A stretch of DNA of 64,000 nt from Gammaproteobacteria bacterium (GTDB taxonomy: Bacteria; Pseudomonadota; Gammaproteobacteria; Ga0077536). The stretch is from positions 280,397-344,396 of the forward strand of contig JACKNG010000003.1 of assembly GCA_024235015.1 (NCBI GenBank), given 5' to 3'. The notes below the pieces were generated by a model. The model was not told where the DNA came from and searched no databases. It saw only the letters and a program-made list of their open reading frames with translations. This document shows positions 1 through 64,000 of this stretch, piece after piece; within the stretch, counting starts at the first letter, position 1, and each line of letters opens with the position of its first letter. A program made the position numbers and the translations under genes.

Positions 1-392
1 GTTCGCAGGCCGACAGCCAGGTCAGCAGGCCGCCGAAGCAGTAACCGACCACGCCGACCTTGCCGTGCGCGGCGACGGCGTCGATGGCCGCCTGCAGGTC
101 CTTGAGGGTGTCCTCGAGCCGGAGATCCTGGAAGGCGATGCGCAGGCCCTTGTCGAAATCGGCCTGCTCGGTGTAACCGAGTTCGACGTCGGCCTCGACG
201 CGATCGAAGATCTGCGGCGCGATGGCGACGTAACCAGCCTTGGCATAGTCGTCGACCACGGCACGAATGTGCTTGTTGACGCCGAAGATCTCCTGGATGA
301 CGACGACGCCACCCTTGGGCGTGCCGCTCGGCGCGGCCTCGTAGGCGCCGAAGGTGAAGCCGTCAGCCGCGGTCAGTTTGCGCTGTCCCATG
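1..392 (-). CDS. dienelactone hydrolase family protein (carboxymethylenebutenolidase-like), 3' end truncated by window edge
   Basis: Minus-frame translation from ATG at 392: MGQRKLTAADGFTFGAYEAAPSGTPKGGVVVIQEIFGVNKHIRAVVDDYAKAGYVAIAPQIFDR...GYCFGG. This shows the DLH-fold motifs, including the nucleophile elbow region. It is not in the ORF table because it runs off the window. Confidence 0.6.
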
Positions 393-509
393 TGGTCAAG
401 TCTCCGTGGTCGGGTCGGGAGCGCTCGATTGGAACCGAGTGTGCGGCCCAGATCAACCGCCGCCGGCGGGCCCTCATGCCCCGGCAGGGCCGCCGTGACG
501 TGGGGTTCC

Positions 510-545
510 AAAAAACCGGACAACTGTCCTAAAATCGCCCGCACC
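510..545 (+). promoter_or_regulatory. sigma-70-like promoter (TTCCAA-18nt-TAAAAT) with embedded GGACAACTGTCC palindrome upstream of amine dehydrogenase operon
   Basis: TTCCAA at 506-511 and TAAAAT at 530-535, with an 18-nt spacer containing the palindrome GGACA-AC-TGTCC (518-529). This lies about 50 nt upstream of the GTG at 588. Confidence 0.35.
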
Positions 546-587
546 GGGCCGCCGTGCCGGGGCACTCAGACTAGGGAGGCGAGAATC

Positions 588-1739
588 GTGAAGCGGGTAT
601 CTACTTCTATCCTCACCGGGCTGGCGCTGCTGCTCGGTTGCCGTCTCGCCATGGCCGAGCTCCAGCCCGAGACCCTCACCGTCGGCAAGCTGCCGCCGGC
701 GAACCCACACCGCATCTACCTGAGCGACCTCGGCGGCCTCGGCCACGTCGTCGACGGCCGCATCCATCTCGTCGATGGCGACTCCTACAAGTATCTCGGC
801 GCGATCCCGGCGGCCATGTTCGCCCTCACCGCGCTGTCGCCCGATTCCAGCGAGATGTACCTCGCCACCACGTATTACACCAAGCTCAACCGCGGCAAGC
901 GCTTCGACCAGTTCGAGGTCTACGACACCGCCACGCTGAAGCTGAAGTCGGAGATCGAAATCCCGGCCAAGCACGCCCAGGCCCTGCCCTACAAGGGCAC
1001 CATGGTGTCGACTGCCGACGGCCGTTTCGTCATCATCCAGAACGCGACCCCGGCCAGCTCGGTGACGGTGGTCGATCGCAAGGCCGAGAAGTTCGTCACC
1101 GAGATCGAAACCCCCGGCTGCTGGATCATCCTGCCCGCGGCCTCCAACGCGCGTCGCTTCGCCACCCTCTGCGGCGACGGCACCCTGCTTACCGTCACCC
1201 TCGACGACGACGGCCAGGCGGTCAGCCAGCAGCGTTCGGCCAAGCTCTTCGACGCCGAGAAGGACCCGCTGTTCGTGCAGGCCGAGCACATCGGCGACAG
1301 CTACTACTTCGTCTCCTACGAGGGCAACCTGCACCAGATCAACGTCGGCGGCGACACCGCCGTGCTCGAGGACAAGTGGTCGCTGGTCGACGACGCCGAT
1401 CGCGCGGCGAAGTGGAAACCCTCCGGATACCAACTCACCGCCCTGCACGCACCGAGCAAGCGTTTCTACGTCGCCATGCACGACAACGCCTACGACGGCA
1501 GCCACAAGAACCCGGCCAAGGAAATCTGGGTGTTCGACCTCGCCACCAAGCAGCGCATCCAGCGCGCGCCCGGCTCGAACTCCGTCGCCATGGCACTGAG
1601 CAAGGAAGAGAAACCGGTGCTGTTCACCTACGACGGCATGACCGCCGAGTTCGTACGCTACGACACCGTGCCCGAGCTCAAGCCCGGCGCGCGCAGCAAG
1701 CCGGTCGGTGAATTCGCCGGCCTCGTGCAACTGCACTAA
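588..1739 (+). CDS. mauB: TTQ-dependent (methyl/aromatic) amine dehydrogenase heavy chain, beta-propeller
   Basis: GTG start after an AGGGAGG RBS; signal peptide VKRVSTSILTGLALLLGCRLAMA. The ORF 354..1739 translation resembles MADH/AADH large subunits (7-bladed propeller, e.g. YLSDLGGLGHVVDG, DTATLKLKSEIEIP). It is followed by mauE, mauD and mauA homologs. Confidence 0.8.
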   Translation: MKRVSTSILTGLALLLGCRLAMAELQPETLTVGKLPPANPHRIYLSDLGGLGHVVDGRIHLVDGDSYKYLGAIPAAMFALTALSPDSSEMYLATTYYTKLNRGKRFDQFEVYDTATLKLKSEIEIPAKHAQALPYKGTMVSTADGRFVIIQNATPASSVTVVDRKAEKFVTEIETPGCWIILPAASNARRFATLCGDGTLLTVTLDDDGQAVSQQRSAKLFDAEKDPLFVQAEHIGDSYYFVSYEGNLHQINVGGDTAVLEDKWSLVDDADRAAKWKPSGYQLTALHAPSKRFYVAMHDNAYDGSHKNPAKEIWVFDLATKQRIQRAPGSNSVAMALSKEEKPVLFTYDGMTAEFVRYDTVPELKPGARSKPVGEFAGLVQLH

Positions 1740-1748
1740 GCCGCGTCG

Positions 1749-2285
1749 ATGCCGGACATCGTCATCCAGCACGTGGCCGCGGCGACCCTCGCCATCGTGT
1801 TCATGGTCGGCGCGTGGCAGAAGCTGCGCGATCGCATCGGCTTCGAGATCGCGCTGGACAACTACGACCTGCTGCCGGCAGCGCTGGTCAAGCCGGTCGC
1901 CTGGCTGCTGCCCGCCTTCGAGTTCGCCACTGGCCTGGCCCTGGTCTCGCCGTGGCGCACGAACGGCGGCGTGATGGCCCTCCTGCTGCTCGGCTTCGTC
2001 ACCGCCGGCGTCGTCGTCAACCTGCTGCGCGGCCGGACCGACGTCGGCTGCGGCTGCGGCGGCATCGAGGACGAGCAATTGCTGTCGTGGGCACTGGTCG
2101 CGCGCAACGGCGTGCTCGCCCTCGGCGCCTGCGCCACCCTCGGCGCCGGCGTGGCGCGCCCGCTGGCCTGGCTCGATTACGTCACCGTGGTGGGCGCGAC
2201 GCTCAGCGCCTACGCGCTGTACGTGGCGGCCAACCAGCTCATCGCCAACCGGCCGCGCCTGGCGCGCCTGAGGCGTCCGGCATGA
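1749..2285 (+). CDS. mauE: methylamine utilization protein MauE-like membrane protein
   Basis: Polytopic membrane protein located 9 nt after the heavy-chain stop; conserved mau/aau position. Contains the CGCGG motif typical of MauE. Confidence 0.7.
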   Translation: MPDIVIQHVAAATLAIVFMVGAWQKLRDRIGFEIALDNYDLLPAALVKPVAWLLPAFEFATGLALVSPWRTNGGVMALLLLGFVTAGVVVNLLRGRTDVGCGCGGIEDEQLLSWALVARNGVLALGACATLGAGVARPLAWLDYVTVVGATLSAYALYVAANQLIANRPRLARLRRPA

Positions 2286-2872
2286 ACACCGCGCTTGCCA
2301 TCGCCGTCGGCGTGCTGTGGCTCGTGGTCATCGCGCTGGTCGTCGCGGTGTTCGCCCTGGCGCGCCAGATCGGCATCCTCTACGAACGCGTCGCGCCGAT
2401 GGGCGCACTGATGCTGGACGAAGGGCCCAAGGTCGGCGAGCAGGCGCCGCGCTTCACCCTCGCCACGCTCGCCGGCGGCAGCGTCAACCTCGGCCACCCC
2501 TCGCAGCGCGGCGAACTCCTGTTCTTCCTCTCGCCGACCTGCCCGGTGTGCAAGAAGCTCCTACCCGTGCTGCGCTCGATCGCCAAGGCCGAGGCCGACT
2601 GGCTCGACGTGGTGCTGGCCAGCGACGGCGACGAGCCCCGCCAGCGCGCCTTCTACAAGAAGGCCGGCCTGGAAGATTTCCCCTACGTGTTGTCACACGA
2701 CCTCGGCATGGCGTACAAGGTCGGCAAGCTGCCGTACGCCGTGCTGCTCGACGAAAGCGGTCAGGTGCGCGCCAAGGGTTTGATCAATTCGCGCGAGCAG
2801 CTCGAGAGCCTGTTCACGGCCAAGGAGCTCGGCGTCGAATCGATCCAGCAGTACCTGGGCAGCGGGGCGTGA
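2282..2872 (+). CDS. mauD: MauD-like thioredoxin-fold protein (TTQ biogenesis)
   Basis: ATGA overlap with mauE; N-terminal TM anchor then a CPVC thioredoxin motif (LSPTCPVCKKLLP). Typical MauD arrangement. Confidence 0.75.
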   Translation: MNTALAIAVGVLWLVVIALVVAVFALARQIGILYERVAPMGALMLDEGPKVGEQAPRFTLATLAGGSVNLGHPSQRGELLFFLSPTCPVCKKLLPVLRSIAKAEADWLDVVLASDGDEPRQRAFYKKAGLEDFPYVLSHDLGMAYKVGKLPYAVLLDESGQVRAKGLINSREQLESLFTAKELGVESIQQYLGSGA

Positions 2873-2960
2873 CCCGCGCGCAGGGTAGTGGAAGACGCCG
2901 GCGCTCGGCGACAAGAACGGTACAAGGTCTCGGAGACCCGAGGCGCGGGAGACGCGACTT

Positions 2961-3497
2961 ATGAGATGGTTTGACGACTTCTTCGAACGCCAGGCGCGCA
3001 ACGTCGCGCTGAAGACCTCACGCCGCAGCGCGCTGCTGCGCATCGGCCGCGTCATGGTCGGCACGGCCTTCCTGCTGCCGGTGCTGCCCTTCGATCGCCA
3101 GCCGCGTGCCCAGCACGGCGCCATCGACGACGGCAAGCACGACCCGCTCGACCCGGAGCGCTGCGAATACTGGCGCTACTGTTCGCTGGACGGCACGCTG
3201 TGCACCTGCTGCGGTGGCTCCATCACCACCTGCCCGCCGGGCAGCGAGCCATCCTCGGTGACCTGGATCGGCACCTGCCACAATCCCGAGGACGGCAAGG
3301 ACTACCTGGTCAGCTACAACGACTGCTGCGGTGGCGCCAGCTGCGGGCATTGCTTCTGCAACCAGAACGAGGGCGAACGCCCCGGCTACCGCATGGGCAT
3401 CCACAACGACATCAACTGGTGCATGGGCAACGAGAGCAGCGTCTACCACTGCACGGTGTCGGTGGTCCTCGGCGAGTCCGGCGCCAAGGCCGGCTGA
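2961..3497 (+). CDS. mauA: TTQ-dependent amine dehydrogenase light (small) chain with Tat signal
   Basis: Twin-arginine signal (SRRSALLRIGRV). Cys-rich mature domain (CTCCGGS...CCGGASCGHCFC...NWCMG) characteristic of MADH/AADH light chains that carry the TTQ cofactor. Confidence 0.85.
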   Translation: MRWFDDFFERQARNVALKTSRRSALLRIGRVMVGTAFLLPVLPFDRQPRAQHGAIDDGKHDPLDPERCEYWRYCSLDGTLCTCCGGSITTCPPGSEPSSVTWIGTCHNPEDGKDYLVSYNDCCGGASCGHCFCNQNEGERPGYRMGIHNDINWCMGNESSVYHCTVSVVLGESGAKAG

Positions 3498-3514
3498 GGC
3501 CGCGCCCGCTCGCC

Positions 3515-3952
3515 ATGTCGGTTGCCGCGCGCCCGCTCCTCGTCGCGGGCGCGCTGGCGATCCTCCCGCTGGCCGTCTCGGCCCAGCCGCCCGAACACGA
3601 TTTCCTGCAGTTCTGCGTCGGCTGTCACCGCCTCGACGGCAGCGGCAGCGCGCAGAACGGCGTGCCCGACATGCGCGGCGTGGTCGGGCGCTTCCTGCGC
3701 GGGCCGACGGGGCGCGCCTTCGTCGTCCAGGTTGCCGGCGTCGCCCAGGCCCCGCTCGACGATGCCGCGATCGCGGCCCTGCTCAACTGGCTGCTGCCGC
3801 GCATGGATGCGGACGGCCTGCCGGACGATTTCCAACCCTATACCGCGGCCGAGGTCGCCCACCTGCGCGCAACCCGGCCGGGCGACGTCCCGGCCCTGCG
3901 CCAGCGCGCGCTCGACGAGGTTGCCGCGCTCGAGGCGGGCGCGGCCCGTTGA
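3515..3952 (+). CDS. small periplasmic monoheme c-type cytochrome
   Basis: Signal peptide MSVAARPLLVAGALAILPLAVSA and a single CVGCH heme-binding motif. Sits immediately downstream of the light chain, at the position of the cytochrome ORF in aau-type clusters. Confidence 0.65.
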   Translation: MSVAARPLLVAGALAILPLAVSAQPPEHDFLQFCVGCHRLDGSGSAQNGVPDMRGVVGRFLRGPTGRAFVVQVAGVAQAPLDDAAIAALLNWLLPRMDADGLPDDFQPYTAAEVAHLRATRPGDVPALRQRALDEVAALEAGAAR

Positions 3953-4040
3953 CGCCGCCCGCCCGCCTCGCGCACCCTCGGGGGCGGCGACGGTATCGCC
4001 TGCCATCCGCCATCCATCCGTTCACGGGGAGAAAGACCAC

Positions 4041-4916
4041 ATGACCGTCGAGTACATGGCCGCCATCCGCGCGCGCTACGAGAAGCTCGGTTACACGCCC
4101 TACCGCTGGTACGTGGCCGAGGATGCACCGCCCTTCGCGCCGCTGCGCCAGCCACTGGCCGCGAGCCGCCTGGGCCTGTTGTCGACCTCCGGCGCCTACG
4201 CCGTCGGCCAGTGCGCCTACCACTACAAGGACGACGCCGGCTTCCGCGCGATCCCGTCGGACACCGCACCGGAGGACCTCCGTTTCTCGCACATCACCGA
4301 GAACTACCTGGTCGACCCCAAGCAGGACCCGGACTGCATCTTCCCGCTCGGCACCCTGCGCGCGCTGGTCGCCGACGGCGCCGTCGGCGCGCTCGCCGAC
4401 GAGGTCTTCTCCTGCATGGGCGGGGTCTACTCGCAGCGCCGCGTACGCGAGGAAACGGCGCCGGCCCTGCTCGAGGCCTTCCAGGGACAAGGCGTCGACT
4501 GCGCGCTGCTGGTCGCGATGTGACCGGTGTGCCACCAGACCGTGTGTCTGGTCGCCCGTCACCTCGAAGCGCACGGCATTCCCACCCTCGTGCTGGGCTC
4601 GGCGCGCGACATCCTCGTCGCCGGGCGGCCGCCGCGCGCGGCCTTCGTCGACTACCCGCTCGGTCACAGCGCCGGCAAGCCACACGATCGCGCCGACCAG
4701 CGCAGCGTGGTGAGCGGCGCCCTGGCCGGCTTCGCCACCATCGACACGCCCGGCACCCTGATCGACCTGCCCAATGCCTGGGGCGACGACGCCTGGCGCA
4801 GCGAGGCCAGTTCGACCGAGGCCCGCGACACCCGCCAGCCGCGCGACCTCACCCCGCAATGGCAGCGCGCGGGCGACCGCGAGGCCGCCATTGCGAGCGG
4901 TGCCTGGGCACCGTGA
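4041..4916 (+). CDS. PrdB/GrdB-family (glycine/sarcosine/betaine/D-proline reductase protein B-like) selenoprotein candidate; in-frame TGA (Sec) at 4521-4523
   Basis: ATG at 4041 follows GGGGAGAAAG. ORFs 3522..4523 and 4527..4916 are in the same frame, separated by one TGA. TGA readthrough gives ...CALLVAM-U-PVCHQTVCLVARHLEAHGIPTLVLG, matching the PrdB/GrdB active-site region (U-x-x-C-H followed by ...GIPT). Upstream DPDCIFPLGTLRALVADG also resembles PrdB. A hairpin lies 10 nt downstream of the TGA. Confidence 0.55.
4534..4552 (+). promoter_or_regulatory. candidate bacterial SECIS-like stem-loop downstream of in-frame UGA
   Basis: A-CCAGAC-CGUGU-GUCUGG-U: a 7-bp stem with a 5-nt loop containing GU, starting 10 nt after UGA 4521-4523. 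A possible outer GGUG/CACC closing stem spans 4526-4563. Confidence 0.35.
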
Positions 4917-4932
4917 AAGACCCTCGGCGACG

Positions 4933-5799
4933 ATGAACGAGCCGGGCGGCCCGCGCGCCGACGTCCTGCTGTGGGGGGTGATCGCGGCCTGGACCGCGGT
5001 CACCCTGGCCAGCTTCTTCGCCCCGGCCGTGCTGTCACCGAACCACGCGCGCTACGTCAACGTCGCGCTGATGAGCGTGTTCACCCTGCTCCACGGCGCG
5101 CGCCGCTACGGCTGGGCCGGGATCGGCGTCTACTTCGCCATCGCCTGCCTCGTCGCCAACGGCTTCGAAAACCTCTCGATCACCACCGGCCTGCCCTTCG
5201 GCCAGTACCACCACACCGCGGCGATGGGCCCGAAGCTGTTCCAGGTACCGCTCATCATCGGCCCGATCTTCGCCGTCGCCGGCTACCTCGCCTGGGTGGT
5301 GACCGGCATCCTGCTCGGCGCGGTGTTCGGCGCGCCGGAACACGGCCTGGCGGTGGCGCGCTGCGTGCTCGCCGCCGCCGTGACCACCATGTGGGACCTG
5401 TGCGTCGACGCCATCGGCGGCACCGTCAACCGTGACTGGATATGGGCCCACGGCGGCGCCTTCTTCGGCGTGCCGTGGCTGAACTTCGCCGGCTGGCTGC
5501 TGACGATGTGGGTGATCTTCCAGCTCTTCGCCGGCTACGTGACCCGCGTCGGGCAGGTCCGCCCGGTGCCGGTGGCGAGCCCCTACTGGCTGCAACCGGT
5601 GGTGTTCTGGTTGCTGATCGCGCTGCAGTTCCCCCTGCTCGCGTTGATCGTGCCCGAAGCCGCGATCACCGACGCCGCCGGCGCAACCTGGTCGATGCAC
5701 GGCCTGTTCACCAGCATGGCCGTGGTCAGCGTGTTCACCATGGGCTTCACCGGCCTGCTCGCCTGGGTTCTGCTGGCGCGCGCCCGCGCCGGGCATTGA
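4933..5799 (+). CDS. polytopic membrane protein, carotenoid-biosynthesis-protein (DUF422/PF04240)-like
   Basis: ATG at 4933 inside ORF 4774..5799. Multiple TM helices; sequence features recall the PF04240 family. Family assignment is tentative. Confidence 0.45.
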   Translation: MNEPGGPRADVLLWGVIAAWTAVTLASFFAPAVLSPNHARYVNVALMSVFTLLHGARRYGWAGIGVYFAIACLVANGFENLSITTGLPFGQYHHTAAMGPKLFQVPLIIGPIFAVAGYLAWVVTGILLGAVFGAPEHGLAVARCVLAAAVTTMWDLCVDAIGGTVNRDWIWAHGGAFFGVPWLNFAGWLLTMWVIFQLFAGYVTRVGQVRPVPVASPYWLQPVVFWLLIALQFPLLALIVPEAAITDAAGATWSMHGLFTSMAVVSVFTMGFTGLLAWVLLARARAGH

Positions 5800-5817
5800 A
5801 CGCCCGCACGCCCGCCT

Positions 5818-6297
5818 TCACAGGCTCATCGTGCCCTGCCCCGCCCAGCCGCGCGCCAGGGTGGTCATGGCGCGGATGTGCACCACTTCGCGCGCGATCA
5901 GCCACTGCCCGCCCTGCCGGCGAAAACCCCAGTCGTAGGTGCCCCAGCCCAGCACCGAGTCGGCGCCCTCTTCCTGCGTCACGTGCCAGTACATGAAGGC
6001 GCTGGCCGTGTCGCCGGTGACCGTGACGACTTCGTTGGCGTAGTAGCGGCGCGGGTTGTCGAAGCGCCGCCAGTAGTTCTCGAAAAAGCGCATCACGGCG
6101 TCGATGCCGCGTACCTCGACGCTCCAGGCCGGCACCTCGATCACGGCGTCGTCGGTGAACAACGGCCACAGCACGTGGGGGTGCTTCTCGTCGACGCCGA
6201 CGGCGTACTGCGACAAGACGGTGCGGATGTCGCGATCGGCGCGCAGCGCCGCGACTTCGTGTTCGAGCGCCGCGAGGCGCGTTTCCAGCGTGGTCAT
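5818..6297 (-). CDS. SnoaL-like / NTF2-fold protein
   Basis: MTTLETRLAALEHEVAALRADRDIRTVLSQYAVGVDEKH..., typical of SnoaL_4/ketosteroid-isomerase-like small proteins. Divergent from the monooxygenase gene. Confidence 0.5.
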   Translation of the reverse strand: MTTLETRLAALEHEVAALRADRDIRTVLSQYAVGVDEKHPHVLWPLFTDDAVIEVPAWSVEVRGIDAVMRFFENYWRRFDNPRRYYANEVVTVTGDTASAFMYWHVTQEEGADSVLGWGTYDWGFRRQGGQWLIAREVVHIRAMTTLARGWAGQGTMSL

Positions 6298-6494
6298 GGT
6301 TTCTCCCTCCTCGGGCGCCGCCCGCCGCGCCTGCCCGGGCGGGCCCGGTGGCGCGGCGTCCATCATCGATCAAGGCCCGGCGGCCGTCACCCGCGGCGCC
6401 GCCGGCCAGCGCCCCGCACGGGGGCCTGGAACTTGTACGTACATCTGTTAATCTCAGGTTTTCCCATTCCAGTTGCGGCCGGAGGCCGACCCGC

Positions 6495-8102
6495 ATGCCC
6501 ACGACCTACGATGCCATCGTCATCGGCGCCGGAATCTCCGGCTTGTACTCGACCTACCGCCTGCGCGAACGCGGCCTGAGTGTGCACGGCTTCGAAGCCG
6601 GCAGCGACGTCGGCGGCACCTGGTACTGGAACCGCTACCCCGGCTGCCGTTTCGATTCCGAGAGTTACACCTACCAGTACTCGTTCTCCAAGGAACTGTT
6701 CGAGGAATGGCAGTGGAGCGAACACTTCGCCAGCCAGCCCGAGATCGAACGTTATGTCCATTACGTCGCCGACAAGTTCGATCTCAAGCGGCACTACGAC
6801 TTCGACGCGCGGGTCAAGACCGTGCATTTCGACGACGCCGACCGCATGTGGACCGTGACCGCCGAGGACGGGCGCAGTGCGCGGGCGCGCTTCATCGTCG
6901 CCGGCACCGGCCTGCTGTCGGCGTTCCAGTTGCCCGACTACCCCGGCGTGCACGATTTCGCCGGCCTCACCGTGCACACCGCGCGCTGGCCGAAAGAAGG
7001 CATCGACGTCAGCGGCAAGCGCGTCGGCATCATCGGCAGCGGCCCGACCGCGGTGCAGGTGATCCAGTCCATCGCCCCCGAGGTCGGCCACCTGACGGTG
7101 TTCCAGCGCACCGCCAACTGGTGCACCCCGCTGCGCAACCGTCCCATCACGGCCGAGGAGCAGCGCGACCTCACCGCCCACGCCGCCGAGATCATCGATC
7201 ACTGCAAGCAGACCTTCGCCGGCTTCATGCACGACATGGACCCGCGCGCCAGCACCGAGGTCGCCTCGAAGGAAGAGCGCTGGGCCAAGTACCAGGATCT
7301 CTACGAACGCGGCGGCTTCGCCCTGTGGTTCGCCAACTACAACGACCTCTTCACCAACCGCGCCTTCGCCGAGGAGGTCAGCGAGTTCCTCGCCGAGAAG
7401 ATCCGCCAGCGGGTCAAGGACCCGGCCACGGCCGAGAAGCTGATCCCGAAGAACCATCCCTACGGGACCAAGCGCCCGCCGGGCGAGAAGGACTTCTATG
7501 AGGCCTTCAACCGCGACAACGTCGACCTCGTCGACCTGCGCGCGACCCCCATCTCGCGCATCACCGCGGCCGGGGTAGAGACCAGCGAACAACTCTACGA
7601 ACTCGATATCCTGATCTACGCCACCGGCTTCCAGAGCCTGACCGGCGAGCTGCTGCGCATCGACATCCGCGGCGAGGGCGGCCTCGCCCTGGCCGACAAG
7701 TGGGCCGACGGGCCGCGCACCAACCTCGGCGTGCAGTTCGCCGGCTTTCCCAACTTCTTCGCCACCATGGGGCCCCACCACCCGGCGACGTTCTGCAACA
7801 TCACGCGCTGCGCGGAAACCACGGTCGACTGGATCGTCGACTGCATCGACTACATCCGCGCACACGGCTACACCTCGATCCAGCCCACGCCGGAAGCGGA
7901 GGAAGCCTGGACCCGGCACTGCTACGACTCGTCCAAGGGGCTGATCATCGACGAGATGCGTGACTCCTGGTTCTTCGGCAACAACAACCCGGAGAACAAG
8001 GGCGTGCCGCGCTTCCTGCTGTGGGCCGGCAGCGTCAGCGAGTTCCACCAGGTCTACCGCGACGTCGCCGCCGCCGGTTACCGCGGCTTCGAGTTCCGCT
8101 GA
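6495..8102 (+). CDS. Baeyer-Villiger monooxygenase (type I flavin-containing, cyclohexanone monooxygenase family)
   Basis: GGAGG RBS at 6481. Two Rossmann motifs (IVIGAGISGL, GIIGSGPTAVQ) and the BVMO fingerprint FxGxxxHxxxW region (FAGLTVHTARWP). Confidence 0.85.
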   Translation: MPTTYDAIVIGAGISGLYSTYRLRERGLSVHGFEAGSDVGGTWYWNRYPGCRFDSESYTYQYSFSKELFEEWQWSEHFASQPEIERYVHYVADKFDLKRHYDFDARVKTVHFDDADRMWTVTAEDGRSARARFIVAGTGLLSAFQLPDYPGVHDFAGLTVHTARWPKEGIDVSGKRVGIIGSGPTAVQVIQSIAPEVGHLTVFQRTANWCTPLRNRPITAEEQRDLTAHAAEIIDHCKQTFAGFMHDMDPRASTEVASKEERWAKYQDLYERGGFALWFANYNDLFTNRAFAEEVSEFLAEKIRQRVKDPATAEKLIPKNHPYGTKRPPGEKDFYEAFNRDNVDLVDLRATPISRITAAGVETSEQLYELDILIYATGFQSLTGELLRIDIRGEGGLALADKWADGPRTNLGVQFAGFPNFFATMGPHHPATFCNITRCAETTVDWIVDCIDYIRAHGYTSIQPTPEAEEAWTRHCYDSSKGLIIDEMRDSWFFGNNNPENKGVPRFLLWAGSVSEFHQVYRDVAAAGYRGFEFR

Positions 8103-8140
8103 GCCGCGCGCCGCTCAGCGCCGCGGCCGCACGACCGGCT

Positions 8141-9007
8141 TCAGTCGATACTGCTGGCGACGAACTCGCACAGGGCGTCGGTCAGCGGGCCGTCGGCCTC
8201 GCCCAGGCTCTCGATCACGTTGAAATGATGGCAATCGCCGAGTACCTGGTACTCGGCGCCCAGCCCGACCGCCTGGCAGGCGGCGACGTAGTCGCGCGAC
8301 TGGCGATGGAACTCCTCGGATTCGCCGCCGCCGACCGCCGCGATCAGCGGCGCGGCGGTGCGCGGCAGCTGCAGCTGCGGGCTCTCGCGCAATACCGTGT
8401 CACCGTCGAGCTGGATCATCGGCTGCAGCCACGAGTAGCGCAGCGGACGCAGGTCGAACAGGCCCGAGATCGCGTATCCCCCCTTGACGAGGTCCGGCGG
8501 CAGGCCGTACTCGCCGAGCCAGTCGGTGGCGAGCAGGCGCGCGACCTGGTGACCACCGGCGGAATGCCCGCTGACCACGATACGTTCGGGGTCGCCGCCG
8601 AAGTCTTGGACGTGGCGGTAGAGCCAGGCCAGCGCGGCGCGGCTCTGGCGGGTGATCTCACCGATCGAGACGGCCGGACACAGCGCGTAGTTGGTGACAA
8701 CGACGGTGTAGCCGCGCGCCACCGGCCCGGCGGCGACAAAGCTGAACTCCTTGGCGCTCAGGCGCCGCCAGTAACCGCCGTGGACGAACACCACCACCGG
8801 CGCATCCGGCCGCGCGGCGGGAAAGATGTCGAGTGTCTCGGCCAGGGTCGGACCGAAGGCGAGGTCGAGTTCGCAGGCGAGGGCGCTGCGCGTCCGCGCG
8901 CTGGCCTCGACGAAGAACTCCAGCCAGCGCCGCGCATCGGGCACCTGGCGCTCGATGTTGTACTGGGCGTCGATGTCGTCCTGGCTGGCGAAGTCGCGGT
9001 AGAGCAC
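8141..9007 (-). CDS. alpha/beta-hydrolase fold esterase/lipase
   Basis: HGGYW oxyanion motif (VFVHGGYWRR) and a GHSAGG nucleophile elbow. Convergent with the BVMO gene. Confidence 0.7.
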   Translation of the reverse strand: MLYRDFASQDDIDAQYNIERQVPDARRWLEFFVEASARTRSALACELDLAFGPTLAETLDIFPAARPDAPVVVFVHGGYWRRLSAKEFSFVAAGPVARGYTVVVTNYALCPAVSIGEITRQSRAALAWLYRHVQDFGGDPERIVVSGHSAGGHQVARLLATDWLGEYGLPPDLVKGGYAISGLFDLRPLRYSWLQPMIQLDGDTVLRESPQLQLPRTAAPLIAAVGGGESEEFHRQSRDYVAACQAVGLGAEYQVLGDCHHFNVIESLGEADGPLTDALCEFVASSID

Positions 9008-9092
9008 GCTGTCCTCCCGGGTTCGTGGCCCGACTAGACACCACCGCGAGCGCGTCCGTCAATCGGCGTCGCGCAGGCACCAGCCGGCGCCT

Positions 9093-11897
9093 TCACCCGG
9101 TATTGCGCAGGCCCGCGGCGATGCCGTTGATCGAGATGTGGATGCCGCGCTGCAGTCGTTCGCGCGCCGCCGCCGGCTCGCGGCCGTCGCGGTAACGCCG
9201 CAGCAGTTCGACCTGGAGGTGGTTGAGCGGGTCGAGGTAGGGAAAGCGATGAGCGATGGAACGCGCCAGGGCGGGGTTGGCCGCGAGGCGTTCCTCGGCG
9301 CCGCTGATCAGGCTGACCATGGCGTCGGTGCGCGTCCACTCGGCGCGGATGCGCTCGAAGATGCGCCGCGCGGCGCGGCGGTCCGGCACCAGTTCGACGT
9401 AACGCGCGGCGATGCCGAGGTCGGTCTTGGCTAGCACCATGTCGAGGTTGGAGACCAGCGCGCGGAAGAACGGCCAGCGCCGGTGCATGCGCTGCAGGCA
9501 CTCGACCCGCTCGGCGCGCTCGCCGGCGTCCAGCCAGGCCTCTACCGCGCTGCCGAAACCGTACCAGCCCGGCAACGCCACGCGGCACTGGCCCCAGGAG
9601 AAGCTCCAGGGGATCGCCCGCAGGTCCTCGATGGCGAAGGTGGCCTTGCGCGAGGCCGGCCGCGAGCCGATGTTGAGCGCCGCGATCTCGCTGATCGGCG
9701 TGGCCGCGGCAAAGTAGTCGACGAAGGCCGGGTCGTCGTAGACCAGGCGGCGGTAGGCCGCCATGCTCGCCGCGCTGATGGCGTCGGCGGCCTCGAGGAA
9801 GCGTTGCGGCGGGCGCTTGGTCGGGTGCAGCACGGTCGCCTCCAGGGTCGCCGCGACGAGCGTCTCGAGGTTGCGCCGGCCGATCTCGGGATGGGCGTAC
9901 TTGGCGCCGATCACTTCGCCCTGCTCGGTCAGCCGGATCTGGCCGTTCACGGTGCCGGGTGGCTGGGCCAGGATGGCCTGGTAGCTCGGCCCGCCGCCGC
10001 GCCCGACGGTGCCGCCGCGGCCGTGGAACAGGCGCAGGCGCAGGCGGTGGGAGCGCTCCAGCGGCTCGAACAACTCGACCAGGGCGACCTCGGCGCGGTA
10101 GAGCTCCCAGTTGCTGGTGAACACGCCGCCGTCCTTGTTGCTGTCGCTGTAGCCGAGCATGATTTCCTGCTCCGCGCCGCTGCGCCGGACCATGTCGAGC
10201 ACCCCGGGCAGGGCATAGAACTCGCCCATGATCTCGGCCGCGCGACGCAGGTCGGCGATGGTCTCGAACAGCGGCACCACGACCAGGTCGGCGACGGCGT
10301 CGCGGTCCAGGGTGCCGCGCACCAGCCCGGCTTCCTTCTGCAACACCAGCAGTTCGAGCAGGTCGCTGACGGCCTCGGTGTGGCTGATGATCGAATGGCG
10401 GATGGCGCCCGGCCCGTAGGCCGCGCGCGCCGCGGCAGCGGCCTCGAAGATCTCGAGTTCGCCGCTGGTCAACTCCGAGTAGCGCGCGCCGCGCACGCGC
10501 AGCGGCCGCGCATCGTTCAGCAGCGCCAGCAAGCAGGCCCGTCGGGCGTCCTCGTCGAGCGCCGGGTAATCGGCCTCGATGCGCGCCACGCGCAGCAGCT
10601 CGGCGACCACCGCCTCGTGCTTGTCCGAACTCTGGCGCAGGTCGAGGGTGGCGAGGTGGAAGCCGAACACCTGCGCGGCGCGCTTGAGCGGCGCGAGGCG
10701 CGGCGCGATCAGGGCCTCGGCATGGTGGGAGCGCAGCGAGGCGGCGATGACGTCGAGATCGGCGATGAATTCCTGCGCCGTCGCGTAGGGGTCCTGCGGC
10801 GCGACGGCGTGGCGCAGGGCCTCGGTGCCGGTGAGTTCGTGCAGGGTGGCGGCAAGCCGCGCGTAGATACCGACCAGGGCGCGGCGGTAGGGCTCGTCCT
10901 GGCGGTGCGCGCTGCGGTCGGGCGAGCGCGCGGCGAGCTTGCGCATGGCCGGGGTCACCGGCGAGAACAGGTTCGACATCGACAGCTCACTGCCGAGTTC
11001 GTGCACCTCGACCAGGTAGTGGCGCAGCGCGACCTCGGCCTGGCGCGCCAGGGCGCGGCGCAGGGTGGCCGCGGTGACGTTGGGATTGCCGTCGCGATCG
11101 CCGCCGATCCAGGCGCCCATGCGCAGGAAGCAGCCGATGTCGTGCCCGGGCAGGGCGCGCTCGACCTCGCGGTAGAGCCGCGGCACCTCGCGCAGGAAGG
11201 TCGCGTGGTAGTAGGACAGCGCGTTCTCGATTTCGTCGGCCACGGCGAGCTTGGCCGTGCGCAGCATGCGGGTCTGCCACAGCTGGGTGATGCGGGCACG
11301 GATGAGTGCCTCGTTGTCGTCGCGCTCGCGCGCGGCGACGAGGTGATCGCGGGCTTCGATGAGCCCGGCGATGGCGCGCTCGGCATCGAGGATGCTCTTG
11401 CGCTGGACCTCGGTCGGGTGGGCGGTGAGGACGGGCGAGATGTAGGCCTCGCGCAGCAGCGCGGCGATGTCGCCGGCGCGTTCGCCGCTGCGCTGCAGGC
11501 GCTCGAAGGCCAGGGCGAGCGAACCGTCCTGCAGCCGCCCGCCGCGCTCGTGGACGTGGCGACGGCGCACGTGGTGGCGATCCTCGGCGATGTTGGCGAG
11601 GTGCGAGAAATAGCTGAAGGCGCGGATCACGCTGACCGTCTGGTCGACCGAGAGATTCTTGAGCAGGCGATCGAGGGTCCGCCCGGCGCGCTTGTCCGCC
11701 TTCAGGCGATAGGCCACCGAGAGCTGGCGTACGCGCTCGATCAATTCGAACGCGGCACGCCCTTCCTGCTCGCGGATGACGTCGCCGAGGATGCGCCCGA
11801 GCAGGCGGATGTCCTCGACCAGCGGGCGGTTCTTGGCCGCGGCATCGTGATCGCCACCGGCGCCGCGTGCCTGCCCTCCACTTCGTCCCCGTGCCAT
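9093..11897 (-). CDS. ppc: phosphoenolpyruvate carboxylase
   Basis: About 930-aa protein ending ...[10 protein letters not shown], with conserved [18 protein letters not shown] and [12 protein letters not shown] motifs. Start chosen at the ATG 6 nt after GGAGG (11897); the ORF extends spuriously to 12017. Confidence 0.9.
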
Positions 11898-12037
11898 CGT
11901 CATCCTCCCGCCGTTACCGCTCGAGTGCGGACTATGCTGCACTGCGCAATGCGACGTTTCAACCGTGCGCGTCCGCATCGCGGCGGGAAACGCATAGAAT
12001 CCCGCGCGTTCAACCAACGACGGGGAGGTATCGACAC

Positions 12038-12799
12038 ATGGCTCTGCTCGACCAACGCGTGGTGCTGGTCACCGGCGGCAGCACCGGCATCGGCCGCGCC
12101 ACCGCGCGCATCCTGGCCAGCGAGGGCGCGACGGTGATCATCGCCGACGTGCAGGACGACGAGGGCGCGAACACGGTCGCGGCGATCACGCAGTCCGGCG
12201 GCCACGCCGAGTACCTGCACGTCGACGTCGGTGACTTCGCCGCGGTCGAGGCCGCGGTGGCGACCCTCGTCGAGCGTCACGGTGCCCTGCACGGCGCCTT
12301 CAACAACGCCGGTATCGAGGGCCCCACCGCCAAGATCCTCGACCTCGCCCCGGCCGAGTGGGAACGCGTCATCCGCGTGAATCTCACCGGCGTCTACCAC
12401 TGCATGAAAGCCGAGATCGCGCAGATGGTGAAACAGGACGGCGGCGGCAGCATCGTCAGCACGGCCTCCGCGGCCGGCCTCATCGGCATCCCCGGCGCGG
12501 CCGGCTACAACTCGGCCAAGCACGGCGTGGTCGGCCTGACCAAGACCGTCGCGCTCGAGTACGCGGCGCGCAACATCCGCGTCAACGCGGTGTGCCCGGG
12601 CTTCATCGAGACGCCCATGCTCGGCCGCGTGACCGAGGCCAGCGCCAAGATCCGCGAACAGATGATCGGCGCGACGCCGATGAAACGGGTCGCCCAGCCG
12701 GAGGAAATCGGCGACGCCGTGGCCTGGCTGCTGTCGGCCAGGTCGAGCTACGTCACCGGTGTCGCCCTGCCGGTCGACGGCGGCTGGGTCGCCCAGTAA
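12038..12799 (+). CDS. short-chain dehydrogenase/reductase (SDR) family oxidoreductase
   Basis: [20 protein letters not shown] Rossmann motif, NNAG, and the catalytic S...YNSAKHG (YxxxK) motif. Confidence 0.85.
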
Positions 12800-12809
12800 C
12801 GCGGACTTC

Positions 12810-13718
12810 TCACCGGCGTTCGTCGCGCCCTCGCCGCGCGGCGCGCGCCTCCCAGCCCATCACGCCGATCCCGCTCGCCGCGATGAGGACCATGCCGGCC
12901 GCGCTGAGGCCATCCGGCACCTGGCCGAAGAACCACCAGCCGGTCAGGCCCGACCACCACAGCTGCAGGTAGCTGAGCGGGGCGAGGAAGGACGCACCGG
13001 CCCAGAAGAAGGCGCGCAGCAGCAGCCACTGGCCGAGCGCGCCGAGCACACCGAGGGCCAGCAGCGTGGCCACCTGGCCGCTGCCGAGTGCATCCGGCCA
13101 GCCGCCCCAGGCATCCTGCCAGGGCAGCAGCACGGCCGACAGCAGCGCCGCGCTGAGCGCCGAGATGAACAGCGTCGTCATTGCCTCGTCGGCCACGGCG
13201 AGACGCCGGGTGAGCAACTGGAAGGCGACGTTGCAGGCGATCGCGAGCACGCCGAAGGCGATGCCGAGCGGCGCCAGCGTGCCGCCCGGGCGCACCACCA
13301 CCAGCATGCCGAGGAAACCGGCCACGGCGCCGACCCAACGCACGCGGCCGACGCTCTCGCCGAGCAGCGGCCCGGCCAGCAGCATCACCACCAGCGGGCC
13401 GACGAAGATAATGGCCGTGGCCTCGGCCTGCGGCAGGTAACGCAGCGAGGACACGAAGGTGAGACTGAAGGCGCCGAGCACGAGCCCGCGCGCGACCTGC
13501 TCGAACGGCCGCCGCGTACGCCACAACCGCCCGCGCAGGCGCGGTCCCAGCACGGCCAGCATCAACACCACCTGGGTGCCGTGGCGCACCGCGGCGATCA
13601 GCGGGATGCCCATGTCGGCCGCCAGCCACTTGCTGCTGGCATCGAGCACGGCGAGGAAAACCTGCGCACCGAGCAGGAAGGCGAGCGCGCGCAACGGGCT
13701 GAACGAGGGGGTGGACAC
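12810..13718 (-). CDS. DMT-superfamily (EamA/RhaT-like) transporter
   Basis: About 10 TM helices with two EamA-like halves. Confidence 0.65.
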   Translation of the reverse strand: MSTPSFSPLRALAFLLGAQVFLAVLDASSKWLAADMGIPLIAAVRHGTQVVLMLAVLGPRLRGRLWRTRRPFEQVARGLVLGAFSLTFVSSLRYLPQAEATAIIFVGPLVVMLLAGPLLGESVGRVRWVGAVAGFLGMLVVVRPGGTLAPLGIAFGVLAIACNVAFQLLTRRLAVADEAMTTLFISALSAALLSAVLLPWQDAWGGWPDALGSGQVATLLALGVLGALGQWLLLRAFFWAGASFLAPLSYLQLWWSGLTGWWFFGQVPDGLSAAGMVLIAASGIGVMGWEARAARRGRDERR

Positions 13719-13806
13719 GGGCGGATTCTACGCGAGCCCCGTCGCCGCCGCCGCCCCGCGCCGCGGCGACCTCACGTGCGGCGCTACGCCGCGACCGCCG
13801 CCGGCA

Positions 13807-15213
<1,407 letters not shown>

Positions 15214-15362
15214 GACGGGCCCCAGCATACACCGCGGGCGTCCGCCCCGAATCCGCTGCGCCGCTCGCGGTCTGCGGCGGGCATGGATTCTGGCTACACT
15301 GCGCTGCCCGCGTCGCGCGGCCCCGGCCGCGGCACGCCCGATCCCACGAGCCGGAGCAGACG

Positions 15363-16304
<942 letters not shown>

Positions 16305-16325
16305 GGGCGACCGCGGTCGCGACGT

Positions 16326-16631
16326 TCAGCCGTCCATCCAGCGCGCGACGAAGGGCACCGTGACCAGTGCGAACAGCGCGGCCAGCGCGACGTCGGGGTC
16401 GTAGCCCAGCTCGAGGGCGACAGCCACCGGCACGTTGGCCCCGCCCACCAGCAGCACCACCGCGACCACCAGGGCGAGGTGGCGATGCGCGACCAGCCCG
16501 GTGAGGACGAAGGCGACCAGGGTGATGGCGAGGATGTCCGGGTCGAACCCGAGGCGGGCGATGAAGCCTTCGTCGGCATTCACGCCGACGGCGAGCGACA
16601 CGGCGAAGAACACGAGTCCGAAACTGAGCAC
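16326..16631 (-). CDS. small membrane protein with internal two-fold repeat (hypothetical)
   Basis: 101 aa, 4 predicted TM segments; the two halves are similar (ARLGFDPDILAITLVAFVLTGL versus ALELGYDPDVALAALFALVTVPF). Confidence 0.35.
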   Translation of the reverse strand: MLSFGLVFFAVSLAVGVNADEGFIARLGFDPDILAITLVAFVLTGLVAHRHLALVVAVVLLVGGANVPVAVALELGYDPDVALAALFALVTVPFVARWMDG

Positions 16632-16759
16632 GGGTAACTGCCTCCCTGGCCGGCGGTTGACGCTATCGCATCGACCGGCAGGCGCCGGACTTGAGGCGGT
16701 AACCGCGTGCGGGAACGCGCGGTGGCACAGGTCGCTGGCGATCCAGGCGCCGGTCCGAT

Positions 16760-16866
16760 CAAGGGGACAGTTTACTTTTCGCCGTCGCCGCCCCTGGGAA
16801 CGGTTTACTTTGCAGCGTCACGGCGGCACACCCGCGCGCCAGGCACAAGTAAGCTGTCCCCCTTGT
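16760..16866. repeat. GGGGACAG-family extragenic hairpin repeat, copy 1 (contains an internal third half-copy)
   Basis: Left arm CAAGGGGACAGTTTACTTTT (16760-16780) and right arm CAAGTAAGCTGTCCCCCTTG (16847-16866) form an imperfect stem of about 20 bp. The loop contains GGGAACGGTTTACTTT, a related unit. The same head GGGGACAG(T)(G/T)TACTTTT occurs at 59993 and 26634. Confidence 0.55.
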
Positions 16867-16894
16867 CGGCGCCGACACGGCTCTCGCCGGCCGC

Positions 16895-17854
16895 TCAGCC
16901 CAGCAGCAGCGCGGCCGCAAGCGCCAGGCCGTGAACATGCGCGGCCAGGATGGCCGCGACGATGGTCCGATCGAGCACGGCCGGCTGCGCGGCGTGACGC
17001 CACAGGCCGCGCGCCGCGAGCAGCGCCGGCGGCAAGCCGAGCCCCGCCAGCACGACCGTCCACGGCAGCGCGCCGCGGGTGACGGCGAAGGCAAGCCAGG
17101 CATAGGCCGGCAGCACCAGCACGGCGTAGAGGCCGCGCCCGCGCCGCGCGCCGAGGCGTACCGCCAGCGTGCGCTTGCCCGCGGCAGCATCGGCGGCGCA
17201 GTCCGGGAAGGCATTGACGCCGAGCACGCCGGCCACGTGCAGCGCGTAGGCGAGGCCCACCCACCAGGGCGTCGCGGCGAAACCGCCGCGCTGGACGTAG
17301 TCCGTACCCACCACCACCAGCAGCCAGGCCAGCGCGACGACGGCCTCGCCGACGCCGCGATTCATCAGGGCCAGCGGCGGTGCCGAGTAGCCCCACGCCA
17401 GCGCCAGGCCGAGCAGGCCAATGGCGAGCAGGCCGCCACCACTCACCGCCACCAGCCACGCCCCGGCGACGACCACGCTGGCCAGCAGCAGGTAAGCGAG
17501 CCGCGCCACGCTCGCCGCCGTCAGCACGCCGTTCTGGATGAAGCGGCTGCCGCCGGTGAAGGGGAAACGCCGCGCGTGGTTCGCCGCGTCGCTGCCGTTC
17601 AACGCGTCGTGGTAGTCGTTGAGCAAGTTGCCGGCGGCGTGGGCGACGAGGGCGAACAGGGCGGCGACGCAGGCTCGCGCCGGCGCGATCGCGATACCGT
17701 CCGCAGCAGCACTCGCCAGCCCCAGCAACACCGCCACCGCGGTGATCGACAGGAAAGCCGGGCGCGTCGCCGCGAGCAGGCGCGGCAGCACATGCGGGTA
17801 GCGTGACGGCGTCGGTTCGCGCGCCGCGCGCGCGGCCGCGGGGCCGCCGCTCAT
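16895..17854 (-). CDS. UbiA-family aromatic prenyltransferase (MenA/UbiA-like)
   Basis: NDYHD and DAAAGKRTL aspartate-rich motifs in a polytopic membrane protein. Confidence 0.7.
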   Translation of the reverse strand: MSGGPAAARAAREPTPSRYPHVLPRLLAATRPAFLSITAVAVLLGLASAAADGIAIAPARACVAALFALVAHAAGNLLNDYHDALNGSDAANHARRFPFTGGSRFIQNGVLTAASVARLAYLLLASVVVAGAWLVAVSGGGLLAIGLLGLALAWGYSAPPLALMNRGVGEAVVALAWLLVVVGTDYVQRGGFAATPWWVGLAYALHVAGVLGVNAFPDCAADAAAGKRTLAVRLGARRGRGLYAVLVLPAYAWLAFAVTRGALPWTVVLAGLGLPPALLAARGLWRHAAQPAVLDRTIVAAILAAHVHGLALAAALLLG

Positions 17855-17861
17855 GGCGGTT

Positions 17862-18467
17862 TCACAGCGCCGCGGCGCGGACGTAGGCCGGGCGTGCCTG
17901 GAGCCGTTCGAGGTAGGCGACGAGACGTGGGAAGCGCCCGTCCAGCACGCCGAACACCTGGGCCGCGAACAGGGTGAAGGCCATCATGATGTCGGCCGCG
18001 GAAAAGCCGCTGTCGAGCAGGAACTCGCGCTCGCCGAGATCCGCTTCCAGTACCTCGAAAGCGATCGCCGCGCGCGCCTTGGCGTCGGCGACGAGGTCGG
18101 GATGCTGCTCCGCGTCGTCGCGGTAGCGGGTCAGCCAGACGAGACCACTCAAGGGTGCGAACGCCGTGCTCTCGGAGAAGTGCAGCCATTGCAGGTACTT
18201 CGCCCGTTCCGCGGCGCCCACCGCCGGCGCCAGCCGGCCATTGCCATGACGTTCCAGCAGGTACTCGACGATGGCCCCCGATTCGAACATCTCGACCTCG
18301 CCGTCGGCGATCGCCGGGACCTTGCCGAAGGGCGTCTGCTGCGCGAACAGGCGTCCGGCCACCGGCTTGAACACGACCGTCTCGACGGCATACTCGAGGC
18401 CGAGTTCCTCGAGTAGCCAGATGATGCGCATCGAGCGCGTGCGCGGCGCGTGGTAGACCTTGATCAT
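17862..18467 (-). CDS. glutathione S-transferase
   Basis: N-terminal thioredoxin-like GST domain (MIKVYHAPRTRSMRIIWLLEELGL...GKVPAI..ESGAIVEYL) followed by a C-terminal helical domain. Confidence 0.75.
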   Translation of the reverse strand: MIKVYHAPRTRSMRIIWLLEELGLEYAVETVVFKPVAGRLFAQQTPFGKVPAIADGEVEMFESGAIVEYLLERHGNGRLAPAVGAAERAKYLQWLHFSESTAFAPLSGLVWLTRYRDDAEQHPDLVADAKARAAIAFEVLEADLGEREFLLDSGFSAADIMMAFTLFAAQVFGVLDGRFPRLVAYLERLQARPAYVRAAAL

Positions 18468-18526
18468 CGCCGCACACCCTCCTCGCCATTCGCCACCACC
18501 ATCCCCCCACGCGCATTGCCAGCGCC

Positions 18527-20656
18527 TCAGGACGCCTTCGCCACTTCGACCAGGTTGTCGGAGAAGGTCGGCGCATGCCCCATGTCGACGAACTCCGCGC
18601 TCGACACCACGTTGACCGTGCCGCGGTTGAGCTGGCGCCAGTAGCCGAGGGTGGCGACGACGATGCCTGGGTTGACGTCGTCGGAGATCTCGGCGACCGC
18701 TTCGAAGGCGCCGCGCTCGTTGAACACCCGCACGGCCTCGCCGTCGCCGATGCCACGACGCGCCGCGTCGACGGCGTTGATGAGCAGGAACTGCTCGCCC
18801 TGGCCCTTCAGCTTGCCGGCCATGTTGGCGTAGCAGGAGTTGAGAAAGCCGTGACTCTTGGGCGAGACGATGTTGAGAGGAAAGCGCGCGGCGAGCGCCG
18901 GGTTGCTGGCCGGGCTCTCGCGCGGCGGCACGTAATCGGGCACGGCGTCGAGCGGCTCGCCGCCCTGCATGTCGGTGTACATCTGGCGGAACGGCGGCGC
19001 GACGAAATTGCCGCCGGCGGCGATGCTCGACTCGAATTCACACTTGCCGGACGGCGTGGGAAAGTTGCCTTCGCGATGCGGCGCGCGATCGTCCGCCGTG
19101 CCGAGCGCGAGGCGGACGAAACCCCGCTCGCGCAGGCTGGCGAGGTCGAAACCGGCGCAGGCCGGTGCCGACCAGTCGACGAACCGTTCCAGGCACTCGG
19201 CGTCCGACCATTGGAACTCGGGCTCGTCGTAGCCCATGCGCGCGGCCAGGCGGCGGAAGATCTCGCGGTTGGACAACACCTCGCCCGGCGGCTCGGCGCA
19301 GGCCGCGTTCCAGGTCAGGTAGTTGTGGCCCCAGGACAGGATGATGTCCTCCATCTCCGCACCCATGGCCGCGGGCAGGAGGATGTCGGCGTAGCGCGCG
19401 ACGTCGGTGACGAAATGCTCGGCGACGACGAGAAAGAGATCCTCGCGTTCGAGTCCGCGCACGATCTTGTCGCCCTCGGGCGCCTGGGTGACCGGGTTCG
19501 AGTTCCAGCACATCAGCGACAGGATCGGCGGGTCGAGCGGGATCTCGCCGGTGAGCAGGCGGCCGAGTTGGAGGTTGTTGACCGCGCGCGTGCCGGGCGG
19601 GATCCAGTCCGGCCGGCAGATGGCGTCGAAGTCGTAGGGATGCTCCCACACCGGCATGGCGAGGATGCCGCCGCCGACGTGGCGCCAGGCGCCGGTCAGG
19701 GCCGGCAGGCAGCACACCGCGCGCACCGTCTGGCCGCCACCGTGATGGCGCTCCAGGGCGACGCCGATGCGGATGGCGGCGGGCTGGGTGCCGGCGTACT
19801 CGTGGGCGAGGCGGCGGATGTCGGCGGCCGGCACCCCGGTGATGCCCTCGGCCCACTCCGGCGTGCGCGCCTGCGCCCGCGCGGCCAGCGCGTCGTAGCC
19901 CTGCGTGTAGCGCTCGACGTAGTCGCGATCGACCAGGCCGTCCGCGATCAGGACGTGGATCAGGGCCATGGCCAGCGCGCCGTCGGTACCCGGCCGCGGC
20001 GCGATGTGCCAGTCGGCCTCGCGCGCCGTGCGCGAACGGTAGGCATCGATGACGACGACCTTCGCTCCCGCCTTCTGCGCATCCTTGACGACGTGCCAGT
20101 GGTGCAGGTTGGTGCTGACGCTGTTGCAGGCCCAGATGACGATGAACTTCGCGTGGCGGAAGGACTCGGGGTCCACACCGCCACTCGGGCCGTAGGTCAT
20201 CAGCCAGGCGGTCGCCGCGCCCTCGCCGCAGAAGGTGCGTTCCATCACCGTCGCGCCCATGCGGTTGAAGAAGGCGTCGCCGCCGTTCAGCCCGTGCACC
20301 AGGCCCTGGTGGCCGAGGTAGCTGTAAGGCGCGATGGCCTGCGGCCCGTGCGCGGCGATGATCGCCTGCCAGCGCGCGGCGATGGTGTCGAGCGCCTCGT
20401 CCCACGAGATGCGCGCGAACTCGGCGCTGCCCTTGGGCCCGACCCGCTTGTGCGGGTAGAGCAGGCGCTCGGGATGGTAGTGCCGCTTCTCGTAGTCGCG
20501 CAGCTTGACGCACAGGCCGCCGCGGGTGAGCGGGTGGTCCGGGTTGCCGCGCACGCCGACCAGGCGGCCGTCCTCGACCTCGAACTGCATCGAGCAGGTG
20601 TCGGGACAATCGTGCGGGCAGCCGCCGTGGTGGATGGTGCGCGTGCTCGTCGTCAT
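18527..20656 (-). CDS. molybdopterin-dependent oxidoreductase (MopB superfamily) with N-terminal Cys cluster
   Basis: N-terminal CPHDCPDTC...C 4Fe-4S-type motif followed by molybdopterin dinucleotide-binding domains. Standalone, with no partner subunits in the window; substrate is unknown. Confidence 0.75.
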   Translation of the reverse strand: MTTSTRTIHHGGCPHDCPDTCSMQFEVEDGRLVGVRGNPDHPLTRGGLCVKLRDYEKRHYHPERLLYPHKRVGPKGSAEFARISWDEALDTIAARWQAIIAAHGPQAIAPYSYLGHQGLVHGLNGGDAFFNRMGATVMERTFCGEGAATAWLMTYGPSGGVDPESFRHAKFIVIWACNSVSTNLHHWHVVKDAQKAGAKVVVIDAYRSRTAREADWHIAPRPGTDGALAMALIHVLIADGLVDRDYVERYTQGYDALAARAQARTPEWAEGITGVPAADIRRLAHEYAGTQPAAIRIGVALERHHGGGQTVRAVCCLPALTGAWRHVGGGILAMPVWEHPYDFDAICRPDWIPPGTRAVNNLQLGRLLTGEIPLDPPILSLMCWNSNPVTQAPEGDKIVRGLEREDLFLVVAEHFVTDVARYADILLPAAMGAEMEDIILSWGHNYLTWNAACAEPPGEVLSNREIFRRLAARMGYDEPEFQWSDAECLERFVDWSAPACAGFDLASLRERGFVRLALGTADDRAPHREGNFPTPSGKCEFESSIAAGGNFVAPPFRQMYTDMQGGEPLDAVPDYVPPRESPASNPALAARFPLNIVSPKSHGFLNSCYANMAGKLKGQGEQFLLINAVDAARRGIGDGEAVRVFNERGAFEAVAEISDDVNPGIVVATLGYWRQLNRGTVNVVSSAEFVDMGHAPTFSDNLVEVAKAS

Positions 20657-20873
20657 AGCCTGATCTCCCCGGTAGTGAGCGGCGCGCGCGCCTGCACTGT
20701 CGCGGTGCAGTTGCGGCGGCGGCGCGCGGCCACCTCATGCTAGCAGTCCGCATCGCCACGCGCACTGAACCACCCTACGGCGGCGCACGTAGCAGTAACA
20801 GTGGCAAACTTCGGCGAGAAGACGGCTTGGCCACGTCGCCGTTGGCCCCGGCATCGCTGCAGGATGTACGCAC

Positions 20874-21953
20874 GTGAACCAGACGGACTTGAGCTTACTC
20901 GACCAGATGCGCATCACGGACCTCGAGTTCGAACGGCGCAAGGCGTACATCGGTTTCGATGATGCCGACGTCGCCGCCCTGGTCGAAGTGCGCCGGATCG
21001 TGCTCGAAGTCTGCGACGATCTCGTCGAGCGCTTCTACGCCGCGCAGACCCGCGTGCCGGAGATCGCGCTGCTCATCGGCGATGCCGACACCCTGCGCCG
21101 CCTGGCCGCGGCCATGGGGCAATACGTGGTCGAACTGTTCAGCGGCCTCTACGATCTCGAGTACGTCAGCGACCGCCTGCGCATCGGTCTCGTGCACAAG
21201 CGTATCGGCGTCGATCCCACGCTCTACCTGTCGGCCATGCACCAGCTGCGCCGCCTGCTCGGCGAGACCATCGACGACGGCGTGGACGACCCTGCCCTGC
21301 GCCACGCCGCGCAGGTGGCGCTGGACAAGCTCTTCACGCTCGATACCACCCTGGTATTCGAGACCTACGTGCGCATGCTGGTGGCCGAGGTCGAGGAGTC
21401 GCGCAACCGCGCCGAGCGCTACGCGCAGGAACTCGAGGAGAAGGTGCGCGAACGCACGCGGCAGCTCGAGGAACTGGCGCACACCGACGCCCTCACCGGC
21501 TTGCTCAACATGCGCCACATCGATCACGCCCTGACCCGCGCGCTGCGCGGGGCCCAGCGCCGCGCCGAACCCGTGACCGTGATCTTCATCGACATCGACG
21601 ATTTCAAGCAGATCAACGACCACGAGGGCCATCCGTTTGGTGACGAGGTGCTGCGCAGCGTCGCCACGATCCTGCAACGGGTGCTGCGCGCCGACGACAA
21701 CGCGTTCCGCTACGGCGGCGACGAGTTCTGCCTGATCCTGCCGAACTGCGACGAACAGCAGGCCATGGCCCAGATCGTCACGCGCATCGAAGCCGAGCTC
21801 GAAACCGTGAACGACGCTGTCAGCCTCAGCTTCGGCGTGGCCCAGACCGGCCCCGCGCGTTACGTCAGCGGTGACGCCCTGCTGGCCGAAGCCGACCGCC
21901 TCATGTACGCCGCCAAGCGCGCGCACAAGCGGGACGGCGACGCGACGCCCTGA
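20874..21953 (+). CDS. globin-coupled sensor diguanylate cyclase (protoglobin-like N-terminus + GGDEF)
   Basis: N-terminal sensor-globin features (proximal-His region LVHKRIGVDPTLYL). C-terminal GGDEF domain with an intact RYGGDEF active site and an RxxD-like I-site. GTG at 20874; alternative ATG at 20907. Confidence 0.75.
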   Translation: MNQTDLSLLDQMRITDLEFERRKAYIGFDDADVAALVEVRRIVLEVCDDLVERFYAAQTRVPEIALLIGDADTLRRLAAAMGQYVVELFSGLYDLEYVSDRLRIGLVHKRIGVDPTLYLSAMHQLRRLLGETIDDGVDDPALRHAAQVALDKLFTLDTTLVFETYVRMLVAEVEESRNRAERYAQELEEKVRERTRQLEELAHTDALTGLLNMRHIDHALTRALRGAQRRAEPVTVIFIDIDDFKQINDHEGHPFGDEVLRSVATILQRVLRADDNAFRYGGDEFCLILPNCDEQQAMAQIVTRIEAELETVNDAVSLSFGVAQTGPARYVSGDALLAEADRLMYAAKRAHKRDGDATP

Positions 21954-22154
21954 CCACCGCGCAGGGTCGCGCCCGGGATTCGACCTGCAGTCGCGGGCCG
22001 ACGGCCACGGCGCACCGCGAACCCGCCGAGCGCGCGCCACAGCGCGGGCGGCAAGGGTGCGACGGCGGCCTCCTGCGCCAGGGATGCGGCCAGCACCCCC
22101 GCGCCGCGCGGGCGCGCGGCTGCATCGCGGAGAACGACTCGGGGGATGGACCCG

Positions 22155-22180
22155 TGTCGACGGCGGGACCGCCGTCGACA
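22155..22180. repeat. perfect 12-bp inverted repeat TGTCGACGGCGG-GA-CCGCCGTCGACA between convergent genes
   Basis: Read directly from sequence. No U-tract follows on either strand. Confidence 0.5.
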
Positions 22181-22253
22181 CCTGAGGCGACCTCTGCGCG
22201 CCGGCCCTGGCGGGCGGGTACGTGAGCGCCGCGGGACGCCCGCGTGCGGATGC

Positions 22254-22679
22254 TCAGAGCTTGCGGAAGGCCTCTGCCGCGATCTGACCGATCTCCTCGT
22301 CCTGCTGGTAGGTACCACCGCTCTGGCCCAGCGCGCCGAGCATGCTGCCGTCGTCGGCGCGCAGCACGATGCCGCCCCACACCGGCGTGTAGTGCGGATC
22401 GCAGAACCAGGTGATCTCGCGCCGCTCGTCGCCGAGCGACATGTCGAACAGGCGGGTCTTGAGCACGCGCGTGTCCATCTGCCACTTGACCGCGGTGTAG
22501 GCCTTGTTGTGACTCATGCGCGCGTTCAGCGCCGAGGCGCCGTCCATGCGCGCGAGGTGAATGAGGTCGCCGCCGGCATCGACGACGGCCGCGGCGAACT
22601 TGATGCCGCGGCTGCCTGCCTCATTCAACATGGTGTCGACGATGAGGCGTGCCGCGTCGAGATCGAGCTTGTTCGCCAT
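22254..22679 (-). CDS. GlcG/HbpS-like heme-binding protein (DUF336)
   Basis: MANKLDLDAARLIVDTMLNEAGSRGIKFAAAVVDAGGDLIHLARMDGA... matches the GlcG/DUF336 fold family. Confidence 0.7.
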   Translation of the reverse strand: MANKLDLDAARLIVDTMLNEAGSRGIKFAAAVVDAGGDLIHLARMDGASALNARMSHNKAYTAVKWQMDTRVLKTRLFDMSLGDERREITWFCDPHYTPVWGGIVLRADDGSMLGALGQSGGTYQQDEEIGQIAAEAFRKL

Positions 22680-22787
22680 GTCAGGTTCTCCTCGGTGTGT
22701 TCATAGAGACGCCGATTATGCGCCAGCGGCACGCGTCCGGGCAGCGCATGCTTCGCCCCGGGTGCCGCATCCGCGTCCCCGTCGACC

Positions 22788-24797
22788 TCAACTCAGCGAG
22801 TAGTCCGCCTGCTCCGCCGCGAAGCGGATGAAGTACTCGATCGAATCCGGGTTCTGCATGGCGTCGCGGCTGACCGCCTTGGCCAGGTCGAAGCCCATCA
22901 GGATCTTGCGCACCGGCACTTCCAGCTTCTTGCCGGTCAGGGTGTAGGGAATGGCCTCGACGGCATAGACCTTGTCCGGTACGTGGCGCGGCGAGCACTG
23001 CTCGCGCAGCGCCGCTGCCAGCTTCTTCACCAGCGTCTCGTCGAGGGCGGCACCGGCCGCCAACCTGACGAACATCGGCATGAAGAAGCGCCCGCCCGGC
23101 AGGTCGAGGTTGACCACCAGCGAGTCGTCGATCTCGGGCAGCGCCTCGACGCAGCGGTAGATCTCGGCCGTACCGATGCGCACGCCGTAGCGGTTCAGGG
23201 TGGAATCGGAACGGCCCTTGATGAAACAACCGCCGCGCCGGTTCAACTGGAAGAAATCGCCGTGGCGCCACACCCCGGGGAAGGTGTCGAAGTAGGACTC
23301 GTGGTAACGCCGCCCGCCCGCGTCGTTCCAGAAGTAGAGCGGCATCGACGGCATCGGCTGGGTCACCACCAGCTCGCCGACCTCACCGACGACCGGCTCG
23401 CCGGCGTCGTCGTAGGCCTGCACGTCGACGGCCAGTGCCCGCGCCTGGATCTCGCCGGCGTAGACCGGCAGGATGCACGAACCGCTGACGAAGCCGGAGG
23501 CGACGTCGGTGCCGCCGCTCTGCGAGGTCACCCAGAGATCTTCGTTGACGTTGTCGTAGAGCCACTTCATCGATTCCGGCGTCGCCGGTGAACCGGTCAG
23601 CAGCACGCCCTCGATGGCGCTGACGTCGTAACGCTCGCGCGGCACGATGCCGTCCTTCTGCATCATCGCGAGGTAGGTCGGGCTGGCGCCGAACTGGGTG
23701 GCGCGGGTGGTGGCGGCGAGCTGCCACAGCACGTCGACGTTGGGTGCGGCGGGATGGCCGTCGTAGATCACCGGCGCCGCGCCGACCATCATCGAGCACA
23801 TCAGGATGTTCCACATGATCCAGCCCGAGGTGGTGTAGAAGAACATGCGCGAATCCGGGCCGAGGTTCGACTGCAGCGCCAGCCCCTTGTGTATTTCGAC
23901 GACGATACCGCCGTGGCCGTGGACGATGGCCTTGGGCAGGCCGGTGGTACCCGAGGAGTAGACCACCCACAGCGGGTGATCGAAATCGACCTGTTCGTAG
24001 GCCAGCGGCGGCACCTCGTCGCCGGCGTGGATGTCGCCCCAGGTGATGGCATTGGTCACCGGCGGCGCCGCGCTGGCGTCGAGGTAGGGCAGGAAGAAGA
24101 CCTGTTCGAGCGTCGGCAGTGCCTCGATGATGCGGCGCGCCTCGTCGCGGCGGTCGAAATCCTTGCCGCCGTAGCGATAACCGTCGACGGTGAACAGGGC
24201 CTTGGGCTCGATCTGCTGGAAGCGATCGAGCACGCTGGCGGCGCCGAAATCGCTCGACGTACTCGACCAGACCGCGCCGATGGCGGTCGCCGCAAGGCAG
24301 GCGATCATGGTCTCGGGGATGTTGGGCATGAAGGCCACGACGCGGTCGCCGGGGCCGATGCCGCGCGCGCGCAGGCCGGCGGCGACGCGCGCCACCTCGG
24401 CCAGCAGCGCATCGCCGCTCAGCGCCGAGACCGGCCGCCCCTCGGCGGCGAAGTACAGGGCTTCGGCCTTGCCCGCGGCGTGGCGCAGCACGTGCTCGGC
24501 GAAGTTCAGCCGCGCACCCTCGAACCATTTCGCGCCGGGCATGACGCGGCGATCGAGGACCTGCTTGTAGGGCGCCGAACTCCTGATCTCGAAGTAGTCC
24601 CACACCGCGGCCCAGAAATCTTCCAGGCACTCGACCGACCAGCGGTAGAGGCTGTCGTAGTCCGGGCATGCCACGCCGCGCTCGCGGGCCAGCCAGCGCA
24701 TGAAGTCGGTGATGCGGGCCTTGTCGATGCGTGCGGCCGTGGGTTGCCACAGCAGGTCGCCCTCGGCGAGGGCCGGCGGGGTGGTCGCGGTCGTCAT
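22788..24797 (-). CDS. acetoacetyl-CoA synthetase (acetoacetate-CoA ligase)
   Basis: 669-aa AMP-forming ligase with YSSGTTGLPKAIVHGHGG, plus the N- and C-terminal regions typical of AacS. The real start ATG is at 24797 (MTTATTPPALAEG); the annotated ORF extends spuriously to 25943. Confidence 0.85.
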   Translation of the reverse strand: MTTATTPPALAEGDLLWQPTAARIDKARITDFMRWLARERGVACPDYDSLYRWSVECLEDFWAAVWDYFEIRSSAPYKQVLDRRVMPGAKWFEGARLNFAEHVLRHAAGKAEALYFAAEGRPVSALSGDALLAEVARVAAGLRARGIGPGDRVVAFMPNIPETMIACLAATAIGAVWSSTSSDFGAASVLDRFQQIEPKALFTVDGYRYGGKDFDRRDEARRIIEALPTLEQVFFLPYLDASAAPPVTNAITWGDIHAGDEVPPLAYEQVDFDHPLWVVYSSGTTGLPKAIVHGHGGIVVEIHKGLALQSNLGPDSRMFFYTTSGWIMWNILMCSMMVGAAPVIYDGHPAAPNVDVLWQLAATTRATQFGASPTYLAMMQKDGIVPRERYDVSAIEGVLLTGSPATPESMKWLYDNVNEDLWVTSQSGGTDVASGFVSGSCILPVYAGEIQARALAVDVQAYDDAGEPVVGEVGELVVTQPMPSMPLYFWNDAGGRRYHESYFDTFPGVWRHGDFFQLNRRGGCFIKGRSDSTLNRYGVRIGTAEIYRCVEALPEIDDSLVVNLDLPGGRFFMPMFVRLAAGAALDETLVKKLAAALREQCSPRHVPDKVYAVEAIPYTLTGKKLEVPVRKILMGFDLAKAVSRDAMQNPDSIEYFIRFAAEQADYSLS

Positions 24798-25110
24798 GGG
24801 ATCTCCGGTCGGTTGCAGGCGGCGTGTCTCGGCGGCGCGTAGTGTGCCATCACCGGCCGCGACGAGGCGAACCTGCCGGCCCTGCCACGCCGCCCGCTCG
24901 CGGCCAGCAGGATCCGCTCGAGTACGGCGCTGGCCCGGTCCCGCGCGGCACGGCGTTTCACCGGGCGATGCGCAGCGGCGCAGCCGCGAATCCCGTATAG
25001 ACTGCACATCCCGGCCGACGCGCAGCTTGCCACCGGGCAGACGCTCACCGATTCGGATCGGGCTTGGCGGGCGGACCGTGACGGCGCCGCGCACATCGAG
25101 CGGAGCAACC

Positions 25111-26424
25111 ATGTTCGAACTCAACCCACAGTCCCTCACCGGGCTGATGCTGGTCGGTACGGCCTGGGCCTTCCTGCGCGCCGACTCGCGCTCCGGCACC
25201 AGCCGGGCGCTGGCCGTCGGCCTCGCCGCGGCCGGCGCCGCGGTCTTCGCCAACCTCGTGCTCGCGCGCCTGCTCGCCAACGGTCCGTTGCCGGCCTGGG
25301 CTGGCGCGCTGGTCGTGCCCGAAGTGGTCGCCTTCTGCGCGGTGTTCGAGTGGTCGCTGCGCGTGCGTGCGACCATTCCCGCCGGGCAGTTGCGGACCCG
25401 CGGCGGCGACGTCGCCCTGCGCCTGGCACAGGCCCTGGTGCTGCTGTACGGCATCAACGGCTGGCGCCAGCCCGAGTTGCGCGTGCGGGATTTCTTCGGT
25501 GGCCTGTCCGGGCCCGGCATCTGGTCGAACGAGGTGCTGAGCCTGTTCGTCGCCCCGCTCACCGTCGCCATGGTGTTGTGGACGCTGTCGATGCTGCTCT
25601 GTCTCAACCGCAACCCCGATCGCGCCGAGCGTGTACGCCTGGTGGCCTTCCTCGTCGCCATCCCGATCCTCGCCGTCGGCCTCGTGCTGCCGCTCGACAT
25701 CTCGCCCGCCGCGACCGTGGTCGGGGTCAGCATCCTGCTCGGTGGCGCCTTGCGCCACGCCGAGGTGCGTGGCCGCCAGGGCCAGTTCGTCGGCCGCTTC
25801 CTGTCGCCGCAGGTGGCGGCGCTGGTCAACCGCCACGGCCTGCGCAGCGCGGTGCCGGACGAACGCCGCGAAGTCTCCATCGTCAGTGTCGACCTGCGCG
25901 GCTTCACCGCGTTTGCCGCGGCGCGCGGCTCGGACGCCGTCATCGCCCTGCTGCGCGACTACTACGACGCGGTCGGCGCGGCGGTGCACGAGTTCGAAGG
26001 CACCATCAAGGATTATGCCGGCGACGGCGTGCTGGTCATCGTCGGCGCGCCACTACCGCTGCCGGACCATGCCGCGCGCGCGGTGGCGCTGGCGCGGCGC
26101 ATCATCGAGGTGGTCACGCCGGTGACCCGCACGCATTGCCCGGACGGCACGCTCGGGGTCGGCGCCGGCGTCGCCAGCGGCGCGGTCGCGGTCGGCATCG
26201 TCGGCGGCCAGGGACCGTTGGAATACGCCGCGGTGGGACCGGCGGTCAACCTCGCCGCCCGCCTCGGCCAGCGCGCGCGGGCCGGCGAGTTCCTCGTCGG
26301 CGCCGACACCGTGGCGCTGCTCGACGGCGACCGCGAACAGCTCGAGGCGCGCGAGGCGGTCAGCCTCAAGGGCTACGACGCACCGGTCGCGGTGTTCGGC
26401 CGCAGCCTGCTGTCGGTGACTTGA
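25111..26424 (+). CDS. membrane-anchored class III adenylate/guanylate cyclase
   Basis: N-terminal domain of about 6 TM helices, then a CYC domain (VSIVSVDLRGFTAF...DYAGDGVLVIVGAPL...). Confidence 0.7.
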   Translation: MFELNPQSLTGLMLVGTAWAFLRADSRSGTSRALAVGLAAAGAAVFANLVLARLLANGPLPAWAGALVVPEVVAFCAVFEWSLRVRATIPAGQLRTRGGDVALRLAQALVLLYGINGWRQPELRVRDFFGGLSGPGIWSNEVLSLFVAPLTVAMVLWTLSMLLCLNRNPDRAERVRLVAFLVAIPILAVGLVLPLDISPAATVVGVSILLGGALRHAEVRGRQGQFVGRFLSPQVAALVNRHGLRSAVPDERREVSIVSVDLRGFTAFAAARGSDAVIALLRDYYDAVGAAVHEFEGTIKDYAGDGVLVIVGAPLPLPDHAARAVALARRIIEVVTPVTRTHCPDGTLGVGAGVASGAVAVGIVGGQGPLEYAAVGPAVNLAARLGQRARAGEFLVGADTVALLDGDREQLEAREAVSLKGYDAPVAVFGRSLLSVT

Positions 26425-26633
26425 ACCTCGCGGGCGCCGCGTTGGCGTCACCACGGCCCGGATCCTGGTGCAGGCGGCGCGCGGCCGGCCATTGTCCCGC
26501 GCACGCCGCATCGACCGGACGCGGGCGTGGATTGCCGGCGCGGGTTGCGACGCCAGCATCGGCGACCGCGTCATTTCCCGGCGCACCGTCAGGCGGCGCA
26601 GGCCGGCGCTCGCGCGAGGCATGGCCGAGTGAC

Positions 26634-26700
26634 GGGGACAGGGACCTTCTGCCGACGCCGCAGCGGCCTCCGGACTGCGCGTCAGAAGATCCCTGTTCCC
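26634..26700. repeat. GGGGACAG-family hairpin repeat, copy 3 (divergent)
   Basis: GGGGACAGGGACCTTCTG (26634-26651) pairs with CAGAAGATCCCTGTTCCC (26683-26700), 16/18 matching with a 31-nt loop. Lies between convergent genes. Confidence 0.45.
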
Positions 26701-26734
26701 ACCGCGCGCCCCGGCGCCGCGGAGCCTTCGCGGG

Positions 26735-26953
26735 TCAACGGTGTTCTCGTGCGTCGCCCGCGGCTTCGACGAACGCCACCAGCATCGCGTTCCGCGACAG
26801 GTTGCGGAACGTGCCCACCCCGCGCGAGACGTCGCCGGCCAGTTCGTCGCCGACGCAGGTGCTGTGTTCGTTGATCGCCTTGAGCAGCCTGGTGCTGCCG
26901 GCGTCACTGACGACGATGTGGTCCCAGTCGACGTCGATCACGTGTGCAATCAT
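26735..26953 (-). CDS. DUF1488-like small protein (hypothetical)
   Basis: 72 aa. The pattern MIAHVIDVDWDHIVVSDAGSTRLLKAINEHSTCVGDELAG resembles the DUF1488 consensus (I.F.....WD....v.F.A......C.is.E.L). Weak call. Confidence 0.35.
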   Translation of the reverse strand: MIAHVIDVDWDHIVVSDAGSTRLLKAINEHSTCVGDELAGDVSRGVGTFRNLSRNAMLVAFVEAAGDAREHR

Positions 26954-27143
26954 GGCCTGGCGTCCTCGTGCGGTGTCTTGCCAACCCTAGGCGGTGCGGG
27001 ACGGGCCGGGGGTGCGACAGTCGGCACACGTGCCACCCGAAACAAAGTTTTACGGCCGGCGCCGGCCACCGCGTCGACCCGGCGGCGCCCGCCGTGCCGC
27101 GCCCGGTGTCTGACACCGCTGGGTACGTTGTTGAAGCGGGACC

Positions 27144-28000
27144 TCAGCGGCGCTGGCCGAACTCGAAGATGACGGTGTCGCCCTTGTTGTGCAGCACGTA
27201 CTGGGTACGCTCGCCGTCGCGCTGGCGGGCGAGGCGCGGCGCGTTCGCGTCGGTGGCGGCTCCCTGTCCGCCTGCTGCCGCCAGTGCCGCCGGGATGGTC
27301 GCGGCAGGCGCGCTCGTGCCCGCTCCGCTCGCTGCGGCCGCGCCGACGGGCTCAACGCCGGACGCCACCGCGGGGGCATCGGCGGCCACCTGGCGCTTCT
27401 CGATGAATACGTCCGGGTCGGCCGTGGGCAGGATGTGGCGGCGCGGTGCCGGTTCGAGGACAACCACGCGCTGTTCGTCGAGCAGCGCCGCGCAGGCGTT
27501 CCCGACCCGGTCGGCGAGATAGGCGCCGTCGCCGAGCCGCGCGGGATCGACCGGTTGGTCGACCTGTCGCGCCGCGACCAGTCGCCCGGCCGGGGTGCGC
27601 AGGCGGCAGTCGATGGCGACGACGTCGCCCTCGATGCGGCCGGCCTCGCGCGGTCCGCCGAGGGTGAAGGCGAAGCCGCGTTCGATCTCGGCGTGGCGCA
27701 ACGTGCCGATGGCGACGTCGAGGGTCAGCACGTGGTCGCCGGCCGGTGCACACGGCGCCGTCGTGCACCACGCGCTGTCGACGCGGGCGAAACCGTCGGC
27801 GGCGAACCCTTGCGCGAGCGCGGTTTCGAAGGCGTCCCTGGCGGCCGGGTCGAGTACCGCGTGACCGGCCACGCCGACGGCCAGGCGCGGGCCGTCCGCC
27901 GCGGTGGCGGCGAGCGCGGCGTCACCGCCGGCAGCGAGGACCGCGGCCATCAGCACGTCCGCCAGGCCCGGCGCGGGCGTGCAGGACATCGGCCGCGCCC

Positions 28001-28004
<4 letters not shown>
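27144..28004 (-). CDS. hypothetical protein (start overlaps ureG stop)
   Basis: The minus-frame ORF has plausible composition from [13 protein letters not shown].. to ..[17 protein letters not shown]; the overlapping plus-strand ORF is Arg-rich and antisense-like. No family recognised. Confidence 0.3.
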
Positions 28005-28639
<635 letters not shown>

Positions 28640-28663
28640 GGGGTCGTTCTCCATGCAGTGACT

Positions 28664-29314
28664 TCAGGAACGGAACAGGCGGGTGTACTGGGTTTCATGG
28701 GCGGCGCTGGCGAAGACCAGCCCTGGCGCGGTGTAACCGAGGTCGTCGTCGTCCTGCGCCAAGGCGTTCGTCACGCAGTCCTCGAGGCGATCGCCAAGGG
28801 CGAACAGCGCGCGTTGCGCGGCGGTCTGGCCGAGCGGCACGAGGCGGGTCGCGCCCTGCACCTGGTTCTCGGCCCAGGCCCACAGGTAACCGGCCAGGGC
28901 CTCGCGCGGGGCGATGCCCCAGTGCGCGCAGGCGAGCGCGAACAGCGCCGGGTAGCTGGCGAGCGCGAGGGTGTCGAGTTCCGGCGCGAGCGCGGCGAGC
29001 AGGCGCCGGAGCGCACTCGCCATGTCGGCATCTTCCCGCCGCAGTTCCGCCGTCTCGCGATACGTCGCGTGGCGCGCGGCGAGCGCAACGACGGCGGCGG
29101 CGTCGCCTGCCCGCGCCGCCGCGTGCACGCGCGCCATCAGCGGCAGGTCGACAGCGGTCATGGCGTTCTCGGCGAGGCCGCCGATCCAGGCGAGCGCCGT
29201 CGCCTCGTCGTGCACCCAGCCGGCGTGCACGGCGTACTCCAGGCCCTGCGAATAGCTGTAGCCGCCGACTGGCAGGGTCGGGCTGATCAACTGCCACAAT
29301 CGCGGATCAGGCAT
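28664..29314 (-). CDS. ureF: urease accessory protein UreF
   Basis: MPDPRLWQLISPTLPVGGYSYSQGLE... UreF family; start overlaps ureE by 8 nt. Confidence 0.8.
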   Translation of the reverse strand: MPDPRLWQLISPTLPVGGYSYSQGLEYAVHAGWVHDEATALAWIGGLAENAMTAVDLPLMARVHAAARAGDAAAVVALAARHATYRETAELRREDADMASALRRLLAALAPELDTLALASYPALFALACAHWGIAPREALAGYLWAWAENQVQGATRLVPLGQTAAQRALFALGDRLEDCVTNALAQDDDDLGYTAPGLVFASAAHETQYTRLFRS

Positions 29315-29897
29315 GGCGATGACCGCCGGCGTGGCGCCGCGGATGACGGTGCTCGGGCTCGCCGTCGCGAGCGTGCGGATCCGCGTGGCCGGCGTCGTGT
29401 GCATGTGCGTGGCCATGCGCCTGTCCGTGCTCGTGGCCATGTGCATGCGCGTGGCCGTGCGCGCCCCCATGCCCGTGTCCACCGTACGCGCCGCCCTCGG
29501 GCTCGAAGGCCTGCATCGCGCACGCGGGCTCGAGGCCCAGCCCGCGCAGCATGTCGTCGAGCACGTGGTCGTGCAGGTAGGCCAGCCAGCCGCAGCCGAT
29601 CTCGACGGCGACGTGACGGTTGCCGAGGTGGTAGGCGGCGCGCAGCAGGCGCGGCGCGGCGGCGCGTACCACCGAGACCGTCTCCGGCGCGGCGCGCACC
29701 TCGACCACGAGGTTGCCGCCAGCAATGCGATCGCCGTCGCGCAGCACCGTGCCGCGCGGCAGGTCGAGGCCGGCTTCGCGGCCGCTGGCGAGGCGCACGC
29801 GCTGGCGGGTACGGGCGCGATCGGCGAAGGGCAGTTCGAGGATGTCGTCGGGTTCACGCGCGGCATCGGTCACGCGGTCGAGCAATGGCAAGGACAT
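29307..29897 (-). CDS. ureE: urease accessory protein UreE with His-rich C-terminal tail
   Basis: UreE N-terminal and core domains, plus a C-terminal HGHGGAHGHAHAHGHEHGQAHGHAHAHD nickel-binding tail. Confidence 0.8.
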   Translation of the reverse strand: MSLPLLDRVTDAAREPDDILELPFADRARTRQRVRLASGREAGLDLPRGTVLRDGDRIAGGNLVVEVRAAPETVSVVRAAAPRLLRAAYHLGNRHVAVEIGCGWLAYLHDHVLDDMLRGLGLEPACAMQAFEPEGGAYGGHGHGGAHGHAHAHGHEHGQAHGHAHAHDAGHADPHARDGEPEHRHPRRHAGGHRHA

Positions 29898-29911
29898 GGC
29901 CGCTCCTCGCC

Positions 29912-31611
<1,700 letters not shown>

Positions 31612-31615
<4 letters not shown>

Positions 31616-31929
31616 GGCGTGCCCTCCAGCGGCCCCATGACCGTGCCACGGAAACCGTACACGCGGCGCAGCCCGGCGTAGGGCACCAGCGTGACGGTGC
31701 GGGTCTGGCCGGGCTCGAAACGCACCGCCGTGCCGGCCGGGATGTCGAGGCGCTGGCCGCGCGCCGCGGCGCGATCGAATTCCAGCGCCGGGTTGGTCTC
31801 GGCGAAGTGGTAGTGCGAACCGACCTGCACGGGGCGGTCGCCGGTGTTGGCAACGGCCAGCTCGATCACCGGGCGGCCGGCGTTGAGTTCGATCTCGCCG
31901 TCGTCGACGAAGAGTTCTCCTGGGATCAT
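31612..31929 (-). CDS. ureB: urease beta subunit
   Basis: 105 aa, [19 protein letters not shown].... Confidence 0.9.
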
Positions 31930-31954
31930 GGCGGGGTCCTCGCGCGCCTGCGCT

Positions 31955-32257
31955 TCAGGGGATGGGGTCGTGCACGGTGACGAGCTTGGTACCGTCGGGG
32001 AAGGTCGCCTCGACCTGCACCTCGGCGAGCATTTCGGGCACGCCCTCCATGACCTCGTCGCGGCTGAGGATGCGGGCGCCCTCGCTCATCAGCTCGGCGA
32101 CGCTGCGACCGTCGCGCGCGCCCTCCATCACGGCGGCCGAGATCAGCGCCACGCATTCCGGGTAGTTCAGCTTGACGCCGCGCGCACGGCGGCGCTCGGC
32201 GACCAGCGCGGCGGTGAAGATGAGCAGCTTGTCCTTCTCGCGGGGGGTCAGTTCCAT
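31955..32257 (-). CDS. ureA: urease gamma subunit
   Basis: 100 aa, [34 protein letters not shown].... Confidence 0.9.
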
Positions 32258-32355
32258 GTCTGGCTCCGGTCATCCGGCAGGGTTTCGATTCGTTTCACGG
32301 GCGCGGCCTCGGCGGATCGCCGACGACGGGCGCCGCACGCCGTGCGACCGCCCGC

Positions 32356-33186
32356 TCACGTCCGCCACACCCGTGGCGGGCAGGGCCTGCAGCCGATCAC
32401 GGCCTCGCGCAGGGCCGCCCAGGCGCGCGCGAGGTAGTCGCGCAACGCGGTGGCGTCGTCGCCGAGCACGCGCAGGCACAGCAGGTCGTCGAGCAGGGTC
32501 GCCGCGGCACGCAGCGGCCCGGCGTCGACGGCGCGTACGCCGGCGAGCACGGCGCCGTCGGCCGGGCAGGCGTACAACGTTCCGAACACGGTCGCGCCAC
32601 CCAGGCCCCACGGCGCGGTGAGCAGCTGCGACGGCGCGGCGAGGCGCAGGCGCTCCTCCAGCAGGGTGCGGCCGTCGCGACGAATGACCAGGGCCTGGTC
32701 GAGCCGGCCACGGCCATAGCGATCGCCGTGCGCGGGGCGGCCGAGCGCGATCATCTCGCGCGCGACCAGGCGTGCCGTGGTGCCGAGTTCGATGGTCGTG
32801 CGCTGCGCGTAGTCGCTGCCGTCGAAGGCGATGGTGTCCTGCGGCAACCATTCGAGGCGCGCCTCGTCGGCAACCGCGATGCGGAGATCCTGGTGCGCCC
32901 GTGGCCCGGCGCTGCGGTAGACCTTGCCCGAGGCCGGGGTCGTGACCAGGGCGTGGCTGCCGGGCGCGGCATCGAGAGCGATGTCGAGGGTATCGCCGCC
33001 GACCAGCCCGCCGGGCGGGTGCAGCAGGTAGACGTGGGCCGGCGCGCCTTCCGGGTAGAAGGCCTTCTGCACCGTGAGCGGCCCGTGCTGCGCGCGCCGC
33101 GCGATGACGGTACGTCCGGCGACGGGCGCGAATGCGAGCGCGAGGCGCGCCTGCCAGGACGCACCGCAATCAGGCAGCGCCGACAT
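32356..33186 (-). CDS. ureD: urease accessory protein UreD/UreH
   Basis: UreD family (HPPGGLVGGD...). Start chosen at ATG 33186; the ORF extends to 33333. Confidence 0.7.
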   Translation of the reverse strand: MSALPDCGASWQARLALAFAPVAGRTVIARRAQHGPLTVQKAFYPEGAPAHVYLLHPPGGLVGGDTLDIALDAAPGSHALVTTPASGKVYRSAGPRAHQDLRIAVADEARLEWLPQDTIAFDGSDYAQRTTIELGTTARLVAREMIALGRPAHGDRYGRGRLDQALVIRRDGRTLLEERLRLAAPSQLLTAPWGLGGATVFGTLYACPADGAVLAGVRAVDAGPLRAAATLLDDLLCLRVLGDDATALRDYLARAWAALREAVIGCRPCPPRVWRT

Positions 33187-33844
33187 CGTGCAGGACCTCC
33201 AGCAGGATACGCAGGGCGACCGCCAGCGCGCCCGCGCCGACGGCGGCATTGAGCACGCGTTCGAGCGCCGCACCGCAACGCCGTGCGGCGATGCTGGCGC
33301 CGCCGAGCAGGGTCGCGATGGTGAGCATGGCAACGACCACGCCGAGCGAGAAGCACAGCAGGTAGGCGCCGGTGAACCAGGGGTCCAGGCGCGCGGCGAG
33401 CGGGATCAGCGCGATCACGGGCGCCGCGCCGGCCAGGCCGTGGAGCACGCCGAGCACGACGATGCCGCGCGAACCGCGCGCCGCGGCGAGGCGGCGATGC
33501 AGGGCCGTGTGGCCGGCACTGCGTCCGCGCAGCGCGCCGGCGACCAGCCACAGGCCGAGGCCGGCCAGCAGCGTCGCCACGCAGACCTCGGCGGCCGTGC
33601 CGAGCAGTTGCGGGAAGCCGAGGCCGAGCGCGGCCAGCACCACGCCGCTCAGCATCACCGCGAGCCCGTGCCCCAAGGACCAGCGCAGGCCGTAACCGAG
33701 CGCCGTGCGCGGCGCAGCACCGCGCCGTGTGCAGGCCGTCACCGTCATCACGTGGTCGGCGTCGCAGGCATGCACCGCCCCGAGCACGAGACCGATGCCG
33801 GCATGGGCCAGCGGACTGCCGGCGGCGAGGGTGAGGAGTTCCAC
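33170..33844 (-). CDS. HupE/UreJ-family nickel transporter-like membrane protein
   Basis: N-terminal AHAGIGLVLGAVHACDADH (His-x-Asp-His signature) followed by 5-6 TM helices. GTG start at 33844; overlaps the ureD start. Confidence 0.55.
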   Translation of the reverse strand: MELLTLAAGSPLAHAGIGLVLGAVHACDADHVMTVTACTRRGAAPRTALGYGLRWSLGHGLAVMLSGVVLAALGLGFPQLLGTAAEVCVATLLAGLGLWLVAGALRGRSAGHTALHRRLAAARGSRGIVVLGVLHGLAGAAPVIALIPLAARLDPWFTGAYLLCFSLGVVVAMLTIATLLGGASIAARRCGAALERVLNAAVGAGALAVALRILLEVLHDVGAA

Positions 33845-33861
33845 CGTGCGCCCTGCCCTGC

Positions 33862-34556
33862 TCACACCGTCAGGTAGCGCTTGACGGTGTCCTCGTCGAG
33901 CGCAGCGGTGGGCATTGCCGCGACCACCCGGCCGCGATCGAGGATGACGAAGCGATCGGCGACGCGGCGCGCGAAGGGCAGCTTCTGCTCGACCAGCAGC
34001 ACGGTCAGGCCGAGTTCGCGGTTGAGGCGCACGATGATGTCGCCGATCTCGTGGACGATGTTGGGCTGGATGCCCTCGGTCGGCTCGTCGAGCACCAGCA
34101 GGCGCGGTTCGAGACACAGCGCACGACCGATGGCGAGCTGCTGCTGCTGGCCACCGGAGAGATCGCCGCCGCGACGGCCGAGCATCTGCTTCAGCACGGG
34201 AAAGATCTCGAACACCAGCGACGGGATCTCGCGGCTGCCGTCGCGCCGCGCGGCGAGCGCGATGCGCAGGTTCTCCTCCACCGTCAGCAGCGGGAAGATC
34301 ATGCGCCCCTGCGGCACGTAACCGAGGCCGGCCCGGGCACGCGCCTCGGCCGGCAGGCGGGTGATGTCCGCGCCGGCGAAACGCACCGCGCCGGAGGCCA
34401 CCGGCAACAGGCCCATCACGCAGTTGAGCAGGGTCGTCTTGCCGACGCCGTTGCGGCCGGACAGGCACACGCAGGCGCCGTCCGGCACGTCCAGGGAGAG
34501 ATCCCACAGGGTGTGGCTCTCACCGTAGAACTGGTTGAGTGCGGCGAGTTCGAGCA

Positions 34557-34557
<1 letters not shown>
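33862..34557 (-). CDS. urtE: urea ABC transporter ATP-binding protein UrtE
   Basis: LivF-like ATPase (GRNGVGKTT Walker A, LSGGQQQQLAIGRAL, LLVLDEP); last gene of the urtABCDE order. Confidence 0.85.
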
Positions 34558-35371
<814 letters not shown>

Positions 35372-35375
<4 letters not shown>

Positions 35376-36439
35376 CGCGCCTCCCCCCGGTTGCGCAGCA
35401 GGCCGGCCAGGCCGCGCGGCAGCAGCAGCGTGGTGAGCACGAACAGGGCGCCGAGCGCGAACAGCCACACCTCGGGCAGCACCGCGGTGAACGAGGTCTT
35501 GGCGTAGTTGACCAGCACCGCGCCGGCCGCCGCGCCCCACAGCGTGCCGCGCCCGCCGACGGCGACCCAGATCACCAGTTCGATCGAGTTGAGCGGCTGG
35601 AACTCGCTCGGGTTGATGATGCCGACCTGCGGCACGTAGAGCGCACCGGCCAGCCCGGCCAGCACCGCCGAGAAGGTGAACACCCACAGCTTGTAGTTCT
35701 CGACCCGGTAGCCGAGGAAGCGCGCGCGGTTCTCGGCGTCGCGTACCGCCACCACCACGCGGCCGAGACGCGAGCCGGTGATGTGGCGACAGGCGACGTA
35801 GGCGATCGCCAGCAATGCCGCGCTGGCCAGGAACAGGCTGACGCGGGTGGCGTCGGCCTGCAGGTCGAAGCCGAGCAGGTCCTTGAAGTCGGTCAGGCCG
35901 TTGTTGCCGCCGAAGCCCATCTCGTTCCTGAAGAAGGCCAGCATCAGGGCGTAGGTCAGGGCCTGGGTGATGATCGACAGGTACACCCCGGTGACGCGCG
36001 AACGGAAGGCCAGCCAGCCGAACACGAAGGCGAGCAGGCCCGGCGCCAGCGCGACCATCACCAGCGCGAACCAGAACATGTCGAAGCCATGCCAGTACCA
36101 CGGCAGGCGCTCCCAGTTGAGGAAGACCATGAAGTCCGGCAGCAGCGGGTTGCCGTACACGCCGCGCTCGCCGATCTGGCGCATCAGGTACATGCCCATG
36201 GCGTAGCCGCCGAGGGCGAAGAAGGCACCGTGGCCGAGGCTCAACACGCCGCAGTAACCCCACACGAGGTCGAGCGCCAGGGCCAGCACGGCGTAGCACA
36301 GGTACTTGCCGAGCAGGGTCACGGTGTAGGTCGACACGTGCAGCGGCGAATCGGCGCCGATGCCGAGGTTGGCCAGCGGCACCACCAGCGCGGCGAGCAG
36401 CAGCACGCCGAGCATGACGGCGCCGCCGCGGTCGTTCAT
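35372..36439 (-). CDS. urtC: urea ABC transporter permease UrtC
   Basis: LivM-like permease; overlaps the urtD start. Confidence 0.8.
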
Positions 36440-36642
36440 GAGCCAGCGCGTGATCAAGGCTCAGAGCCTGCGCAGGAAACGCCCGCCGTCGCGGGACGAT
36501 TCCCGAATGACGCGGGCAAGGCGTGGGGGTGCACGGAATCGTGCGCGTAGCCGCGCTTCGTCCGCGACTTGGGGGTCCCCACGATCCCGCCAGGGGCGTT
36601 CAGGGGACGTCGGGGCAGGTGCGGTGATTGCTTCACGGGCTC

Positions 36643-38271
36643 TCAGCTCTCGGCCGCGCGACCGCGCTGCGGAAACAGGCCGCGCGGGCGCTTCTGGATG
36701 AACACGATGATGAACACCAGGACCAGGATCTTGGCCATCACCGCGCCGGCCCAGGGTTCGAGGAACTTGTTGGCGACGCCGAGGCCGAGGCCCGCGACGA
36801 GCGTGCCCCACAGGTTCCCCACCCCGCCGAACACCACCACCATGAAGGAATCGACGATGTAGGCCTGGCCGAGGTTGGGCCCGACGTTGGTGAGCTGCGA
36901 CAGCGCCACCCCGGCCACCCCGGCGACCCCGGAACCGAGACCGAAGGTGAGCGCGTCGACGCGCGCCCCGCGCACGCCGATGGCGCGCGCCATGGCACGG
37001 TTCTGCGCCACCGCGCGCACTTCCAGGCCGAGCCGGGTGTAGCGCAGTACGGCCATCAGCGCGGCGAACACGATGAGGGCGAAGGCCATGATGTAGAGCC
37101 GGTTGTAGGTCAGCGAGAGCACGCTGTTGAGTTCGAGCGAGCCGCTCATCCAGGCCGGCGTCGCCACCGAACGGTTGAGCGGCGAGAAAATGGTACGTAC
37201 TGCCTGCTGCAGCACGAGGCTGACGCCGAAGGTCGCGAGCAGGGTCTCGAGCGGCCGCCCGTAGAGGAACCGGATGACGCCGCGCTCGATGGCGATACCG
37301 ACCAGGGCGGCGACCAGGAAGGCCGCCGGCACCGCAACCGCCAGTGACCAGCCGAGGTGGTTCGGCATGGCGAGCTGGACGACGTAGGTGGTGTAGGCGC
37401 CGAGCATGATGAGCTCGCCGTGGGCCATGTTGATCACGCCCATCACGCCGAAGGTGATGGCAAGCCCGATCGCGGCCAGCACCAGCACCGAGCCGAGGCT
37501 CAGGCCGAAGAACACCATCTGCAGGAATTCGTAGGTCGCGATGCGGTTCTCGATCGAGGCCAGGGCCGAACTCGCCGCCGCCTGCAAGGCCCGCGGCGCC
37601 TCCGGGTCCTCGGCGATCGCGGCCAGGCGGCCGCGTGCGACCGGGTCGAGCGAGCCGCGCAGCACGGCGATGGCGGCGGTCTGTGCGTCGTCGTCGCCCT
37701 GTTCGAGGTCGTAGAGGGCAATGGCGGTATCGAGCGCCGCGCGCACCCGCGCGTCCGGCTCCGACCCGCGCAGGCGGTCGAGCACGGCACGGCTGTCGCC
37801 ATCGAGGTGGCCGGCCATGGCCTCGACCGCGGCGCGCCGGGTGGCGGCGTCGGGGTTGTCCAGCGCGGCTTCGGCGATGAACCCGCGCAACTGGGTGCGC
37901 AGGGCGTTGTTGATGCTGAGGCGCGCGAGCTTGCGCTTGCCGACCGTGCCCAGCACCGCGCCGCTCAGTGCATCGGTGATGGCGTAGCCGCCGTCGGCAT
38001 CGTCGGCCAGCACGAAACGGTCGTCGGCCTTGGCGCGCATGAGGCGCCCATCGAGCAAGGCCTGCAACAGGCCGGCGGCGCGCGGATCGCGGGTGGCGGC
38101 AATGGCCTCGACGGCGCGCGCCTTGGCGTCGAAGCTGCGGGTGTCGAGCCCGGCGAGCGCGGCGGCGAGCGCATCGTCACCGGCGCGGACCGCCGGCGAC
38201 GCCACGAGCAGGGCGACGACGAGGACGACGAGGCCGGCCAGCGTGAAGTCCGCCGTGGCAGCGCCGTGCAT
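36643..38271 (-). CDS. urtB: urea ABC transporter permease UrtB with long N-terminal periplasmic extension
   Basis: C-terminal LivH-like permease core. An Ala/Asp-rich periplasmic extension of about 270 aa (possibly HEAT-like) sits N-terminal to it, as in long-form UrtB. Start ATG 38271; alternative at 38307. Confidence 0.75.
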   Translation of the reverse strand: MHGAATADFTLAGLVVLVVALLVASPAVRAGDDALAAALAGLDTRSFDAKARAVEAIAATRDPRAAGLLQALLDGRLMRAKADDRFVLADDADGGYAITDALSGAVLGTVGKRKLARLSINNALRTQLRGFIAEAALDNPDAATRRAAVEAMAGHLDGDSRAVLDRLRGSEPDARVRAALDTAIALYDLEQGDDDAQTAAIAVLRGSLDPVARGRLAAIAEDPEAPRALQAAASSALASIENRIATYEFLQMVFFGLSLGSVLVLAAIGLAITFGVMGVINMAHGELIMLGAYTTYVVQLAMPNHLGWSLAVAVPAAFLVAALVGIAIERGVIRFLYGRPLETLLATFGVSLVLQQAVRTIFSPLNRSVATPAWMSGSLELNSVLSLTYNRLYIMAFALIVFAALMAVLRYTRLGLEVRAVAQNRAMARAIGVRGARVDALTFGLGSGVAGVAGVALSQLTNVGPNLGQAYIVDSFMVVVFGGVGNLWGTLVAGLGLGVANKFLEPWAGAVMAKILVLVFIIVFIQKRPRGLFPQRGRAAES

Positions 38272-38502
38272 CGGCAGGGTGGAGCAGATGGCGTGGCGCG
38301 AACCCATGCCCGCGAAGGGAGCACACTCCGTGCCAAAGATGGTGCACATGCAGCTTTGCGCCTGGATTCGTCGATTGCTGATCTCGCGCCACGCGCGAGG
38401 TGGTGCGGCGGCGCGCCGAATTCGCGCAGGGCCGCCGGCTCGTGCACCGCGCGGGTGCGCCATCCCTGGCGCGTCGTGATTCCGTCCCCCCGGCGGCAGA
38501 CC

Positions 38503-38533
38503 GGGCCGCCCGCCATCCCTGGCCGGGCGGCCC
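38503..38533 (-). other. intercistronic GC-rich stem-loop downstream of urtA (no U-tract)
   Basis: GGGCCGCCCG (38503-38512) pairs with CGGGCGGCCC (38524-38533) around an 11-nt loop. Sits in the 290-nt urtA-urtB spacer. Confidence 0.4.
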
Positions 38534-38564
38534 GCTCGTCACCGCGCGGATGCGCCGTGCGGGA

Positions 38565-39854
38565 TCAGTAGTTCTGTCCCGAGCACTTGCCGGTCTTGAC
38601 GTTGTAGTTGCCGCAGGCCAGCGGCACGCGCCAGTCGGCGATGATGTCCTTCGAGCCCTCGAGGTAGTCCGACCAGGCGTCGCCGACCACGGTGCCGGCG
38701 GTCGACCACACGGTGACGAACTGGCCGTCGTCCTGGATCTCACCGATCAACACGGGCTTGGTGATGTGGTGGTTCGGCATCATGGTGGCGAGCCCCCCGG
38801 AGAGGTTGGGCACGGCGACGCCGATGATGGCGTCCTGGACCGCCTTCGCATCCGTGGTACCGGCCTTCTTCACCGCCTCGACCCACATGTTGAAGCCGAT
38901 GTAATGCGCTTCCATGGGATCGTTGGTCACGCGATCATCGTTCTTGATGAAGGCGTGCCAGGCGTCGATGAAGGCGTCGTTGGTCTCGTCCTCGACGCTC
39001 ATGAAGTAGTTCCATGCGGCGAGGTGGCCGATCAGCGGCTTGGTGTCGATGCCGGACAGCTCCTCCTCGCCGACCGAGAACGCCACCACCGGAATGTCCT
39101 CGGCCGACACGCCCTGGTTGCCGAGTTCCTTGTAGAAGGGCACGTTGGCGTCACCGTTGATGGTCGAGACCACCGCGGTCTTCTTGCCCGCCGAGCCGAA
39201 CTTCTTGATGTCGGCCACGATCGACTGCCAGTCGGAGTGCCCGAACGGCGTGTAGTTGATCATGATGTCGTCCGCCGCCACGCCCTTGGCCTTGAGATAG
39301 GCTTCCAGGATCTTGTTGGTGGTGCGCGGATAGACGTAGTCCGTGCCCGCCAGCACCCAGCGCTTCACGCCGAGTTCGTTCATCAGGTAGTCGACCGCGG
39401 GAATCGCCTGCTGGTTGGGCGCGGCACCGGTGTAGAAGACGTTCTTGGATGACTCCTCGCCCTCGTACTGCACCGGGTAGAAGAGCAGCGAGTCGAGTTC
39501 CTCGAACACCGGCAGGACCGATTTCCGCGACACCGAGGTCCAGCAGCCGAACACCGCCGCGACCTTGTCCTTGGCGATCAGCTCACGTGCCTTCTCGGCG
39601 AACAACGGCCAGTTCGAGGCCGGGTCGACGACCACCGCCTCGAGCTGCTTGCCGAGCAGGCCGCCTTTCTTGTTCTGCTCGTCGATGAGCATGAGCATGG
39701 TGTCCTTGAGCGTGGTCTCGCTGATCGCCATGGTGCCGGACAGCGAGTGCAGCACGCCGACCTTGATGGTGTCGTCGGCGGCCTGCGCCGGCGCCAGGCT
39801 GGTCAGCAGGGCGGCGCCCAGGGCGGCCGTGGTGATGCGCTTGAGTATCGTCAT
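38565..39854 (-). CDS. urtA: urea ABC transporter substrate-binding protein UrtA
   Basis: Signal peptide; UrtA/amide-binding family (CWTSVSRKSVLPV, YPVQYEGEESSKNVFYTGAAPNQQ). Confidence 0.85.
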   Translation of the reverse strand: MTILKRITTAALGAALLTSLAPAQAADDTIKVGVLHSLSGTMAISETTLKDTMLMLIDEQNKKGGLLGKQLEAVVVDPASNWPLFAEKARELIAKDKVAAVFGCWTSVSRKSVLPVFEELDSLLFYPVQYEGEESSKNVFYTGAAPNQQAIPAVDYLMNELGVKRWVLAGTDYVYPRTTNKILEAYLKAKGVAADDIMINYTPFGHSDWQSIVADIKKFGSAGKKTAVVSTINGDANVPFYKELGNQGVSAEDIPVVAFSVGEEELSGIDTKPLIGHLAAWNYFMSVEDETNDAFIDAWHAFIKNDDRVTNDPMEAHYIGFNMWVEAVKKAGTTDAKAVQDAIIGVAVPNLSGGLATMMPNHHITKPVLIGEIQDDGQFVTVWSTAGTVVGDAWSDYLEGSKDIIADWRVPLACGNYNVKTGKCSGQNY

Positions 39855-39908
39855 GGTGCATTTTTCTCCGTGATGATCTTCTTCGTGGTGGTTGCTGTGC
39901 CGCTGTCG

Positions 39909-41141
39909 TTACAGCTGCAGCTGGAAGGCGATGCGGAAGGCATCGATGCTGCGGCCGGCGGCGGTGGGCGAATAGTTGAGCCCCTTGGTGGCGATGTCGC
40001 CGTGCTGCCAGAAGGCCGAGACGCGGGCGTTGTGGCCGTCGATGATGTAGTTGACCCCGACTTCGACCTCGTCACGATCGGCGCTGCCGTTCGGCATCAC
40101 CTCGGTCCAGCGCACGTAGGGCTGCAACTTGCCGATACCGACCGTCTGCGGGAACAGCAACAGCGCCGCGACGGAGTAGGAATCGCCGTCGAAGGTGCAG
40201 AAGCAGTCCGGGTCGGCAAAGGCGGCCTTGGCGTAGTCGGCGTTGAAGTTCTTGTACTCGCCGTTGAGCGTCACGACGTGCTTGCTCTCGAGCACGCCCT
40301 CGTAGAGCAGGTCCGCGCTGAAGCCGAAGTAATCGCCCGGGTTGAGGAAGGAACCGGAACCGTCCTCCTGGTACTGGCCGACCAGGCCGATGGTGAAGAT
40401 GTCGCCGGCGGTGCCGTAGTAGGTGCCTGAGGTGTAGTAACCCGGGTTCTTCTCCACGCCGAGGAAGTTGTAGGCGATGCGCCCCGCCCACATCAGGTTG
40501 TCGTCCTGGTTGGGGCCGAAGCCGGCCGCCGATTCGAGACCGTTGAACACGCCGAAGACGTACTGCAGGCGCCCTTCCGGTGCGATCGCGCCCCACACGT
40601 TGACGCCGTGGTCGCGGGCGTAGACGCCGGCGCCGCCGGTGCCGAAGTCGACGCTGAAGTCGGACGGCGTGAAGGGCGTCTTGTAGGCGTCCCAGGTGGT
40701 CGAGTAGTAGGGACCGTTCAGCTCCTGGCGCTCGGCCGGCACCAGCAGGCGTCCGGCCCACACGTTGAACGCCGGGCTGAACTCGAACTTGGCGATGGCG
40801 TCGAGCACCACCCATTCCTCGTGCGCCGCGCCGGAGCCGCTGTTGCCGCAGAACACGCATTCGGTGTTGAGCTCGAACTTGATGTACTTGTGGATCTGGC
40901 CGTTGAGGTAGAGACGCGCGCTGTTGAGGTTGAAGTCGTCCGACCAGTCACCGTTGGGCGCCTGGTCCTCCGCGGTGCGGAAGTCGGCGCGCGCGCCCGC
41001 GCCCAGGCTCAGCCACTTGGTGTCGTCGATCTTGATCGTGGCCCCTGCCACCGCACCCTGCGCCACGCAGGCCAGCACCACTCCCGCCACCGGCGCCAGC
41101 CATGCGGCCATCCGCCCATTGCGATGCATCTTGGTCATCAC
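39909..41141 (-). CDS. outer-membrane porin, FmdC-like (short-chain amide/urea porin) candidate
   Basis: Signal peptide and beta-barrel composition (alternating aromatic/Gly-rich segments), ending in a C-terminal AFQLQL. Located immediately upstream of urtA, as fmdC is. Confidence 0.55.
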   Translation of the reverse strand: MMTKMHRNGRMAAWLAPVAGVVLACVAQGAVAGATIKIDDTKWLSLGAGARADFRTAEDQAPNGDWSDDFNLNSARLYLNGQIHKYIKFELNTECVFCGNSGSGAAHEEWVVLDAIAKFEFSPAFNVWAGRLLVPAERQELNGPYYSTTWDAYKTPFTPSDFSVDFGTGGAGVYARDHGVNVWGAIAPEGRLQYVFGVFNGLESAAGFGPNQDDNLMWAGRIAYNFLGVEKNPGYYTSGTYYGTAGDIFTIGLVGQYQEDGSGSFLNPGDYFGFSADLLYEGVLESKHVVTLNGEYKNFNADYAKAAFADPDCFCTFDGDSYSVAALLLFPQTVGIGKLQPYVRWTEVMPNGSADRDEVEVGVNYIIDGHNARVSAFWQHGDIATKGLNYSPTAAGRSIDAFRIAFQLQL

Positions 41142-41201
41142 CGTTGTTCTCCTTTGCTGGAAACTCGCCCGCGCCGCTTCGGCGGGGCACCGTGATGCGC
41201 T

Positions 41202-41219
41202 GCAGCAAGAAGCAGGCCA
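41202..41219 (-). promoter_or_regulatory. sigma-54 (-24/-12) promoter candidate for porin-urt-ure transcript
   Basis: Minus strand reads TGGCCTGcttcTTGCT, giving GG-N10-GC. About 60 nt upstream of the porin ATG at 41141. Shares the CCAAGGCG context with the promoters at 46520 and 48813. Confidence 0.5.
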
Positions 41220-41277
41220 AGGCGTTAACTACCTGTTATTCCTTCGGTTAATGGAATTCCCCGGCGATCGCATTCGG

Positions 41278-41291
41278 ATTTATGCACTAAA
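41278..41291 (-). promoter_or_regulatory. conserved upstream motif TTTATGCACTAAAC (putative enhancer-binding-protein site), copy A
   Basis: Lies about 75 nt upstream of the -24 element. Near-identical motifs are at 46596-46609 and 48889-48902, at matching positions relative to the other two sigma-54 promoters. Confidence 0.45.
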
Positions 41292-41430
41292 CGAAACGGC
41301 GCGCGCATGGCGCTGCACCGCGGCCGCCCGGCGCGCTGACGGCAGACATGAAAAGCGCCCCGGAGGGGCGCTGGCGCGGTCGGCGGCGACGGTCTCGCGG
41401 GCCACGGCGGTGGCCCGCGGGGGGCGCGGC

Positions 41431-42120
41431 TCACACGGCGAGGTAGCGGCTGACGTGGGCGGCGTCGACCTCGCCCCGGGCCCCCTCGTAGACGATCGCA
41501 CCGCGCTCGATGACGGCGATGCGGTCGGCCACGTCGAGGGCGAAGTGCAGGACCTGCTCGGAGACGATGATGGTGAGTTCGCGCATCTTGCGGATCTCCT
41601 TCAGGACCCGCGCGATGTCCTTGATGATCGAGGGCTGGATGCCCTCTGTCGGTTCGTCGAGCAACAACACGCGGGGTTCGGAGACCAGCGCGCGGGCGAT
41701 GGCGAGCTGCTGCTGCTGGCCGCCGGAGAGATTGCCGCCCTTGCGGTTGCGCATCTCGAACAGCACCGGGAACAGCCCGTAGATGTCGTCCGGGATCTTC
41801 TTCTCGCGCGCGGTCTCGAGGCCGGTCTCGATGTTCTCGCGCACCGTCAGCGAGGGAAAGATCATGCGTCCCTGCGGCACGTAGGCGATACCGTTCTCGA
41901 CCCGCCGGTGCGGCGCCATGGCGGTGACGTCGATGCTGTCGATGGCAACCTGCCCGCCGCGCGCGGGCAGGATGCCCATGAGTGCCTTGAACAGGGTCGT
42001 CTTGCCCATGCCGTTGCGACCGAGCACGGCCACGATCTCGTTGTGACCGACATCCATGTCGAGGCCGCGTATGACCTGGCTCTGGCCGTAGGCGACGTCG
42101 AGCTTGCGAACTGCGAGCAT
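41431..42120 (-). CDS. second UrtE-like ABC ATPase (amide/urea transporter, FmdF-like)
   Basis: Paralog of urtE (GRNGMGKTT, LSGGQQQQLAIARAL). Confidence 0.8.
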   Translation of the reverse strand: MLAVRKLDVAYGQSQVIRGLDMDVGHNEIVAVLGRNGMGKTTLFKALMGILPARGGQVAIDSIDVTAMAPHRRVENGIAYVPQGRMIFPSLTVRENIETGLETAREKKIPDDIYGLFPVLFEMRNRKGGNLSGGQQQQLAIARALVSEPRVLLLDEPTEGIQPSIIKDIARVLKEIRKMRELTIIVSEQVLHFALDVADRIAVIERGAIVYEGARGEVDAAHVSRYLAV

Positions 42121-42155
42121 ATCGTTACCTCTCGCGCTGGGTGGGATGGATGGGA

Positions 42156-42908
42156 TCAGTGGCCGAGGTAGACCTCGATCACCTTCTCGTTGCTCTTGAT
42201 CTCGGACATCGGCCCTTCCGCCAGCACCTGGCCCTGGTGCAGTACCGTCACGCGGTTGGCGATGCGCTCGACGAACTCCATGTCGTGCTCGATGACGATC
42301 ACCGCGCGGTCCCTGCAGATGCGCTTGAGCAACTCGGCGGTCTGCTCGCGTTCCTTGACGCTCATGCCGGCCACCGGCTCGTCGAGCATGAGCAGTTCGG
42401 GATCCTGGATCAGCAGCATGCCGATCTCGAGCCACTGCTTCTGGCCGTGGCTGAGCAGGCCGGCCTCGAGGTCGAGGCAATCGCCGAGGAAGATGCTCTC
42501 CGCGATCTCGCGGATACGCGCGTCGATTGTCTCGTCGACGTGGAAGAACAGGGCGCCGAACACGCCGCGCGCCGCGGGGTAGGACACCTCGAGGTTCTCG
42601 TACACGCTCAGGTTCTCGTAGATCGACGGGGTCTGGAACTTGCGCCCGATGCCCTCGCGCACGATGCGGTGCTCGGGCAGGCGGGTGATCTCGCGGTTCT
42701 TGAATCGAATCGAGCCGTCCGAGGCCGCGGTCTTGCCGCAGATGAGATCGAGCAGGGTGGTCTTGCCCGCGCCGTTCGGCCCGATCACCACGCGCAGCTC
42801 GTTGTAGTCGACGTAGGCGGTGACGTCGTTGACCGCCTTGAAGCCGTCGAAGGACACCGAGAGGTTCTCGATGGCGAGCAGGAAGTCGGTATTGCTGGAC
42901 GCAGTCAT
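42156..42908 (-). CDS. second UrtD-like ABC ATPase
   Basis: Paralog of urtD (GPNGAGKTT, LSHGQKQWLEIG). Confidence 0.8.
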   Translation of the reverse strand: MTASSNTDFLLAIENLSVSFDGFKAVNDVTAYVDYNELRVVIGPNGAGKTTLLDLICGKTAASDGSIRFKNREITRLPEHRIVREGIGRKFQTPSIYENLSVYENLEVSYPAARGVFGALFFHVDETIDARIREIAESIFLGDCLDLEAGLLSHGQKQWLEIGMLLIQDPELLMLDEPVAGMSVKEREQTAELLKRICRDRAVIVIEHDMEFVERIANRVTVLHQGQVLAEGPMSEIKSNEKVIEVYLGH

Positions 42909-42934
42909 GGCGGGTGCTCCTGGTACGTTCGCGG

Positions 42935-44134
42935 TCAGCGGTCGGTGCCGGTCGGTGCATGCGGCAGGGCGGCGTCGGCGCTCGCCGACGCCGCCGGCGG
43001 CGCGGGGTCGCGCGCCGCGAGCGCGCCCGTCCTCGTGACCGCGGCCAGCGGTGGACGGCCGAACACCCGGCGCAGGCGCTCGCTGCGGATGAGGCCGGCG
43101 AGGCCGTCGGGGAAGGCCATCACCACGCCGATGAACAGGGCGCCCATGAGGAACAGCCACAGCTCGGGGAAGGACTCCGAGAAGGCGGTCTTGCCGTAGT
43201 TCACCAGCAGGGTGCCGTAGACCGCCCCGATCAGGGACACGCGGCCGCCGACGGCGGCGAAGATGACCATCTCGATCGAGGGCACGATGCCGACGAAGGA
43301 CGGTGACATGAAGCCGACCTGCAGGGTGAACATTGCCCCGCCGATGGCCGAGAACAGGGCCGCGACGCAGAACACGAAGATCTTGAAGTTGGAGACGTCG
43401 TAGCCCGAGAAACGTACCCGGTCCTCCTTGTCCTTGAGCGCGAGCAGCAGCTTGCCGACCTTGCCCGAGAGGATGTAGCGCCCGGCCACGATGCAGGCCA
43501 GCAGCAGCGCCGCGTTGAGGAAGTAGAGCAGGTACTTGGCGCCGTCGCTGCGGATGTCCCAGCCGAGCAGGGTGCGCAGGTCGGTGATGCCGTTGACCCC
43601 GCCCGTCAGCCCCTGCTGGCCGATGATCAGGATGGTCAGGATGGCCGCCACCGACTGCGTGATGATGGCGAAGTAGACCCCGGTGACGCGGCGCTTGAAC
43701 ATCGCCACGCCGATGAGGAAGGCGAACAGGGTCGGTACCGCCAGGATCGCGAACAGGGTGAAGGCGAAGCTCTCGAACGGCACCCAGAACCACGGCAGCT
43801 CGGTGAGCTGGTTCCAATCCATGAAGTCAGGGATGCCGGGGGTCGACTGGATTGCCGTGGTCACCGGGTCCGAGGCTTCGAGCTTGAGGAACATGGCCAT
43901 GCAGTAGCCACCGAGGCCGAAGAAGATGCCCTGGCCGAGGCTGAGGATGCCGCCGTAGCCCCAGCACAGCACGAGGCCGACGGCGACGAAGGCATAGGTC
44001 AGGTACTTGCCGACCAGGTTGAGACGGAAAATGTCGAGGGTCAGCGGCATCACCACCAGGAGCACCGCGGCCAGCACGAGCAGGGCGGCGAGATCCGAAC
44101 GGCTACCGACGAGACGACGGGTCAGGGTAATCAT
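42935..44134 (-). CDS. second UrtC-like permease
   Basis: LivM-like permease, paralog of urtC. Confidence 0.75.
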   Translation of the reverse strand: MITLTRRLVGSRSDLAALLVLAAVLLVVMPLTLDIFRLNLVGKYLTYAFVAVGLVLCWGYGGILSLGQGIFFGLGGYCMAMFLKLEASDPVTTAIQSTPGIPDFMDWNQLTELPWFWVPFESFAFTLFAILAVPTLFAFLIGVAMFKRRVTGVYFAIITQSVAAILTILIIGQQGLTGGVNGITDLRTLLGWDIRSDGAKYLLYFLNAALLLACIVAGRYILSGKVGKLLLALKDKEDRVRFSGYDVSNFKIFVFCVAALFSAIGGAMFTLQVGFMSPSFVGIVPSIEMVIFAAVGGRVSLIGAVYGTLLVNYGKTAFSESFPELWLFLMGALFIGVVMAFPDGLAGLIRSERLRRVFGRPPLAAVTRTGALAARDPAPPAASASADAALPHAPTGTDR

Positions 44135-44183
44135 GGCGTGGATTCCTCCGCGGCGAAGACGTTGACGGCAGTGGTGGGTGCGC

Positions 44184-45110
44184 TCACTTGCGCACCCGGC
44201 TCGCGAAGAGTCCCTCGGGTCGCAGCATCAGGATGCCGATGACGATGGCGAGCGTGATCACCTTGGCCATCGAGCCGTTGATGAAGAACTCGAGGATCGA
44301 CTGCGCCTGGGCGATGGAGAAGGCCGAGGCAATGGTGCCGAACAGGCTGGCCGCGCCGCCGAACACCACCACGAGGAAGGTGTCGACGATGTAGAGCGAG
44401 CCGGACGTCGGCCCGGTCGAGGCAATCGTGGTGAAGACCGCACCGGCGACCCCGGCGATGCCGCAGCCGAGGGCGAAGGTGTTGCGGTCGACGCGCGCGG
44501 TGTTGATGCCGGCGGCCTCGGCCATGACGCGGTTCTGCGTCGTCGCGCGGACCTTCAGCCCCCAGCGCGAGCGGAACAGCAGGAAGAACACCGCCAGGGT
44601 CAGCACCGCGGTGACGCCGACCACCAGCAGGCCGTTGATCGGGATCTCGATGGTGTCGCTGAGCTGCCACGATCCGAGCAGCCACTCGGGCAGGGTCGGG
44701 CTGACCTCGCGCGCGCCGAACATCGAGCGGAAACCCTGCTGCATGATCAGCGACAGGCCCCAGGTCGCGAGCAGGGTGTCGAGCGGCCGCTTGTAGAGGA
44801 AACGGATGAGCGAGAACTCGACCAGCCAGCCGATCGCGAAGGCAACGACGAAACCGAGCGCGATGGCGAGGAAGAAGTAGTAGTCCATCAGCCAGGGCGC
44901 GTGCTTCTCCGCCACCACCGACATCAGGTAGGTGCTGTAGGCGCCGATGGTGAGAAACTCGCCATGCGCCATGTTGATGACCTGCATCTGGCCGAAGATG
45001 ATGGCCAGGCCCAGCGCCATCAGCAGGAAGACGCAGAACAGGCTCAGTCCCGCGAAACCCTGCATGGCGAAGATGGCGCCGATCTCGCTTGCCGTGTATC
45101 CCTCGAACAT
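44184..45110 (-). CDS. second UrtB-like permease (short form, no N-terminal extension)
   Basis: LivH-like permease core only; start ATG 45110 (MFEGYTASEI). Confidence 0.75.
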   Translation of the reverse strand: MFEGYTASEIGAIFAMQGFAGLSLFCVFLLMALGLAIIFGQMQVINMAHGEFLTIGAYSTYLMSVVAEKHAPWLMDYYFFLAIALGFVVAFAIGWLVEFSLIRFLYKRPLDTLLATWGLSLIMQQGFRSMFGAREVSPTLPEWLLGSWQLSDTIEIPINGLLVVGVTAVLTLAVFFLLFRSRWGLKVRATTQNRVMAEAAGINTARVDRNTFALGCGIAGVAGAVFTTIASTGPTSGSLYIVDTFLVVVFGGAASLFGTIASAFSIAQAQSILEFFINGSMAKVITLAIVIGILMLRPEGLFASRVRK

Positions 45111-45250
45111 GACGTCGAATCCTCGTGTCGAACCGCGAAGGGGCGCCGCCGGGGCGGCGCCGTGGATGTCGTTCTCGAATCGCGTCGGCGGATGCGCGCG
45201 GCGGCGGTGACCGGCTCGCAGCTTCCCGGTGCGCCGCCGCACGCCCGGCC

Positions 45251-46474
45251 TTACTGGTAGCCCTCAGGGAAGGGGTTGGGTTCGACCAGGTCGGACTCGT
45301 AGATCACGTCGAACTGGCCGTCCTTCTTGATCCGGCCGATGCGCGTCTTGCTCCACAGGTGATGGTTGGAGTCGTGGATGCGCACGTAGCCTTCCGGCGC
45401 GCCGGTGAACTCGATGCCGTTGGACGCGACCGCGATCTTGTCGATGTCGAAGCTGCCGGCCTTCTCGACGGCGAGCTTCCACAGCCAGGGTCCGAGGTAG
45501 GCGGCCTGGGTGACGTCACCGATGACGCTGTCGTCACCCCACATCTCCTTGAACGCGGCGACGAACTTCTTGTTGTTCTCGTTATCGAGACTCTGGAAGT
45601 ACTTCATCGCGGCATAGAAGCCCTCGGCGTTCTCGCCGCCGATGCCGAGCAGTTCGTCCTCGGTCACCGAGATGGTCAGCAGGGTCCACTTGTCGGAGGT
45701 GATGCCGGCGGCCTTGAGCTGCTTGTACCAGGAGACGTTGGAACCGCCGACGACGATGGAGTAGATCACGTCCGGCTTCTTCAGCTTGATCTTGTTGATC
45801 AGCGAGCCGAAGTTGGTGTGGCCGAGCGGGTAGTACTCTTCGCCCACGACCTTGCCACCGAGGACGTTCTCGATGTGCTTACGCGCGATCTTGTTCGAGG
45901 TGCGCGGCCAGATGTAATCCGAGCCGATCAGGTAGAAGGTCTTGGCGCCCTTCTCCTTCGCCACCCAGTCGAGGCCGGCGAGGATCTGCTGGGTCGCTTC
46001 CTGCCCCGTGTAGATGACGTTCTTCGACTGCTCGAGACCTTCGTAGAAGGTCGGGTAGTAGAGCATGCCGTTTTCCTTCTCGAACACCGGCAGCACGGCC
46101 TTGCGCGAGGCCGAGGTCCAGCAGCCCATCACCGCCGCGACCTTGTCGTTGACCAGCAGCTTCCTGGCCTTCTCGGCGAAGGTCGGCCAGTCGCTCGCGC
46201 CGTCTTCCTGGATGATCTCGATCTTGCGACCGAGCACGCCGCCCATGTCGTTGATCTGCTTGATGGCGAGCTTCTCCGCCTCGACCGATCCCGATTCCGA
46301 GATCGCCATCGTGCCGGTCACCGAATGCAGGATGCCCACGGTGACGGCGTCGTCGGTGACCGCAAGCCCGGTGGTGTTGACCTCGGCAGTGGGATAGTCG
46401 GCCGCCGTGGCGCCGCCGGCCAGGGCCAGCGCCGCCGCCAGTGCGAGCCAACGAAGGTGAATGTGTCTACGCAT
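45251..46474 (-). CDS. second UrtA/FmdD-like amide-urea substrate-binding protein
   Basis: Signal peptide; CWTSASRKAVLPV and YPTFYEGLEQSKNVIYTGQEATQQ, parallel to urtA. Confidence 0.8.
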   Translation of the reverse strand: MRRHIHLRWLALAAALALAGGATAADYPTAEVNTTGLAVTDDAVTVGILHSVTGTMAISESGSVEAEKLAIKQINDMGGVLGRKIEIIQEDGASDWPTFAEKARKLLVNDKVAAVMGCWTSASRKAVLPVFEKENGMLYYPTFYEGLEQSKNVIYTGQEATQQILAGLDWVAKEKGAKTFYLIGSDYIWPRTSNKIARKHIENVLGGKVVGEEYYPLGHTNFGSLINKIKLKKPDVIYSIVVGGSNVSWYKQLKAAGITSDKWTLLTISVTEDELLGIGGENAEGFYAAMKYFQSLDNENNKKFVAAFKEMWGDDSVIGDVTQAAYLGPWLWKLAVEKAGSFDIDKIAVASNGIEFTGAPEGYVRIHDSNHHLWSKTRIGRIKKDGQFDVIYESDLVEPNPFPEGYQ

Positions 46475-46519
46475 GTCTGCTCCTCAATCGGGTGTGGTTG
46501 AAAGGCCCGATTGCTGCAG

Positions 46520-46536
46520 TGCAGTAAACATGCCAA
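46520..46536 (-). promoter_or_regulatory. sigma-54 (-24/-12) promoter candidate for second urt-like operon
   Basis: Minus strand reads TTGGCATGtttaCTGCA (GG-N10-GC). About 46 nt upstream of the ATG at 46474. Confidence 0.5.
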
Positions 46537-46595
46537 GGCGTCAATCGCCTGTTTTTACGCAAGATTCCTCGCCAGTCGTGCAGGCGCGATGCCAT

Positions 46596-46609
46596 GTATG
46601 CACTAAACG
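46596..46609 (-). promoter_or_regulatory. conserved upstream motif GTATGCACTAAACG, copy B
   Basis: Same motif family as 41278 and 48889. A weaker variant, TGTTTTTACGCAAG, lies at 46551-46564. Confidence 0.4.
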
Positions 46610-46977
46610 CCGGGAACCGGATCGAGCGCTTGGTGCATACGCCGTTGCGCCGGGCCGGCGCATGCCTCGGCGCTTTCCAGCGGGCGCACCGCGACGCCGT
46701 CGGCCACGCGCGGCAGCAGCGCACGCAGGCCGTCGTTCTGCTCGAGGATCTTGCGCACCGTCGCGCAGTACCACGCGCCCTGGCGGGGCGCCGGGATGGC
46801 GCAGGCGGTGAGCGCATCGCAGATCTGCTGCAGGGTGAACTGGCGCGCCCGCAACATGAGGATGAAGTAGATGCAACGCCGTTGCTCGGGGTCGACGACG
46901 ATGTGTCCGGACGGCGTCAGGCGCCAGCCGTAACGCAGGCGCCGCGGGTTCTTGTGATCGGGGCGGTAGCTTCTCAT
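46603..46977 (-). CDS. recombinase-domain-only protein (large-serine-recombinase 'Recombinase' domain without catalytic resolvase domain); possible remnant or domesticated DNA-binding protein
   Basis: RYGWRLTPSGHIVVDPEQRRCIYFILMLRARQFTLQQICDALTACAIPAPRQGAWYCATVRKILEQ matches the recombinase-domain pattern PYGY..G.L..dp.E...I..IF......s...I...LN..GIP.P.G..W....V..IL.N. There is no room upstream for a resolvase domain because the fmdB stop is at 47051. Confidence 0.35.
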   Translation of the reverse strand: MRSYRPDHKNPRRLRYGWRLTPSGHIVVDPEQRRCIYFILMLRARQFTLQQICDALTACAIPAPRQGAWYCATVRKILEQNDGLRALLPRVADGVAVRPLESAEACAGPAQRRMHQALDPVPGV

Positions 46978-47050
46978 GGCCCTCGTAGACGGCTGTGTCC
47001 ATTCATGTGACGTGGAACCCTCCCCGCTCCACCCTGGCCGTCAGCGCGCG

Positions 47051-47374
47051 TCAGTGGCCGAGCATCCACGGCCGGCTGCCCGGGCGTCCGCCACCGAGCT
47101 TGTTCGCCGTGGCGGCGCCACCGCACGATTCGCCCGGCGCGTGGACGTGGCCGCAGCCGCCGCGGCTGGCGCGTCGTGGTTCGTGGGCGGCACGCTCGTT
47201 GCGCGCCCAGGCTTCGCGATTGCCCGGCGACATCAGGCCGAGACGCGGTGCGCCGACCTGGCGGGTCAGCCGCTGGTCGCATTCGGGACAGTGCACGGCG
47301 TCGTCGCGCGCCGCGATCGGGCGCAGCAGCGCGAAGCTGCCGTGGCTGCTGCAGTGGTAGTCGTAGACCGGCAT
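47051..47374 (-). CDS. fmdB: FmdB-family zinc-ribbon protein
   Basis: MPVYDYHCSSHGSFALL.....CPECD matches the CxxC...CPxCG FmdB putative regulatory protein signature. Immediately downstream of the formamidase gene. Confidence 0.6.
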   Translation of the reverse strand: MPVYDYHCSSHGSFALLRPIAARDDAVHCPECDQRLTRQVGAPRLGLMSPGNREAWARNERAAHEPRRASRGGCGHVHAPGESCGGAATANKLGGGRPGSRPWMLGH

Positions 47375-47519
47375 GGCGGGCTCCTCGATGGTGTCGCTGG
47401 CTAGCTGGTAACGGTTGACGGCGCCTGCCACGCGCCGTCACCCGCTCCGGTGTCGTCGCCCGTGGCCCGAAACGGCCGGCCCGCAGGCCGGCAAAGCAGA
47501 GGTCACGGGAAAAACTGCG

Positions 47520-48746
47520 TCACGAGGTCCTGGCCATGTCGACGCCGCCGAAGTCGACCGCCTTGGGTCCGTCGGCATTCAGCGAGATATCGAAGTCGAA
47601 GATGCCGGTCGGCAACCACAGGGTGGCGCAGGCATTGGGGATGTCGACGATGCCGCTGATGTGGCCTTCGACCGGCGCGGTGCCGAGAATGCCGTAGGCC
47701 TGTGCGCCCGAGTAGCCGAACTTCTTCAGGTACTCGATGGCATTGAGGCAGGCGCGGCGGTAGGCGACGTGGGCGTCGAGGTAGTACTGCTTGCCGTCCT
47801 CGTCGACCGAGATGCCCTCGAAGATCAGGTAATCGGAATACGACGGGTCGATGCGGCTGGGCTTGAAGATGGGATTGGTCACGCCGTACTTGGCCACGCC
47901 GCCCTTGATCAGGCTGACGCGGATGTCGAGGTAGCCGGCCATCTCGATCGCGCCGCAGAAGGTGATCTCGCCGTCGCCCTGGGAGAAGTGGATGTCGCCC
48001 ATCGACAGCCCGGCGCCCTTGACGTAGACGGGGAAGTACACCGTCGAGCCGCGCGAGAGGTTCTTGATGTCGCAGTTGCCGCCGTGCTCGCGCGGCGGCA
48101 CGGTGCGCGCGCCCTCGGCGGCGGCCTTGTCGCGCGCCGCGCCGGTGAGCCCGCCCATCACCGCGGTGGGCTCGAAGGGCAGCGTGGCGAGCGCCGGCAC
48201 GCGATCGGGATCGGTGTCGTAGAGCGCCTGCTCGCGGGTGTTCCAGGTCTTGAGCAGGTCCGCCGACGGCAGGCAGCCGATCAGGCCCGGGTGCATGGTG
48301 CCGGGGAACTTGACGTGCGGAATGTGGCGCGACGAGGCCCACACGCCGCTGTAGTCCCAGCACGCCTTGCGCGCCTCGGGATAGTGCTCGGTGAGGAAGC
48401 CGCCGCCGTTCTCGCGGGCGAACAGGCCGGTGAAGCCCCACGCCGATTCCGGCAGCACGCCGACGTCGAGGATGTCCACCACCAGCAGGTCACCGGGCTC
48501 GGCGCCCTCGACCCCGATCGGGCCGCTCAGGTAGTGCACCTTGGTCAGGTCGACGTCGCGGATGTCGTTGGCGCTGTCGTCGTTGTTGATCTGGCCGCCG
48601 GTCCAGTCGAGGCACTGGATGCGGAACTCGTCGCCCGGCTTGACCGTGCGTGCCATGGGAATGTCGGGGTGCCAGCGGTTGTGTATGACCTCGGCCTGCG
48701 CCTCGGCCGGCTTGTTCACGTCCACCTCGATCAGGGTCTGGATCAT
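47520..48746 (-). CDS. fmdA: formamidase / acetamidase-formamidase family amidohydrolase
   Basis: 408 aa, MIQTLIEVDVNKPAEAQAEVIHNRWHPDIPMA...; FmdA_AmdA family with fmdB downstream. GGAGG RBS. Confidence 0.85.
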   Translation of the reverse strand: MIQTLIEVDVNKPAEAQAEVIHNRWHPDIPMARTVKPGDEFRIQCLDWTGGQINNDDSANDIRDVDLTKVHYLSGPIGVEGAEPGDLLVVDILDVGVLPESAWGFTGLFARENGGGFLTEHYPEARKACWDYSGVWASSRHIPHVKFPGTMHPGLIGCLPSADLLKTWNTREQALYDTDPDRVPALATLPFEPTAVMGGLTGAARDKAAAEGARTVPPREHGGNCDIKNLSRGSTVYFPVYVKGAGLSMGDIHFSQGDGEITFCGAIEMAGYLDIRVSLIKGGVAKYGVTNPIFKPSRIDPSYSDYLIFEGISVDEDGKQYYLDAHVAYRRACLNAIEYLKKFGYSGAQAYGILGTAPVEGHISGIVDIPNACATLWLPTGIFDFDISLNADGPKAVDFGGVDMARTS

Positions 48747-48812
48747 CGATAGTCCTCCACTAACGGTCCGCAACGGTTGTGGCCGCAGGCCGCGGCCGTC
48801 GCCGTGCTGCAT

Positions 48813-48829
48813 TGCACACAACATGCCAA
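48813..48829 (-). promoter_or_regulatory. sigma-54 (-24/-12) promoter candidate for fmdA-fmdB
   Basis: Minus strand reads TTGGCATGttgtGTGCA (GG-N10-GC). About 68 nt upstream of the ATG at 48746. Confidence 0.5.
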
Positions 48830-48846
48830 GGCGGGTTCGTGAATCG

Positions 48847-48902
48847 AATCAAGTGCTTGCACCAAGTACCCGATTTCCGGTGCCTTGTTTTTGCACTAAG
48901 CC
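48847..48902 (-). promoter_or_regulatory. upstream activating region: IHF-like site AATCAAgtgcTTG, NtrC-like half-sites TGCACCA / GGTGCC, and motif TTTTTGCACTAAGC (copy C)
   Basis: The IHF consensus WATCAANNNNTTR is matched at 48847-48859. TGCACCA lies at 48858-48864 and GGTGCC at 48879-48884. The conserved motif lies at 48889-48902. Confidence 0.4.
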
Positions 48903-48993
48903 CAGGGAGGGAGGATGAAAACAGTGCGCGGCGCCGCTTGCGTGCCGGCATGCCCCGTCGCGGTGCGGGCGCTCTTGACGCCACCTCGGCACT

Positions 48994-49014
48994 GGAATTA
49001 AGGTCGGTAATTCC
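48994..49014. promoter_or_regulatory. palindrome GGAATTA-N7-TAATTCC in AT-rich promoter region upstream of DUF1302 operon
   Basis: Read from sequence. A related GGAATTCC palindrome lies at 41252-41259, upstream of the porin gene. Confidence 0.35.
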
Positions 49015-49118
49015 AATAGCGACATATAGTTATCGGCCATATCTAAGAGCCGACAACACTTTTACTTCGTAACTCGATATCGTCCGCGAGGGGGAACCGC
49101 GGCGAGGGGAGATCCACC

Positions 49119-50669
49119 ATGACACGCACCGCTGTGCGCGGCGCCCGCCTGCTGCTGACCCTGGTCCTCGGCGCGACCGCTATCGGCCCGGCCGCGGCCG
49201 AGGGCGTCGCCGCCGACCTGTTCTCCAAGTTCGATCGCGCCATGGCCGGCTTCGATCCCATCGGCAAGCACGTGCGCCGGCCAATCGAACGCGCCGTGCC
49301 CAACCTCACCTTCCGCGGCTTCTACCGCAACTGGTCGGACGTCATGCTCGACGACGACGGCATGGTCGGCTTCCGCAACAAGGACTTCCGCTTCGCCCAG
49401 CTGCAGAACCTGTTCGAACTCGAGACCAACTACCACGTCGCCGCCGGCCTCGACATCCGCGGCGTGGCGCACATGCTCTACGACGGCGTCTACGAGTGGC
49501 AGGACTCGCGCGGCCTGTTCGCCGATCGCATCGATCGCGAAGCGGAGCTCTACAACACCTCCGAGCGCGTGTTGCGCGAGCTCTACGTGAGCTGGCGCCG
49601 GCCGGGCTTCGACCTCCTGGTCGGCAAGCAGCAGGTCGCGTGGGGCAAGATGGACGGCCAGTTCATCGACATCGTCAACGCCATGGACCGGCGCGAGGCC
49701 TTCCAGCTCGAGACCGAGGACTACGAGTGGCGACGGCTGCCGACCTGGATGGCCAACGGCACCTTCCATCTCGGCGAGAGCACGGTCCAGCTGCTCTACA
49801 TCTTCGACTTCGAGCACGACCGCCAGCCGCTGCCGGGCTCGCCGTGGTACTCGCCGCTGATCCCGCCGACCACCAACGACGTCATCGTCGGCGTGCGCCG
49901 CCCCGAGGCCGGCGATTTTGACGACCACCAGTACGGCATCCGCGTCGATCGCTCGGCCGGCGCGCTGACCTACGGCTTCGTCTACATGTATGCCTGGGAC
50001 AAGAACCCGGTCGACCACGTCCTCGGCACCACCCTCAACAACGGCCAGACGGCGCTGCGCATCGAGCAGCGCCACGAGCGCGTCCACCACGCAGGGGTCA
50101 CCGCCGATTACGCCATGACCTTCCAGAACGTGCCGCTGGTCGGCTCGCTGCCGGCGGTGTTCCGCTTCGAGGCGCTGTATACCAACGGCGTGCGTTTCGC
50201 CGATTTCCGCAAGCGCGCCCAGGCCCTGGCCGGGCGCAACACCGACGGCACCACCAAGCGCGACACGCTGCGCGCGGCGATCGCCGCCGAGTTCGCCCTG
50301 CCCGGGCGCACCACCGTGATCTTCCAGCCCTCGTGGTACCAGACCATCGACCACCGCGAGGAACTCGGCTTCGGTTTCGGCGGCGGCTTCGGCGACGAGT
50401 GGAGCCTGATCCCGGTGGTGTTCTTCTCGCGGCCCTTCGCCTTCACCCGCGATCGCCTGAGCATGGAGTTCACCGCCTTCCCGCTGATCAGCGGCCCGGA
50501 CACCGGTTGGGGCGGGCTCAAGACCAAGCTGCGCCTGATCTACAAGTTCTCGCAGTTCGTCAAAGGCCAGCTGGTCTACAACGGCTACGACACCGGTTCC
50601 TCGACCGACGTCTACGGTCAGTACAATCAGTGGGACAACATCGGCTGGGAGCTGAGCTATGAATTCTGA
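49119..50669 (+). CDS. DUF1302-family outer-membrane beta-barrel protein
   Basis: Signal peptide and C-terminal aromatic residue (..WELSYEF). DUF1302-like sequence features; followed by its usual DUF1329 partner. Confidence 0.7.
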   Translation: MTRTAVRGARLLLTLVLGATAIGPAAAEGVAADLFSKFDRAMAGFDPIGKHVRRPIERAVPNLTFRGFYRNWSDVMLDDDGMVGFRNKDFRFAQLQNLFELETNYHVAAGLDIRGVAHMLYDGVYEWQDSRGLFADRIDREAELYNTSERVLRELYVSWRRPGFDLLVGKQQVAWGKMDGQFIDIVNAMDRREAFQLETEDYEWRRLPTWMANGTFHLGESTVQLLYIFDFEHDRQPLPGSPWYSPLIPPTTNDVIVGVRRPEAGDFDDHQYGIRVDRSAGALTYGFVYMYAWDKNPVDHVLGTTLNNGQTALRIEQRHERVHHAGVTADYAMTFQNVPLVGSLPAVFRFEALYTNGVRFADFRKRAQALAGRNTDGTTKRDTLRAAIAAEFALPGRTTVIFQPSWYQTIDHREELGFGFGGGFGDEWSLIPVVFFSRPFAFTRDRLSMEFTAFPLISGPDTGWGGLKTKLRLIYKFSQFVKGQLVYNGYDTGSSTDVYGQYNQWDNIGWELSYEF

Positions 50670-51993
50670 GACGCCCGTCGCCAGCACCGCCGGCCGCCTG
50701 CTCGCCGCGGCCGCACTCGTCGCCGTCACCAGCCTCGCCGCCGCCGCCGAGCGCAGCTGGCGCGGCGTCGACGAGATGGCACCCGAGGACCGCGCCCTGT
50801 TCGACCCGGCGATTTCGACCCCGCGCGACGCCAGCCTCGACTACGTGCCCGCCGAACCCTACCCGTTCGAAGCGCCCTACACCGCCGAGGAGATGGGTTA
50901 CCGCTCGGCCGAGTTCGTGCACATCTCGCGCTGGGACTACGCCCTGGTCGACGTCTTCGGCGTCGTCACCAGTTCCGGCTACATCAACCAGGGCGCCTCG
51001 GTGGGTTACGTCGAGACCGGCGGCCGACCCGGCTTCGAGGGCTACATGCTCGACAAGAAGGCCGGCGAGATCTATTCGAAGTGGTTGCTCTACGACGTCT
51101 TCCCGCCGGAGAACGAGGGCGCGCAACAGCTCTGGCTGCCCTACCGCACGGACAAGAGCTTCCGCACCAAGATGGACTTCTTCGTCTACTCGCCGCAGCT
51201 CAGGCGCGTGCGGCGCCAGCCCGAACCACGCCGCGACCAGCGCTTCCCCGACAACTCGCAGACCTTCGACGACGTCATCGGCCGCGACCCGTGGGAGTTC
51301 GAATGGCAGCTACTCGGCACCGACGTCCTCTACGAGACCCTGCGCTTCCCGACCAGCCGCCCGAGCGTGACCCTCAACGTGCCCGGCCAGGGTTTCGTCG
51401 AGCGCCAGGGCGCGAGCATCAAGCCCATGGGCGAGAACTTCCCCCACTACCGCGCCGACGGCGGCGTCGACTGCTGGGTGGTGAAGGCGACGGCGAAGAG
51501 CGACTGGCTGCCGGGCTACAACGAGAAGTACCTGGTGCTGTGGCTGGAGAAGCACACCTTCTACCCGCTGCGCACGGAGAAATACGGCACCGACGGCCGG
51601 CTCATCATGATCGAGGAACGCAATGCCGAGCTGCAGAACCCGGCGCGCGGCGAGTTCGGCTACGCCGCCATGATGACCACCTACTGGAACGTCGATCACG
51701 ACCTCATCGGTTACAGCAACCACGACGCGCACACGCTCCGCGACTGGACGCCGGAGGAGATCGACATGATCTTCACGCCGGAATTCATGCGCCGGCAGTG
51801 GCTGGTCGAACCGCTCAAGTCGCAGGTGTTGATCGACGCCCCGGAGGACTTCTTCCTGCGCCCGCATCTCTACCCGGACAAGTTCCCGGGTGAGCGCAAC
51901 CCGGTGCTGCCAGCGGCCGTGCAGGCACGTTACGACGCCCAGGAAGCGGCCGGGCAGCTGGTGTTCGAGTCGCCGGGCGCGGCCGCCGAATGA
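50659..51993 (+). CDS. DUF1329-family (LolA-like fold) periplasmic/outer-membrane-associated protein
   Basis: Signal peptide; 11-nt overlap with the DUF1302 gene; DUF1329-like sequence. Confidence 0.65.
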   Translation: MNSETPVASTAGRLLAAAALVAVTSLAAAAERSWRGVDEMAPEDRALFDPAISTPRDASLDYVPAEPYPFEAPYTAEEMGYRSAEFVHISRWDYALVDVFGVVTSSGYINQGASVGYVETGGRPGFEGYMLDKKAGEIYSKWLLYDVFPPENEGAQQLWLPYRTDKSFRTKMDFFVYSPQLRRVRRQPEPRRDQRFPDNSQTFDDVIGRDPWEFEWQLLGTDVLYETLRFPTSRPSVTLNVPGQGFVERQGASIKPMGENFPHYRADGGVDCWVVKATAKSDWLPGYNEKYLVLWLEKHTFYPLRTEKYGTDGRLIMIEERNAELQNPARGEFGYAAMMTTYWNVDHDLIGYSNHDAHTLRDWTPEEIDMIFTPEFMRRQWLVEPLKSQVLIDAPEDFFLRPHLYPDKFPGERNPVLPAAVQARYDAQEAAGQLVFESPGAAAE

Positions 51994-52003
51994 CGTGCGG
52001 ACC

Positions 52004-53005
52004 ATGAGCGTACGGGCCACGCTCGGCCTGCTCGTCGCACTGCTCCTCGCCGGCTGCGGCGACCCCGAGCCGCTGGTGCTCGAGGGCCGCCCGGGCGGCC
52101 CCTACCGCATCACCCTGGAACTCGCGCCGGCGCCGCTCGTCGCCGGCACCCCCACCCGCTTCACCGAGCGCCTGCGCCACACCCGCGACGGCAGCCCGGT
52201 CCGCGACCTGCAGGTGGTGCACGAACGCGCCGTGCACAACTTCGTCGTCGCGCGCGACTTCTCGAGCTTCGCCCATGTCCACCACGAGGACAGCGAGGCC
52301 CTCACGGCCGCCGATCTCGACGCCGCCACCTTCCATTTCGATTACACCTTCCCGCACCCCGGCCACTATCGCGTGGTCAGCGAATTCACCCACCACGACC
52401 GCGGCTGGATCAAGCATTTCGACCTCGTCGTGGGCGCCCCGGGGCCACCGGCCGAAGTCGTCGTCGACCTCGCACGCGAGAAGCAGGTCGGCCCCTACAG
52501 CGCGCGCCTGGAGGTGTCGCCGGCGGTGCCGGTGGCCGGTTTCGAGACCGAGCTCGTGCTCGACCTCGCACGCGAGGGCGTCCCGGTGACCGACCTGCAG
52601 CTCCTGCTCGGCTCGGAAGTACACGTTGCCCTGTGGCGCGTGGACGGCGAGCACTTCGGGCATGCGCACAGCTACACCCCGCACATGGCGGCCATGTTCG
52701 CCGAGATGCACGATCGCCAGCTCGACCCCGCCGCGCGCGCCGAACGCATGGCACAGATGATGGTGGCGATGATCGACATGCCGGCCGAGCTGGTCTACCC
52801 GGGGCCGCGTATCCCGGTGCGCCTGGTGTTCCCCGAGCCCGGGGTCTACGCCGTGTTCATGCAATGCGCGCCGGGCGGCGAACCGCGCGTGTTCGAGTTC
52901 ATGGTCGAGGTCGCGCGCTTCGTCGAGGGCATGGACACCCACATCGATTCGATGGTCGTACCCGCACACGCCGCGCCGCACGGCGGCGCACACGGCGGCA
53001 CATGA
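52004..53005 (+). CDS. lipoprotein with tandemly duplicated His-rich domain (hypothetical)
   Basis: Lipobox LLAGC. Two homologous domains of about 150 aa (PYRITLELAPAPLVAGTPTRF... and PYSARLEVSPAVPVAGFETEL...), each with HxH/HH clusters; the C-terminal end is HAAPHGGAHGGT. Confidence 0.5.
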   Translation: MSVRATLGLLVALLLAGCGDPEPLVLEGRPGGPYRITLELAPAPLVAGTPTRFTERLRHTRDGSPVRDLQVVHERAVHNFVVARDFSSFAHVHHEDSEALTAADLDAATFHFDYTFPHPGHYRVVSEFTHHDRGWIKHFDLVVGAPGPPAEVVVDLAREKQVGPYSARLEVSPAVPVAGFETELVLDLAREGVPVTDLQLLLGSEVHVALWRVDGEHFGHAHSYTPHMAAMFAEMHDRQLDPAARAERMAQMMVAMIDMPAELVYPGPRIPVRLVFPEPGVYAVFMQCAPGGEPRVFEFMVEVARFVEGMDTHIDSMVVPAHAAPHGGAHGGT

Positions 53006-53607
53006 AGGCGGCGGCGGTCGCCGGCCTCGCCCTGCTGCTGGGCCTGGGCGTGGTGCCGGCGCAGGCCGGGCACGGCCTCATGAACGCCTTCAGCGACATC
53101 GCCTGGCTGCCCGACCCCGGACGTACCCCGGACCAGGCCGACTACCCGCTGGATGCGCTGGCCGAGCGCGCCCGCCTCGCCCTCGCCGACAGCGACGAAC
53201 GCCTCGCGCTCAGGCTCGACTACGCGCGCGAGAAGCTGGCCGAGGTCGAGGCGATGGTCGCGGCGGAAAAACCAGGGCCGGCGAACGTCGCCATCGACGC
53301 CTGGCTGGCCCACGTCGACGCCGCCATGGCCGAGATCGACGCCCTCGCGCCGGACGCCTCGGCGGCCGCCGCCGGGCGCCTCGCCAACGCGCTGCTCGAG
53401 CACCAGTACCTGATGTCGATCGGCTACCTCGACCTGCCGCGCGACACCCGCACCGTGATCGGCCGGGTCATGGCCGCGGCCCGCGCCCATTACGACACCC
53501 TCGTCGCCGGCCTGCCACAGGCTTTCAAGGACGCCCAGTTCTTCAAGGAGGAGGAGGTGCGCTGGTCGTGGGAAATGGCCACCCGCGGCGATGCCCAGGG
53601 CCTGTGA
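53002..53607 (+). CDS. secreted hypothetical protein
   Basis: ATGA overlap with the upstream lipoprotein gene; signal peptide MKAAAVAGLALLLGLGVVPAQA; Ala-rich helical. Confidence 0.4.
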   Translation: MKAAAVAGLALLLGLGVVPAQAGHGLMNAFSDIAWLPDPGRTPDQADYPLDALAERARLALADSDERLALRLDYAREKLAEVEAMVAAEKPGPANVAIDAWLAHVDAAMAEIDALAPDASAAAAGRLANALLEHQYLMSIGYLDLPRDTRTVIGRVMAAARAHYDTLVAGLPQAFKDAQFFKEEEVRWSWEMATRGDAQGL

Positions 53608-53886
53608 AGCCCGCCGTATCGACGCACCGCCGGGGCGATCCGCGGGCGGCCCCGCCCGGCGGGCGCACAGGTCGGCGGGCGCGGCGAGGGGCGAGCGGGA
53701 AGCGCGTTTCGTGCCAGCGGACGCGCCGCGCCGGGCGACGCGGAAGACAAGCGGCGGGCGGCACGGCCAGGTGTTCAGGCCGCCCCTGAAAATATTTTCC
53801 CGGCGACACCGCAGTCTCGATTAAAATCACGCCAGCGCGCGTGCCGCGCGCGGCCTTACACTCATTGCCCACCCGACGGAGATCCA

Positions 53887-55611
53887 GTGTCCGAAAAAGT
53901 CCTCACCGACGTCTGTTTCGAAAACTTCGCGTTACATCCCCAGTTGCTCAAGGGTCTGGAAGAAGCGGGTTTCGTCCGCTGCACCCCGATCCAGGCCATG
54001 ACCCTGCCTCTCACCCTCGAGGGCAAGGACGTCGCCGGCCAGGCCCAGACCGGCACCGGCAAGACTGCTGCCTTCCTGGTCGCGCTGTACAACCGCCTGC
54101 TGAACCGGGATGCCCTGCCGCAACGCCGGGCCGAGGATCCGCGTGCCGTGATCCTGGCACCGACCCGCGAACTGGCCGTCCAGATCGAAAAAGACGCCCA
54201 CCAGATCGGCGCCCATACCGGCCTGCGCCTGGCCCTCATCTACGGCGGCGTCGACTACGACAAGCAACGTGCGGCACTGGAAGCCGGCGTCGACCTGGTC
54301 ATCGCCACGCCGGGCCGCCTCATCGATTTCCTCAAGCAGGGCACGGTCAGCTTCCAGGCCATCGAGATGATGGTCCTCGACGAAGCCGACCGCATGTTCG
54401 AGCTCGGCTTCATCAAGGACATCCGCTACATCATCCGCCGCATGCCGGGGGCGAGCGAACGCCAGAACCTGCTGTTCTCGGCCACCCTCAGCCACCGCGT
54501 GCTGGAACTCGCCTACGAGCACATGAACGACCCGGAGAAGCTGGTCGTCGAGAGCGACAGCATCACCGCGGCCAACGTGCGCCAGGCGGTGTACTTCCCG
54601 GCGCGCGAGGAAAAGCTGCCGCTGCTGCTCGGCCTGCTGGCCAAGACCGAGACCGATCGCAGCATGGTCTTCGTCAACACGAAGGCTGCCTGCGAGCGCG
54701 TCGCCCTGACCCTCGAGCGCGCCGGTTACAAGGTCGGCGTGCTGTCCGGCGACGTGCCGCAGAAGAAACGCGAGAGCCTGCTCGGCCGCTTCGTGCGCGG
54801 TGAGCTCAACTTCCTCGTCGCCACCGACGTCGCCGCGCGCGGCCTGCACATCCCGGCGGTGAGCCACGTCTACAACTTCGACCTGCCGTTCGATGCCGAG
54901 GACTACGTCCACCGCATCGGCCGCACCGCCCGCCTCGGCGCCGAGGGTGATGCGATCAGCTTCGCCTGCGACGAGTACGCCATGAGCCTGCCCGACATCG
55001 AGGCCTACATCGAGCAGAAGATCCCGGTGGAATCGATCAACCCGGAACTGCTCGCGCCGCTGCCGCCGCGCCGCCCGCGCGGCGAGGGCGGCGAGAGCGT
55101 GGTCGAGGACGCCATGGCGGATGCGGCGGAGACGCGCCGCAAGCGGCGCGAACGCGACCGCCGTGACGGCGATCGTGGCGGCCGTTCGCATAGCGGTTCA
55201 CGCGGCGCCCCCCGTGGCGACGGCCGTCGCGAGGGCGGCGAACGCGGGCGCCGGCGCAGCGAAGGACCGCGCGAGGAACGTCCGCGCGAGCCGCGCGAAG
55301 CAGAGGCCCCGGCAGAAGCACCAGCGATGCCTGCCGCAGCTTCGCCACCACGAGCGGACGGCGACGGCCCGGCTGGCGAGGCGCCGCGCAAGCGCCGGCG
55401 CCGCGGACGTGGGCGCCGCCGCCCGCAGGGCGAGGACGCCGCCAGCGCGAACGGCGCGAACGGCGCGGCGCGCGCCGAGCACACGCCGGCGTCGACGGCA
55501 GCCGCGGCACCGGAGGCGACCGGCAAGCCGACGCCCAAGCTGTCGATGCGTATCAAGCAGTCCTTCCGCTCGCTGGCCAAGCGCTTCGGCTTTGCCGGTC
55601 GTCGCGGTTGA
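53887..55611 (+). CDS. rhlB: DEAD-box ATP-dependent RNA helicase RhlB-like with Arg-rich C-terminal tail
   Basis: Q-motif, Walker [13 protein letters not shown] (VLDEAD), SAT and HRIGRTAR motifs. C-terminal [17 protein letters not shown] low-complexity tail. GTG start after a GGAG RBS. Confidence 0.85.
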
Positions 55612-55651
55612 GTGGAAGGGGTCCGCCCCGCTAGCACACAGGAGACCTGCC

Positions 55652-56104
55652 ATGGCCCTGCCCGAACCCGGCGCCACCGCGCCCGCTTTCACCCTGCCCA
55701 ACCAGGACGGTCGCGACGTCAGCCTCGGCGACTTCGCCGGCCGTCGCGTCCTGCTGTGGTGGTATCCCAAGGCCGACACCCCCGGCTGAACCATCGAAGG
55801 CAAGGGGTTCCGTGATCGAATCCCCGACTTCGCCGCCCACGACACCGTGGTGCTCGGCGTGAGCAGCGATGCACCGGCCGCCAACGCCGCGTTCCGCACC
55901 AAGTTCGACTTCCCCTACGACCTGCTGAGCGACGTCGACCTCGCCATGTCGACGGCCTACGGCGCGGCCGCCGCCGGCGCCGCGCGCGCCAGCCGCGTCT
56001 CGGTGCTGATCGGCGGCGACGGCCGCGTGCTGCGGAGCTACGCCGAGGTCAAGCCGGGCGACCATCCTGCCGAGGTGCTCGGCGACCTCGCCGGCCTCGA
56101 CTGA
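55652..56104 (+). CDS. Bcp/PrxQ-type peroxiredoxin selenoprotein candidate; in-frame TGA (Sec) at 55787-55789 replacing peroxidatic Cys
   Basis: ATG at 55652 with an AGGAG RBS 7 nt upstream. Translation [45 protein letters not shown]-[TGA][48 protein letters not shown]... aligns with the Bcp consensus ...YPKDDTPGCTKEACGFRD...VLGVSxD.... The TGA falls exactly at the catalytic Cys, and the downstream ORF 55847..56104 is in the same frame. Confidence 0.5.
55795..55832 (+). promoter_or_regulatory. candidate SECIS-like extended stem-loop downstream of UGA 55787
   Basis: An outer CGAAG/CUUCG stem encloses an inner GGGG(UU)/(AAU)CCCC stem, with an apical loop CCGUGAUCG containing GU. Starts 5 nt after the UGA. 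Imperfect. Confidence 0.25.
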
Positions 56105-56220
56105 GGCCCGCGCCGGGCGGCGTCGGCCGGGGTAAGGATCGCCGGCCTGCCGCCGCTAACCCCGGGAGCATCGACGCTCCGGGGTGGAGCGTGCGCGAGT
56201 GGAGGAGGAGAAGCAGCACC

Positions 56221-57012
56221 ATGGCGGGAGCAGCCGCGACAGTGACCCAGGCCGGCCTGGGCAATGAACCCGTATACGTCTTCGGCACCGACCTCGGTGG
56301 CCAGCACCAGGGCGAGAGCGCCGCGATGGCCGCCAAGGTGTTCGGCGCCGAAACCGGCAAGGCGAGCGGTGCGACCGGCCACGCCTATGCCATCCCCTTC
56401 CGCAACAGCGCCGGCGAACTGCTGCCCGCCGAAGTGATCAAGAACTACGTCGATTCCTTCTTCGCCCACGCCCAGGCCCACCCGCAGACCCTGTTCCACG
56501 TCGCGCGCTTCGCCTGCGAGGCCCAGGCGCACGACGACGCCACCCTGGCCCGGCTGTTCGCCAGGGCGCCGGCCAACTGCCTGCTACCGGGCCTGTGGAC
56601 GGCCCGCCTCAACGCGCAGCAGGCGGCGCGCCTGCTGGTCTTCGACGCCGGCGCCCATCTCAAGGACGCCGCCTGGCAACGGAACCTCAAGGGCTACCTC
56701 GACCTCAACGCGCCGTTGTGGAACGTCAAGGCCATCGAACTCGTCACGGTGGGCAGCGCACGCACCGTGGTCGCCAACGACGTCGCGGCCAAGGCGCTGG
56801 GCCTCAAGCACCGCGTGTTCGGCCAGAACGAGTCGGCCTACGGCCGCGAGGCGGCCCTGGTCGCCGAGCACAAGGCGATCTGGTATTGCACCCACCTGCT
56901 CAGCATTCTCGATTTCGAGCAGACCGCCCAGCCGCAGCAGGTGCGCATGCTCGGCGCCGCCGCGCGCAACGGCCTGGCCATCGATCAGTTGAGCAGCACG
57001 CAGGCCGGCTGA
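56221..57012 (+). CDS. protein with N-terminal A1S_2505-like domain (phage non-structural-protein family homolog) and C-terminal extension; hypothetical
   Basis: VYVFGTDLGGQHQGESAAMAAKVFGAETGKASGATGHAYAIPF resembles the FGSN..GRHGAGAA......GAE.G...G.TG.SYAIPTKD family signature. Confidence 0.4.
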   Translation: MAGAAATVTQAGLGNEPVYVFGTDLGGQHQGESAAMAAKVFGAETGKASGATGHAYAIPFRNSAGELLPAEVIKNYVDSFFAHAQAHPQTLFHVARFACEAQAHDDATLARLFARAPANCLLPGLWTARLNAQQAARLLVFDAGAHLKDAAWQRNLKGYLDLNAPLWNVKAIELVTVGSARTVVANDVAAKALGLKHRVFGQNESAYGREAALVAEHKAIWYCTHLLSILDFEQTAQPQQVRMLGAAARNGLAIDQLSSTQAG

Positions 57013-57082
57013 CGCCGGCCGGGCTCGCGTCGCCCCTGCCGTGGGCGGCATACTGGGCGCGGTCCAAGCCGCGTCTGCATCG

Positions 57083-58147
57083 ATGAAGACCGAAACCCTG
57101 TTGCCACTGGGCAAGCTCGATCCCGGCCTCGCCGTGCCCGACTCTCCGCTCGATCTCGCCAGCGTGCCGCGCGAAGCCGGCCTCGTCGATCGGCTCGGCT
57201 ACCACGGCCTGCTGATGGAAGAGACCAAGGACGACCCTTTCGCCGTCCTCGCCCTCGCCGCCACGGCGAGCAGCCGCGTCCAGCTCGGCACCTCGGTCGC
57301 CATCGCCTTCGCGCGCAGTCCCTACGTCACCGCGATGTCGGCGTGGACCCTGCAGAAGCTCTCCGGCGGGCGCTTCGAGCTCGGCCTCGGCTCGCAGGTC
57401 CGCGGTCACGTACGCCGCCGCTTCGGCATGGAATGGCATCCGCCGGGTCCATGGATGCGCGACTACGTGCGCGCGGTGCGCGCGATCTGGACGGCCTGGC
57501 AGCACGAGACCCGGCTCGAGTTCGACAGTGCGCACTACAAGCTCGATCTCTCGGTGCCGCTGTTCACCCCGGCACCGATCGAACATCCCGACATTCCCAT
57601 CCTGGTTGCCGCGGTCAATCCGTACATGGCCGGCGTCGCCGCCGCGGTCGCCGACGGTGTGCGCCTGCACCCGGTGTGTTCACCGCGCTACATCGCCGAG
57701 GTGATCCGCCCGGCGGTGGCGGCACGGCGTCCCACCGGACAGCGTTTCGAGCTGTGTCTGAAGCCGCTCATCGCCACCGCCGGTGACGCCGACACGCTGG
57801 CGCGGCGCACCGAGATCGCGCGCCAGCGCCTCGCTTTCTATGTCAGCACCCCGGCCTACCGCCTGCCGTTCGAGCGCGCCGGTCTCGGCGACCTCGCCGC
57901 CGAACTCGCGCAACTGTCGAAGCAGCAGCGCTGGAACGAGATGGCCAAGCGCATCGACGACGCCGTGCTGCACGAGTGGGTCGTCGTCGCGCCCTACGCG
58001 GATCTCGCCGCGACCCTCGTCGCCCGTTACGGCCAGCTCGTCGATCGCGTCGAAGTCAGCATTCCGCAGTCCACGCCTGGCGACCACGCGGTCCTGGCGG
58101 GCATCCTCGACGAACTCGCGCGCGCGCCCGCGGCCCCAGCCGCGTGA
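57083..58147 (+). CDS. LLM-class (luciferase-like) flavin/F420-dependent oxidoreductase
   Basis: TIM-barrel LLM family features (GYHGLLMEETKDDPFAVLA..., ELGLGSQVRGHVRRRFGMEW). Confidence 0.65.
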   Translation: MKTETLLPLGKLDPGLAVPDSPLDLASVPREAGLVDRLGYHGLLMEETKDDPFAVLALAATASSRVQLGTSVAIAFARSPYVTAMSAWTLQKLSGGRFELGLGSQVRGHVRRRFGMEWHPPGPWMRDYVRAVRAIWTAWQHETRLEFDSAHYKLDLSVPLFTPAPIEHPDIPILVAAVNPYMAGVAAAVADGVRLHPVCSPRYIAEVIRPAVAARRPTGQRFELCLKPLIATAGDADTLARRTEIARQRLAFYVSTPAYRLPFERAGLGDLAAELAQLSKQQRWNEMAKRIDDAVLHEWVVVAPYADLAATLVARYGQLVDRVEVSIPQSTPGDHAVLAGILDELARAPAAPAA

Positions 58148-58190
58148 CGCGCGTGTGCACCGCGTTCTATTTCCACAGTTCCTGACCGGT

Positions 58191-58219
58191 TTGATCTGGA
58201 TTAGAGCGCCCGGGATAAT
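58191..58219 (+). promoter_or_regulatory. sigma-70 promoter candidate for sodB (TTGATC-17nt-GATAAT)
   Basis: -35 at 58191-58196 and -10 at 58214-58219; about 66 nt upstream of the ATG at 58286. Confidence 0.4.
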
Positions 58220-58285
58220 GCGCCCACCTACCGGGCGCGCCGCATCGGGCGCAGTCCAGTCCGCTCATCAAACCAGGAGAAAGAC

Positions 58286-58876
58286 ATGGCCCATTCCGTG
58301 CAGCAATTGCCTTACGACCTCACGGCGCTCGAACCGCACATCTCGCGCGAGACGCTCGAGTTCCACCATGGCAAGCACTATGCCGGTTACGTCGCCAAGC
58401 TCAACGCCGCCATCGAGGGTAAGGACGAGGACAAGCTCAGCCTGCTCGACCTGGTCAAGAAAGGTCCGTCGACGGCGTACTTCAACAACGCCGCCCAGAC
58501 CTGGAACCACGAGTTCTATTTCAATGCCTTCAGCGCCAAGGGCGCACGCGAACCGTCCGGCGACCTGGCCAAGGCGATCAGCGCCAAGTTCGGCGATTTC
58601 GCCAAGTTCCGCGAGGCCTTCAATGCCCAGGCGACCGGCCTGTTCGGCTCCGGCTGGACCTGGCTCGTGCTCGACGGCAAGGGCGAACTCGCCATCGTCA
58701 ACACCGGCAATGCCGGCAACCCGGTCAACGACGGCATGACCCCGCTGATGACCTGCGACGTGTGGGAGCACGCCTACTACATCGACTACCGCAACCTGCG
58801 CCCCGACTACCTCAAGGGCTTCTGGGAAGTGCTCGACTGGAACGTCGTCGGCCAGCACTACGCCGCGGCGAAGTAG
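58286..58876 (+). CDS. sodB: Fe/Mn superoxide dismutase (Fe-SOD-like)
   Basis: LPYDLTALEPHISRETLEFHHGKHY and DVWEHAYYIDYRN signatures. Confidence 0.9.
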   Translation: MAHSVQQLPYDLTALEPHISRETLEFHHGKHYAGYVAKLNAAIEGKDEDKLSLLDLVKKGPSTAYFNNAAQTWNHEFYFNAFSAKGAREPSGDLAKAISAKFGDFAKFREAFNAQATGLFGSGWTWLVLDGKGELAIVNTGNAGNPVNDGMTPLMTCDVWEHAYYIDYRNLRPDYLKGFWEVLDWNVVGQHYAAAK

Positions 58877-59019
58877 GCCCACCGCCCCGCCCGGCCGGGT
58901 CCTTGCCCGGCCGGCGCCTGGCCCGGCGGCGTGCCTGCGCTGCCGCGCCCTGCATTCCCAGTGCACCGTCTGCCGCTGCTGGCCACCGCGCGCAGCCAGT
59001 GTCTCCAGGCTGACCGTCG

Positions 59020-59928
59020 ATGCCTGAAACCCGGGCCCGCAAGCGACTCCACACCCTGTTCGCCGGCCGACGCTCAGCGCGCGCCTACCTCGTGTTCACC
59101 GCCCAACTCGCCCTGCTCGCACTGCTCACGCCGATGCTGGTCAGCCTGGCGGTATTCGGCCTCACCGCCGTGCTCGGCGGGACTGCTGGCGCATCTACCG
59201 AAGCCGTCATCGGCACGCTCGTCACGCTCGCCTTCGGCGGCCTCGCCTTCGCCCAGCTACGCGCCACCGTGCAGCGCCTGCACGACGCCGGCCGCGATGC
59301 GCGCTGGCTGGCGCCGTTCGTGCTCGTCGCCACCGCGGCATTCGCCGCGCGGGGTCATCCCGCGGCCGTGCCATGGCTGCCCTATGCCTGGGCGCTGGTC
59401 GTACTGGGCTGGCTCGGCCTCGCCCTGTGGCCCGGCACCGCGGGCAGCAATCGCCACGGAGCACCGGTTCCGCTACCCGCGAACAAGCGTGGCACGGGCT
59501 GGCTCGTGGCGGCACTGTTGGTGGGCGGCCTGCTGGCTTTCACCGTCCCGGTCTTCCTGCAGCAAGAAGAACGACGTTATGCCGTGCAGGGCTACGAGTG
59601 GGCGGCCAAGCGGCGTCAGCACGTCGAGAACGTCTATCGCATCCAGGGACGTTTCCCGGCGAACAACGCCGAGGCCGGGCTGACCGCGCTCGGCGCCATG
59701 CACGGACGCTACGTGGCGGCAGTCGAGGTCGGCGCCGGCGGCGTACTGACGTTGCGCTACTCGGACGACCCGCGCCTCGGCGACGAGGCGGCCGGCCGCA
59801 CACTGCGGCTCACGCCGACAATCGAGGACCCGGGCGACGACCCCGCCACGGCCGTCATCAGCTGGCACTGCGGCGGCGGCGACCTGCCCCAGCGCCTGCG
59901 CGCGGCAGCCTGTCGCAACACGCCGTGA
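59020..59928 (+). CDS. fusion protein: N-terminal DUF805-like 4-TM membrane domain plus C-terminal type IV pilin-like globular domain (no prepilin leader)
   Basis: The N-terminal domain carries the conserved DUF805 motif LHDAGRDARW. The C-terminal region YEWAAKRRQHVENVYRIQGRFPANNAEAGL...VISWHCGGGDLPQRLRAAACRN resembles pilin C-terminal domains with a disulfide pair. Confidence 0.4.
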   Translation: MPETRARKRLHTLFAGRRSARAYLVFTAQLALLALLTPMLVSLAVFGLTAVLGGTAGASTEAVIGTLVTLAFGGLAFAQLRATVQRLHDAGRDARWLAPFVLVATAAFAARGHPAAVPWLPYAWALVVLGWLGLALWPGTAGSNRHGAPVPLPANKRGTGWLVAALLVGGLLAFTVPVFLQQEERRYAVQGYEWAAKRRQHVENVYRIQGRFPANNAEAGLTALGAMHGRYVAAVEVGAGGVLTLRYSDDPRLGDEAAGRTLRLTPTIEDPGDDPATAVISWHCGGGDLPQRLRAAACRNTP

Positions 59929-59950
59929 AGACCCGAGAAGGAAGGGCGCA

Positions 59951-59995
59951 GGACAGGGGAACGGAGGGTAACGGGAACGGGGGTGAGGGAACGGG
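59951..59995 (+). repeat. G-rich degenerate tandem repeat (GGGAACGG units), possible G-quadruplex-forming tract
   Basis: GGACAGGGGAACGGAGGGTAACGGGAACGGGGGTGAGGGAACGGGGAC has six G-runs of at least 3. Confidence 0.4.
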
Positions 59996-60059
59996 GACAG
60001 TGTACTTTTAGCCGGGCGCTGGCCGCGGCTACACTTCGCACGAAAAGTATACTGTCCCC
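59993..60059. repeat. GGGGACAG-family hairpin repeat, copy 2, between convergent genes (putative bidirectional terminator / REP-like element)
   Basis: GGGGACAGTGTACTTTT (59993-60009) pairs with AAAAGTATACTGTCCCC (60043-60059), 16/17 matching with a 33-nt loop. Confidence 0.55.
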
Positions 60060-60121
60060 GTTGCTGGCGCGTTCCCGGCGCGCTGCGCGGTGCAGGCAGA
60101 AGGCCATTCGCGGCCGCCGCC

Positions 60122-61327
60122 TCACGCCACCTCGACCCCCACCACCAGCGCCATCGCCGTATCACCTGCCGCGCAGCCCGAAAACAAGCCACGACCGCCG
60201 CCGCGCAAGGCCAGTTCCTCGATCAACTCGATGATCGCGCGGGTGCCGGTCGGCGCCTGTGGATGGCCCCAGATCAGCGAGCAGCCGTAGTTGTTCATGC
60301 GCTCCCACGGGAAGCCGGTGGCGCGCGCGAAGACGATGTCGTTGACCGCGAAGGGGTTGTGCGTCTTGACCGCCTCGATGTCGGCGATGGCGAGCCCGGC
60401 CTGGGCCAGCGCCACCGACGCCGCCGGCACCACCGCCTCGGGCATGTAGGCGGGCGCTACCCGCGCCTGGCCGAAGCCGAGCAGGCGTACGCGTACGTTG
60501 GCATCGATACTCAGCTCGGCGGCACGTGCCGGCGTCGTCACCACCAGCCCGGCGTTGCCGTCGGCCGGGTGGGTCTGGGCGGCGAAAGTCACGGTGCCGT
60601 CCGGCAAGACCGGGCGCAGGCGCGCCAACGCCTCGCCCGAAGTCGGCGTGACGCCGACATCGCCAGCGATGATCGTGGCGGTCTTGTCGAACCGCGGCCG
60701 CGGCACCTCGAACGGCAGGCGCATGTAGCGCTTCTGGAAAGCCCGGTCGTCGGCCAGCGCATCCTGGTACTGCGCGTAACGCCGCAGCACCACCTCGTGC
60801 TGCAACTCGGTCGGGATGGCGTGTTTCGCGGCGACGTTCTCGGCCGTCGTGATCATGGCGTGGCCGCCGTTGGGATCGCAGCTGAAATTGTCCAGCACCC
60901 AGTTCTCGCTGCTGCCGGTGCCACCCATGCCGGCCGGCTCGGGGTAGTAGAGGTGCGCACCGTTGGAGGTCCGGTCGGCGGTGACGACCAGTGCCGTCGT
61001 CGCCAGGCCGAGCGCGAGTTCGCCCGCGGCGGCCGCGATCGCGCGCACCCCGGTCGCGCAGGCCTGGGCCACGCTCGGCCCCGCGATGCCGCCCATGCCG
61101 GCGAGGGACATCAGCCACGGCGCGCCGTAGAAACAGTGCGGCTGCGGAATGGTGCTACCGAGCACGGCGAAATCGAAGACCTCGCCCGGAATACCGCGCT
61201 GCGCCAGCGCGTCTTGCGCAACGTGCGCCGCGAACTTCAATGCATGCAGATGCTGGAAATCCGTCTGCCACTTGCAGAACGGCGTCGACCACCACGCGCC
61301 GTAGGGAATCTCCGCTGGCCCGTTCAT
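60122..61327 (-). CDS. thiolase-family acetyl-CoA C-acyltransferase
   Basis: Thiolase fold with a C-terminal ...GCAAGDTAMALVVGVEV active-site Cys region and an N-terminal catalytic Cys region. Confidence 0.75.
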   Translation of the reverse strand: MNGPAEIPYGAWWSTPFCKWQTDFQHLHALKFAAHVAQDALAQRGIPGEVFDFAVLGSTIPQPHCFYGAPWLMSLAGMGGIAGPSVAQACATGVRAIAAAAGELALGLATTALVVTADRTSNGAHLYYPEPAGMGGTGSSENWVLDNFSCDPNGGHAMITTAENVAAKHAIPTELQHEVVLRRYAQYQDALADDRAFQKRYMRLPFEVPRPRFDKTATIIAGDVGVTPTSGEALARLRPVLPDGTVTFAAQTHPADGNAGLVVTTPARAAELSIDANVRVRLLGFGQARVAPAYMPEAVVPAASVALAQAGLAIADIEAVKTHNPFAVNDIVFARATGFPWERMNNYGCSLIWGHPQAPTGTRAIIELIEELALRGGGRGLFSGCAAGDTAMALVVGVEVA

Positions 61328-61619
61328 TTCGTTGTCCCTCCCCTTGCATCAGCCGGTCGGCATGTTGCGCGTCGTCGCCACCGACCGGGCGCCGAGTATC
61401 GCACGCCGGCGGCCACGGCCGCGGCCCCACGGGCGATGACCTTTTCGCATACCCGGTGTGATCGGTTTCGCACTGCGATTACCGCACGCGGTGAAGGCGT
61501 TCACAGCTAGCGGGGGAACTCGGCAGCGTTCCGGGCGGGCGTGAACTTCGTCCGGCGCCGACCCGCGGCCCTCTGCTTCCCTTGTCGGCGTGTAGGACAA
61601 ACACAGCGAGGGTAACGCC

Positions 61620-62153
61620 ATGAATCCCGAAGAACGCACCCAACCGAATCCCAACGATCCGACGCGCACCGGGGCGCCCGCGCGGCGCACCACGACCGTG
61701 GTCGCCCTGGTCAGCGGTACCGTGATCGGCCTGCTGGCCGCCGGCGGCATCACCTGGGCGGCGCTCTACGACGGTGTGGAAGACAAGGGGCCGGGTGACG
61801 CGACCGCCGACGCCGCCGCGGCGCCGCCGAGCGCGCCCGCCCCGGCCGCATCGCCGCCGGCCGCCAGCACGCCGCCGCAGCCGCCACGCGAGAACTGCGC
61901 CGTCTACCTCGCCGACGCGCGGCGCGACAACGGCCGCGTGCTCAAGAACGGCGCGGTCGGCGCCATGGTCGGGGCGGGTACCGGCGCCGCCGGCGGCGCC
62001 ATCGCCGACGGTGGCGACGGCGCCGGCAAGGGCGCGGGGATCGGTGCCGTGGTCGGCGCCGTGGCCGGCACCCTGCACGGCCTGACCGGCGAGAAGGAGC
62101 GGGTCAGCGCGGCCGAACGCGCCTACCGCGACTGCCTCGCGCGCAACGACTGA
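61620..62153 (+). CDS. glycine-zipper membrane protein with Pro/Ala-rich linker (hypothetical)
   Basis: TM anchor, an [24 protein letters not shown] linker, and a GAVGAMVGAGTGAAGGAIADGG glycine-zipper segment. Confidence 0.4.
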   Translation: MNPEERTQPNPNDPTRTGAPARRTTTVVALVSGTVIGLLAAGGITWAALYDGVEDKGPGDATADAAAAPPSAPAPAASPPAASTPPQPPRENCAVYLADARRDNGRVLKNGAVGAMVGAGTGAAGGAIADGGDGAGKGAGIGAVVGAVAGTLHGLTGEKERVSAAERAYRDCLARND

Positions 62154-62191
62154 CGCGCGGCCACCCCCACTCACGTCCAGGGAGAATCATC

Positions 62192-62608
62192 ATGAACACC
62201 AGGCTCGTATCCATCGCGCTGCTCGGCACGCTCCTCACCACCCCCGTCGCGTCGCCGGCCGCGCAGCTCACGCCCGACGCCACCCTCGCCCGCCATGTTG
62301 CGCTGGAAGCCGAGTATCGACCCGCAGGCGAGGTGCGCGGCACCCTGACCAACATCGGCGAGCAAGCGCTCGGTGGCATCGTCCTGCTGGTCCGCCACGG
62401 CTGGTTGTGGCGCGACGAACTCCACCCCGGGCCGGACGACCCGTCGTGGGCCGATTACGTGAGCGTCGACCAGCGTCTCGAACCCGGCGCCTCGACGACC
62501 TTCGTCTATCGCCCGGCAACGCCGCCGCCAGTGCGCGACGACGGCCGCTTCACGCGCGACGTCGAGGTGGTCGGTGCCACGGTCTACCGTTACGCTGACC
62601 CGCGCTGA
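62192..62608 (+). CDS. secreted hypothetical protein
   Basis: Signal peptide MNTRLVSIALLGTLLTTPVASPAAQ; no family recognised. Confidence 0.35.
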   Translation: MNTRLVSIALLGTLLTTPVASPAAQLTPDATLARHVALEAEYRPAGEVRGTLTNIGEQALGGIVLLVRHGWLWRDELHPGPDDPSWADYVSVDQRLEPGASTTFVYRPATPPPVRDDGRFTRDVEVVGATVYRYADPR

Positions 62609-62656
62609 GCCCCACGGCCCCCGGGGCACGCCCCCGGGGGACGACTCGCCGCCGCG

Positions 62657-63394
62657 TCACCGCGCGGCAGCCGCCGCCAGCACCCCGAGTTCAGGGTCGA
62701 CGAAGCCCGCCCAGATCATGCCGACCGCGACGTAGAGGATGACGCCGAGCCCGACCCAGGCGATCCAGCGGAAGCGTTCGATGTAGGCCGCGATGAGATT
62801 GGCGGCGATGCCCATCAGGGCCACCGACAGGGCGAGGCCGACGATGAGGATGCCCGGATGCTCACGCGCCGCGCCGGCCACGGCGAGCACGTTGTCGAGG
62901 CTCATGGAGACGTCGGCCAGCGCCACCGCCCAGGCCGCGCCGGCGAAGCTCTTGGCGGCGGCGAGACCGCTGTGCTGGTCGCCCGTGACCTCGGGTGAGC
63001 CCGGCGACTCGTCGCGCGCCGGGCGCAGTTCGCGGTACATGCGCCAGGCCACCCACAACAGCAGCAGGCCGCCAGCGAGGATCAGGCCGACCAGGCCCAT
63101 CAGCCAGCTCACCCCGAGTGCGAAGACCACGCGCAGCACCAGCGCCGCGACCACGCCGATGGCGATGACCTTGTGCCGTTGCGCCGGCGGCAGGCCGGCG
63201 GCCAGCGCGCCGACCACGATGGCGTTGTCGCCGGCCAGCACGATGTCGATGAGGAGCACCTGGACGAAGGCGGCCAGGGTCGCCGGTGAGCCGAGGTTGG
63301 CGAAATCGGCGGCGATCGCCGACCACACGTCGCTGCCGGCGAAGCCAGCGGCGGCACCCGCGGACGCGGCGACGGCAAAAACAGCCGGGTTCAC
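62657..63394 (-). CDS. TerC/YjbE-family membrane protein
   Basis: Duplicated DN(A/V)(I/L)(V/A)V motifs (LAGDNAIVVGALAA and MSLDNVLAVAGAA) in a 7-TM protein. Confidence 0.7.
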   Translation of the reverse strand: MNPAVFAVAASAGAAAGFAGSDVWSAIAADFANLGSPATLAAFVQVLLIDIVLAGDNAIVVGALAAGLPPAQRHKVIAIGVVAALVLRVVFALGVSWLMGLVGLILAGGLLLLWVAWRMYRELRPARDESPGSPEVTGDQHSGLAAAKSFAGAAWAVALADVSMSLDNVLAVAGAAREHPGILIVGLALSVALMGIAANLIAAYIERFRWIAWVGLGVILYVAVGMIWAGFVDPELGVLAAAAAR

Positions 63395-63577
63395 GACCGC
63401 ACCGCGGGCGGCGACCGGAGAGCATCGGTGCGATGCTCGGCAAGGACTTCGGACATGCTCGGGAATGCTCTTCGGGACCGGGGCCGGGCACGCGACACGG
63501 CGCGTCGGCCGCGCGATCAGACGCCAAGACGGGCGACTTGTCGAGTCCCCGGCTTGCCGCGCGGGCCGGCGATGGGC

Positions 63578-64000
63578 TCAGCCTGCCGCGTCATTCCCCG
63601 CGGGCTGCGGAATGGGCGCCTCGTTCGGCACCACGAAGCCGCGTTGGACCGCCGGGCGGGCCGCGATCGCTCGGTACCAGCGCAACACGTGCGGGTAGGC
63701 GGCGAAGTCGACGCCCTGCCACTCGTAGCGGGCAATCCAGGGCCAGGTCGCGATGTCGGCCACGCTGTAATCGTCGCCGGCCAGGAAAGCATGTTCGCCC
63801 AGGCGGCGATCGAGCACGCCGTAGAGGCGCTCGGCCTCGCCGCGGTAGCGTTCGCGCGCGTACTCGGACTTGTCGGGATTGAAGTGCACGAAATGGTGCG
63901 CCTGGCCGAGCATCGGGCCGGCCCCGCCCATCTGCCACATCAGCCACTCGATGGTGCGCCAGCGCGCCACGCCGTCGGCCGGCAGGAAGCGACCGTGACG
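63578..64000 (-). CDS. glutathione S-transferase (YghU/Nu-class-like), N-terminus beyond window edge
   Basis: GST C-terminal domain (AGDDYSVADIATWPWIARYEWQGVDFAAYPHVLRWYRAIAARPAVQRG). The reading frame continues to the window end. Confidence 0.55.
   Translation of the reverse strand, partial: RHGRFLPADGVARWRTIEWLMWQMGGAGPMLGQAHHFVHFNPDKSEYARERYRGEAERLYGVLDRRLGEHAFLAGDDYSVADIATWPWIARYEWQGVDFAAYPHVLRWYRAIAARPAVQRGFVVPNEAPIPQPAGNDAAG

Follow-up and report, generated by a model that had tools for sequence, protein, structure and literature searches.

How is TTQ completed in an amine dehydrogenase whose gene cluster has no linked mauG, and which amines does such an enzyme oxidize? Both questions are raised by a 64-kb stretch of DNA (hereafter, the window) from an uncultured, high-GC gammaproteobacterium, near one end of which genes for two dehydrogenase subunits, two accessory proteins and a c-type cytochrome follow one another. 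Taking gene content, relationships and proposed function together, we have good confidence that this region is an operon for an AADH-type (aralkylamine) TTQ quinoprotein with the aauB-E-D-A-orf2 architecture. By sequence comparison, the cluster adds a further example to an operon type that was originally described from Alcaligenes faecalis, and it occupies a subclade of its own.

Gene content of the locus

An earlier note on this DNA had described contiguous genes for a heavy chain, MauE, MauD, a Cys-rich light chain with a Tat leader and a CxxCH cytochrome. That description holds throughout: the five genes were found side by side on the plus strand with intergenic gaps of −4 to +88 nt, the mauD start overlapping the mauE stop by 4 nt, and the light chain has the cysteines and leader motif (see below). 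A ribosome-binding site, GGGAGG, lies 8 nt ahead of the heavy-chain GTG at 588. The flanks are also as the note had them, with a divergent dienelactone-hydrolase-family gene upstream and a PrdB-like, TGA-bearing reading frame downstream. The limits of the upstream gene were taken from the gene call on L001, a contig that is 99.77% identical to positions 1–13497 of the window and extends 7 kb further upstream. The features of the locus are as follows.

1..391, minus strand: dienelactone-hydrolase-family gene, 5' part (PF01738, E 2e-22; limits from the L001 gene call)
392..587, no strand: divergent intergenic region of 196 nt, presumed promoter site (sequence context)
588..1739, plus strand: heavy (alpha) subunit, aauB-type, 383 aa (PF06433, E 9e-40)
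1749..2285, plus strand: MauE/AauE-type membrane accessory protein, 178 aa (PF07291, E 1e-25)
2282..2872, plus strand: MauD/AauD-type membrane-anchored thioredoxin-like protein, 196 aa (TIGR02661)
2961..3497, plus strand: light (beta) subunit precursor, aauA-type, 178 aa (PF02975, E 3e-53)
3515..3952, plus strand: orf-2-type periplasmic monoheme c-type cytochrome, 145 aa (weak PF00034 match, E 1e-4)
4041..4916, plus strand: PrdB-like selenoprotein gene with in-frame TGA (TIGR04483, 122.5 bits)
4534..4552, plus strand: SECIS-like hairpin, 13 nt after the TGA (ACCAGAC-CGUGU-GUCUGGU)
4933..5799, plus strand: CruF/Caroten_synth-like membrane protein (PF04240, E 1e-23)

A promoter and terminator scan of positions 1–9200 returned nothing beyond the shuffled expectation, and because no sigma-70 consensus was found in 392..587, the promoter placed there is a presumption. 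An Rfam scan of the region gave a single match, the 5' ureB sRNA at 31180–31466.

The note had called the flanking genes unusual neighbors, which did not stand: within the window's subclade they are conserved syntenic partners. Of 80 related loci, 17 have a dienelactone-hydrolase homologue ahead of the heavy-chain gene, and this neighbor is conserved in the window's subclade. The CruF-like gene is the final gene on the operon strand and is found downstream in only 2 of the 80 related loci; it is a weakly conserved neighbor, and its tie to the cluster is unproven.

Dehydrogenase subunits and accessory proteins

Both subunits most closely resemble the aromatic amine dehydrogenase (AADH) of Alcaligenes faecalis. 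A Sec signal peptide (..AMA/E) precedes the heavy chain, whose best match in the PDB is A. faecalis AADH alpha with 280.6 bits, compared with 109.9 bits for methylamine dehydrogenase (MADH) alpha. It is 38% identical to AauB (AAUB_ALCFA) and 23–27% identical to MauB, and on the MADH model TIGR02658 it scores 155.7 bits, below the cut-off of 454.45. The light chain likewise matches AADH best (179 bits versus 132–169 for MADH), and on the corresponding MADH model TIGR02659 it falls slightly below the cut-off (183.3 versus 196.85 bits). Its mature domain is 63% identical to the AADH beta chain in an ungapped alignment in which all 14 of its 14 cysteines are aligned and conserved. The TTQ-forming residues Trp102 (codon 3264) and Trp153 (codon 3417) are kept, as are the catalytic Asp and other aligned residues (Asp121, Thr165, Asp77). 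Residues of the pocket deviate slightly from AADH, with Phe169 replaced by Tyr and Val158 by Ile. The long leader of the light chain contains a twin-arginine motif, SRR, that is conserved across the family.

Of the accessory proteins, MauD scores 206.8 bits on TIGR02661, over the curated cut-off of 188.6, and its translation contains a CPVC (CxxC) motif. A quinohemoprotein (CTQ) amine dehydrogenase was also considered and ruled out, because the two subunits belong to PF06433 and PF02975 and carry the Trp-Trp pair.

Comparison with the aau and mau clusters

The A. faecalis aau cluster reportedly consists of orf-1, aauBEDA, orf-2, orf-3, orf-4 and hemE, and aauBEDA together with orf-2 is said to have been expressed heterologously. 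For direct comparison we used the A. faecalis locus in CP171816.1 (L088). It has the same gene order, aauB-E-D-A-orf-2, and all five window products matched their counterparts at 38–63% identity (AauB 38%, AauE 38%, AauD 63%, AauA 54%, orf-2 38%). The orf-2 product, a 140-aa CAGCH protein encoded right after aauA, aligns with the window cytochrome with an E-value of 7e-28. The two loci differ in their surroundings. An upstream aldehyde dehydrogenase gene, a Phenol_MetA_deg channel gene (orf-1), and a downstream AraC regulator, orf-4 and hemE are found in A. faecalis and are absent from the window, whereas the divergent dienelactone hydrolase gene and the downstream PrdB-like gene are found only in the window.

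The mau cluster of Paracoccus denitrificans, the MADH paradigm (mauR, mauFBEDA, amicyanin, mauJ, mauG, mauM/N), contains homologues of B, E, D and A arranged as in the window, and its light chain shares with that of the window the TTQ-forming Trp pair and the SRR leader. In contrast, the window has none of MauF, amicyanin, MauJ, MauG or MauM/N, identity between the heavy chains is only about 24–26%, and the position that amicyanin takes in P. denitrificans is occupied by the cytochrome. Searches by tblastn with P. denitrificans MauF, MauG, MauJ, amicyanin, MauM and MauN gave no match in the 64-kb window, nor did they in L001. No cupredoxin was seen among the annotated reading frames of the window. 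Among reading frames of at least 80 codons, in all frames of the window, the only other CxxCH is a CRPCH at 24874, in a frame that shares sequence with a longer gene, encoding an AMP-binding enzyme, on the other strand. The A. faecalis aau locus is similarly without nearby homologues of mauF, mauG, mauJ, mauM, mauN and amicyanin.

We constructed neighbor-joining trees with bootstrap for both subunits. In each, the window groups at 100% bootstrap with other B-E-D-A(+cytochrome) clusters, in a clade that includes A. faecalis AADH and stands apart from the mauFBEDA(C)JG clusters; within this clade the window belongs to a subclade separate from A. faecalis AADH. The earlier note had proposed an aau-like architecture lacking mauF, mauG, amicyanin and mauLMN, and had suggested that the discovery of mauF or mauG directly beyond the window, or placement of the subunits within MADH with amicyanin nearby, would speak against it. 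Gene order, orf-2 homology and best PDB matches all agree with A. faecalis, the searches bear out the absence of mauF, mauG, amicyanin, mauM and mauN from the window and the 7 kb upstream, and the trees place neither subunit within MADH.

This architecture is widespread. B-E-D-A(+cytochrome) clusters without an adjacent mauG were found in 80 species-level genomes at 48–90% identity, including marine single-cell genomes, and also on annotated plasmids of Pseudomonas aeruginosa and Novosphingobium. An orf-2-type cytochrome gene directly follows aauA in 59 of 72 informative loci, while a different class I cytochrome replaces it in 3 and none is present in 10.

Two other readings of the cluster have to be weighed against these data. 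It might encode an MADH, with mauF, mauG and amicyanin genes sited elsewhere, as could be suggested by the label 'methylamine dehydrogenase' that automatic annotation gives its relatives and by the near-threshold light-chain score on TIGR02659. We regard this as very improbable, given how far the heavy chain falls below its own MADH cut-off (155.7 bits against 454), its greater identity to AauB than to MauB, the full bootstrap split from the MADH clusters and the homology of the window cytochrome to A. faecalis orf-2. Alternatively, the absence of mauG and mauF from about 71 kb of DNA could mark a decaying remnant, incapable of giving an active enzyme since its maturation genes were lost. This is scarcely credible: all five reading frames are intact with high third-position GC, the catalytic and TTQ-forming residues are retained, the mauG-less layout is conserved across the 80 genomes, and the A. 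faecalis locus, which encodes the crystallized AADH, has the same architecture. An operon for an AADH-type enzyme thus remains the preferred explanation.

Proposed function and the cytochrome

Enzymes of the AADH class oxidize aralkylamines such as phenylethylamine, tyramine and tryptamine. By analogy with what is published on MADH and AADH, MauE and MauD would support export of the light chain and formation of its disulfides, and a periplasmic alpha2beta2 enzyme would convert a primary amine to the aldehyde and ammonium. Judging by its position in the trees, the enzyme probably acts on a larger primary amine of the aralkyl type rather than on methylamine. Because the subclade is distinct from A. 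faecalis AADH, we infer 'aromatic amine' here and do not report it as a result; given this separate subclade and a heavy chain only 38% identical to AauB, both substrate and redox partner may differ from those of AADH. Electrons would then pass to a periplasmic carrier, for which the orf-2-type cytochrome c is our candidate, either directly or after a cupredoxin.

The cytochrome has a signal peptide (..VSA/Q) and a single heme motif, CVGCH, at 3614–3628. AF2 modeling from representatives of its family gave a pLDDT of 91, with Thermus c552 as the best fold match (TM 0.58–0.63). Thermus thermophilus c552 (PDB 1C52) is the top match by sequence as well (E 2e-5, 29% identity). However, approximately 18 residues of c552 are missing from the cytochrome, including the loop bearing Met69, the heme ligand of c552; the residues flanking this deletion align to the conserved VPG motif of the family. 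Across the family the only invariant residues are C34, G36, C37, H38, P51 and R129. No conserved Met, His, Lys or Tyr follows the heme motif in 77 family representatives, and 11 of the 77 have no Met at all after it. The protein therefore combines class I features (the CxxCH motif, the PF00034 match and the class I fold) with the absence of a conserved distal Met. Some family members are tandem forms of two to three domains, and all four representatives sampled from the family of 1028 adjoin TTQ dehydrogenase genes.

A role as electron carrier is suggested by the class I, c552-like fold, the tandem forms, the replacement by another class I cytochrome in three loci and the absence from ten. Counting against it, the lack of a conserved Met or His as sixth ligand is atypical for a simple carrier, and the characterized acceptor of A. 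faecalis AADH is azurin.

Completion of TTQ

MauG is encoded neither within the operon nor close to it, and the same holds for all relatives examined; we consider which protein might complete TTQ. The most likely reading is a putative, unlinked MauG-family di-heme enzyme. On Burkholderia replicons bearing B-E-D-A clusters, the distance to MauG-family di-heme genes exceeds 1 Mb, and in eight marine relatives a MauG-family gene lies 6–8 kb upstream; both are cited as evidence for an unlinked factor. The di-heme gene of one marine relative (L024, 1975–3120) encodes a protein 44% identical to P. denitrificans MauG, and is directly downstream of, with a 4-nt overlap, a gene judged GST-like by eye (no family match). 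The protein keeps the axial ligand Tyr294 and has Tyr in place of Trp93, but the lack of any Trp199 equivalent argues against it. An equally similar homologue in Azospirillum is not TTQ-linked, which also counts against it. Classification of the di-heme reading frames in L022, L024 and L027 as 'not MauG' by the model TIGR03791 was dropped, because genuine P. denitrificans MauG also fails this model (96.8 bits), which therefore cannot discriminate.

A less conventional idea is that the cytochrome, instead of carrying electrons or in addition to doing so, acts as a heme catalyst that finishes TTQ in functional replacement of MauG. Its family accompanies B-E-D-A clusters that have no mauG and adjoins TTQ genes wherever sampled, the deletion of the Met loop with no alternative conserved ligand would be compatible with an open, five-coordinate heme, and the characterized acceptor of A. 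faecalis AADH is azurin rather than a cytochrome, which leaves orf-2 without an assigned role. Yet a family member is absent from 10 of the 72 loci and an unrelated class I cytochrome is present in 3, the chemistry of MauG requires two hemes forming bis-Fe(IV) where the cytochrome has one, and the structures that it resembles in fold are those of electron-transfer cytochromes. When the profile of the cytochrome family was compared with MauG, the probability was 1.9%, which lends no support to homology past generic c-type features. Moreover, the complementary distribution of the cytochrome and MauG is confounded by amicyanin, which is likewise confined to mau clusters. We therefore consider catalysis by the cytochrome unlikely, and only tentatively suggest that orf-2-type heme proteins without the usual Met ligand could, through an open heme site, perform or join the oxidative step that completes TTQ in the AADH branch. 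In a weaker variant of this idea, they could be dedicated electron acceptors with unusual ligation. The unlinked di-heme enzyme remains the favored candidate.

The linked selenoprotein gene

The PrdB-like gene downstream of the cluster contains an in-frame TGA (Sec) at 4521–4523, inside the motif M-U-P-V-C. It is syntenic with the TTQ cluster in 15 genomes, and the TGA is retained in all 15 syntenic orthologues. The SECIS-like hairpin is conserved in most of them and covaries through compensatory synonymous changes (e.g. AUCAAAC/GUUUGAU in L021), although the Rfam scan of the region placed no SECIS or other family on it. Judged from sequence, the conserved TGA and covarying hairpin identify this as a real selenoprotein gene, and it is probably co-transcribed with the operon. 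Because its score on the PrdB equivalog TIGR04483 (122.5 bits) is below the cut-off of 300 even though the UGA, UxxC motif and hairpin are conserved, we call it PrdB-like and not PrdB. In the annotated flanks, we saw no gene for a PrdA partner. We know of no report of synteny between a PrdB-like gene and a TTQ dehydrogenase operon. The UxxC PrdB proteins have been recognized as a family of marine selenoproteins (Zhang and Gladyshev, 2008; PMC2398784), related to PF07355/TIGR04483, and the window protein has in common with them the U-x-x-C motif and SECIS-like hairpin.

Implications

For annotation, this locus should be named an AADH-type amine dehydrogenase operon and not a methylamine dehydrogenase. 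The conserved pairing with the PrdB-like gene places a selenoprotein family that is abundant in the sea, and whose function is unknown, in a genomic setting. Far from being a peculiarity of Alcaligenes, the mauG-less architecture is usual throughout a large clade that spans Alpha-, Beta- and Gammaproteobacteria. The locus thereby sharpens, and does not solve, the problem of TTQ completion where MauG is not linked. It points to two candidates, namely MauG-family di-heme enzymes encoded at unlinked sites and the cytochrome without a Met ligand that is specific to these clusters. If true, a role for the cytochrome would explain why approximately 80 genomes keep B-E-D-A-cytochrome clusters with no linked MauG.

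Gene content of the cluster and its assignment to the AADH type

Because the window is approximately 70% G+C, reading frames were chosen by third-position GC together with family matches. The plus strand carries five successive genes between 588 and 3952.

Genes and features of the cluster and its downstream neighbor (window positions)
588-1739, + strand: heavy chain; GTG start with GGGAGG 8 nt upstream; PF06433, E 9e-40
1749-2285, + strand: MauE; PF07291
2282-2872, + strand: MauD; TIGR02661 at 206.8 bits (cut-off 188.6), with a CPVC motif
2961-3497, + strand: light chain; PF02975, E 3e-53
3515-3952, + strand: cytochrome of 145 aa; signal peptide, single CVGCH, weak PF00034 match
4041-4916: PrdB-like gene downstream of the cluster, with an in-frame TGA at 4521-4523
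4534-4552: SECIS-like hairpin, 13 nt downstream of the TGA

The earlier note had placed contiguous B-E-D-A genes of a tryptophan tryptophylquinone (TTQ) dehydrogenase and a small CxxCH cytochrome at 588-3952, a description that the open reading frames and family matches bear out. The leader of the light chain carries an SRR motif that is kept across the whole family.

Compared with solved structures, the heavy chain scored 280.6 bits against the aromatic amine dehydrogenase (AADH) of Alcaligenes faecalis and 109.9 against methylamine dehydrogenase (MADH), while the light chain scored 179 bits against AADH and 132-169 against MADH. Both chains failed the NCBIfam MADH equivalog models (heavy, 155.7 bits with a cut-off of 454.45; light, 183.3 with a cut-off of 196.85). 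The mature light-chain domain shares 63% identity with the AADH beta chain in an alignment free of gaps. The light chain conserves 14 of 14 cysteines, the tryptophans that form TTQ (W102 and W153), D121 as the catalytic Asp, and T165 and D77, all in window numbering; the PDB offset reproduces the corresponding AADH residue numbers.

The A. faecalis locus (L088, CP171816.1) is ordered aldehyde dehydrogenase, Phenol_MetA_deg, aauB, aauE, aauD, aauA, a 140-aa CAGCH protein, AraC, an unknown gene and URO-D, which corresponds to the layout orf-1/aauBEDA/orf-2/orf-3/orf-4/hemE that Chistoserdov reportedly described in 2001. Its proteins share 38% (B), 38% (E), 63% (D) and 54% (A) identity with those of the window, and the CAGCH protein is 38% identical to the window cytochrome (E 7e-28).

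In neighbor-joining trees of 26 heavy and 26 light chains (200 bootstraps), all B-E-D-A(+cytochrome) clusters formed one clade with 100% bootstrap support, comprising the window clade, A. faecalis, a P. aeruginosa plasmid, Burkholderia and Novosphingobium, whereas the mauFBEDA(C)JG clusters of P. denitrificans, Methylobacterium and Indioceanicola fell outside it. The structure matches, the gene order shared with A. faecalis and the trees, in which the subunits do not group within MADH clusters, uphold the earlier view that the cluster is aau-like rather than MADH-type; on sequence grounds, it is a member of the AADH-type kind. Within the B-E-D-A clade the window lies in its own subclade (support of 68% and 92%), and we therefore only infer orthology with the characterized AADH, and hence the substrate of the window enzyme.

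Conserved neighbors of the cluster

In the window's subclade, which includes marine single-cell genomes, a conserved order is found of a divergent dienelactone hydrolase gene (window 1-391), aauB-E-D-A-cytochrome and the PrdB-like gene. The arrangement recurs among loci L007-L027, L036 and L071, where heavy-chain identity is 55-90%; 17 related loci have the hydrolase gene upstream, and 15 have the PrdB-like gene downstream. Both neighbors are confined to this subclade, and their conservation suggests that they are functionally linked there to the aau-type cluster.

The TGA of the PrdB-like gene lies within a motif, M-U-P-V-C, that is retained in all 15 syntenic orthologues, and the hairpin folds in most of these, with compensatory synonymous changes. 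This conservation marks the PrdB-like gene as a genuine selenoprotein gene. Its product falls under the PrdB equivalog cut-off, no PrdA was seen near the gene, and the protein agrees with a UxxC selenoprotein family, 'PrdB', that is abundant in marine bacteria (PMC2398784).

In the other large subclade, DUF1329 and DUF1302 genes directly follow aauBEDA(-cytochrome) at 43 loci (within L028-L086, for example L072 13236-16579). These outer-membrane-associated proteins may form a substrate-uptake module, by analogy with orf-1 of A. faecalis. The window's own divergent DUF1302/DUF1329 pair is located 45 kb off (49047-51993) and is not detectably related at an E threshold of 1e-10.

Other features of the window

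A Baeyer-Villiger-type flavin monooxygenase gene (6495-8102) adjoins an alpha/beta-hydrolase esterase gene (8141-9007), a typical ketone-to-ester-to-acid pairing, with a SnoaL-like gene nearby (5818-6297); the pair is found beside the cluster in the closest relatives only. At 20799-21953 on the plus strand, a gene for a globin-coupled diguanylate cyclase, in which protoglobin is fused to GGDEF, adjoins a molybdopterin oxidoreductase gene (18527-20734). A nitrogen-scavenging region (~28000-48850) contains genes for urease subunits and for an accessory protein of CobW/UreG type, two urea/branched-chain-type ABC transporter gene sets (Peripla_BP_5 plus permeases) and a formamidase/acetamidase gene (47520-48848). 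Rfam matched the Helicobacter 5' ureB sRNA at 31180-31466 on the plus strand (105 bits, E 1e-26), opposite the urease alpha gene on the minus strand (29912-31954); the match is most likely conserved urease coding sequence, not a real sRNA.

Absence of mauG and other mau genes around the cluster

Besides the CVGCH of the cytochrome, ORFs of at least 80 codons in all frames of the 64-kb window contain just one CxxCH motif, CRPCH at 24874, whose ORF is overlapped by a longer AMP-binding-enzyme gene on the opposite strand. Furthermore, tblastn with P. denitrificans MauF, MauJ, MauG, amicyanin, MauM and MauN (queries from locus L089) gave no match in the window. Because the cluster lies close to the left end of the window, contigs encoding an identical light chain were fetched to see beyond it. 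One of these, L001, from a gammaproteobacterial MAG (GCA_020444845.1), shows 99.77% identity over window 1-13497 and extends 7 kb upstream. This additional sequence encodes a dienelactone hydrolase, an acyl-CoA dehydrogenase, an SDR, a nitroreductase, a methyltransferase, an MFS protein and another SDR; neither a CxxCH motif nor a homologue of the mau queries occurs in it. The earlier view of a cluster without mauF or mauG thus holds across these 7 kb as well.

Distribution of the architecture

The protein collection contains more than 865 relatives of the heavy chain, mostly from uncultured Gamma- and Betaproteobacteria. A genome scan yielded 80 species-level loci (48-90% identity), and B-E-D-A is conserved in every locus of sufficient length. 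Cultured carriers include Zoogloea dura, Denitromonas ohlonensis, Cognatazoarcus halotolerans and A. faecalis. The orf-2-type cytochrome directly follows aauA in 59 of 72 informative loci; its place is taken by another class I cytochrome in 3 and is empty in 10. In none of the related loci scanned was mauG found within the operon.

A putative electron-carrier role for the cytochrome

The orf-2-type cytochrome family comprises 1028 representatives at 50% clustering; the four with contigs looked up all adjoin TTQ dehydrogenase genes. These four include tandem forms of two to three domains, and one that lacks Met or His past the heme motif. An AF2 model built from 77 family members (mean pLDDT 91) matched Thermus c552 best among PDB folds (TM 0.58-0.63); cytochrome subunits of membrane dehydrogenases ranked next. 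Relative to c552, two deletions in the HMMER alignment remove from the window cytochrome the loop bearing Met69, the c552 heme ligand, and the residues flanking the lost loop align with the family's conserved VPG motif. Only C34, G36, C37, H38, P51 and R129 are invariant across the family; past the heme motif its members share no conserved Met, His, Lys or Tyr, and 11 of the 77 representatives have no Met there at all.

Such apparently unusual heme ligation, together with the strict association of the cytochrome with mauG-less clusters, would fit a catalytic role in TTQ completion, which we nonetheless consider quite improbable. Because of its fold, its tandem forms, its replaceability and the precedent of the cytochrome-reducing MADH of Methylophilus, the orf-2-type cytochrome would rather serve as the electron carrier of the operon.

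MauG-family genes in relatives

The characterized P. denitrificans MauG (L089 12153-13316) scores 96.8 bits on the NCBIfam model TIGR03791 'TTQ_mauG', whose cut-off is 443.85, and scores higher on the MbnH model. Since a genuine MauG falls so far below it, the TIGR03791 cut-off is unusable for excluding MauG function.

P. denitrificans MauG gave tblastn matches in eight loci of a marine subclade (L020-L022, L024-L027, L071), where a di-heme gene of the MauG family is located upstream of the aau-type cluster at a distance of 6-8 kb. The protein of L024 (1975-3120) shares 44% identity with P. denitrificans MauG; it retains the Tyr294 ligand, has Tyr in place of Trp93 and is missing Trp199. Its gene is directly downstream, with a 4-nt overlap, of a 271-aa gene that is GST-like by eye and has no Pfam or NCBIfam match. 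An equally similar Azospirillum homologue is located among imelysin-type genes, not TTQ genes, so that the L024 protein is no more than a candidate TTQ maturase. On Burkholderia replicons with B-E-D-A clusters, a MauG-family gene is found more than 1 Mb away, and an unlinked maturation factor for TTQ in such clusters is therefore plausible. The window cluster is an ordinary member of a widespread architecture that has already been described, and the puzzle of the missing MauG is family-wide, not particular to the window.

Follow-up and report, generated by a model that had tools for sequence, protein, structure and literature searches.

Directly behind an amine dehydrogenase operon, in the 64 kb of gammaproteobacterial DNA analysed here (this whole stretch is referred to below as the window), lie two open reading frames (3522..4523 and 4527..4916) that share one frame and are separated solely by a TGA at 4521-4523. 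Does this locus hold two short genes or a single one in which the UGA is read as selenocysteine (Sec), and what would the product of such a gene do next to an amine dehydrogenase? The original prediction was a selenoprotein related to the PrdB and GrdB reductases. In the explanation that, taken as a whole, we consider highly probable, positions 4041-4916 encode a 291-residue selenoprotein, predicted to be cytoplasmic, from a stand-alone 'PrdB-like' branch of the GrdB/PrdB superfamily (Table 1).

Table 1. Features of the amine dehydrogenase cluster and the PrdB-like gene (positions are those of the window)
Feature	Position	Strand	Evidence or remark
Amine dehydrogenase heavy chain, AADH type (aauB-like)	588..1739	+	Pfam Me-amine-dh_H, E 8.9e-40
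MauE-like membrane protein	1749..2285	+	Pfam MauE, E 1.2e-25
MauD-like thioredoxin-fold protein	2282..2872	+	Pfam Redoxin / AhpC-TSA; ATG overlaps mauE stop (ATGA)
TTQ amine dehydrogenase light chain (aauA-like)	2961..3497	+	Pfam Me-amine-dh_L, E 3.3e-53
Small mono-haem c-type cytochrome (one CxxCH)	3515..3952	+	Pfam Cytochrom_C, E 1.2e-4; immediately upstream of the selenoprotein gene
Shine-Dalgarno-like GGGGAG	4026..4031	+	Read from sequence; 9 nt 5' of ATG 4041
PrdB-like selenoprotein gene	4041..4916	+	291 codons including Sec161; stop TGA 4914-4916
UGA codon 161, read as selenocysteine	4521..4523	+	Aligns with Cys of homologs
Cys164 codon, presumed resolving Cys of U-x-x-C; His165 next	4530..4532	+	Alignment
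SECIS-like hairpin	4534..4552	+	7-bp stem 4534-4540 / 4546-4552, apical loop CGUGU 4541-4545

Translation of 4041-4916 confirms that a lone internal stop interrupts the 291 codons, with ...LLVAM before it and PVCHQTVCLVARHLEAHGIPT... after it. The true start of the gene is the ATG at 4041, the start at 3522 being a mere upstream extension of the open frame, and GGAG-type motifs precede the start in most of the relatives that are linked to aau genes. A total of 1759 homologs were retrieved for the PrdB-like protein, and alignment places the TGA where it had been expected, at the Sec/Cys position of a U/C-x-x-C-H motif. It is aligned with the Cys of MCPVCHQ in 13 full-length homologs (alignment A1), a motif that is nearly invariant in 53 sequences, C164, H165 and Q166 being strictly so, and U161, C164 and H165 are in register with C151, C154 and H155 of a genuine PrdB (P0303). 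Among 80 species loci, codon 161 is TGA in 78 and TGC or TGT in two, never TAA or TAG, and the protein sequence 3' of this codon is conserved in all 80. The persistence of TGA at the same codon in 78/80 species loci, ahead of a conserved stretch of protein, is on these alignments far beyond chance. TGA also serves as an ordinary stop in the same window, at the ends of the light chain, cytochrome c and PrdB-like genes.

A 7-bp hairpin had been predicted 10 nt downstream of the TGA, and one is indeed found after a spacer of that length, extended by a weaker lower stem around 4529-4532 / 4554-4557. In the window sequence alone its stability is marginal (dG -18.7 kcal/mol, z -2.2, with 5/200 shuffles folding equally well), and it is the comparison with relatives that makes the hairpin convincing. 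Across 73 distinct sequences, 89.5% of the hairpin cells are paired, versus 21-44% when the partners are slid, and 23 cells are doubly changed, versus a mean of 6.4 in shuffled data, none of the 500 shuffles reaching 23. Two pairs covary, through compensatory changes from C-G to U-A in 17 sequences and from G-C to A-U in five. One of these compensations couples a Val/Ile replacement with a synonymous change of a His codon, which makes the hairpin a clear case in which the protein sequence is constrained by a SECIS element. Each of the 78 TGA forms pairs 7/7 or 6/7 positions of the stem, while five Cys forms pair 3, 3, 4, 4 and 6 of 7, the stem being degraded in four of the five. Within the 5 nt of the loop, position 4 is an invariant G and position 2 a G conserved to at least 90%. 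In one survey, bacterial SECIS elements are described as stem-loops that lie directly 3' of the UGA and carry a G in a small apical loop (PMC1088965). The 4534-4552 hairpin has this form and, with its covariation, looks like a bacterial SECIS element that would be bound by SelB. Rfam returned no SECIS family, whether at gathering thresholds over the whole window or at E up to 10 over 4490-4620, and the sole match, a snoRNA, was dismissed as a chance hit.

The selA, selB, selC and selD genes are absent from the 64-kb window; a tRNA search there found no tRNA, and tblastn with the selA, selB and TrxR-like sequences of a relative (L062) and with an E. coli SelD sequence gave no match. In this relative, a tRNA-Sec lies 20 nt 3' of the PrdB-like gene and is followed by a TrxR-like gene, selB and selA (574 bits for selA), and in another (L067) a gene for a Pyr_redox_2-SelD fusion adjoins the PrdB-like gene and is divergently transcribed. 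From such relatives we infer that the source organism is able to decode Sec, in which case SelB and Sec-tRNA(Sec) would read the UGA at 4521-4523 and yield one polypeptide rather than a pair of 160 and 129 aa. A TrxR-like neighbour of the PrdB-like gene was seen at a single locus (L062). A crude scan of the window for TGA-interrupted frames of high GC3 brought up no other selenoprotein candidate, but as it missed the known PrdB-like gene too, its outcome counts for nothing.

Homology of the encoded protein to the PrdB/GrdB superfamily, another part of the prediction, is clear from profile and pairwise comparisons. The protein matches TIGR04483 (PrdB) with an E of 1.8e-35 and 122.5 bits, where the curated equivalog cut-off is 300 bits, a Cys homolog (P0004) scores 132 bits and the genuine PrdB P0303 scores 453 bits. 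BLASTP aligns it with the latter at 28% identity (E 2e-32). Scores against GrdB-type profiles are 16.8 bits for Pfam PF07355 GRDB (cut-off 22 bits) and 25.3 bits for TIGR01918 (cut-off 65.45 bits), and the Pfam GRDB match stops at profile position 345/347, just before Sec, in the window protein and genuine PrdB alike. Precomputed PF07355 hits are present on several close relatives. The gene is most probably a genuine selenocysteine-encoding member of the PrdB-like reductase family, and calling it so is routine, in that it rejoins a gene which automatic annotation had cut in two.

An idea of how the protein might work comes from the AF2 model of a 64%-identical Cys homolog (pLDDT 93.7), in which a strand at 154-158 is followed by a helix at 162-177. 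Residue 161 caps this helix directly after the beta-strand, suggesting that Sec161 and Cys164 may form a selenenylsulfide redox couple. When set against solved structures, the model showed no likeness beyond a generic Rossmann / periplasmic-binding-protein-like alpha/beta fold. By analogy with PrdB and GrdB, the selenolate would attack an electrophilic carbon beside a carboxyl or thioester, a C-heteroatom bond would be cleaved reductively, Cys164 would resolve the resulting selenoether and a thioredoxin-type system would re-reduce the Se-S bond. The proposed C-X cleavage and thioredoxin recycling are extrapolated, at 28% identity, from enzymes that depend on a pyruvoyl subunit, of which there is none in the window.

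Pfam matches of the neighbours bear out that the gene lies behind a TTQ amine dehydrogenase operon with its cytochrome. The heavy chain gene starts at GTG 588, preceded by a Shine-Dalgarno sequence (GGGAGG), and its product scores 280 bits to the aromatic amine dehydrogenase (AADH) of A. faecalis versus 110 bits to methylamine dehydrogenase, while the light chain has a twin-arginine-type leader (SRRSALL in the translation) and scores 179 bits to the AADH small subunit. The listed ORF 2317..2964 was rejected as the MauD gene (wrong frame, no Pfam match), and no MauG-family protein is encoded in the window. In the 88-nt gap between the cytochrome c and PrdB-like genes (3953-4040), neither a terminator-like site nor unusual structure was found. 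The block of heavy chain, MauE, MauD, light chain, cytochrome c and PrdB-like genes recurs in 17/80 species loci, the small cytochrome c holding the same place 5' of the PrdB-like gene in 17 species loci. In these aau-linked loci the genes are on the same strand, with gaps of 5-91 nt in 16/17 and no terminator. From spacing alone, the PrdB-like gene of the window is probably the last gene of an aauB-E-D-A, cytochrome c operon and co-transcribed with it, suggesting that the selenoprotein is probably expressed with amine catabolism, as the product of an accessory gene rather than as an obligatory component.

Could it nevertheless be a dedicated component of the aromatic amine dehydrogenase, which either acts on a product of amine oxidation in the periplasm, by reduction or detoxification, or feeds reducing equivalents to MauD/MauE for the folding of the six-disulfide light chain? 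Retention of the six-gene block even where the selenoproteins are no more than 58% identical and the MauE proteins 36-42%, with short and co-oriented gaps, whereas the genes further downstream differ among aau-linked loci, would be consistent with such a role. We nonetheless judge it unlikely. No mau/aau genes adjoin the PrdB-like gene in 63/80 species loci (some of which are unscorable at contig ends), and the linkage tracks lineage because the linked loci fall into two adjacent groups in the tree of the protein. Furthermore, in three AADH-type clusters of other lineages the cytochrome c is present and the PrdB-like gene absent, while in Burkholderiales the gene follows an acyl-CoA dehydrogenase gene instead of an amine dehydrogenase cluster. 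The protein is predicted to be cytoplasmic because its N-terminus is devoid of a signal-peptide-like hydrophobic stretch, whereas the dehydrogenase and cytochrome are periplasmic. As judged from these loci, the linkage to amine dehydrogenase is real but restricted to some gammaproteobacterial lineages, and it is not reciprocal, the gene and the AADH operon not each occurring wherever the other does, as would be seen for an obligatory component. The role in handling an amine-derived product that was originally suggested has therefore retained its linkage, while the role itself is weakened by these same points. A literature search for a link between mau/aau clusters and selenoproteins found nothing relevant.

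Alternatively, the PrdB-like protein might act as a general selenol/thiol redox protein, reducing disulfides or peroxides as thioredoxin does, rather than as a reductase that cleaves C-heteroatom bonds. The modelled position of the U-x-x-C motif at the N-terminus of a helix after a beta-strand would suit such a function, DsbA, nitroreductase, GST and Hsp33 are redox or detoxification neighbours at some PrdB-like loci, and a selenoproteome survey, where it deals with the PrdB UxxC family, places it among thiol-dependent redox proteins (PMC1088965). This possibility appears doubtful in view of the conservation of the whole 220-residue PrdB core, beyond the motif, of many invariant charged and aromatic residues far from it (AYHYKDD, SCMGGxYSQR, DYPLGH) that suggest a specific small-molecule site, and of the catabolic enzymes encoded in tight operons with the gene.

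For the stand-alone PrdB-like selenoprotein that we favour, these operons are testable substrate leads. One context is that of the aromatic-amine dehydrogenase and cytochrome c, and the other, in Burkholderiales, comprises IclR - acyl-CoA dehydrogenase, a family III CoA-transferase and a YhdH/AcuI-family acrylyl-CoA reductase. Because there are two independent tight operon contexts, the gammaproteobacterial one and the Burkholderiales acyl-CoA dehydrogenase set, a bolder scenario may be put forward, although we give it a small chance of being right. The stand-alone PrdB-like selenoproteins of aerobic Proteobacteria would then be a distinct class that performs reductive C-heteroatom cleavage without a pyruvoyl subunit, acting on carboxylate or CoA-thioester intermediates of catabolism and not on free amino acids. 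If this were true, a family among the most abundant ocean selenoproteins would have borne the wrong functional label for twenty years. A cultured carrier of a PrdB-like gene exists, Vineibacter terrae CC-CFT640 (L078).

The pyruvoyl proprotein PrdA is normally encoded just upstream of PrdB, as is the case at the locus of a genuine PrdB (L096), where a 601-aa PrdA (PF09338) precedes it. Among the about 50 ORFs of the window and in the annotated related loci, no PrdA (PF09338)/GrdE, GrdA or PrdC was found, in accord with the predicted lack of PrdA, and since there is no such pyruvoyl partner (PrdA/GrdE) the PrdB-like protein is not D-proline reductase. It is very improbable that the gene encodes the PrdB subunit of a true D-proline (or glycine/betaine/sarcosine) reductase carrying out a Stickland-type reduction, even though PrdB is its best NCBIfam match and JGI/NCBI label its relatives 'D-proline reductase (dithiol) PrdB' or 'glycine/sarcosine/betaine reductase selenoprotein B family protein'. 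Its score is far below the equivalog cut-off that genuine PrdB exceeds, and the window also encodes a superoxide dismutase, flavin monooxygenases and c-type cytochromes, because of which the host looks like an aerobe. The D-proline reductase PrdB of Clostridium sticklandii / C. difficile is like the window protein over the whole 220-residue core and likewise has a UGA-encoded Sec, but the window protein is longer at both ends, by about 29 residues at the N-terminus and about 60 at the C-terminus, and its gene stands alone in an apparently aerobic proteobacterium, without PrdA, PrdC and PrdDEF neighbours.

A true stop at the TGA, through gene splitting, pseudogene formation or misassembly, with a 160-aa product and possibly a separately initiated 129-aa protein, can hardly be credited. 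Gene callers do give split ORFs of 160 aa + 129 aa in all relatives examined, and a GTG that might start a C-terminal ORF lies two codons after the TGA (4527), but this GTG is not conserved (GTG, GTC, GTT or GTA in relatives). In 78 independent species codon 161 is a TGA, with neither TAA nor TAG seen at this place. Each of the full-length Cys forms is one continuous polypeptide, with colinearity over 96-100% of the protein, and a hairpin that covaries at a cost in amino acids accompanies the TGA forms and has decayed in four of five Cys forms.

How does this locus compare with known systems? The aau cluster of Alcaligenes faecalis was reportedly described by Chistoserdov in 2001 as aauB-E-D-A followed by a small mono-haem cytochrome c, with no mauG. 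The window has the same order of heavy chain, MauE, MauD, light chain and small cytochrome c, and differs from the aau clusters sampled in Burkholderiales and Rhodocyclales relatives in the PrdB-like gene after the cytochrome, which is absent there. The idea that orf-3 of the A. faecalis cluster is PrdB-like was discarded, the nearest Burkholderiales cluster sampled (Ralstonia soli, L092) having an unrelated 143-aa gene at that place.

GrdB/GrdF/GrdH (TIGR01918, PF07355) show weak but significant similarity to the window protein near Sec (E 1e-7 to 1e-5), its residues 94-229 matching positions 280-422 of the profile. Relative to the GrdB profiles (431-435 residues), it lacks the first ~280 residues and scores below every curated cut-off, and no GrdA, GrdE or GrdC/D accompanies the gene. 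FarB/FarE, a GrdB/GrdE-like system of Synergistota for which reductive cleavage of the C-F bond in fluoroacetate has been proposed (PMC10838667), illustrates that the chemistry of the superfamily reaches other C-alpha-heteroatom bonds, beyond amino acids. However, this is a pair of GrdB-like and GrdE-like proteins in an anaerobe, whereas the window gene has no such partner.

The closest parallel is the marine PrdB UxxC family (Zhang, Fomenko and Gladyshev 2005; Zhang and Gladyshev 2008), to which the window gene most probably belongs, the two being compared by description and not by sequence. The UxxC motif, the pfam07355 assignment and the excess of Sec forms given in these surveys match the window gene, whose relatives include Tara Oceans MAGs and surface-ocean single-cell genomes. 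For the Sargasso Sea, the surveys rank 'proline reductase PrdB' (UxxC) third in abundance among selenoprotein families, with 42 Sec forms versus one Cys form (PMC1088965), and they count 235 Sec versus 110 Cys forms in GOS (PMC2398784). The original prediction of a poorly understood orphan holds as regards the missing PrdA and fails as regards obscurity: as these accounts have it, the family has been known as a selenoprotein since 2005/2008, and the window gene adds a further member. Its function was taken from clostridial PrdB, and the passages of the two surveys on 'PrdB' or 'proline reductase' make no mention of the missing PrdA or of gene context (PMC1088965, PMC2398784); a literature search for functions of 'PrdB-like' proteins in aerobes returned nothing relevant. 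The label 'proline reductase' has stayed with this family, which ranks among the most abundant selenoproteins of surface seawater, even though the pyruvoyl partner by which that enzyme is defined is missing.

The open reading frames 3522..4523 and 4527..4916 share one frame and are separated solely by the TGA at 4521-4523 (codon 161), as originally predicted. Translation of the gene gives 291 codons with a single internal stop (...DCALLVAM*PVCHQTVCLVARHLEAHGIPT...), and the N-terminal part in the gene calls of relatives is exactly 160 aa. Among the 1759 relatives collected by searching 5.8 billion proteins, the full-length ones (~292 aa, 45-67% identity) have a Cys in the TGA column (MCPVCHQ), while the nearest (70-90% identity) are annotated as 160-aa proteins ending in ...LLVAM and are thus cut at the same codon as the window gene. 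Sampling GTDB at one genome for each species yielded 80 loci, in which the site codon is TGA in 78, TGC or TGT in two and TAA or TAG in none; all 80 preserve the protein sequence encoded 3' of this codon. TGA is a normal stop within the window, where it terminates the genes for the light chain and the cytochrome as well as the PrdB-like gene itself. A separately initiated C-terminal protein is unlikely since the GTG found two codons past the TGA is not conserved (GTG, GTC, GTT or GTA among relatives). The UGA occupies the catalytic position of a PrdB-like protein, and the product is a single-polypeptide PrdB homologue. In accord with the alignment claimed in the original prediction, U161, C164 and H165 are in register with C151, C154 and H155 of the genuine PrdB P0303 (BLASTP, 28% identity over 199 residues, E 2e-32). 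The selenoprotein reading of the interrupted gene is confirmed with high confidence.

The predicted 7-bp stem (4534-4540/4546-4552, loop CGUGU), starting 10 nt past the TGA, was also borne out. By itself the window hairpin folds only marginally (z -2.2). Across 79 aligned TGA forms, of which 73 are distinct, pairing is seen in 89.5% of stem cells; sliding the 3' partners lowers this to 21-44%. Compensatory double changes are seen at two stem pairs (C-G to U-A in 17 sequences, G-C to A-U in five). Doubly changed cells number 23 versus a shuffled mean of 6.4, and 0/500 shuffles attain 23. The C-G to U-A compensation ties a synonymous His codon (CAC/CAT) to a Val/Ile swap (GTC/ATC), which implies that RNA structure is kept at the protein's cost. 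The stem is paired at 7/7 positions in 64/78 TGA forms and at 6/7 in 14/78, and the same seven positions pair at 3, 3, 4, 4 and 6 of 7 in the five Cys forms. The loop has a nearly invariant G at position 2 and an invariant G at position 4, in keeping with the bacterial SECIS description of PMC1088965 (a stem-loop just past the UGA whose small apical loop contains G). A SECIS-like element 3' of the UGA is under selection in UGA forms only, and the SECIS models of Rfam gave no match to the hairpin. At the protein level (window 4533-4553, alignment A2), Sec forms read H-Q-T-V-x-L-(V/I), with V/I covarying with the His codon; 4/5 Cys forms read H-Q-S/T-x-x-(I/M), with pairing lost, and the Cys form at L045 retains the Sec-type sequence and 6/7 stem pairs.

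A tRNA search of the window returned none, and SelA, SelB and SelD were not found there either among ~50 ORFs by Pfam or by tblastn. In two relatives, L062 and L067, Sec machinery adjoins the PrdB-like gene. L062:10001-15249 is a compact Sec locus directly adjoining the selenoprotein gene, and the N-terminal part of the SelD fusion in L067 is a pyridine-nucleotide-disulfide oxidoreductase domain.

Coordinates of the PrdB-like genes and their neighbours (window, and loci from other genomes in their own coordinates)
Locus	Feature	Coordinates	Strand	Remark
Window	Heavy chain	588-1739		
Window	MauE	1749-2285		
Window	MauD	2282-2872		Redoxin fold; ATG overlaps mauE stop (ATGA)
Window	TTQ light chain	2961-3497		twin-arginine-type leader
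Window	Mono-haem cytochrome c	3515-3952		
Window	PrdB-like gene	4041-4916	+	true start ATG 4041; GGGGAG upstream at 4026-4031
L062	PrdB-like gene	10001-10867	+	
L062	tRNA-Sec	10887-10982	-	20 nt past PrdB-like stop
L062	Thioredoxin-reductase-like gene	11008-11910		beyond tRNA-Sec
L062	selB	11921-13852		SelB beta-barrel and winged-helix domains
L062	selA	13849-15249		TIGR00474, 574 bits
L067	Pyr_redox_2-SelD fusion	7657-9876		739 aa, AIRS/AIRS_C; divergent from PrdB-like gene at 10001
L093	Burkholderiales-type locus	557-5879		
L095	Burkholderiales-type locus	675-5864		
L094	Burkholderiales-type locus	3751-5891		

The TTQ dehydrogenase cluster upstream (588-3952) is of the aromatic-amine (AADH) type; both subunits are far nearer the A. 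faecalis aromatic amine dehydrogenase than methylamine dehydrogenase (280 versus 110 bits for the heavy chain). The listed ORF 2317..2964 was rejected as a wrong-frame, Arg/Gly-rich artefact of 70% G+C without Pfam match, the real gene being mauD. A MauG-family di-haem peroxidase is absent across the 64-kb window and the related loci annotated +/-10 kb. In 17/80 species loci the dehydrogenase-cytochrome block is followed directly by the PrdB-like gene, a linkage that holds down to 58% selenoprotein identity and 36-42% MauE identity. Co-transcription is likely, given this conserved block, the same strand and short gaps (5-91 nt in 16/17 linked loci measured, window included), the absence of a terminator in the window gap before the PrdB-like gene and a gene content that differs between linked loci farther downstream. 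An obligatory partnership with amine dehydrogenase is nevertheless countered by several observations. Linkage follows lineage, since in the selenoprotein tree the linked loci fall into two adjacent groups, and elsewhere the neighbours are enoyl-CoA hydratase/nitroreductase or YebC/Hsp33 genes. Three AADH-type clusters of other lineages (a 5.7-Mb contig, Denitromonas ohlonensis and Ralstonia soli) keep the small cytochrome and lack the PrdB-like gene. The dehydrogenase is a periplasmic enzyme, yet a signal peptide is missing from the selenoprotein. A DUF1302/DUF1329 outer-membrane protein pair, which directly follows the AADH-type cluster in D. ohlonensis (L091:7017-10190), lies 45 kb from the cluster in the window (49119-51993).

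Elsewhere in the window, a large nitrogen-scavenging region (28001-48824) carries urease structural and accessory genes, two urea/amide-type ABC transporter gene sets and a formamidase gene (47520-48824). The sole Rfam gathering-level match, 5_ureB_sRNA (105 bits, 31180-31466, +), runs antisense within the gene for the urease alpha subunit (29912-31615, -) and probably reflects conservation of urease coding sequence rather than an sRNA. A protoglobin-GGDEF protein, a haem-based sensor diguanylate cyclase, is encoded at 20874-21953 (+), with genes for a molybdopterin oxidoreductase (18527-20656) and an HbpS-like protein (22254-22679) close by. In the 1051-aa ORF at 22788-25943 (-), the first 428 residues have no Pfam match, and matches to acetyl-CoA-synthetase-type domains (ACAS_N, AMP-binding) start at residue 429. 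The ORF may have an over-extended start or be a two-gene fusion; beside its counterpart in the related locus L007 there is a separate LCM methyltransferase gene.

A second context is found in Burkholderiales, where IclR, acyl-CoA dehydrogenase and PrdB-like genes occur in tight order with a 12-nt gap, the PrdB-like gene being last. Beside them lie a divergent gene for a family III CoA-transferase and one for a YhdH/AcuI-family acrylyl-CoA reductase, whose match to TIGR02823 (355 bits) exceeds the cut-off. At L094 there is a 4-nt overlap between a CoA-transferase gene and the PrdB-like gene. The acyl-CoA dehydrogenase context, common to Sec and Cys forms, hints at a CoA-thioester-related substrate.

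A structure model of P0004, a Cys homologue 64% identical to the window protein, was built from a 52-sequence alignment (pLDDT 93.7, pTM 0.93). It places residue 161 after strand 154-158 and at the N-terminus of helix 162-177, the usual site of a redox-active C/U-x-x-C pair. A sequence search of solved structures found none related to the family, and fold searches with the model found no more than a generic resemblance to alpha/beta Rossmann or periplasmic-binding-protein-like folds. In the mechanism that we propose, UGA would be recoded in a SelB-dependent manner and Sec161 and Cys164 would form a selenenylsulfide couple. By analogy with PrdB/GrdB systems, selenolate attack on an electrophilic carbon might lead to reductive cleavage of a C-heteroatom bond. 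The enzyme would be re-reduced by a thioredoxin-type system; a thioredoxin-reductase-like gene adjoins the PrdB-like gene in just one locus. Judged by the two operon contexts, catabolic intermediates (amine-derived or CoA-activated acids) are likelier substrates than free proline or glycine, and the proposed GrdB-like fluoroacetate reductase indicates that such chemistry is not limited to amino acids (PMC10838667).

The family was catalogued long ago and the novelty of the window gene, an additional member of it, is therefore low. Among the Sargasso Sea counts, 'proline reductase PrdB' (UxxC) appears as the third most abundant selenoprotein family, with 42 Sec genes and one Cys homologue (PMC1088965), while the GOS counts include 235 Sec and 110 Cys forms of PrdB, a top-three family in many ocean samples (PMC2398784). 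In recent reviews it still appears under the plain name D-proline reductase (PMC9312934, PMC13188914). Genes related to that of the window are carried by Tara Oceans MAGs and surface-ocean single-cell genomes. A literature search found nothing on function or gene context of orphan PrdB-like forms, and it was fair to have called them poorly understood. Their lineage-specific operon contexts offer a helpful starting point for working out the role of an abundant selenoprotein.

The top curated match of the window protein is D-proline reductase PrdB (TIGR04483, E 1.8e-35, cut-off 300 bits); the GrdB/F/H models give weak matches near the Sec, and the Pfam GRDB score is slightly under threshold. As a positive control, the family profile was run against a representative library of 1.84 billion proteins, yielding 2627 relatives at E <=1e-3 and 143 at E <=1e-30, and P0303 was among the ten relatives labelled from it. 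PrdA/GrdE, GrdA and PrdC are absent from the ~50 window ORFs scanned and from every annotated related locus. Fe/Mn superoxide dismutase, flavin and luciferase-like monooxygenases and c-type cytochromes encoded in the window suggest that the host is an aerobe. The extra N- and C-terminal regions, the missing partner genes and this aerobe-like host led us to reject a PrdB equivalog. Genuine PrdB (P0303, locus L096) scores 453 bits and its gene lies behind that of PrdA (601 aa, PF09338), whereas the window protein, at 122.5 bits, is a PrdB-like protein without a pyruvoyl partner.

Follow-up and report, generated by a model that had tools for sequence, protein, structure and literature searches.

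Known systems related to the repeats

TIR-associated tyrosine transposases (TIRYTs) have been described as the products of single-copy genes that, together with the two repeats flanking each of them, constitute a TIRtron (Di Nocera, De Gregorio & Rocco 2013, BMC Genomics 14:522; PMC3733652). The head of the repeats (TIRs) has the consensus GGGGWSAS, and the TIR families, of moderate abundance, are arranged as dimers or clusters (PMC3733652; PMC6006769). The same enzymes have also been named group-1 RAYT (Bertels et al. 2017) and TnpAY1 subclass 2.1 (Quentin et al. 2018). This is the largest and most widespread RAYT group and is treated in current surveys as having no REP-like partners; Quentin et al. 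2018 report no REP-like sequences beside subclass 2.1 genes (PMC6006769).

The three intergenic hairpin repeats analysed here lie in a stretch of 64,000 nucleotides of gammaproteobacterial DNA (contig JACKNG010000003.1), hereafter the window. Nothing basic separates them from the published TIRtron/TIRYT systems: their arms fit GGGGWSAS, are found inverted around a RAYT-like Y1 gene, form dimers and clusters that appear to be moderately abundant, and have a wide taxonomic spread, and the associated proteins resemble the listed TIRYTs. The kind of element is already known, having been described in 2013, and the window repeats are a further example of it. Several traits go beyond what the available text of those accounts contains, namely a much longer core, GGGGACA[G/C]NNNACTT, present across TIRYT subgroups that are ~30% identical, an upstream arm fixed at about -55 from the gene, covarying extensions on either side of the core, oriented G-rich stutters, and dimers that propagate as units with their spacer conserved.

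Other systems resemble these repeats in part. The REPIN-RAYT or REP-TnpAREP systems (Nunvar 2010; Bertels & Rainey 2011; Messing 2012; Corneloup 2021) have in common with them the intergenic inverted pairs forming a long hairpin, the non-autonomous character and the single-copy HUH/Y1 enzyme encoded between its own repeats. However, TIRYT has ~215 aa instead of 165, with a C-terminal extension and ~20% identity to E. coli TnpAREP, and REP sequences are lineage-specific, whereas the core of the window repeats is common to at least 11 phyla. IS200/IS605 elements and PATEs, which are miniature elements derived from them, share the HUH/Y1 fold, the processing of single-stranded DNA and the lack of target-site duplication, but IS200/IS605 elements carry subterminal hairpins that are unlike at each end, without terminal inverted repeats, and are autonomous, multi-copy and often accompanied by tnpB. 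DDE-type MITEs (Correia/NEMIS, ERIC) are likewise short, intergenic, bounded by terminal inverted repeats and able to give hairpin-forming transcripts, whereas the parent gene of the window repeats encodes a Y1 tyrosine enzyme and not a DDE one.

Three hairpin repeats in the window

An earlier note on this DNA had pointed to three intergenic hairpin repeats with inverted arms, one of them with an extra internal half-copy, and all of this is found in the sequence (Table 1). Five of the six outer arms carry the head GGGGACAG; the right arm of locus 2 has GGGAACAG instead. When the window was scanned for GGGGACAGNNTACTTT with at most 2 mismatches, 5 matches were obtained against 0.14 expected, a number reached in none of 100 shuffles. 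Moreover, a covariance model (R1), built from 50 elements of other genomes and leaving out the window sequence, matched in the window precisely locus 3 (50.3 bits, E 5e-10), locus 1 (39.7 bits, E 1.8e-7) and locus 2 (26.7 bits, E 2.4e-4), the next best match having an E of 2.8. A search of the window for solo arms outside the three loci gave none above chance level.

Table 1. Features of the three repeat loci; positions are those of the window.
Feature	Position	Strand	Remarks
Locus 1 TIR cluster	16755..16869	.	Left arm, degenerate internal half copy and inverted right arm; long hairpin
Locus 1 left arm	16760..16782	+	Core GGGGACAGTTTACTT at 16763-16777
Locus 1 internal degenerate half copy	16796..16811	+	GGGAACGGTTTACTTT, oriented like the left arm, 2 mismatches
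Locus 1 right arm	16842..16866	-	Core GGGGACAGCTTACTT on the minus strand at 16847-16861
Locus 2 diverged TIR dimer	26626..26708	.	Arms GGGGACAGGGACCTTCTG (26634-26651) and CAGAAGATCCCTGTTCCC (26683-26700)
G-rich 'stutter' tract	59945..59992	+	Degenerate units of the GGG(G)+AAC/TGA type, immediately 5' of locus 3 left arm
Locus 3 TIR dimer	59985..60067	.	Best preserved of the three; arms 59990-60009 and 60043-60062
Locus 3 right arm	60042..60062	+	GAAAAGTATACTGTCCCCGTT; 21-nt identity with the arm at TIRYT gene P0002

In locus 1, which has a spacer of ~65 nt, the arm pairing is carried outward past the core by CAAG/CTTG, while locus 3 has 20-nt arms, 95% complementary, around a 33-nt spacer. 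The tandem tract that had been placed before locus 2 is a GGGAACG-type G-rich tract and precedes locus 3 instead. The three hairpins fold more stably than shuffled sequence, both as RNA (z -3.7 to -7.1, with -3.7 to -4.1 for locus 1 and -4.4 for locus 2) and as DNA (z -2.5, -3.6 and -7.4).

With respect to gene context, locus 1 is flanked by two co-directional genes of the minus strand, MCP5200085 (prenyltransferase) and MCP5200084. Locus 2 has an adenylate-cyclase gene on one side and, on the other, a small ORF of the minus strand (26735-26986, called from codon-position GC only), and locus 3 separates a DUF805/pilin gene from a thiolase gene, the two being convergent. Two loci are located between convergent genes and one between co-directional genes, as had been described, and each is downstream of at least one gene. 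In a second assembly a contig breaks at locus 1, an observation consistent with a repeat.

This placement, together with the stable RNA folds, would suit functional hairpins evolved locally, with no mobile origin, for example a small RNA, elements that stabilise mRNA 3' ends or terminators acting in both directions. Intrinsic (rho-independent) terminators, which have a G+C-rich, short-loop stem with a T tract after it, were considered and rejected: the loops measure 30-65 nt, and none of the three loci has a T tract; no terminator-like site was found at locus 1 or locus 3. A comparison with Rfam gave no credible match. Furthermore, a specific 15-nt core that recurs in at least 11 phyla and is physically linked to a transposase gene (see below) cannot be explained by local convergence, which leaves a purely local origin very unlikely. 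A secondary, exapted role of the transcript hairpin is possible.

A repeat family common to many phyla

A scan of other genomes with the hairpin pattern yielded at least 120 loci in at least about 80 assemblies belonging to at least 11 bacterial phyla, all of these assemblies sharing the 15-nt core of the window repeats, so that the family is not genome-specific, contrary to what the earlier note had supposed. Its members consist of two inverted arms separated by a 30-65-nt spacer. Each arm, of ~26-28 nt, comprises 5-6 variable outer bases, the core GGGGACA[G/C]-NNN-ACTT, and 5-7 variable inner bases.

The arms co-vary, with 88.9% of cells paired against 72.3% in shuffles and 38-53% in slid controls, and 241 double changes between arms against 96 in shuffles; none of 500 shuffles matched the observed value. 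Since they co-vary, the proposal of hairpin-forming repeats stands on the point of arm pairing. The two dimers that precede the TIRYT gene P0002 both show a compensated GGTGAC/GTCACC change. Such covariation could reflect the shared descent of both arms and not selection for pairing.

Entire dimers, spacers included, are common to otherwise unrelated genome regions; for instance, locus 3 matches an element of L204, from another gammaproteobacterial MAG, with 81% identity over a 74-nt length that takes in the spacer. Tandem arms of a single orientation, comparable to the half copy of locus 1, exist at six other loci (L129, L133, L151, L202, L208 and L262), and at L146 a nested element has the GGGGACAGGGA variant of locus 2 as its outer layer. 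The G-rich stutters are oriented: on the left side, at -16 to -4, GGGG occurs in 13 of 126 elements and CCCC in 1, and on the right side CCCC occurs in 13 of 126 and GGGG in 1. Empty sites or presence-absence polymorphism were looked for and none were found; the dispersed, multi-copy distribution of the repeats is the basis on which we infer their mobility.

A TIRYT gene linked to the arms

A search for a RAYT, suggested in the earlier note, led to a RAYT-type tyrosine transposase gene linked to the arms. At L175, L205, L209 and L238, arms of the family flank, in > ... < orientation, an IS200-like Y1/HUH ORF of 215-222 aa whose product bears the motifs NH[VF]H, WQ, Y..xNP and WSS and matches Pfam Y1_Tnp with 42-57 bits. 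Among NCBIfam models the best is the REP-associated tyrosine transposase (66-80 bits, mostly under its equivalog cut-off of 80), the IS200 model giving 21 bits only. By BLASTP, these proteins are 45-57% identical over their full length to the published TIRYTs gsu2396, bbt5382, mlo6832, dau2153 and gbm2474 (E 1e-62 to 1e-98), in contrast to an identity of only 20-23% to the E. coli RAYT b228 and the P. putida RAYTs. For subclass 2.1, a C-terminal HTH-like domain with similarity to Bac_DnaA_C / HTH_23 / HTH_28 has been reported (PMC6006769). No Pfam domain besides Y1_Tnp was found in these TIRYT proteins, even at E <= 10, and their RTGRPxG...GRP tail is conserved.

These comparisons bear on a reading of the repeats as classical REP/REPIN elements dependent on a RAYT of group 2 or 3, like those of E. 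coli and Pseudomonas; every arm would then be an imperfect palindrome of 20-40 nt that folds by itself, with a 5' GT[AG]G guide tetranucleotide. The general architecture agrees with it (inverted short repeats, intergenic, flanking a single-copy Y1 transposase), as do the top-ranking NCBIfam model and an AGTA that is almost invariant within each arm. However, single arms are not self-palindromic and fold no better than shuffled sequence, GTA[T/A/G] sits within the long stem, its distance to the outer end being 8-9 nt, GT[AG]G does not stand at the base of a unit hairpin, and both the identities and the mostly sub-threshold model scores cited above set the proteins apart from the RAYTs of E. coli and P. 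putida and close to the TIRYTs. The REP/REPIN reading is largely refuted and is, in our opinion, highly improbable. As remarked in the earlier note, the sequence is unlike the E. coli REP consensus.

The link between gene and arm was also approached from the protein side only, with 72 TIRYT loci drawn from metagenomes without using any DNA pattern. In 37 of the 72, GGGGACA[CG] occurs in the > orientation within 150 nt upstream, against a background of 0.7%. This upstream arm is mostly located 50-60 nt before the start codon, the commonest position being exactly -55 (13 loci), and an inverted copy lies 28-90 nt past the stop codon in 24 of the 64 evaluable loci.

The fixed distance of about -55 from TIRYT start codons also speaks against a MITE that stems from an insertion sequence of the DDE type and moves by cut-and-paste with target-site duplication. 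Shortness, terminal inverted repeats, a variable centre and arms beginning with GGGG would suit such a MITE, for example one with a Tn3-like end; the ends of the Tn3 family begin with GGGG. However, no direct repeats surround the three loci, the flanks being inverted and prolonging the palindrome (65-79% complementarity reaching ~6 nt past GGGG in the family), and the genes between long-range arm pairs always encode Y1/HUH and never DDE enzymes. Such an origin is extremely improbable. With regard to the REP/MITE-like nature suggested in the earlier note, the repeats are tied to a RAYT-type transposase, while the arms are not the self-palindromic units of a classical REP and the absence of target-site duplications excludes them from the DDE-type MITEs.

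A TIRYT probably encoded in the same organism

Genes of the window (MCP5200083-85, MCP5200125-127) and of the second assembly (MCB1747949-51) are numbered sequentially along the contig. The TIRYT P0002 corresponds to MCP5199761.1, with a cluster mate, MCB1747091.1, in the second assembly, and the contiguity of these NCBI accession numbers indicates that the MAG containing the window very probably encodes P0002 on another contig. The arm overlapping the P0002 stop codon (L322, 10647-10667) matches the locus 3 right arm without a difference over 21 nt, and so does the arm at the stop codon of the P0002 orthologue in L205. Besides the three loci in the 64-kb window, two dimers and one arm are present at the P0002 locus, where the gene is again flanked by the arms in inverted orientation. 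The HUH and Tyr motifs of P0002 are intact, and its AlphaFold2 model (pLDDT 83), which has three C-terminal helices (residues 158-203), is closest in structure to 4ER8, the complex of TnpAREP with a REP hairpin (E 1.8e-7), the ISDra2, IS608 and IS200 transposases coming next.

It could be argued that the three loci are inert relics, that is, TIRYT-derived copies inherited vertically and decaying in an organism where the system is domesticated or dead and TIRYT has another cellular role. The window copies may indeed be old and inactive, since they are mutually diverged and their spacers are unrelated, locus 2 being degenerate. The TIRYT, at 87% identity, has the same gene neighbourhood in two MAGs, which suggests vertical inheritance in single copy; TIRYT homologues are present on only 7 of 72,556 plasmids, and RAYTs have been described as domesticated (Bertels 2017). 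Against this, the catalytic motifs are retained in P0002, the arm beside its gene still equals that of locus 3, and, of 11 SNPs between the two assemblies, 2 fall within the locus 3 spacer and 0 in the arms, a placement that hints at constraint on the arms. We regard the relic reading as a rather unlikely, though serious, alternative.

Proposed origin and mechanism

Taken as a whole, it is likely that the three loci are non-autonomous TIR copies, two dimers and one cluster, of a TIRtron/TIRYT system. Their mobilisation probably takes place in trans, the DNA moving as a single-stranded hairpin. Where an element becomes single-stranded, as may happen on the lagging-strand template, the inverted arms would fold into a hairpin whose stem contains the conserved core. 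This core would be recognised by TIRYT, an HUH/Y1 enzyme whose gene lies at another site of the genome. The enzyme would then cut and rejoin single-stranded DNA, as E. coli TnpAREP does on REPs and IS200/IS605 TnpA on its ends, so that dimers could spread into intergenic DNA with no target-site duplications. This presumed action of TIRYT on the repeats is drawn from its HUH/Y1 fold and the TnpAREP precedent (PMC8266576). Any influence on adjacent transcripts, for instance through hairpins at their 3' ends, would be a secondary matter.

Significance

The core common to several phyla, the fixed spacing to the gene, the covariation of the arms and the pairing of gene and repeats within the same genome suggest a far wider distribution and a more uniform sequence of TIRYT-linked hairpin dimers than could be gathered from the two papers in which they are mentioned. 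We tentatively propose that TIR dimers may be the REPIN equivalent of group 1 / subclass 2.1, with the core GGGGACA[G/C]NNNACTT at ~-55 across at least 11 phyla, a proposal that we hold to be about as open to failure as to success, if not slightly more.

For the window, three unexplained hairpins become annotated repeats with a named partner gene, and a repeat at locus 1 would account for the point at which the contig of the sister assembly breaks. A concrete candidate enzyme-substrate pair is provided by the P0002 protein together with the hairpin of locus 3. If the wider proposal is true, the group would possess a near-universal protein-DNA code, unlike the lineage-specific REPs, and one enzyme-substrate pair would be representative of the whole group.

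Hairpin loci of the window

The three intergenic hairpins of the window (loci 1, 2 and 3) belong to a sequence family with hairpin potential, which is linked to genes encoding TIR-associated tyrosine transposases (TIRYTs, HUH/Y1 enzymes) and is shared between genomes as whole dimers, that is, as two inverted arms with their spacer. They lie where the earlier note had placed them, and their gene context agrees with its description. The G+C content of the window is 69.7%. GGGGACAGNNTACTTT finds five matches with up to two mismatches, against 0.14 expected by chance. Each of the loci, whether taken as RNA or as DNA, folds better than shuffled sequence does. The best-preserved hairpin is that of locus 3, with 20-nt arms that are 95% complementary and separated by a 33-nt spacer. 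Locus 2 has the head GGGGACAG in common with the other loci and is divergent further in. Family members can be searched for with the pattern GGGGACASNNNACTT or with R1, a covariance model made from a 50-sequence alignment of hairpins from other genomes, with no window sequence in it. On the window, R1 recovers exactly the three loci and nothing more; since locus 2 is among them, it is a diverged family member and not a coincidence. Solo arms above chance were not found in the window.

Coordinates of the hairpin loci and other features in the window
Feature	Position	Sequence or orientation	Context
Locus 1	16755-16869		Between two minus-strand genes, MCP5200085 (prenyltransferase) and MCP5200084 (NCBI annotation)
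Locus 1, left arm core	16763-16777
Locus 1, degenerate half copy	16796-16811	As left arm
Locus 1, right arm core	16847-16861	Inverted
Locus 2	26626-26708		Adenylate-cyclase gene on one side, small minus-strand ORF on the other (called from codon-position GC only)
Locus 2, arms	26634-26651 and 26683-26700
Locus 3	59985-60067		Between convergent DUF805/pilin and thiolase genes
Locus 3, left arm	59990-60009	AACGGGGACAGTGTACTTTT
Locus 3, right arm	60043-60062	AAAAGTATACTGTCCCCGTT
G-rich tract	59945-59992	Degenerate units GGACAG GGGAACGGA GGGTAACG GGAACG GGGGTGA GGGAAC	Abutting the left arm of locus 3
Partial mirror of the tract	60071-60077	CGTTCCC	Right of locus 3
Rfam 5_ureB_sRNA match	31180-31466	Plus strand	105 bits, E 1e-26
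Urease alpha-subunit ORF	29912-31954	Minus strand	Contains the Rfam match
Locus 2 to ureG	26990-28000		No ORF with a Pfam match or clean codon-position GC signal; high GC3 in two frames simultaneously

A sister assembly, GCA_020444845.1, is 99.83% identical to the window over 6,346 nt. Two of the 11 differences fall in the spacer of locus 3 (window 60012 and 60033) and none in its arms, which suggests constrained arms around a free-running spacer. The neighbours of locus 1 (window 16631-16895), adjacent in the window's own assembly (MCP5200084 and -85), carry distant accession numbers in the sister assembly (MCB1746097 and MCB1747911). Therefore, the contig break of the latter falls between the two genes, where the locus 1 repeat cluster lies, as a multi-copy repeat would lead one to expect.

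A G-rich tract had previously been assigned to locus 2; the GGGAACG-like tract precedes locus 3 instead, and to the right of this hairpin it has only a partial mirror. About 10% of family members (L143, L146, L197, L203 and L129) carry similar oriented stutters, GGGG plus about 6 nt, in many cases with a mirror image across the hairpin; these could possibly originate by slippage at the hairpin base or by aberrant cleavage and joining. As for the 5_ureB_sRNA match, it is most likely due to conserved urease coding sequence and not to a genuine antisense sRNA of this gammaproteobacterium.

Distribution and anatomy of the family

The family had been considered genome-specific, a view that does not hold. 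A scan with the hairpin pattern (GGGGACAGNNNACTT, 20-50 nt, AAGT, 3-4 nt, CTGTCCCC), taking one genome per species and with a chance expectation below 1, gave at least 120 loci, those listed coming from about 80 assemblies as counted from record titles. Among the matches listed are Alpha-, Gamma- and Zetaproteobacteria, Nitrospirota, Myxococcota, Chloroflexota and Bacillota, as well as Acidobacteriota, Actinomycetota, Planctomycetota, Thermodesulfobacteriota, Omnitrophota and Tectomicrobia. Some genomes are multi-copy, with at least 10 loci in one Myxococcaceae MAG. In viral contigs, a single-arm scan gave mostly chance matches, plus seven true dimers, these inverted pairs being found in contigs of 50-67% G+C.

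Dimers are shared whole, spacer included, across unrelated genome regions: locus 3 and an element of another gammaproteobacterial MAG (L204) are 81% identical over 74 nt. In a Woeseiaceae MAG contig (L147, 3277-5359), three dimers occur within 2 kb and two of them have the left flank GATGAGTCGAGC in common, pointing to a larger composite repeat or to tandem paralogues with a dimer behind each gene.

In a sample of 126 hairpins, the inverted repeat runs about 6 nt outward of GGGG, where complementarity is 65-79% (baseline about 30%), and 5-7 nt inward of ACTT. The variable triplet of the core is alike in both arms of almost every element (TTT/TTT in 61, GCT/GCT in 33, TAT/TAT in 10). Because the search pattern itself dictated the core columns, information on pairing comes from the flanks and the triplet alone. 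In the clean alignment of 50 sequences, the 28-pair helix is paired in 88.9% of cases, against 72.3% in shuffles and 38-53% in slid controls, with 241 double-change cells against 96, a value attained by none of 500 shuffles. Thus, the arms do co-vary, the absence of which the earlier note had named as grounds for abandoning the family.

Association with TIRYT genes

A REP-associated tyrosine transposase (RAYT) had been suggested as a possible partner, and RAYT-like Y1 genes flanked by arms were found at four genome loci, where arms in > ... < orientation, 700-780 bp apart, enclose one ORF of 215-222 aa. All four proteins match Pfam Y1_Tnp. Among NCBIfam models, the REP-associated tyrosine transposase scores highest (66-80 bits, with a cut-off of 80), and in the PDB only E. 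coli TnpAREP matches them by sequence. Their full-length identity to the published TIRYTs gsu2396, bbt5382, mlo6832, dau2153 and gbm2474 (sequences from Additional file 5 of Di Nocera et al. 2013, PMC3733652) is 45-57%, against only 20-23% identity to the E. coli RAYT b228. No Pfam match to a C-terminal HTH domain was obtained in the TIRYT proteins found here.

As an independent test, TIRYT relatives were fetched from metagenomes by protein similarity alone, with no DNA pattern. GGGGACA[CG] in > orientation lies within 150 nt upstream of the start codon in 37 of the 72 loci with enough upstream sequence (background 0.7% per such window), and an inverted copy lies 28-90 nt past the stop codon in 24 of 64 with enough downstream sequence, typical arms being GGGGACACCATACTTAATT. 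Therefore, a core GGGGACA[G/C]NNNACTT is common to TIRYT subgroups with only about 30% identity between them. The nearest upstream arm begins 50-60 nt before the start codon in most loci, and exactly at -55 in 13 (L242-L321); given this near-fixed distance, the arm may overlap the promoter or 5' UTR of the TIRYT gene, and hence take part in its regulation. Some TIRYT genes have tandem arrays as flanks and not single arms: L296 carries 13-nt GGGGACACCCTTC units, three per side in mirrored orientation (~725-760 and ~1500-1530), and L262 has five arms downstream and three upstream, the latter being direct copies spaced 65-67 nt.

In the window itself, tblastn with 16 RAYT and TIRYT sequences detected neither a TIRYT gene nor a remnant of one (best score 30 bits). 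When the TIRYT of L205 was used as query, at least 7,989 protein clusters were obtained, among them, at 87% identity, P0002 (MCP5199761.1, cluster mate MCB1747091.1), from a 716-kb contig of a "Gammaproteobacteria bacterium" MAG. Window genes are numbered sequentially along a 674-kb contig (MCP5200083, -84, -85 and MCP5200125, -126, -127; MCB1747949-51 in GCA_020444845.1). Since the TIRYT accession is a few hundred numbers from them in both assemblies, we infer that P0002 and the window belong to the same MAG.

In the contigs carrying exact P0002 (L322-L327), the gene is preceded by a tandem pair of dimers, and a single arm, GAAAAGTATACTGTCCCCGTT, overlaps its stop codon. Over 21 nt this arm and the locus 3 right arm are identical. 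In both upstream dimers (L322, 9749-9955), GGTGACAG / CTGTCACC replace GGGGACAG / CTGTCCCC, a compensated change within an otherwise invariant core; the downstream arm retains CCCC. P0002 is apparently intact, and its HUH, WQ and catalytic Tyr motifs are retained. The best match of its AlphaFold2 model (pLDDT 82.9, pTM 0.84) is 4ER8, the complex of TnpAREP with a REP hairpin (E 1.8e-7); the transposases of ISDra2, IS608 and IS200 come next.

Proposed mobilisation and alternative explanations

TnpAREP cuts and rejoins single-stranded REPs in vitro (PMC8266576). By analogy with this enzyme and with IS200/IS605 TnpA, the dimers would not be autonomous; the TIRYT would act on them in trans while they are folded as single strands. 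Empty sites were not found: the joined flanks of 125 elements, compared with all fetched loci, gave only another occupied orthologous site. Viral contigs searched with the TIRYT alignment gave no relatives. The TIRYT gene has the same neighbours in two MAGs, a response regulator upstream and an HpaB-like gene downstream, and homologues occur in only 7 of 72,556 plasmid records, which argues against plasmids as the vehicle of spread. The gene thus appears to be single-copy and vertically inherited, and therefore the window copies could be old relics.

A secondary role of the loci as transcript 3' hairpins is possible; terminator scans were negative, so they are not intrinsic terminators. An arrangement with each arm as its own stem-loop and the core in the loop seemed to hold in Myxococcaceae copies, and fails for the window arms and most subfamilies. 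At gathering threshold, Rfam gave no match on the loci; at E-value threshold it gave microRNA-precursor noise and a weak MH_s7 match (E 0.0025), judged to be chance because mostly flanking GC-rich sequence is aligned and it is absent from eight element-rich Mesorhizobium loci.

Relation to known systems

Of the REP/MITE-like nature initially proposed, the link to a RAYT-type enzyme stands. The elements are not canonical GTAG REPs, their arms not being self-palindromic and GT[AG]G being absent from the hairpin foot, nor DDE MITEs, as target-site duplication is absent. Di Nocera et al. (2013; PMC3733652) described RAYT-like genes flanked by terminal inverted repeats (TIRs), not REPs, with consensus GGGGWSAS, and named the enzymes TIRYTs and the units, gene plus flanking TIRs, TIRtrons; their TIR families are moderately abundant, many "in dimers or clusters". 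The arm head GGGGACAG fits that consensus and the arms flank TIRYT genes; the identification of the window hairpins as TIR repeats of a TIRtron is solid. Searching the literature for the literal text of six arm variants returned only unrelated primer matches.

TIRYTs correspond, according to Quentin et al. (2018; PMC6006769), to their TnpAY1 subclass 2.1, or Bertels' group 1, a subclass in which these authors saw no REP-like partners. Bertels et al. (2017) found no other RAYT group as large or as widely distributed as group 1, whose flanking 16-mers occur about 12 times per replicon. Relative to the published accounts consulted, the additions are the core length and its constancy across phyla, the placement of the upstream arm at -55, the covarying extensions on either side of the core, the G-rich stutters with their orientation and, in contrast to Quentin et al., the dimers that accompany a subclass 2.1 gene. 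In sum, TIRtrons and their TIRYTs are of a kind already described, of which the window hairpins are a further example.

Follow-up and report, generated by a model that had tools for sequence, protein, structure and literature searches.

Sigma-54-type promoters with a shared, probably NtrC-type upstream motif in an amide and urea scavenging cluster of an uncultured gammaproteobacterium

In the window (the whole 64-kb stretch of DNA that was analysed), genes for formamidase, an FmdB-family zinc-ribbon protein, a small recombinase-domain protein (orf124) and a urea/short-chain-amide ABC transporter (urtA2BCDE) lie together on one strand with a gene for an FmdC/ExtI-like porin and a further urt gene, urtA1 (Table 1). 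The porin gene and urtA1 (38565-41141) probably form one transcript because the intergenic gap is only 54 nt. The place of orf124 between fmdB and urtA2 is conserved in gene order, and the closest PDB folds to its product are those of the large serine recombinases (Bxb1, LI, PhiC31). The 3' tail of this gene overlaps the upstream sites of P_urtA2, and its stop codon TAG falls inside the proximal one of them. Together with the promoters described below, these genes yield a self-consistent map of the operons and promoters with which an uncultured gammaproteobacterial lineage, from wastewater or the environment, would scavenge amides and urea.

Table 1. Genes, promoter elements and putative regulatory sites of the cluster, with their positions in the window.
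Feature	Position	Strand	Basis or remark
fmdA, formamidase	47520-48746	minus	Pfam FmdA_AmdA, E 7e-186
fmdB, FmdB-family zinc-ribbon protein	47051-47374	minus	Pfam Zn_ribbon_8, TIGR02605
orf124, stand-alone recombinase-domain protein	46603-46977	minus	PF07508 match in 15/15 homologues
urtA2BCDE, urea/short-chain-amide ABC transporter operon	41431-46474	minus	UrtA matches TIGR03407; gene order
Terminator-like hairpin after urtE2	41354-41372	minus	
FmdC/ExtI-like porin	39909-41141	minus	NF040900 porin_ExtI, E 1e-25, below family cutoff
urtA1	38565-39854	minus	TIGR03407 match
P_fmdA -24/-12 element TGGCATGTTGTGTGCA	48813-48828	minus	GG-N10-GC; conserved in L001, L002, L082, L099, L104
P_urtA2 -24/-12 element TGGCATGTTTACTGCA	46520-46535	minus	GG-N10-GC; conserved at orthologues
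P_porin -24/-12 element TGGCCTGCTTCTTGCT	41204-41219	minus	GG-N10-GC; conserved in L001, L082
P_urtB1 sigma-54-like -24/-12 element TGGCACGGAGTGTGCT	38320-38335	minus	conserved in L001, L082
P_fmdA proximal upstream site CTTAGTGCAAAAA	48888-48900	minus	13-mer with 2 mismatches; starts 72 nt before TGGC
P_urtA2 proximal upstream site TTTAGTGCATACA	46595-46607	minus	13-mer with 1 mismatch
P_porin proximal upstream site TTTAGTGCATAAA	41279-41291	minus	exact 13-mer
P_urtA2 distal site TATGCACCA, inverted	46631-46639	minus	canonical NtrC left half-site (7/7); 32 bp upstream of proximal TAGTGCA
Near-canonical NtrC palindrome CGCACCCGCGCGGTGCA	38443-38459	minus	one mismatch; ~110 nt upstream of P_urtB1
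IHF consensus AATCAAGTGCTTG	48847-48859	plus	between upstream site and -24 of P_fmdA
Extra NtrC-type half-sites GGCACC and GGTGCA	48879-48884 and 48858-48863	minus	GCACC-N15-GGTGC arrangement at P_fmdA

An earlier note on this DNA had proposed three minus-strand GG-N10-GC elements, upstream of fmdA, the second urtA and the porin gene. All three were confirmed, and they end 67, 46 and 61 nt, respectively, before the start codons at 48746, 46474 and 41141; the count of three, however, overlooked a fourth promoter, before urtB1. At all four promoters the GG and GC doublets are exactly 10 nt apart in a TGGCAC-N5-TTGCW-like context, and the elements are conserved at orthologous genes of related loci (L001-L009, L082, L091, L099, L112). 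There are exactly three copies of CGCCTTGGCMTG in the window, at P_fmdA, P_urtA2 and P_porin, and seven matches against 1.4 expected if one mismatch is allowed. No sigma-70-like promoter was found in the region searched (38000-49300), and rpoN does not lie in the 64-kb window. Judged by their sequence and conservation, the fmdA, urtA2 and porin elements are real sigma-54-type promoters.

The near-identical motif that had been noticed upstream of these three promoters is real, and its spacing is fixed: TTAGTGCA lies exactly 70 nt upstream of TTGGC in each of them. Four copies of it are present in 64 kb where 0.33 would be expected, and the probability that two further promoters would have this 8-mer at an identical offset is about 1e-11. 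The remaining copy (1732-1739) is intragenic, has no promoter and looks like a chance occurrence. The motif extends to a 13-mer, which is matched with zero, one and two mismatches at P_porin, P_urtA2 and P_fmdA, and which is conserved in 31 orthologous promoters of related gammaproteobacterial MAGs ranging from 32 to 70% GC. Each of its positions is conserved in 26-32 of 32 sequences. Its orientation is constant in the 31 promoters, where it starts either 71-74 or 80-84 nt before TGGC, that is, at two places one helical turn apart. The 13-mer is asymmetric and has sharp boundaries, and its TAAA flank, which lies outside the 17-bp NtrC box, is conserved as well as the GTGC core. A CCTGTT(A/T)TT tract reported between motif and promoter does occupy a comparable place at P_porin and P_urtA2, but at P_fmdA a similar sequence, CCTTGTTTTT, abuts the motif instead.

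At P_fmdA the IHF-consensus site and the two TGCACC-type half-sites described earlier are both present, the former as an exact match and the latter as GGCACC and GGTGCA. This IHF site is the sole exact WATCAANNNNTTR match in the window; P_urtA2, P_porin and P_urtB1 have no such match within one mismatch and carry AT-rich tracts instead. The two half-sites are not conserved in the related loci L001 or L002.

The NtrC box of E. coli is a 17-bp palindrome, TGCACCAnnnTGGTGCA, in which the TnnTGC and GCAnnA bases are the most conserved (PMC8743547; the consensus is also given in PMC4987338). Both groups of half-site bases are found in the 13-mer, as T3-A-G-T6-G7-C8 and G7-C8-A9-T-A-A12. The full palindrome does not occur at P_fmdA, P_urtA2 or P_porin, which have the right half TAGTGCA only; in the promoter alignment the eight positions upstream of the 13-mer are unconserved and bear no trace of the canonical left half. 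The NtrC consensus would predict neither the conservation of the TAAA flank nor the loss of the left half, and a fixed orientation with sharp 13-bp boundaries is also what a sequence-specific protein binding as a monomer might show. A second upstream site is clear at P_urtA2, where TATGCACCA is invariant in six orthologous promoters, and weak at P_fmdA and P_porin; in AT-rich relatives the second site is a direct repeat 20-30 bp away. P_urtB1 is preceded by the near-canonical palindrome listed in Table 1, and canonical NtrC palindromes are also found at P_urtB1 of the related locus L082.

Metagenomes were scanned for the exact 13-mer with a -24/-12 element at the same distance, and about 24 of the 39 matches precede nitrogen genes. 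Besides fmd and urt, the targets include glnA (L089, L115, L110, L094), a small GSII-like gene (L085, L088 and others), cyanase and a Gcw_chp porin. In the environmental glnA/GS contigs the 13-mer is the right arm of complete NtrC palindromes (TGCACCGTTTTAGTGCA, CGCACTAATTTAGTGCA, TGCACTAATTTAGTGCA), ntrB-ntrC lie downstream of the GS gene, and the NtrC proteins encoded there have the GWGRNTLTRKLK helix and can be aligned to PDB 1NTC. This glnA-type site is known from the contigs of other organisms (L089, L115, L110, L094, L085, L088). The glnA matches show that the 13-mer is compatible with NtrC but not that its flank is required, since the search demanded the exact 13-mer, and a part of these matches may be canonical sites fitting the 13-mer by chance. 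In other lineages, too, fmdA and urtA have sigma-54 promoters, and these carry TGCACC/GGTGCA sites.

The data point to the three promoters being of the NtrC/sigma-54 nitrogen-limitation type, and we consider it quite probable that their regulator is NtrC. The proposal that they form one regulon under one enhancer-binding protein (EBP) is supported by the retention of both the elements and the motif at orthologous fmdA, urtA2 and porin genes across 32-70% GC. In contrast, the idea of a possibly uncharacterised regulator, put forward because the operator is not the NtrC palindrome, finds no support, given the NtrC half-site bases of the 13-mer, the distal site at P_urtA2 and the palindrome arms at glnA-ntrB-ntrC. 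Of the two candidates named in the earlier note, an NtrC-like protein and a dedicated amide/urea regulator, the former is favoured. Translation of the window and of the 15 closest loci (L001-L015) in all frames revealed neither a GAFTGA motif nor an EBP-type Walker A, so a global regulator encoded elsewhere fits better than a dedicated neighbour. Most likely, the promoters belong to an ordinary nitrogen-starvation regulon whose sites are unusually laid out, and the expected global regulator suffices to explain the three promoters.

The layout in which the motif starts 72 or 82 nt before TGGC is found only in loci carrying orf124 (nine from genomes, six from metagenomes, and the window) and none of 43 sigma-54 promoters before fmdA/urtA in loci lacking this gene shows it. 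Together with the asymmetry, sharp boundaries and fixed orientation of the 13-mer, this distribution would suit a site, either composite or separate, for a factor whose gene lies in the cluster, orf124 or FmdB; this factor would cooperate with NtrC or help to place it, and would add amide/urea-specific induction to nitrogen control. In large serine recombinases the recombinase domain binds as a monomer to asymmetric sites of roughly this length, and orf124, transcribed from P_fmdA, would hence be made in the same conditions. We nevertheless regard such a factor as unlikely: the co-occurrence with orf124 is confounded by phylogeny, all the loci belonging to one FmdA clade, and a sigma-54 promoter would still need an EBP, while the TGCAC-containing blocks are the sole conserved upstream elements. 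Moreover, the identical 13-mer acts as a palindrome arm at glnA, and neither FmdB nor a stand-alone recombinase domain has a known experimental precedent as a transcription regulator. That the 13-mer is specifically a composite element at which NtrC works with the clade-specific orf124 protein is quite unlikely; if true, the DNA-binding domain of a serine recombinase would have been co-opted as a transcription co-factor that makes sigma-54 promoters specific for amides or urea.

The missing left half-site and the conserved flank, from which the earlier note argued likewise, would also be expected if another EBP encoded elsewhere, be it an NtrC paralogue or an activator dedicated to amide/urea genes, read the 13-mer and the likeness to NtrC sites were coincidental. 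Dedicated EBPs usually adjoin their targets, however, and neither the window nor L001-L015 has such a gene beside the cluster. The core fits NtrC exactly, the neighbouring P_urtB1 is served by near-canonical NtrC palindromes, and the 13-mer is found at glnA-ntrBC promoters, all of which makes this explanation improbable. That the promoters are recent duplicates of one module, sharing the motif by common descent and not by selection for binding, is largely refuted and hardly credible. In its favour, the CGCCTTGGCMTG context and the TGCAGC after -12 are shared, within this genome and its high-GC relatives only; against it, the 58 nt between motif and -24 and the flanks cannot be aligned among the three copies, and the 13-mer and its spacing persist at 32-70% GC where the surroundings have diverged.

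With NtrC as the regulator, sigma-54 RNA polymerase would wait in a closed complex at the -24/-12 elements of fmdA-fmdB-orf124, urtA2BCDE, porin-urtA1 and urtB1. Phosphorylated NtrC, which would be encoded elsewhere in the genome, would bind the 13-mer at its TAGTGCA core, whose centre is near -92 relative to the predicted transcription start, and also a second TGCAC-type site lying another two to three helical turns upstream. NtrC may then oligomerise, reach the polymerase by looping over the AT-rich or IHF-bent spacer, and open the promoter. Because each site has one good half-site only, we infer that the scavenging operons may need more NtrC~P than glnA and so would switch on later in starvation.

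In having a -24/-12 promoter with TGCAC/GTGCA-type sites upstream, these promoters resemble the enterobacterial glnAp2, glnHp2, glnK and nac, whose enhancers lie at about -90 to -140 on one helical face. In some enterobacterial NtrC promoters, glnHp2 for example, an IHF site lies between the enhancer and the promoter, and the strength of the NtrC sites sets the NtrC~P threshold. Unlike in the enterobacterial promoters, the proximal site here consists of one half of the 17-bp palindrome and a conserved TAAA flank, its orientation and position are fixed (start 72 or 82 nt before TGGC), and the site is accompanied by an inverted half-site at a distance of 32 bp or, in the relatives with AT-rich DNA, by a direct repeat at 20-30 bp. 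The promoters thus offer a natural series of NtrC-type promoters with a single half-site at fixed distance and helical phase, in which the effect of site strength and phasing on the activation threshold could be tested.

The targets are those expected from other proteobacteria. In Burkholderia cenocepacia the urt/ure genes and the use of acetamide and urea are under NtrC and sigma-54 (PMC5491218), and urt/ure fall within the NtrC regulons of several taxa (PMC5343134). The regulon of B. cenocepacia H111 and predicted proteobacterial NtrC regulons share the same targets (urtABCDE, ure, porins, acetamide/urea use); compared with H111, the present lineage is a different, uncultured gammaproteobacterial one, known from its sequence, and includes the formamidase and the FmdC-like porin. 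The fmd cluster of Methylophilus methylotrophus is ammonia-repressed (PMC10781810). This cluster, fmdCABDEF, has the same content, namely formamidase, an FmdB zinc-ribbon protein, the porin FmdC and a Urt-like amide/urea transporter with a binding protein. Its gene order is different, and orf124 and a second urt-ure operon are extra here. The analysis also brings to attention orf124 itself, a small conserved recombinase-domain protein.

The minus-strand region summarised in the table is a nitrogen-scavenging cluster of an uncultured gammaproteobacterium with a genomic GC content of about 70%, and a terminator-like hairpin follows urtE2. The earlier note had proposed that the sigma-54 promoters in front of fmdA, urtA2 and the porin gene (P_fmdA, P_urtA2 and P_porin) are under the control of a single activator, perhaps an uncharacterised one. 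The first part of this proposal is supported by the recurrence of the promoter elements and of a shared upstream 13-mer before the orthologous genes. The second part is not, as the 13-mer contains the NtrC bases and forms an arm of the NtrC palindrome at glutamine synthetase (GS) genes. Judged from the sequences compared, the cluster belongs to the known NtrC/sigma-54 nitrogen-scavenging systems, with an unusual half-site layout. A two-component system was suspected divergently upstream of fmdA, but the genes there encode a pair of outer-membrane proteins (DUF1302 and DUF1329).

Features of the cluster and other sites in the window
Feature	Position	Strand	Remark
fmdA, formamidase	47520-48746	minus	
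fmdB, zinc-ribbon protein	47051-47374	minus	
orf124, small ORF	46603-46977	minus	
urtA2BCDE	41431-46474	minus	
FmdC/ExtI-like porin	39909-41141	minus	
urtA1	38565-39854	minus	
urtB1CDE and urease genes		minus	further downstream of urtA1
UrtB1	36643-38306	minus	
sigma-54 element of P_urtB1	38320-38335	minus	between urtA1 and urtB1
NtrC palindrome, one mismatch	38443-38459	minus	about 110 nt upstream of the P_urtB1 element
DUF1302/DUF1329 outer-membrane protein pair	49119-51993	plus	divergent from fmdA
TTAGTGCA, fourth copy	1732-1739		coding region
NtrC palindrome TGCACTGTCGCGGTGCA, perfect	20693-20709		
molybdopterin oxidoreductase, 709 aa	18527-20656	minus	start 37 nt from TGCACTGTCGCGGTGCA
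diguanylate-cyclase-like gene	20874	plus	about 165 nt from TGCACTGTCGCGGTGCA

The three GG-N10-GC elements were confirmed in their positions, and their shared context CGCCTTGGCMTG occurs in the window exactly three times, always at these promoters. The 8-mer TTAGTGCA is present in four copies against 0.33 expected, and three of them lie exactly 70 nt upstream of TTGGC in the three promoters, a coincidence with a probability of about 1e-11 as calculated from base composition. The fourth copy, located in a coding region without a -24/-12 element 70 nt downstream, was taken as a chance match. The 8-mer extends to the 13-mer TTTAGTGCATAAA, matched with 0, 1 and 2 mismatches at the three promoters. 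The IHF site described in the fmdA copy is the sole exact match to the IHF consensus in the 64 kb. The CCTGTT(A/T)TT tract, which the earlier note places in all three promoters, is shared positionally by the urtA2 and porin copies but not by the fmdA copy. No sigma-70 promoter was found by a scan of positions 38000-49300, and no Rfam family was matched in 37500-49500 at E<=1; the leaders are therefore without a known riboswitch or sRNA.

The scan of FmdA relatives, taking one genome per species, yielded 80 loci. The gene order fmdA-fmdB-orf124-urtA2BCDE is common to nine of them, all from gammaproteobacterial MAGs (L001-L009; FmdA identity 82-91%), in which the -24/-12 elements and the 13-mer again precede fmdA and urtA2, as well as the porin gene in loci that have one, even though several of these genomes are AT-rich. 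When 31 promoters were compared, conservation at the single positions of the 13-mer amounted to 26-32 of 32 cases. The eight positions preceding the 13-mer are unconserved, and its orientation is identical throughout. The motif starts 71-74 nt before TGGC in 23 cases, 80-84 nt in eight and 68 nt in one, so the spacings fall into two main classes one helical turn apart. In the alignment of high-GC orthologues the 13-mer and the -24/-12 element stand out as conserved blocks and everything else between them has diverged; P_urtA2 possesses an additional block, an invariant TATGCACCA that is inverted and located 32 bp upstream. AT-rich relatives have as their second site a direct repeat, 20-30 bp upstream, sometimes with a reverse copy 44 bp upstream. 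In L002 (~8350-8510), as well as in L099 and L104, a further sigma-54-like element, TGGCATCGGAATTGCT, with GACAGTGCATAAA starting 139 nt before TGGC, precedes a gene for a 350-aa secreted alpha/beta-hydrolase-like protein immediately upstream of fmdA.

FmdA/urtA loci of other lineages, which have no orf124, also carry sigma-54 promoters and TGCACC/GGTGCA sites, but at other positions. Good -24/-12 elements were seen before fmdA or urtA in L019, L038, L040, L041, L056, L062, L065, L067 and other loci labelled as Verrucomicrobiota or Planctomycetota, where TGCAC-type sites are absent from the corresponding places. The control of this cluster by sigma-54 therefore seems to be widespread beyond Proteobacteria.

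Any sigma-54 promoter requires an enhancer-binding protein, and no signatures of an enhancer-binding protein, RpoN or NtrC were found when the window and the 15 closest loci (L001-L015) were translated in six frames. In the E. coli NtrC box TGCACCAnnnTGGTGCA, genomic SELEX showed TnnTGC and GCAnnA to be the best-conserved bases (PMC8743547). Both are included in the 13-mer, and a perfect NtrC left half lies inside TATGCACCA. A metagenome collection was scanned for the exact 13-mer followed by TGGC-N8-TGCW 53-70 nt further on, and about 24 of the 39 matches were in front of nitrogen genes. Six were fmd/urt clusters, every one with orf124; the others included type I GS genes (L089, L115, L110, L094), a small GSII-like gene (L085, L088, L093, L106, L113), cyanase (L086) and a Gcw_chp porin (L103, L108). 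In front of the GS genes there are full NtrC palindromes, TGCACCGTTTTAGTGCA, CGCACTAATTTAGTGCA and TGCACTAATTTAGTGCA, with the 13-mer as their right arm. On these contigs ntrB and ntrC come after the GS gene, and the encoded NtrC has the recognition helix GWGRNTLTRKLK and aligns to 1NTC, the NtrC DNA-binding domain of known structure. Ordinary NtrC palindromes are present in both of the closest relatives of the L094 GlnA. The L094 glnA promoter itself at first resembled a direct repeat of two half-sites, but a left half is recognisable in each (CGCATCA and TGCTCTT), and the promoter is thus no demonstration that NtrC uses bare half-sites. Published data agree with the NtrC assignment: in B. 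cenocepacia the urt/ure genes and the use of urea and acetamide are under NtrC and sigma-54 (PMC5491218), several taxa have urt/ure among their predicted NtrC targets (PMC5343134), conservation of the NtrC motif extends to a gammaproteobacterial methanotroph (PMC12799797), and ammonia represses the fmd cluster of M. methylotrophus (PMC10781810).

Some features of the promoters do not fit NtrC neatly. The canonical left half of the box is missing at all three, the TAAA flank outside the 17-bp box is conserved as strongly as the core, and the orientation of the 13-mer is fixed. The glnA matches came from a search demanding the exact 13-mer; they prove that the 13-mer is compatible with NtrC, but not that the flank is a requirement of NtrC. 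Because of these misfits, and of the match of orf124 to a recombinase DNA-binding domain, we retain as an improbable alternative that orf124 or FmdB co-occupies the 13-mer element. The 13-mer layout was found only in loci carrying orf124, a co-occurrence which is, however, confounded by phylogeny. The window orf124 is identical to the NCBI protein H6977_08865, present also in GCA_020444845.1, and the gene always lies between fmdB and urtA2 (in the window, L001-L009, L082, L091, L099, L104, L107 and L112). Its conserved 85-residue core matched Pfam Recombinase in all 15 homologues, and the predicted fold is closest, with weak E-values, to the DNA-binding recombinase domain of large serine recombinases; a profile sequence search of the PDB gave nothing significant. 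The protein is the DNA-binding 'Recombinase' domain alone, without a catalytic domain, an assignment based only on Pfam and the fold comparison. In high-GC members the C-terminal tail of orf124 is variable and its coding sequence runs into the upstream sites of urtA2. The putative distal half-site for NtrC in P_urtA2, ATGCACCAA, encodes MHQ, the sole conserved residues of the tail, and the 13-mer copy TTTAGTGCA includes the stop codon TAG, so the constraint on the tail acts on the DNA and not on the protein.

The predicted transcription starts, some 12 nt past the -12 GC, fall near 41192, 46509, 48802 and 38309. Under control by NtrC, NtrC~P would bind to the proximal half-site, near -92, and also, two to three turns upstream, to a second site; it would then oligomerise, loop across the AT-rich or IHF-bent spacer and activate the sigma-54 polymerase. 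By enterobacterial precedent, high NtrC~P should be required at sites with one half only, and the scavenging operons would therefore switch on after glnA. In L003 (~7962-7974) and L009 (~9884-9896) an extra exact 13-mer abuts the fmdA -24 element, starting 16 nt before TGGC. By analogy with glnAp2, which has low-affinity 'governor' sites, this copy could restrain expression when the activator is abundant.

Canonical NtrC palindromes with up to three mismatches are not enriched overall in the window (69 against 88 expected), and only the matches with 0-1 mismatch are informative. The perfect palindrome upstream of the oxidoreductase and diguanylate-cyclase-like genes may act in repression or have arisen by chance, since no proper -24/-12 element was seen beside it. 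The palindrome with one mismatch accompanies a fourth sigma-54 promoter, P_urtB1, which is conserved in two relatives, L001 (~20160-20310) and L082 (~10690-10830; palindrome TGCACAAATTGAGTGCG). Within the urt1 operon, a nitrogen-regulated promoter thus follows the binding-protein gene. In the UrtB1 protein the permease domain is preceded by about 230 additional N-terminal residues; this extension is kept in L001 and absent from UrtB2.
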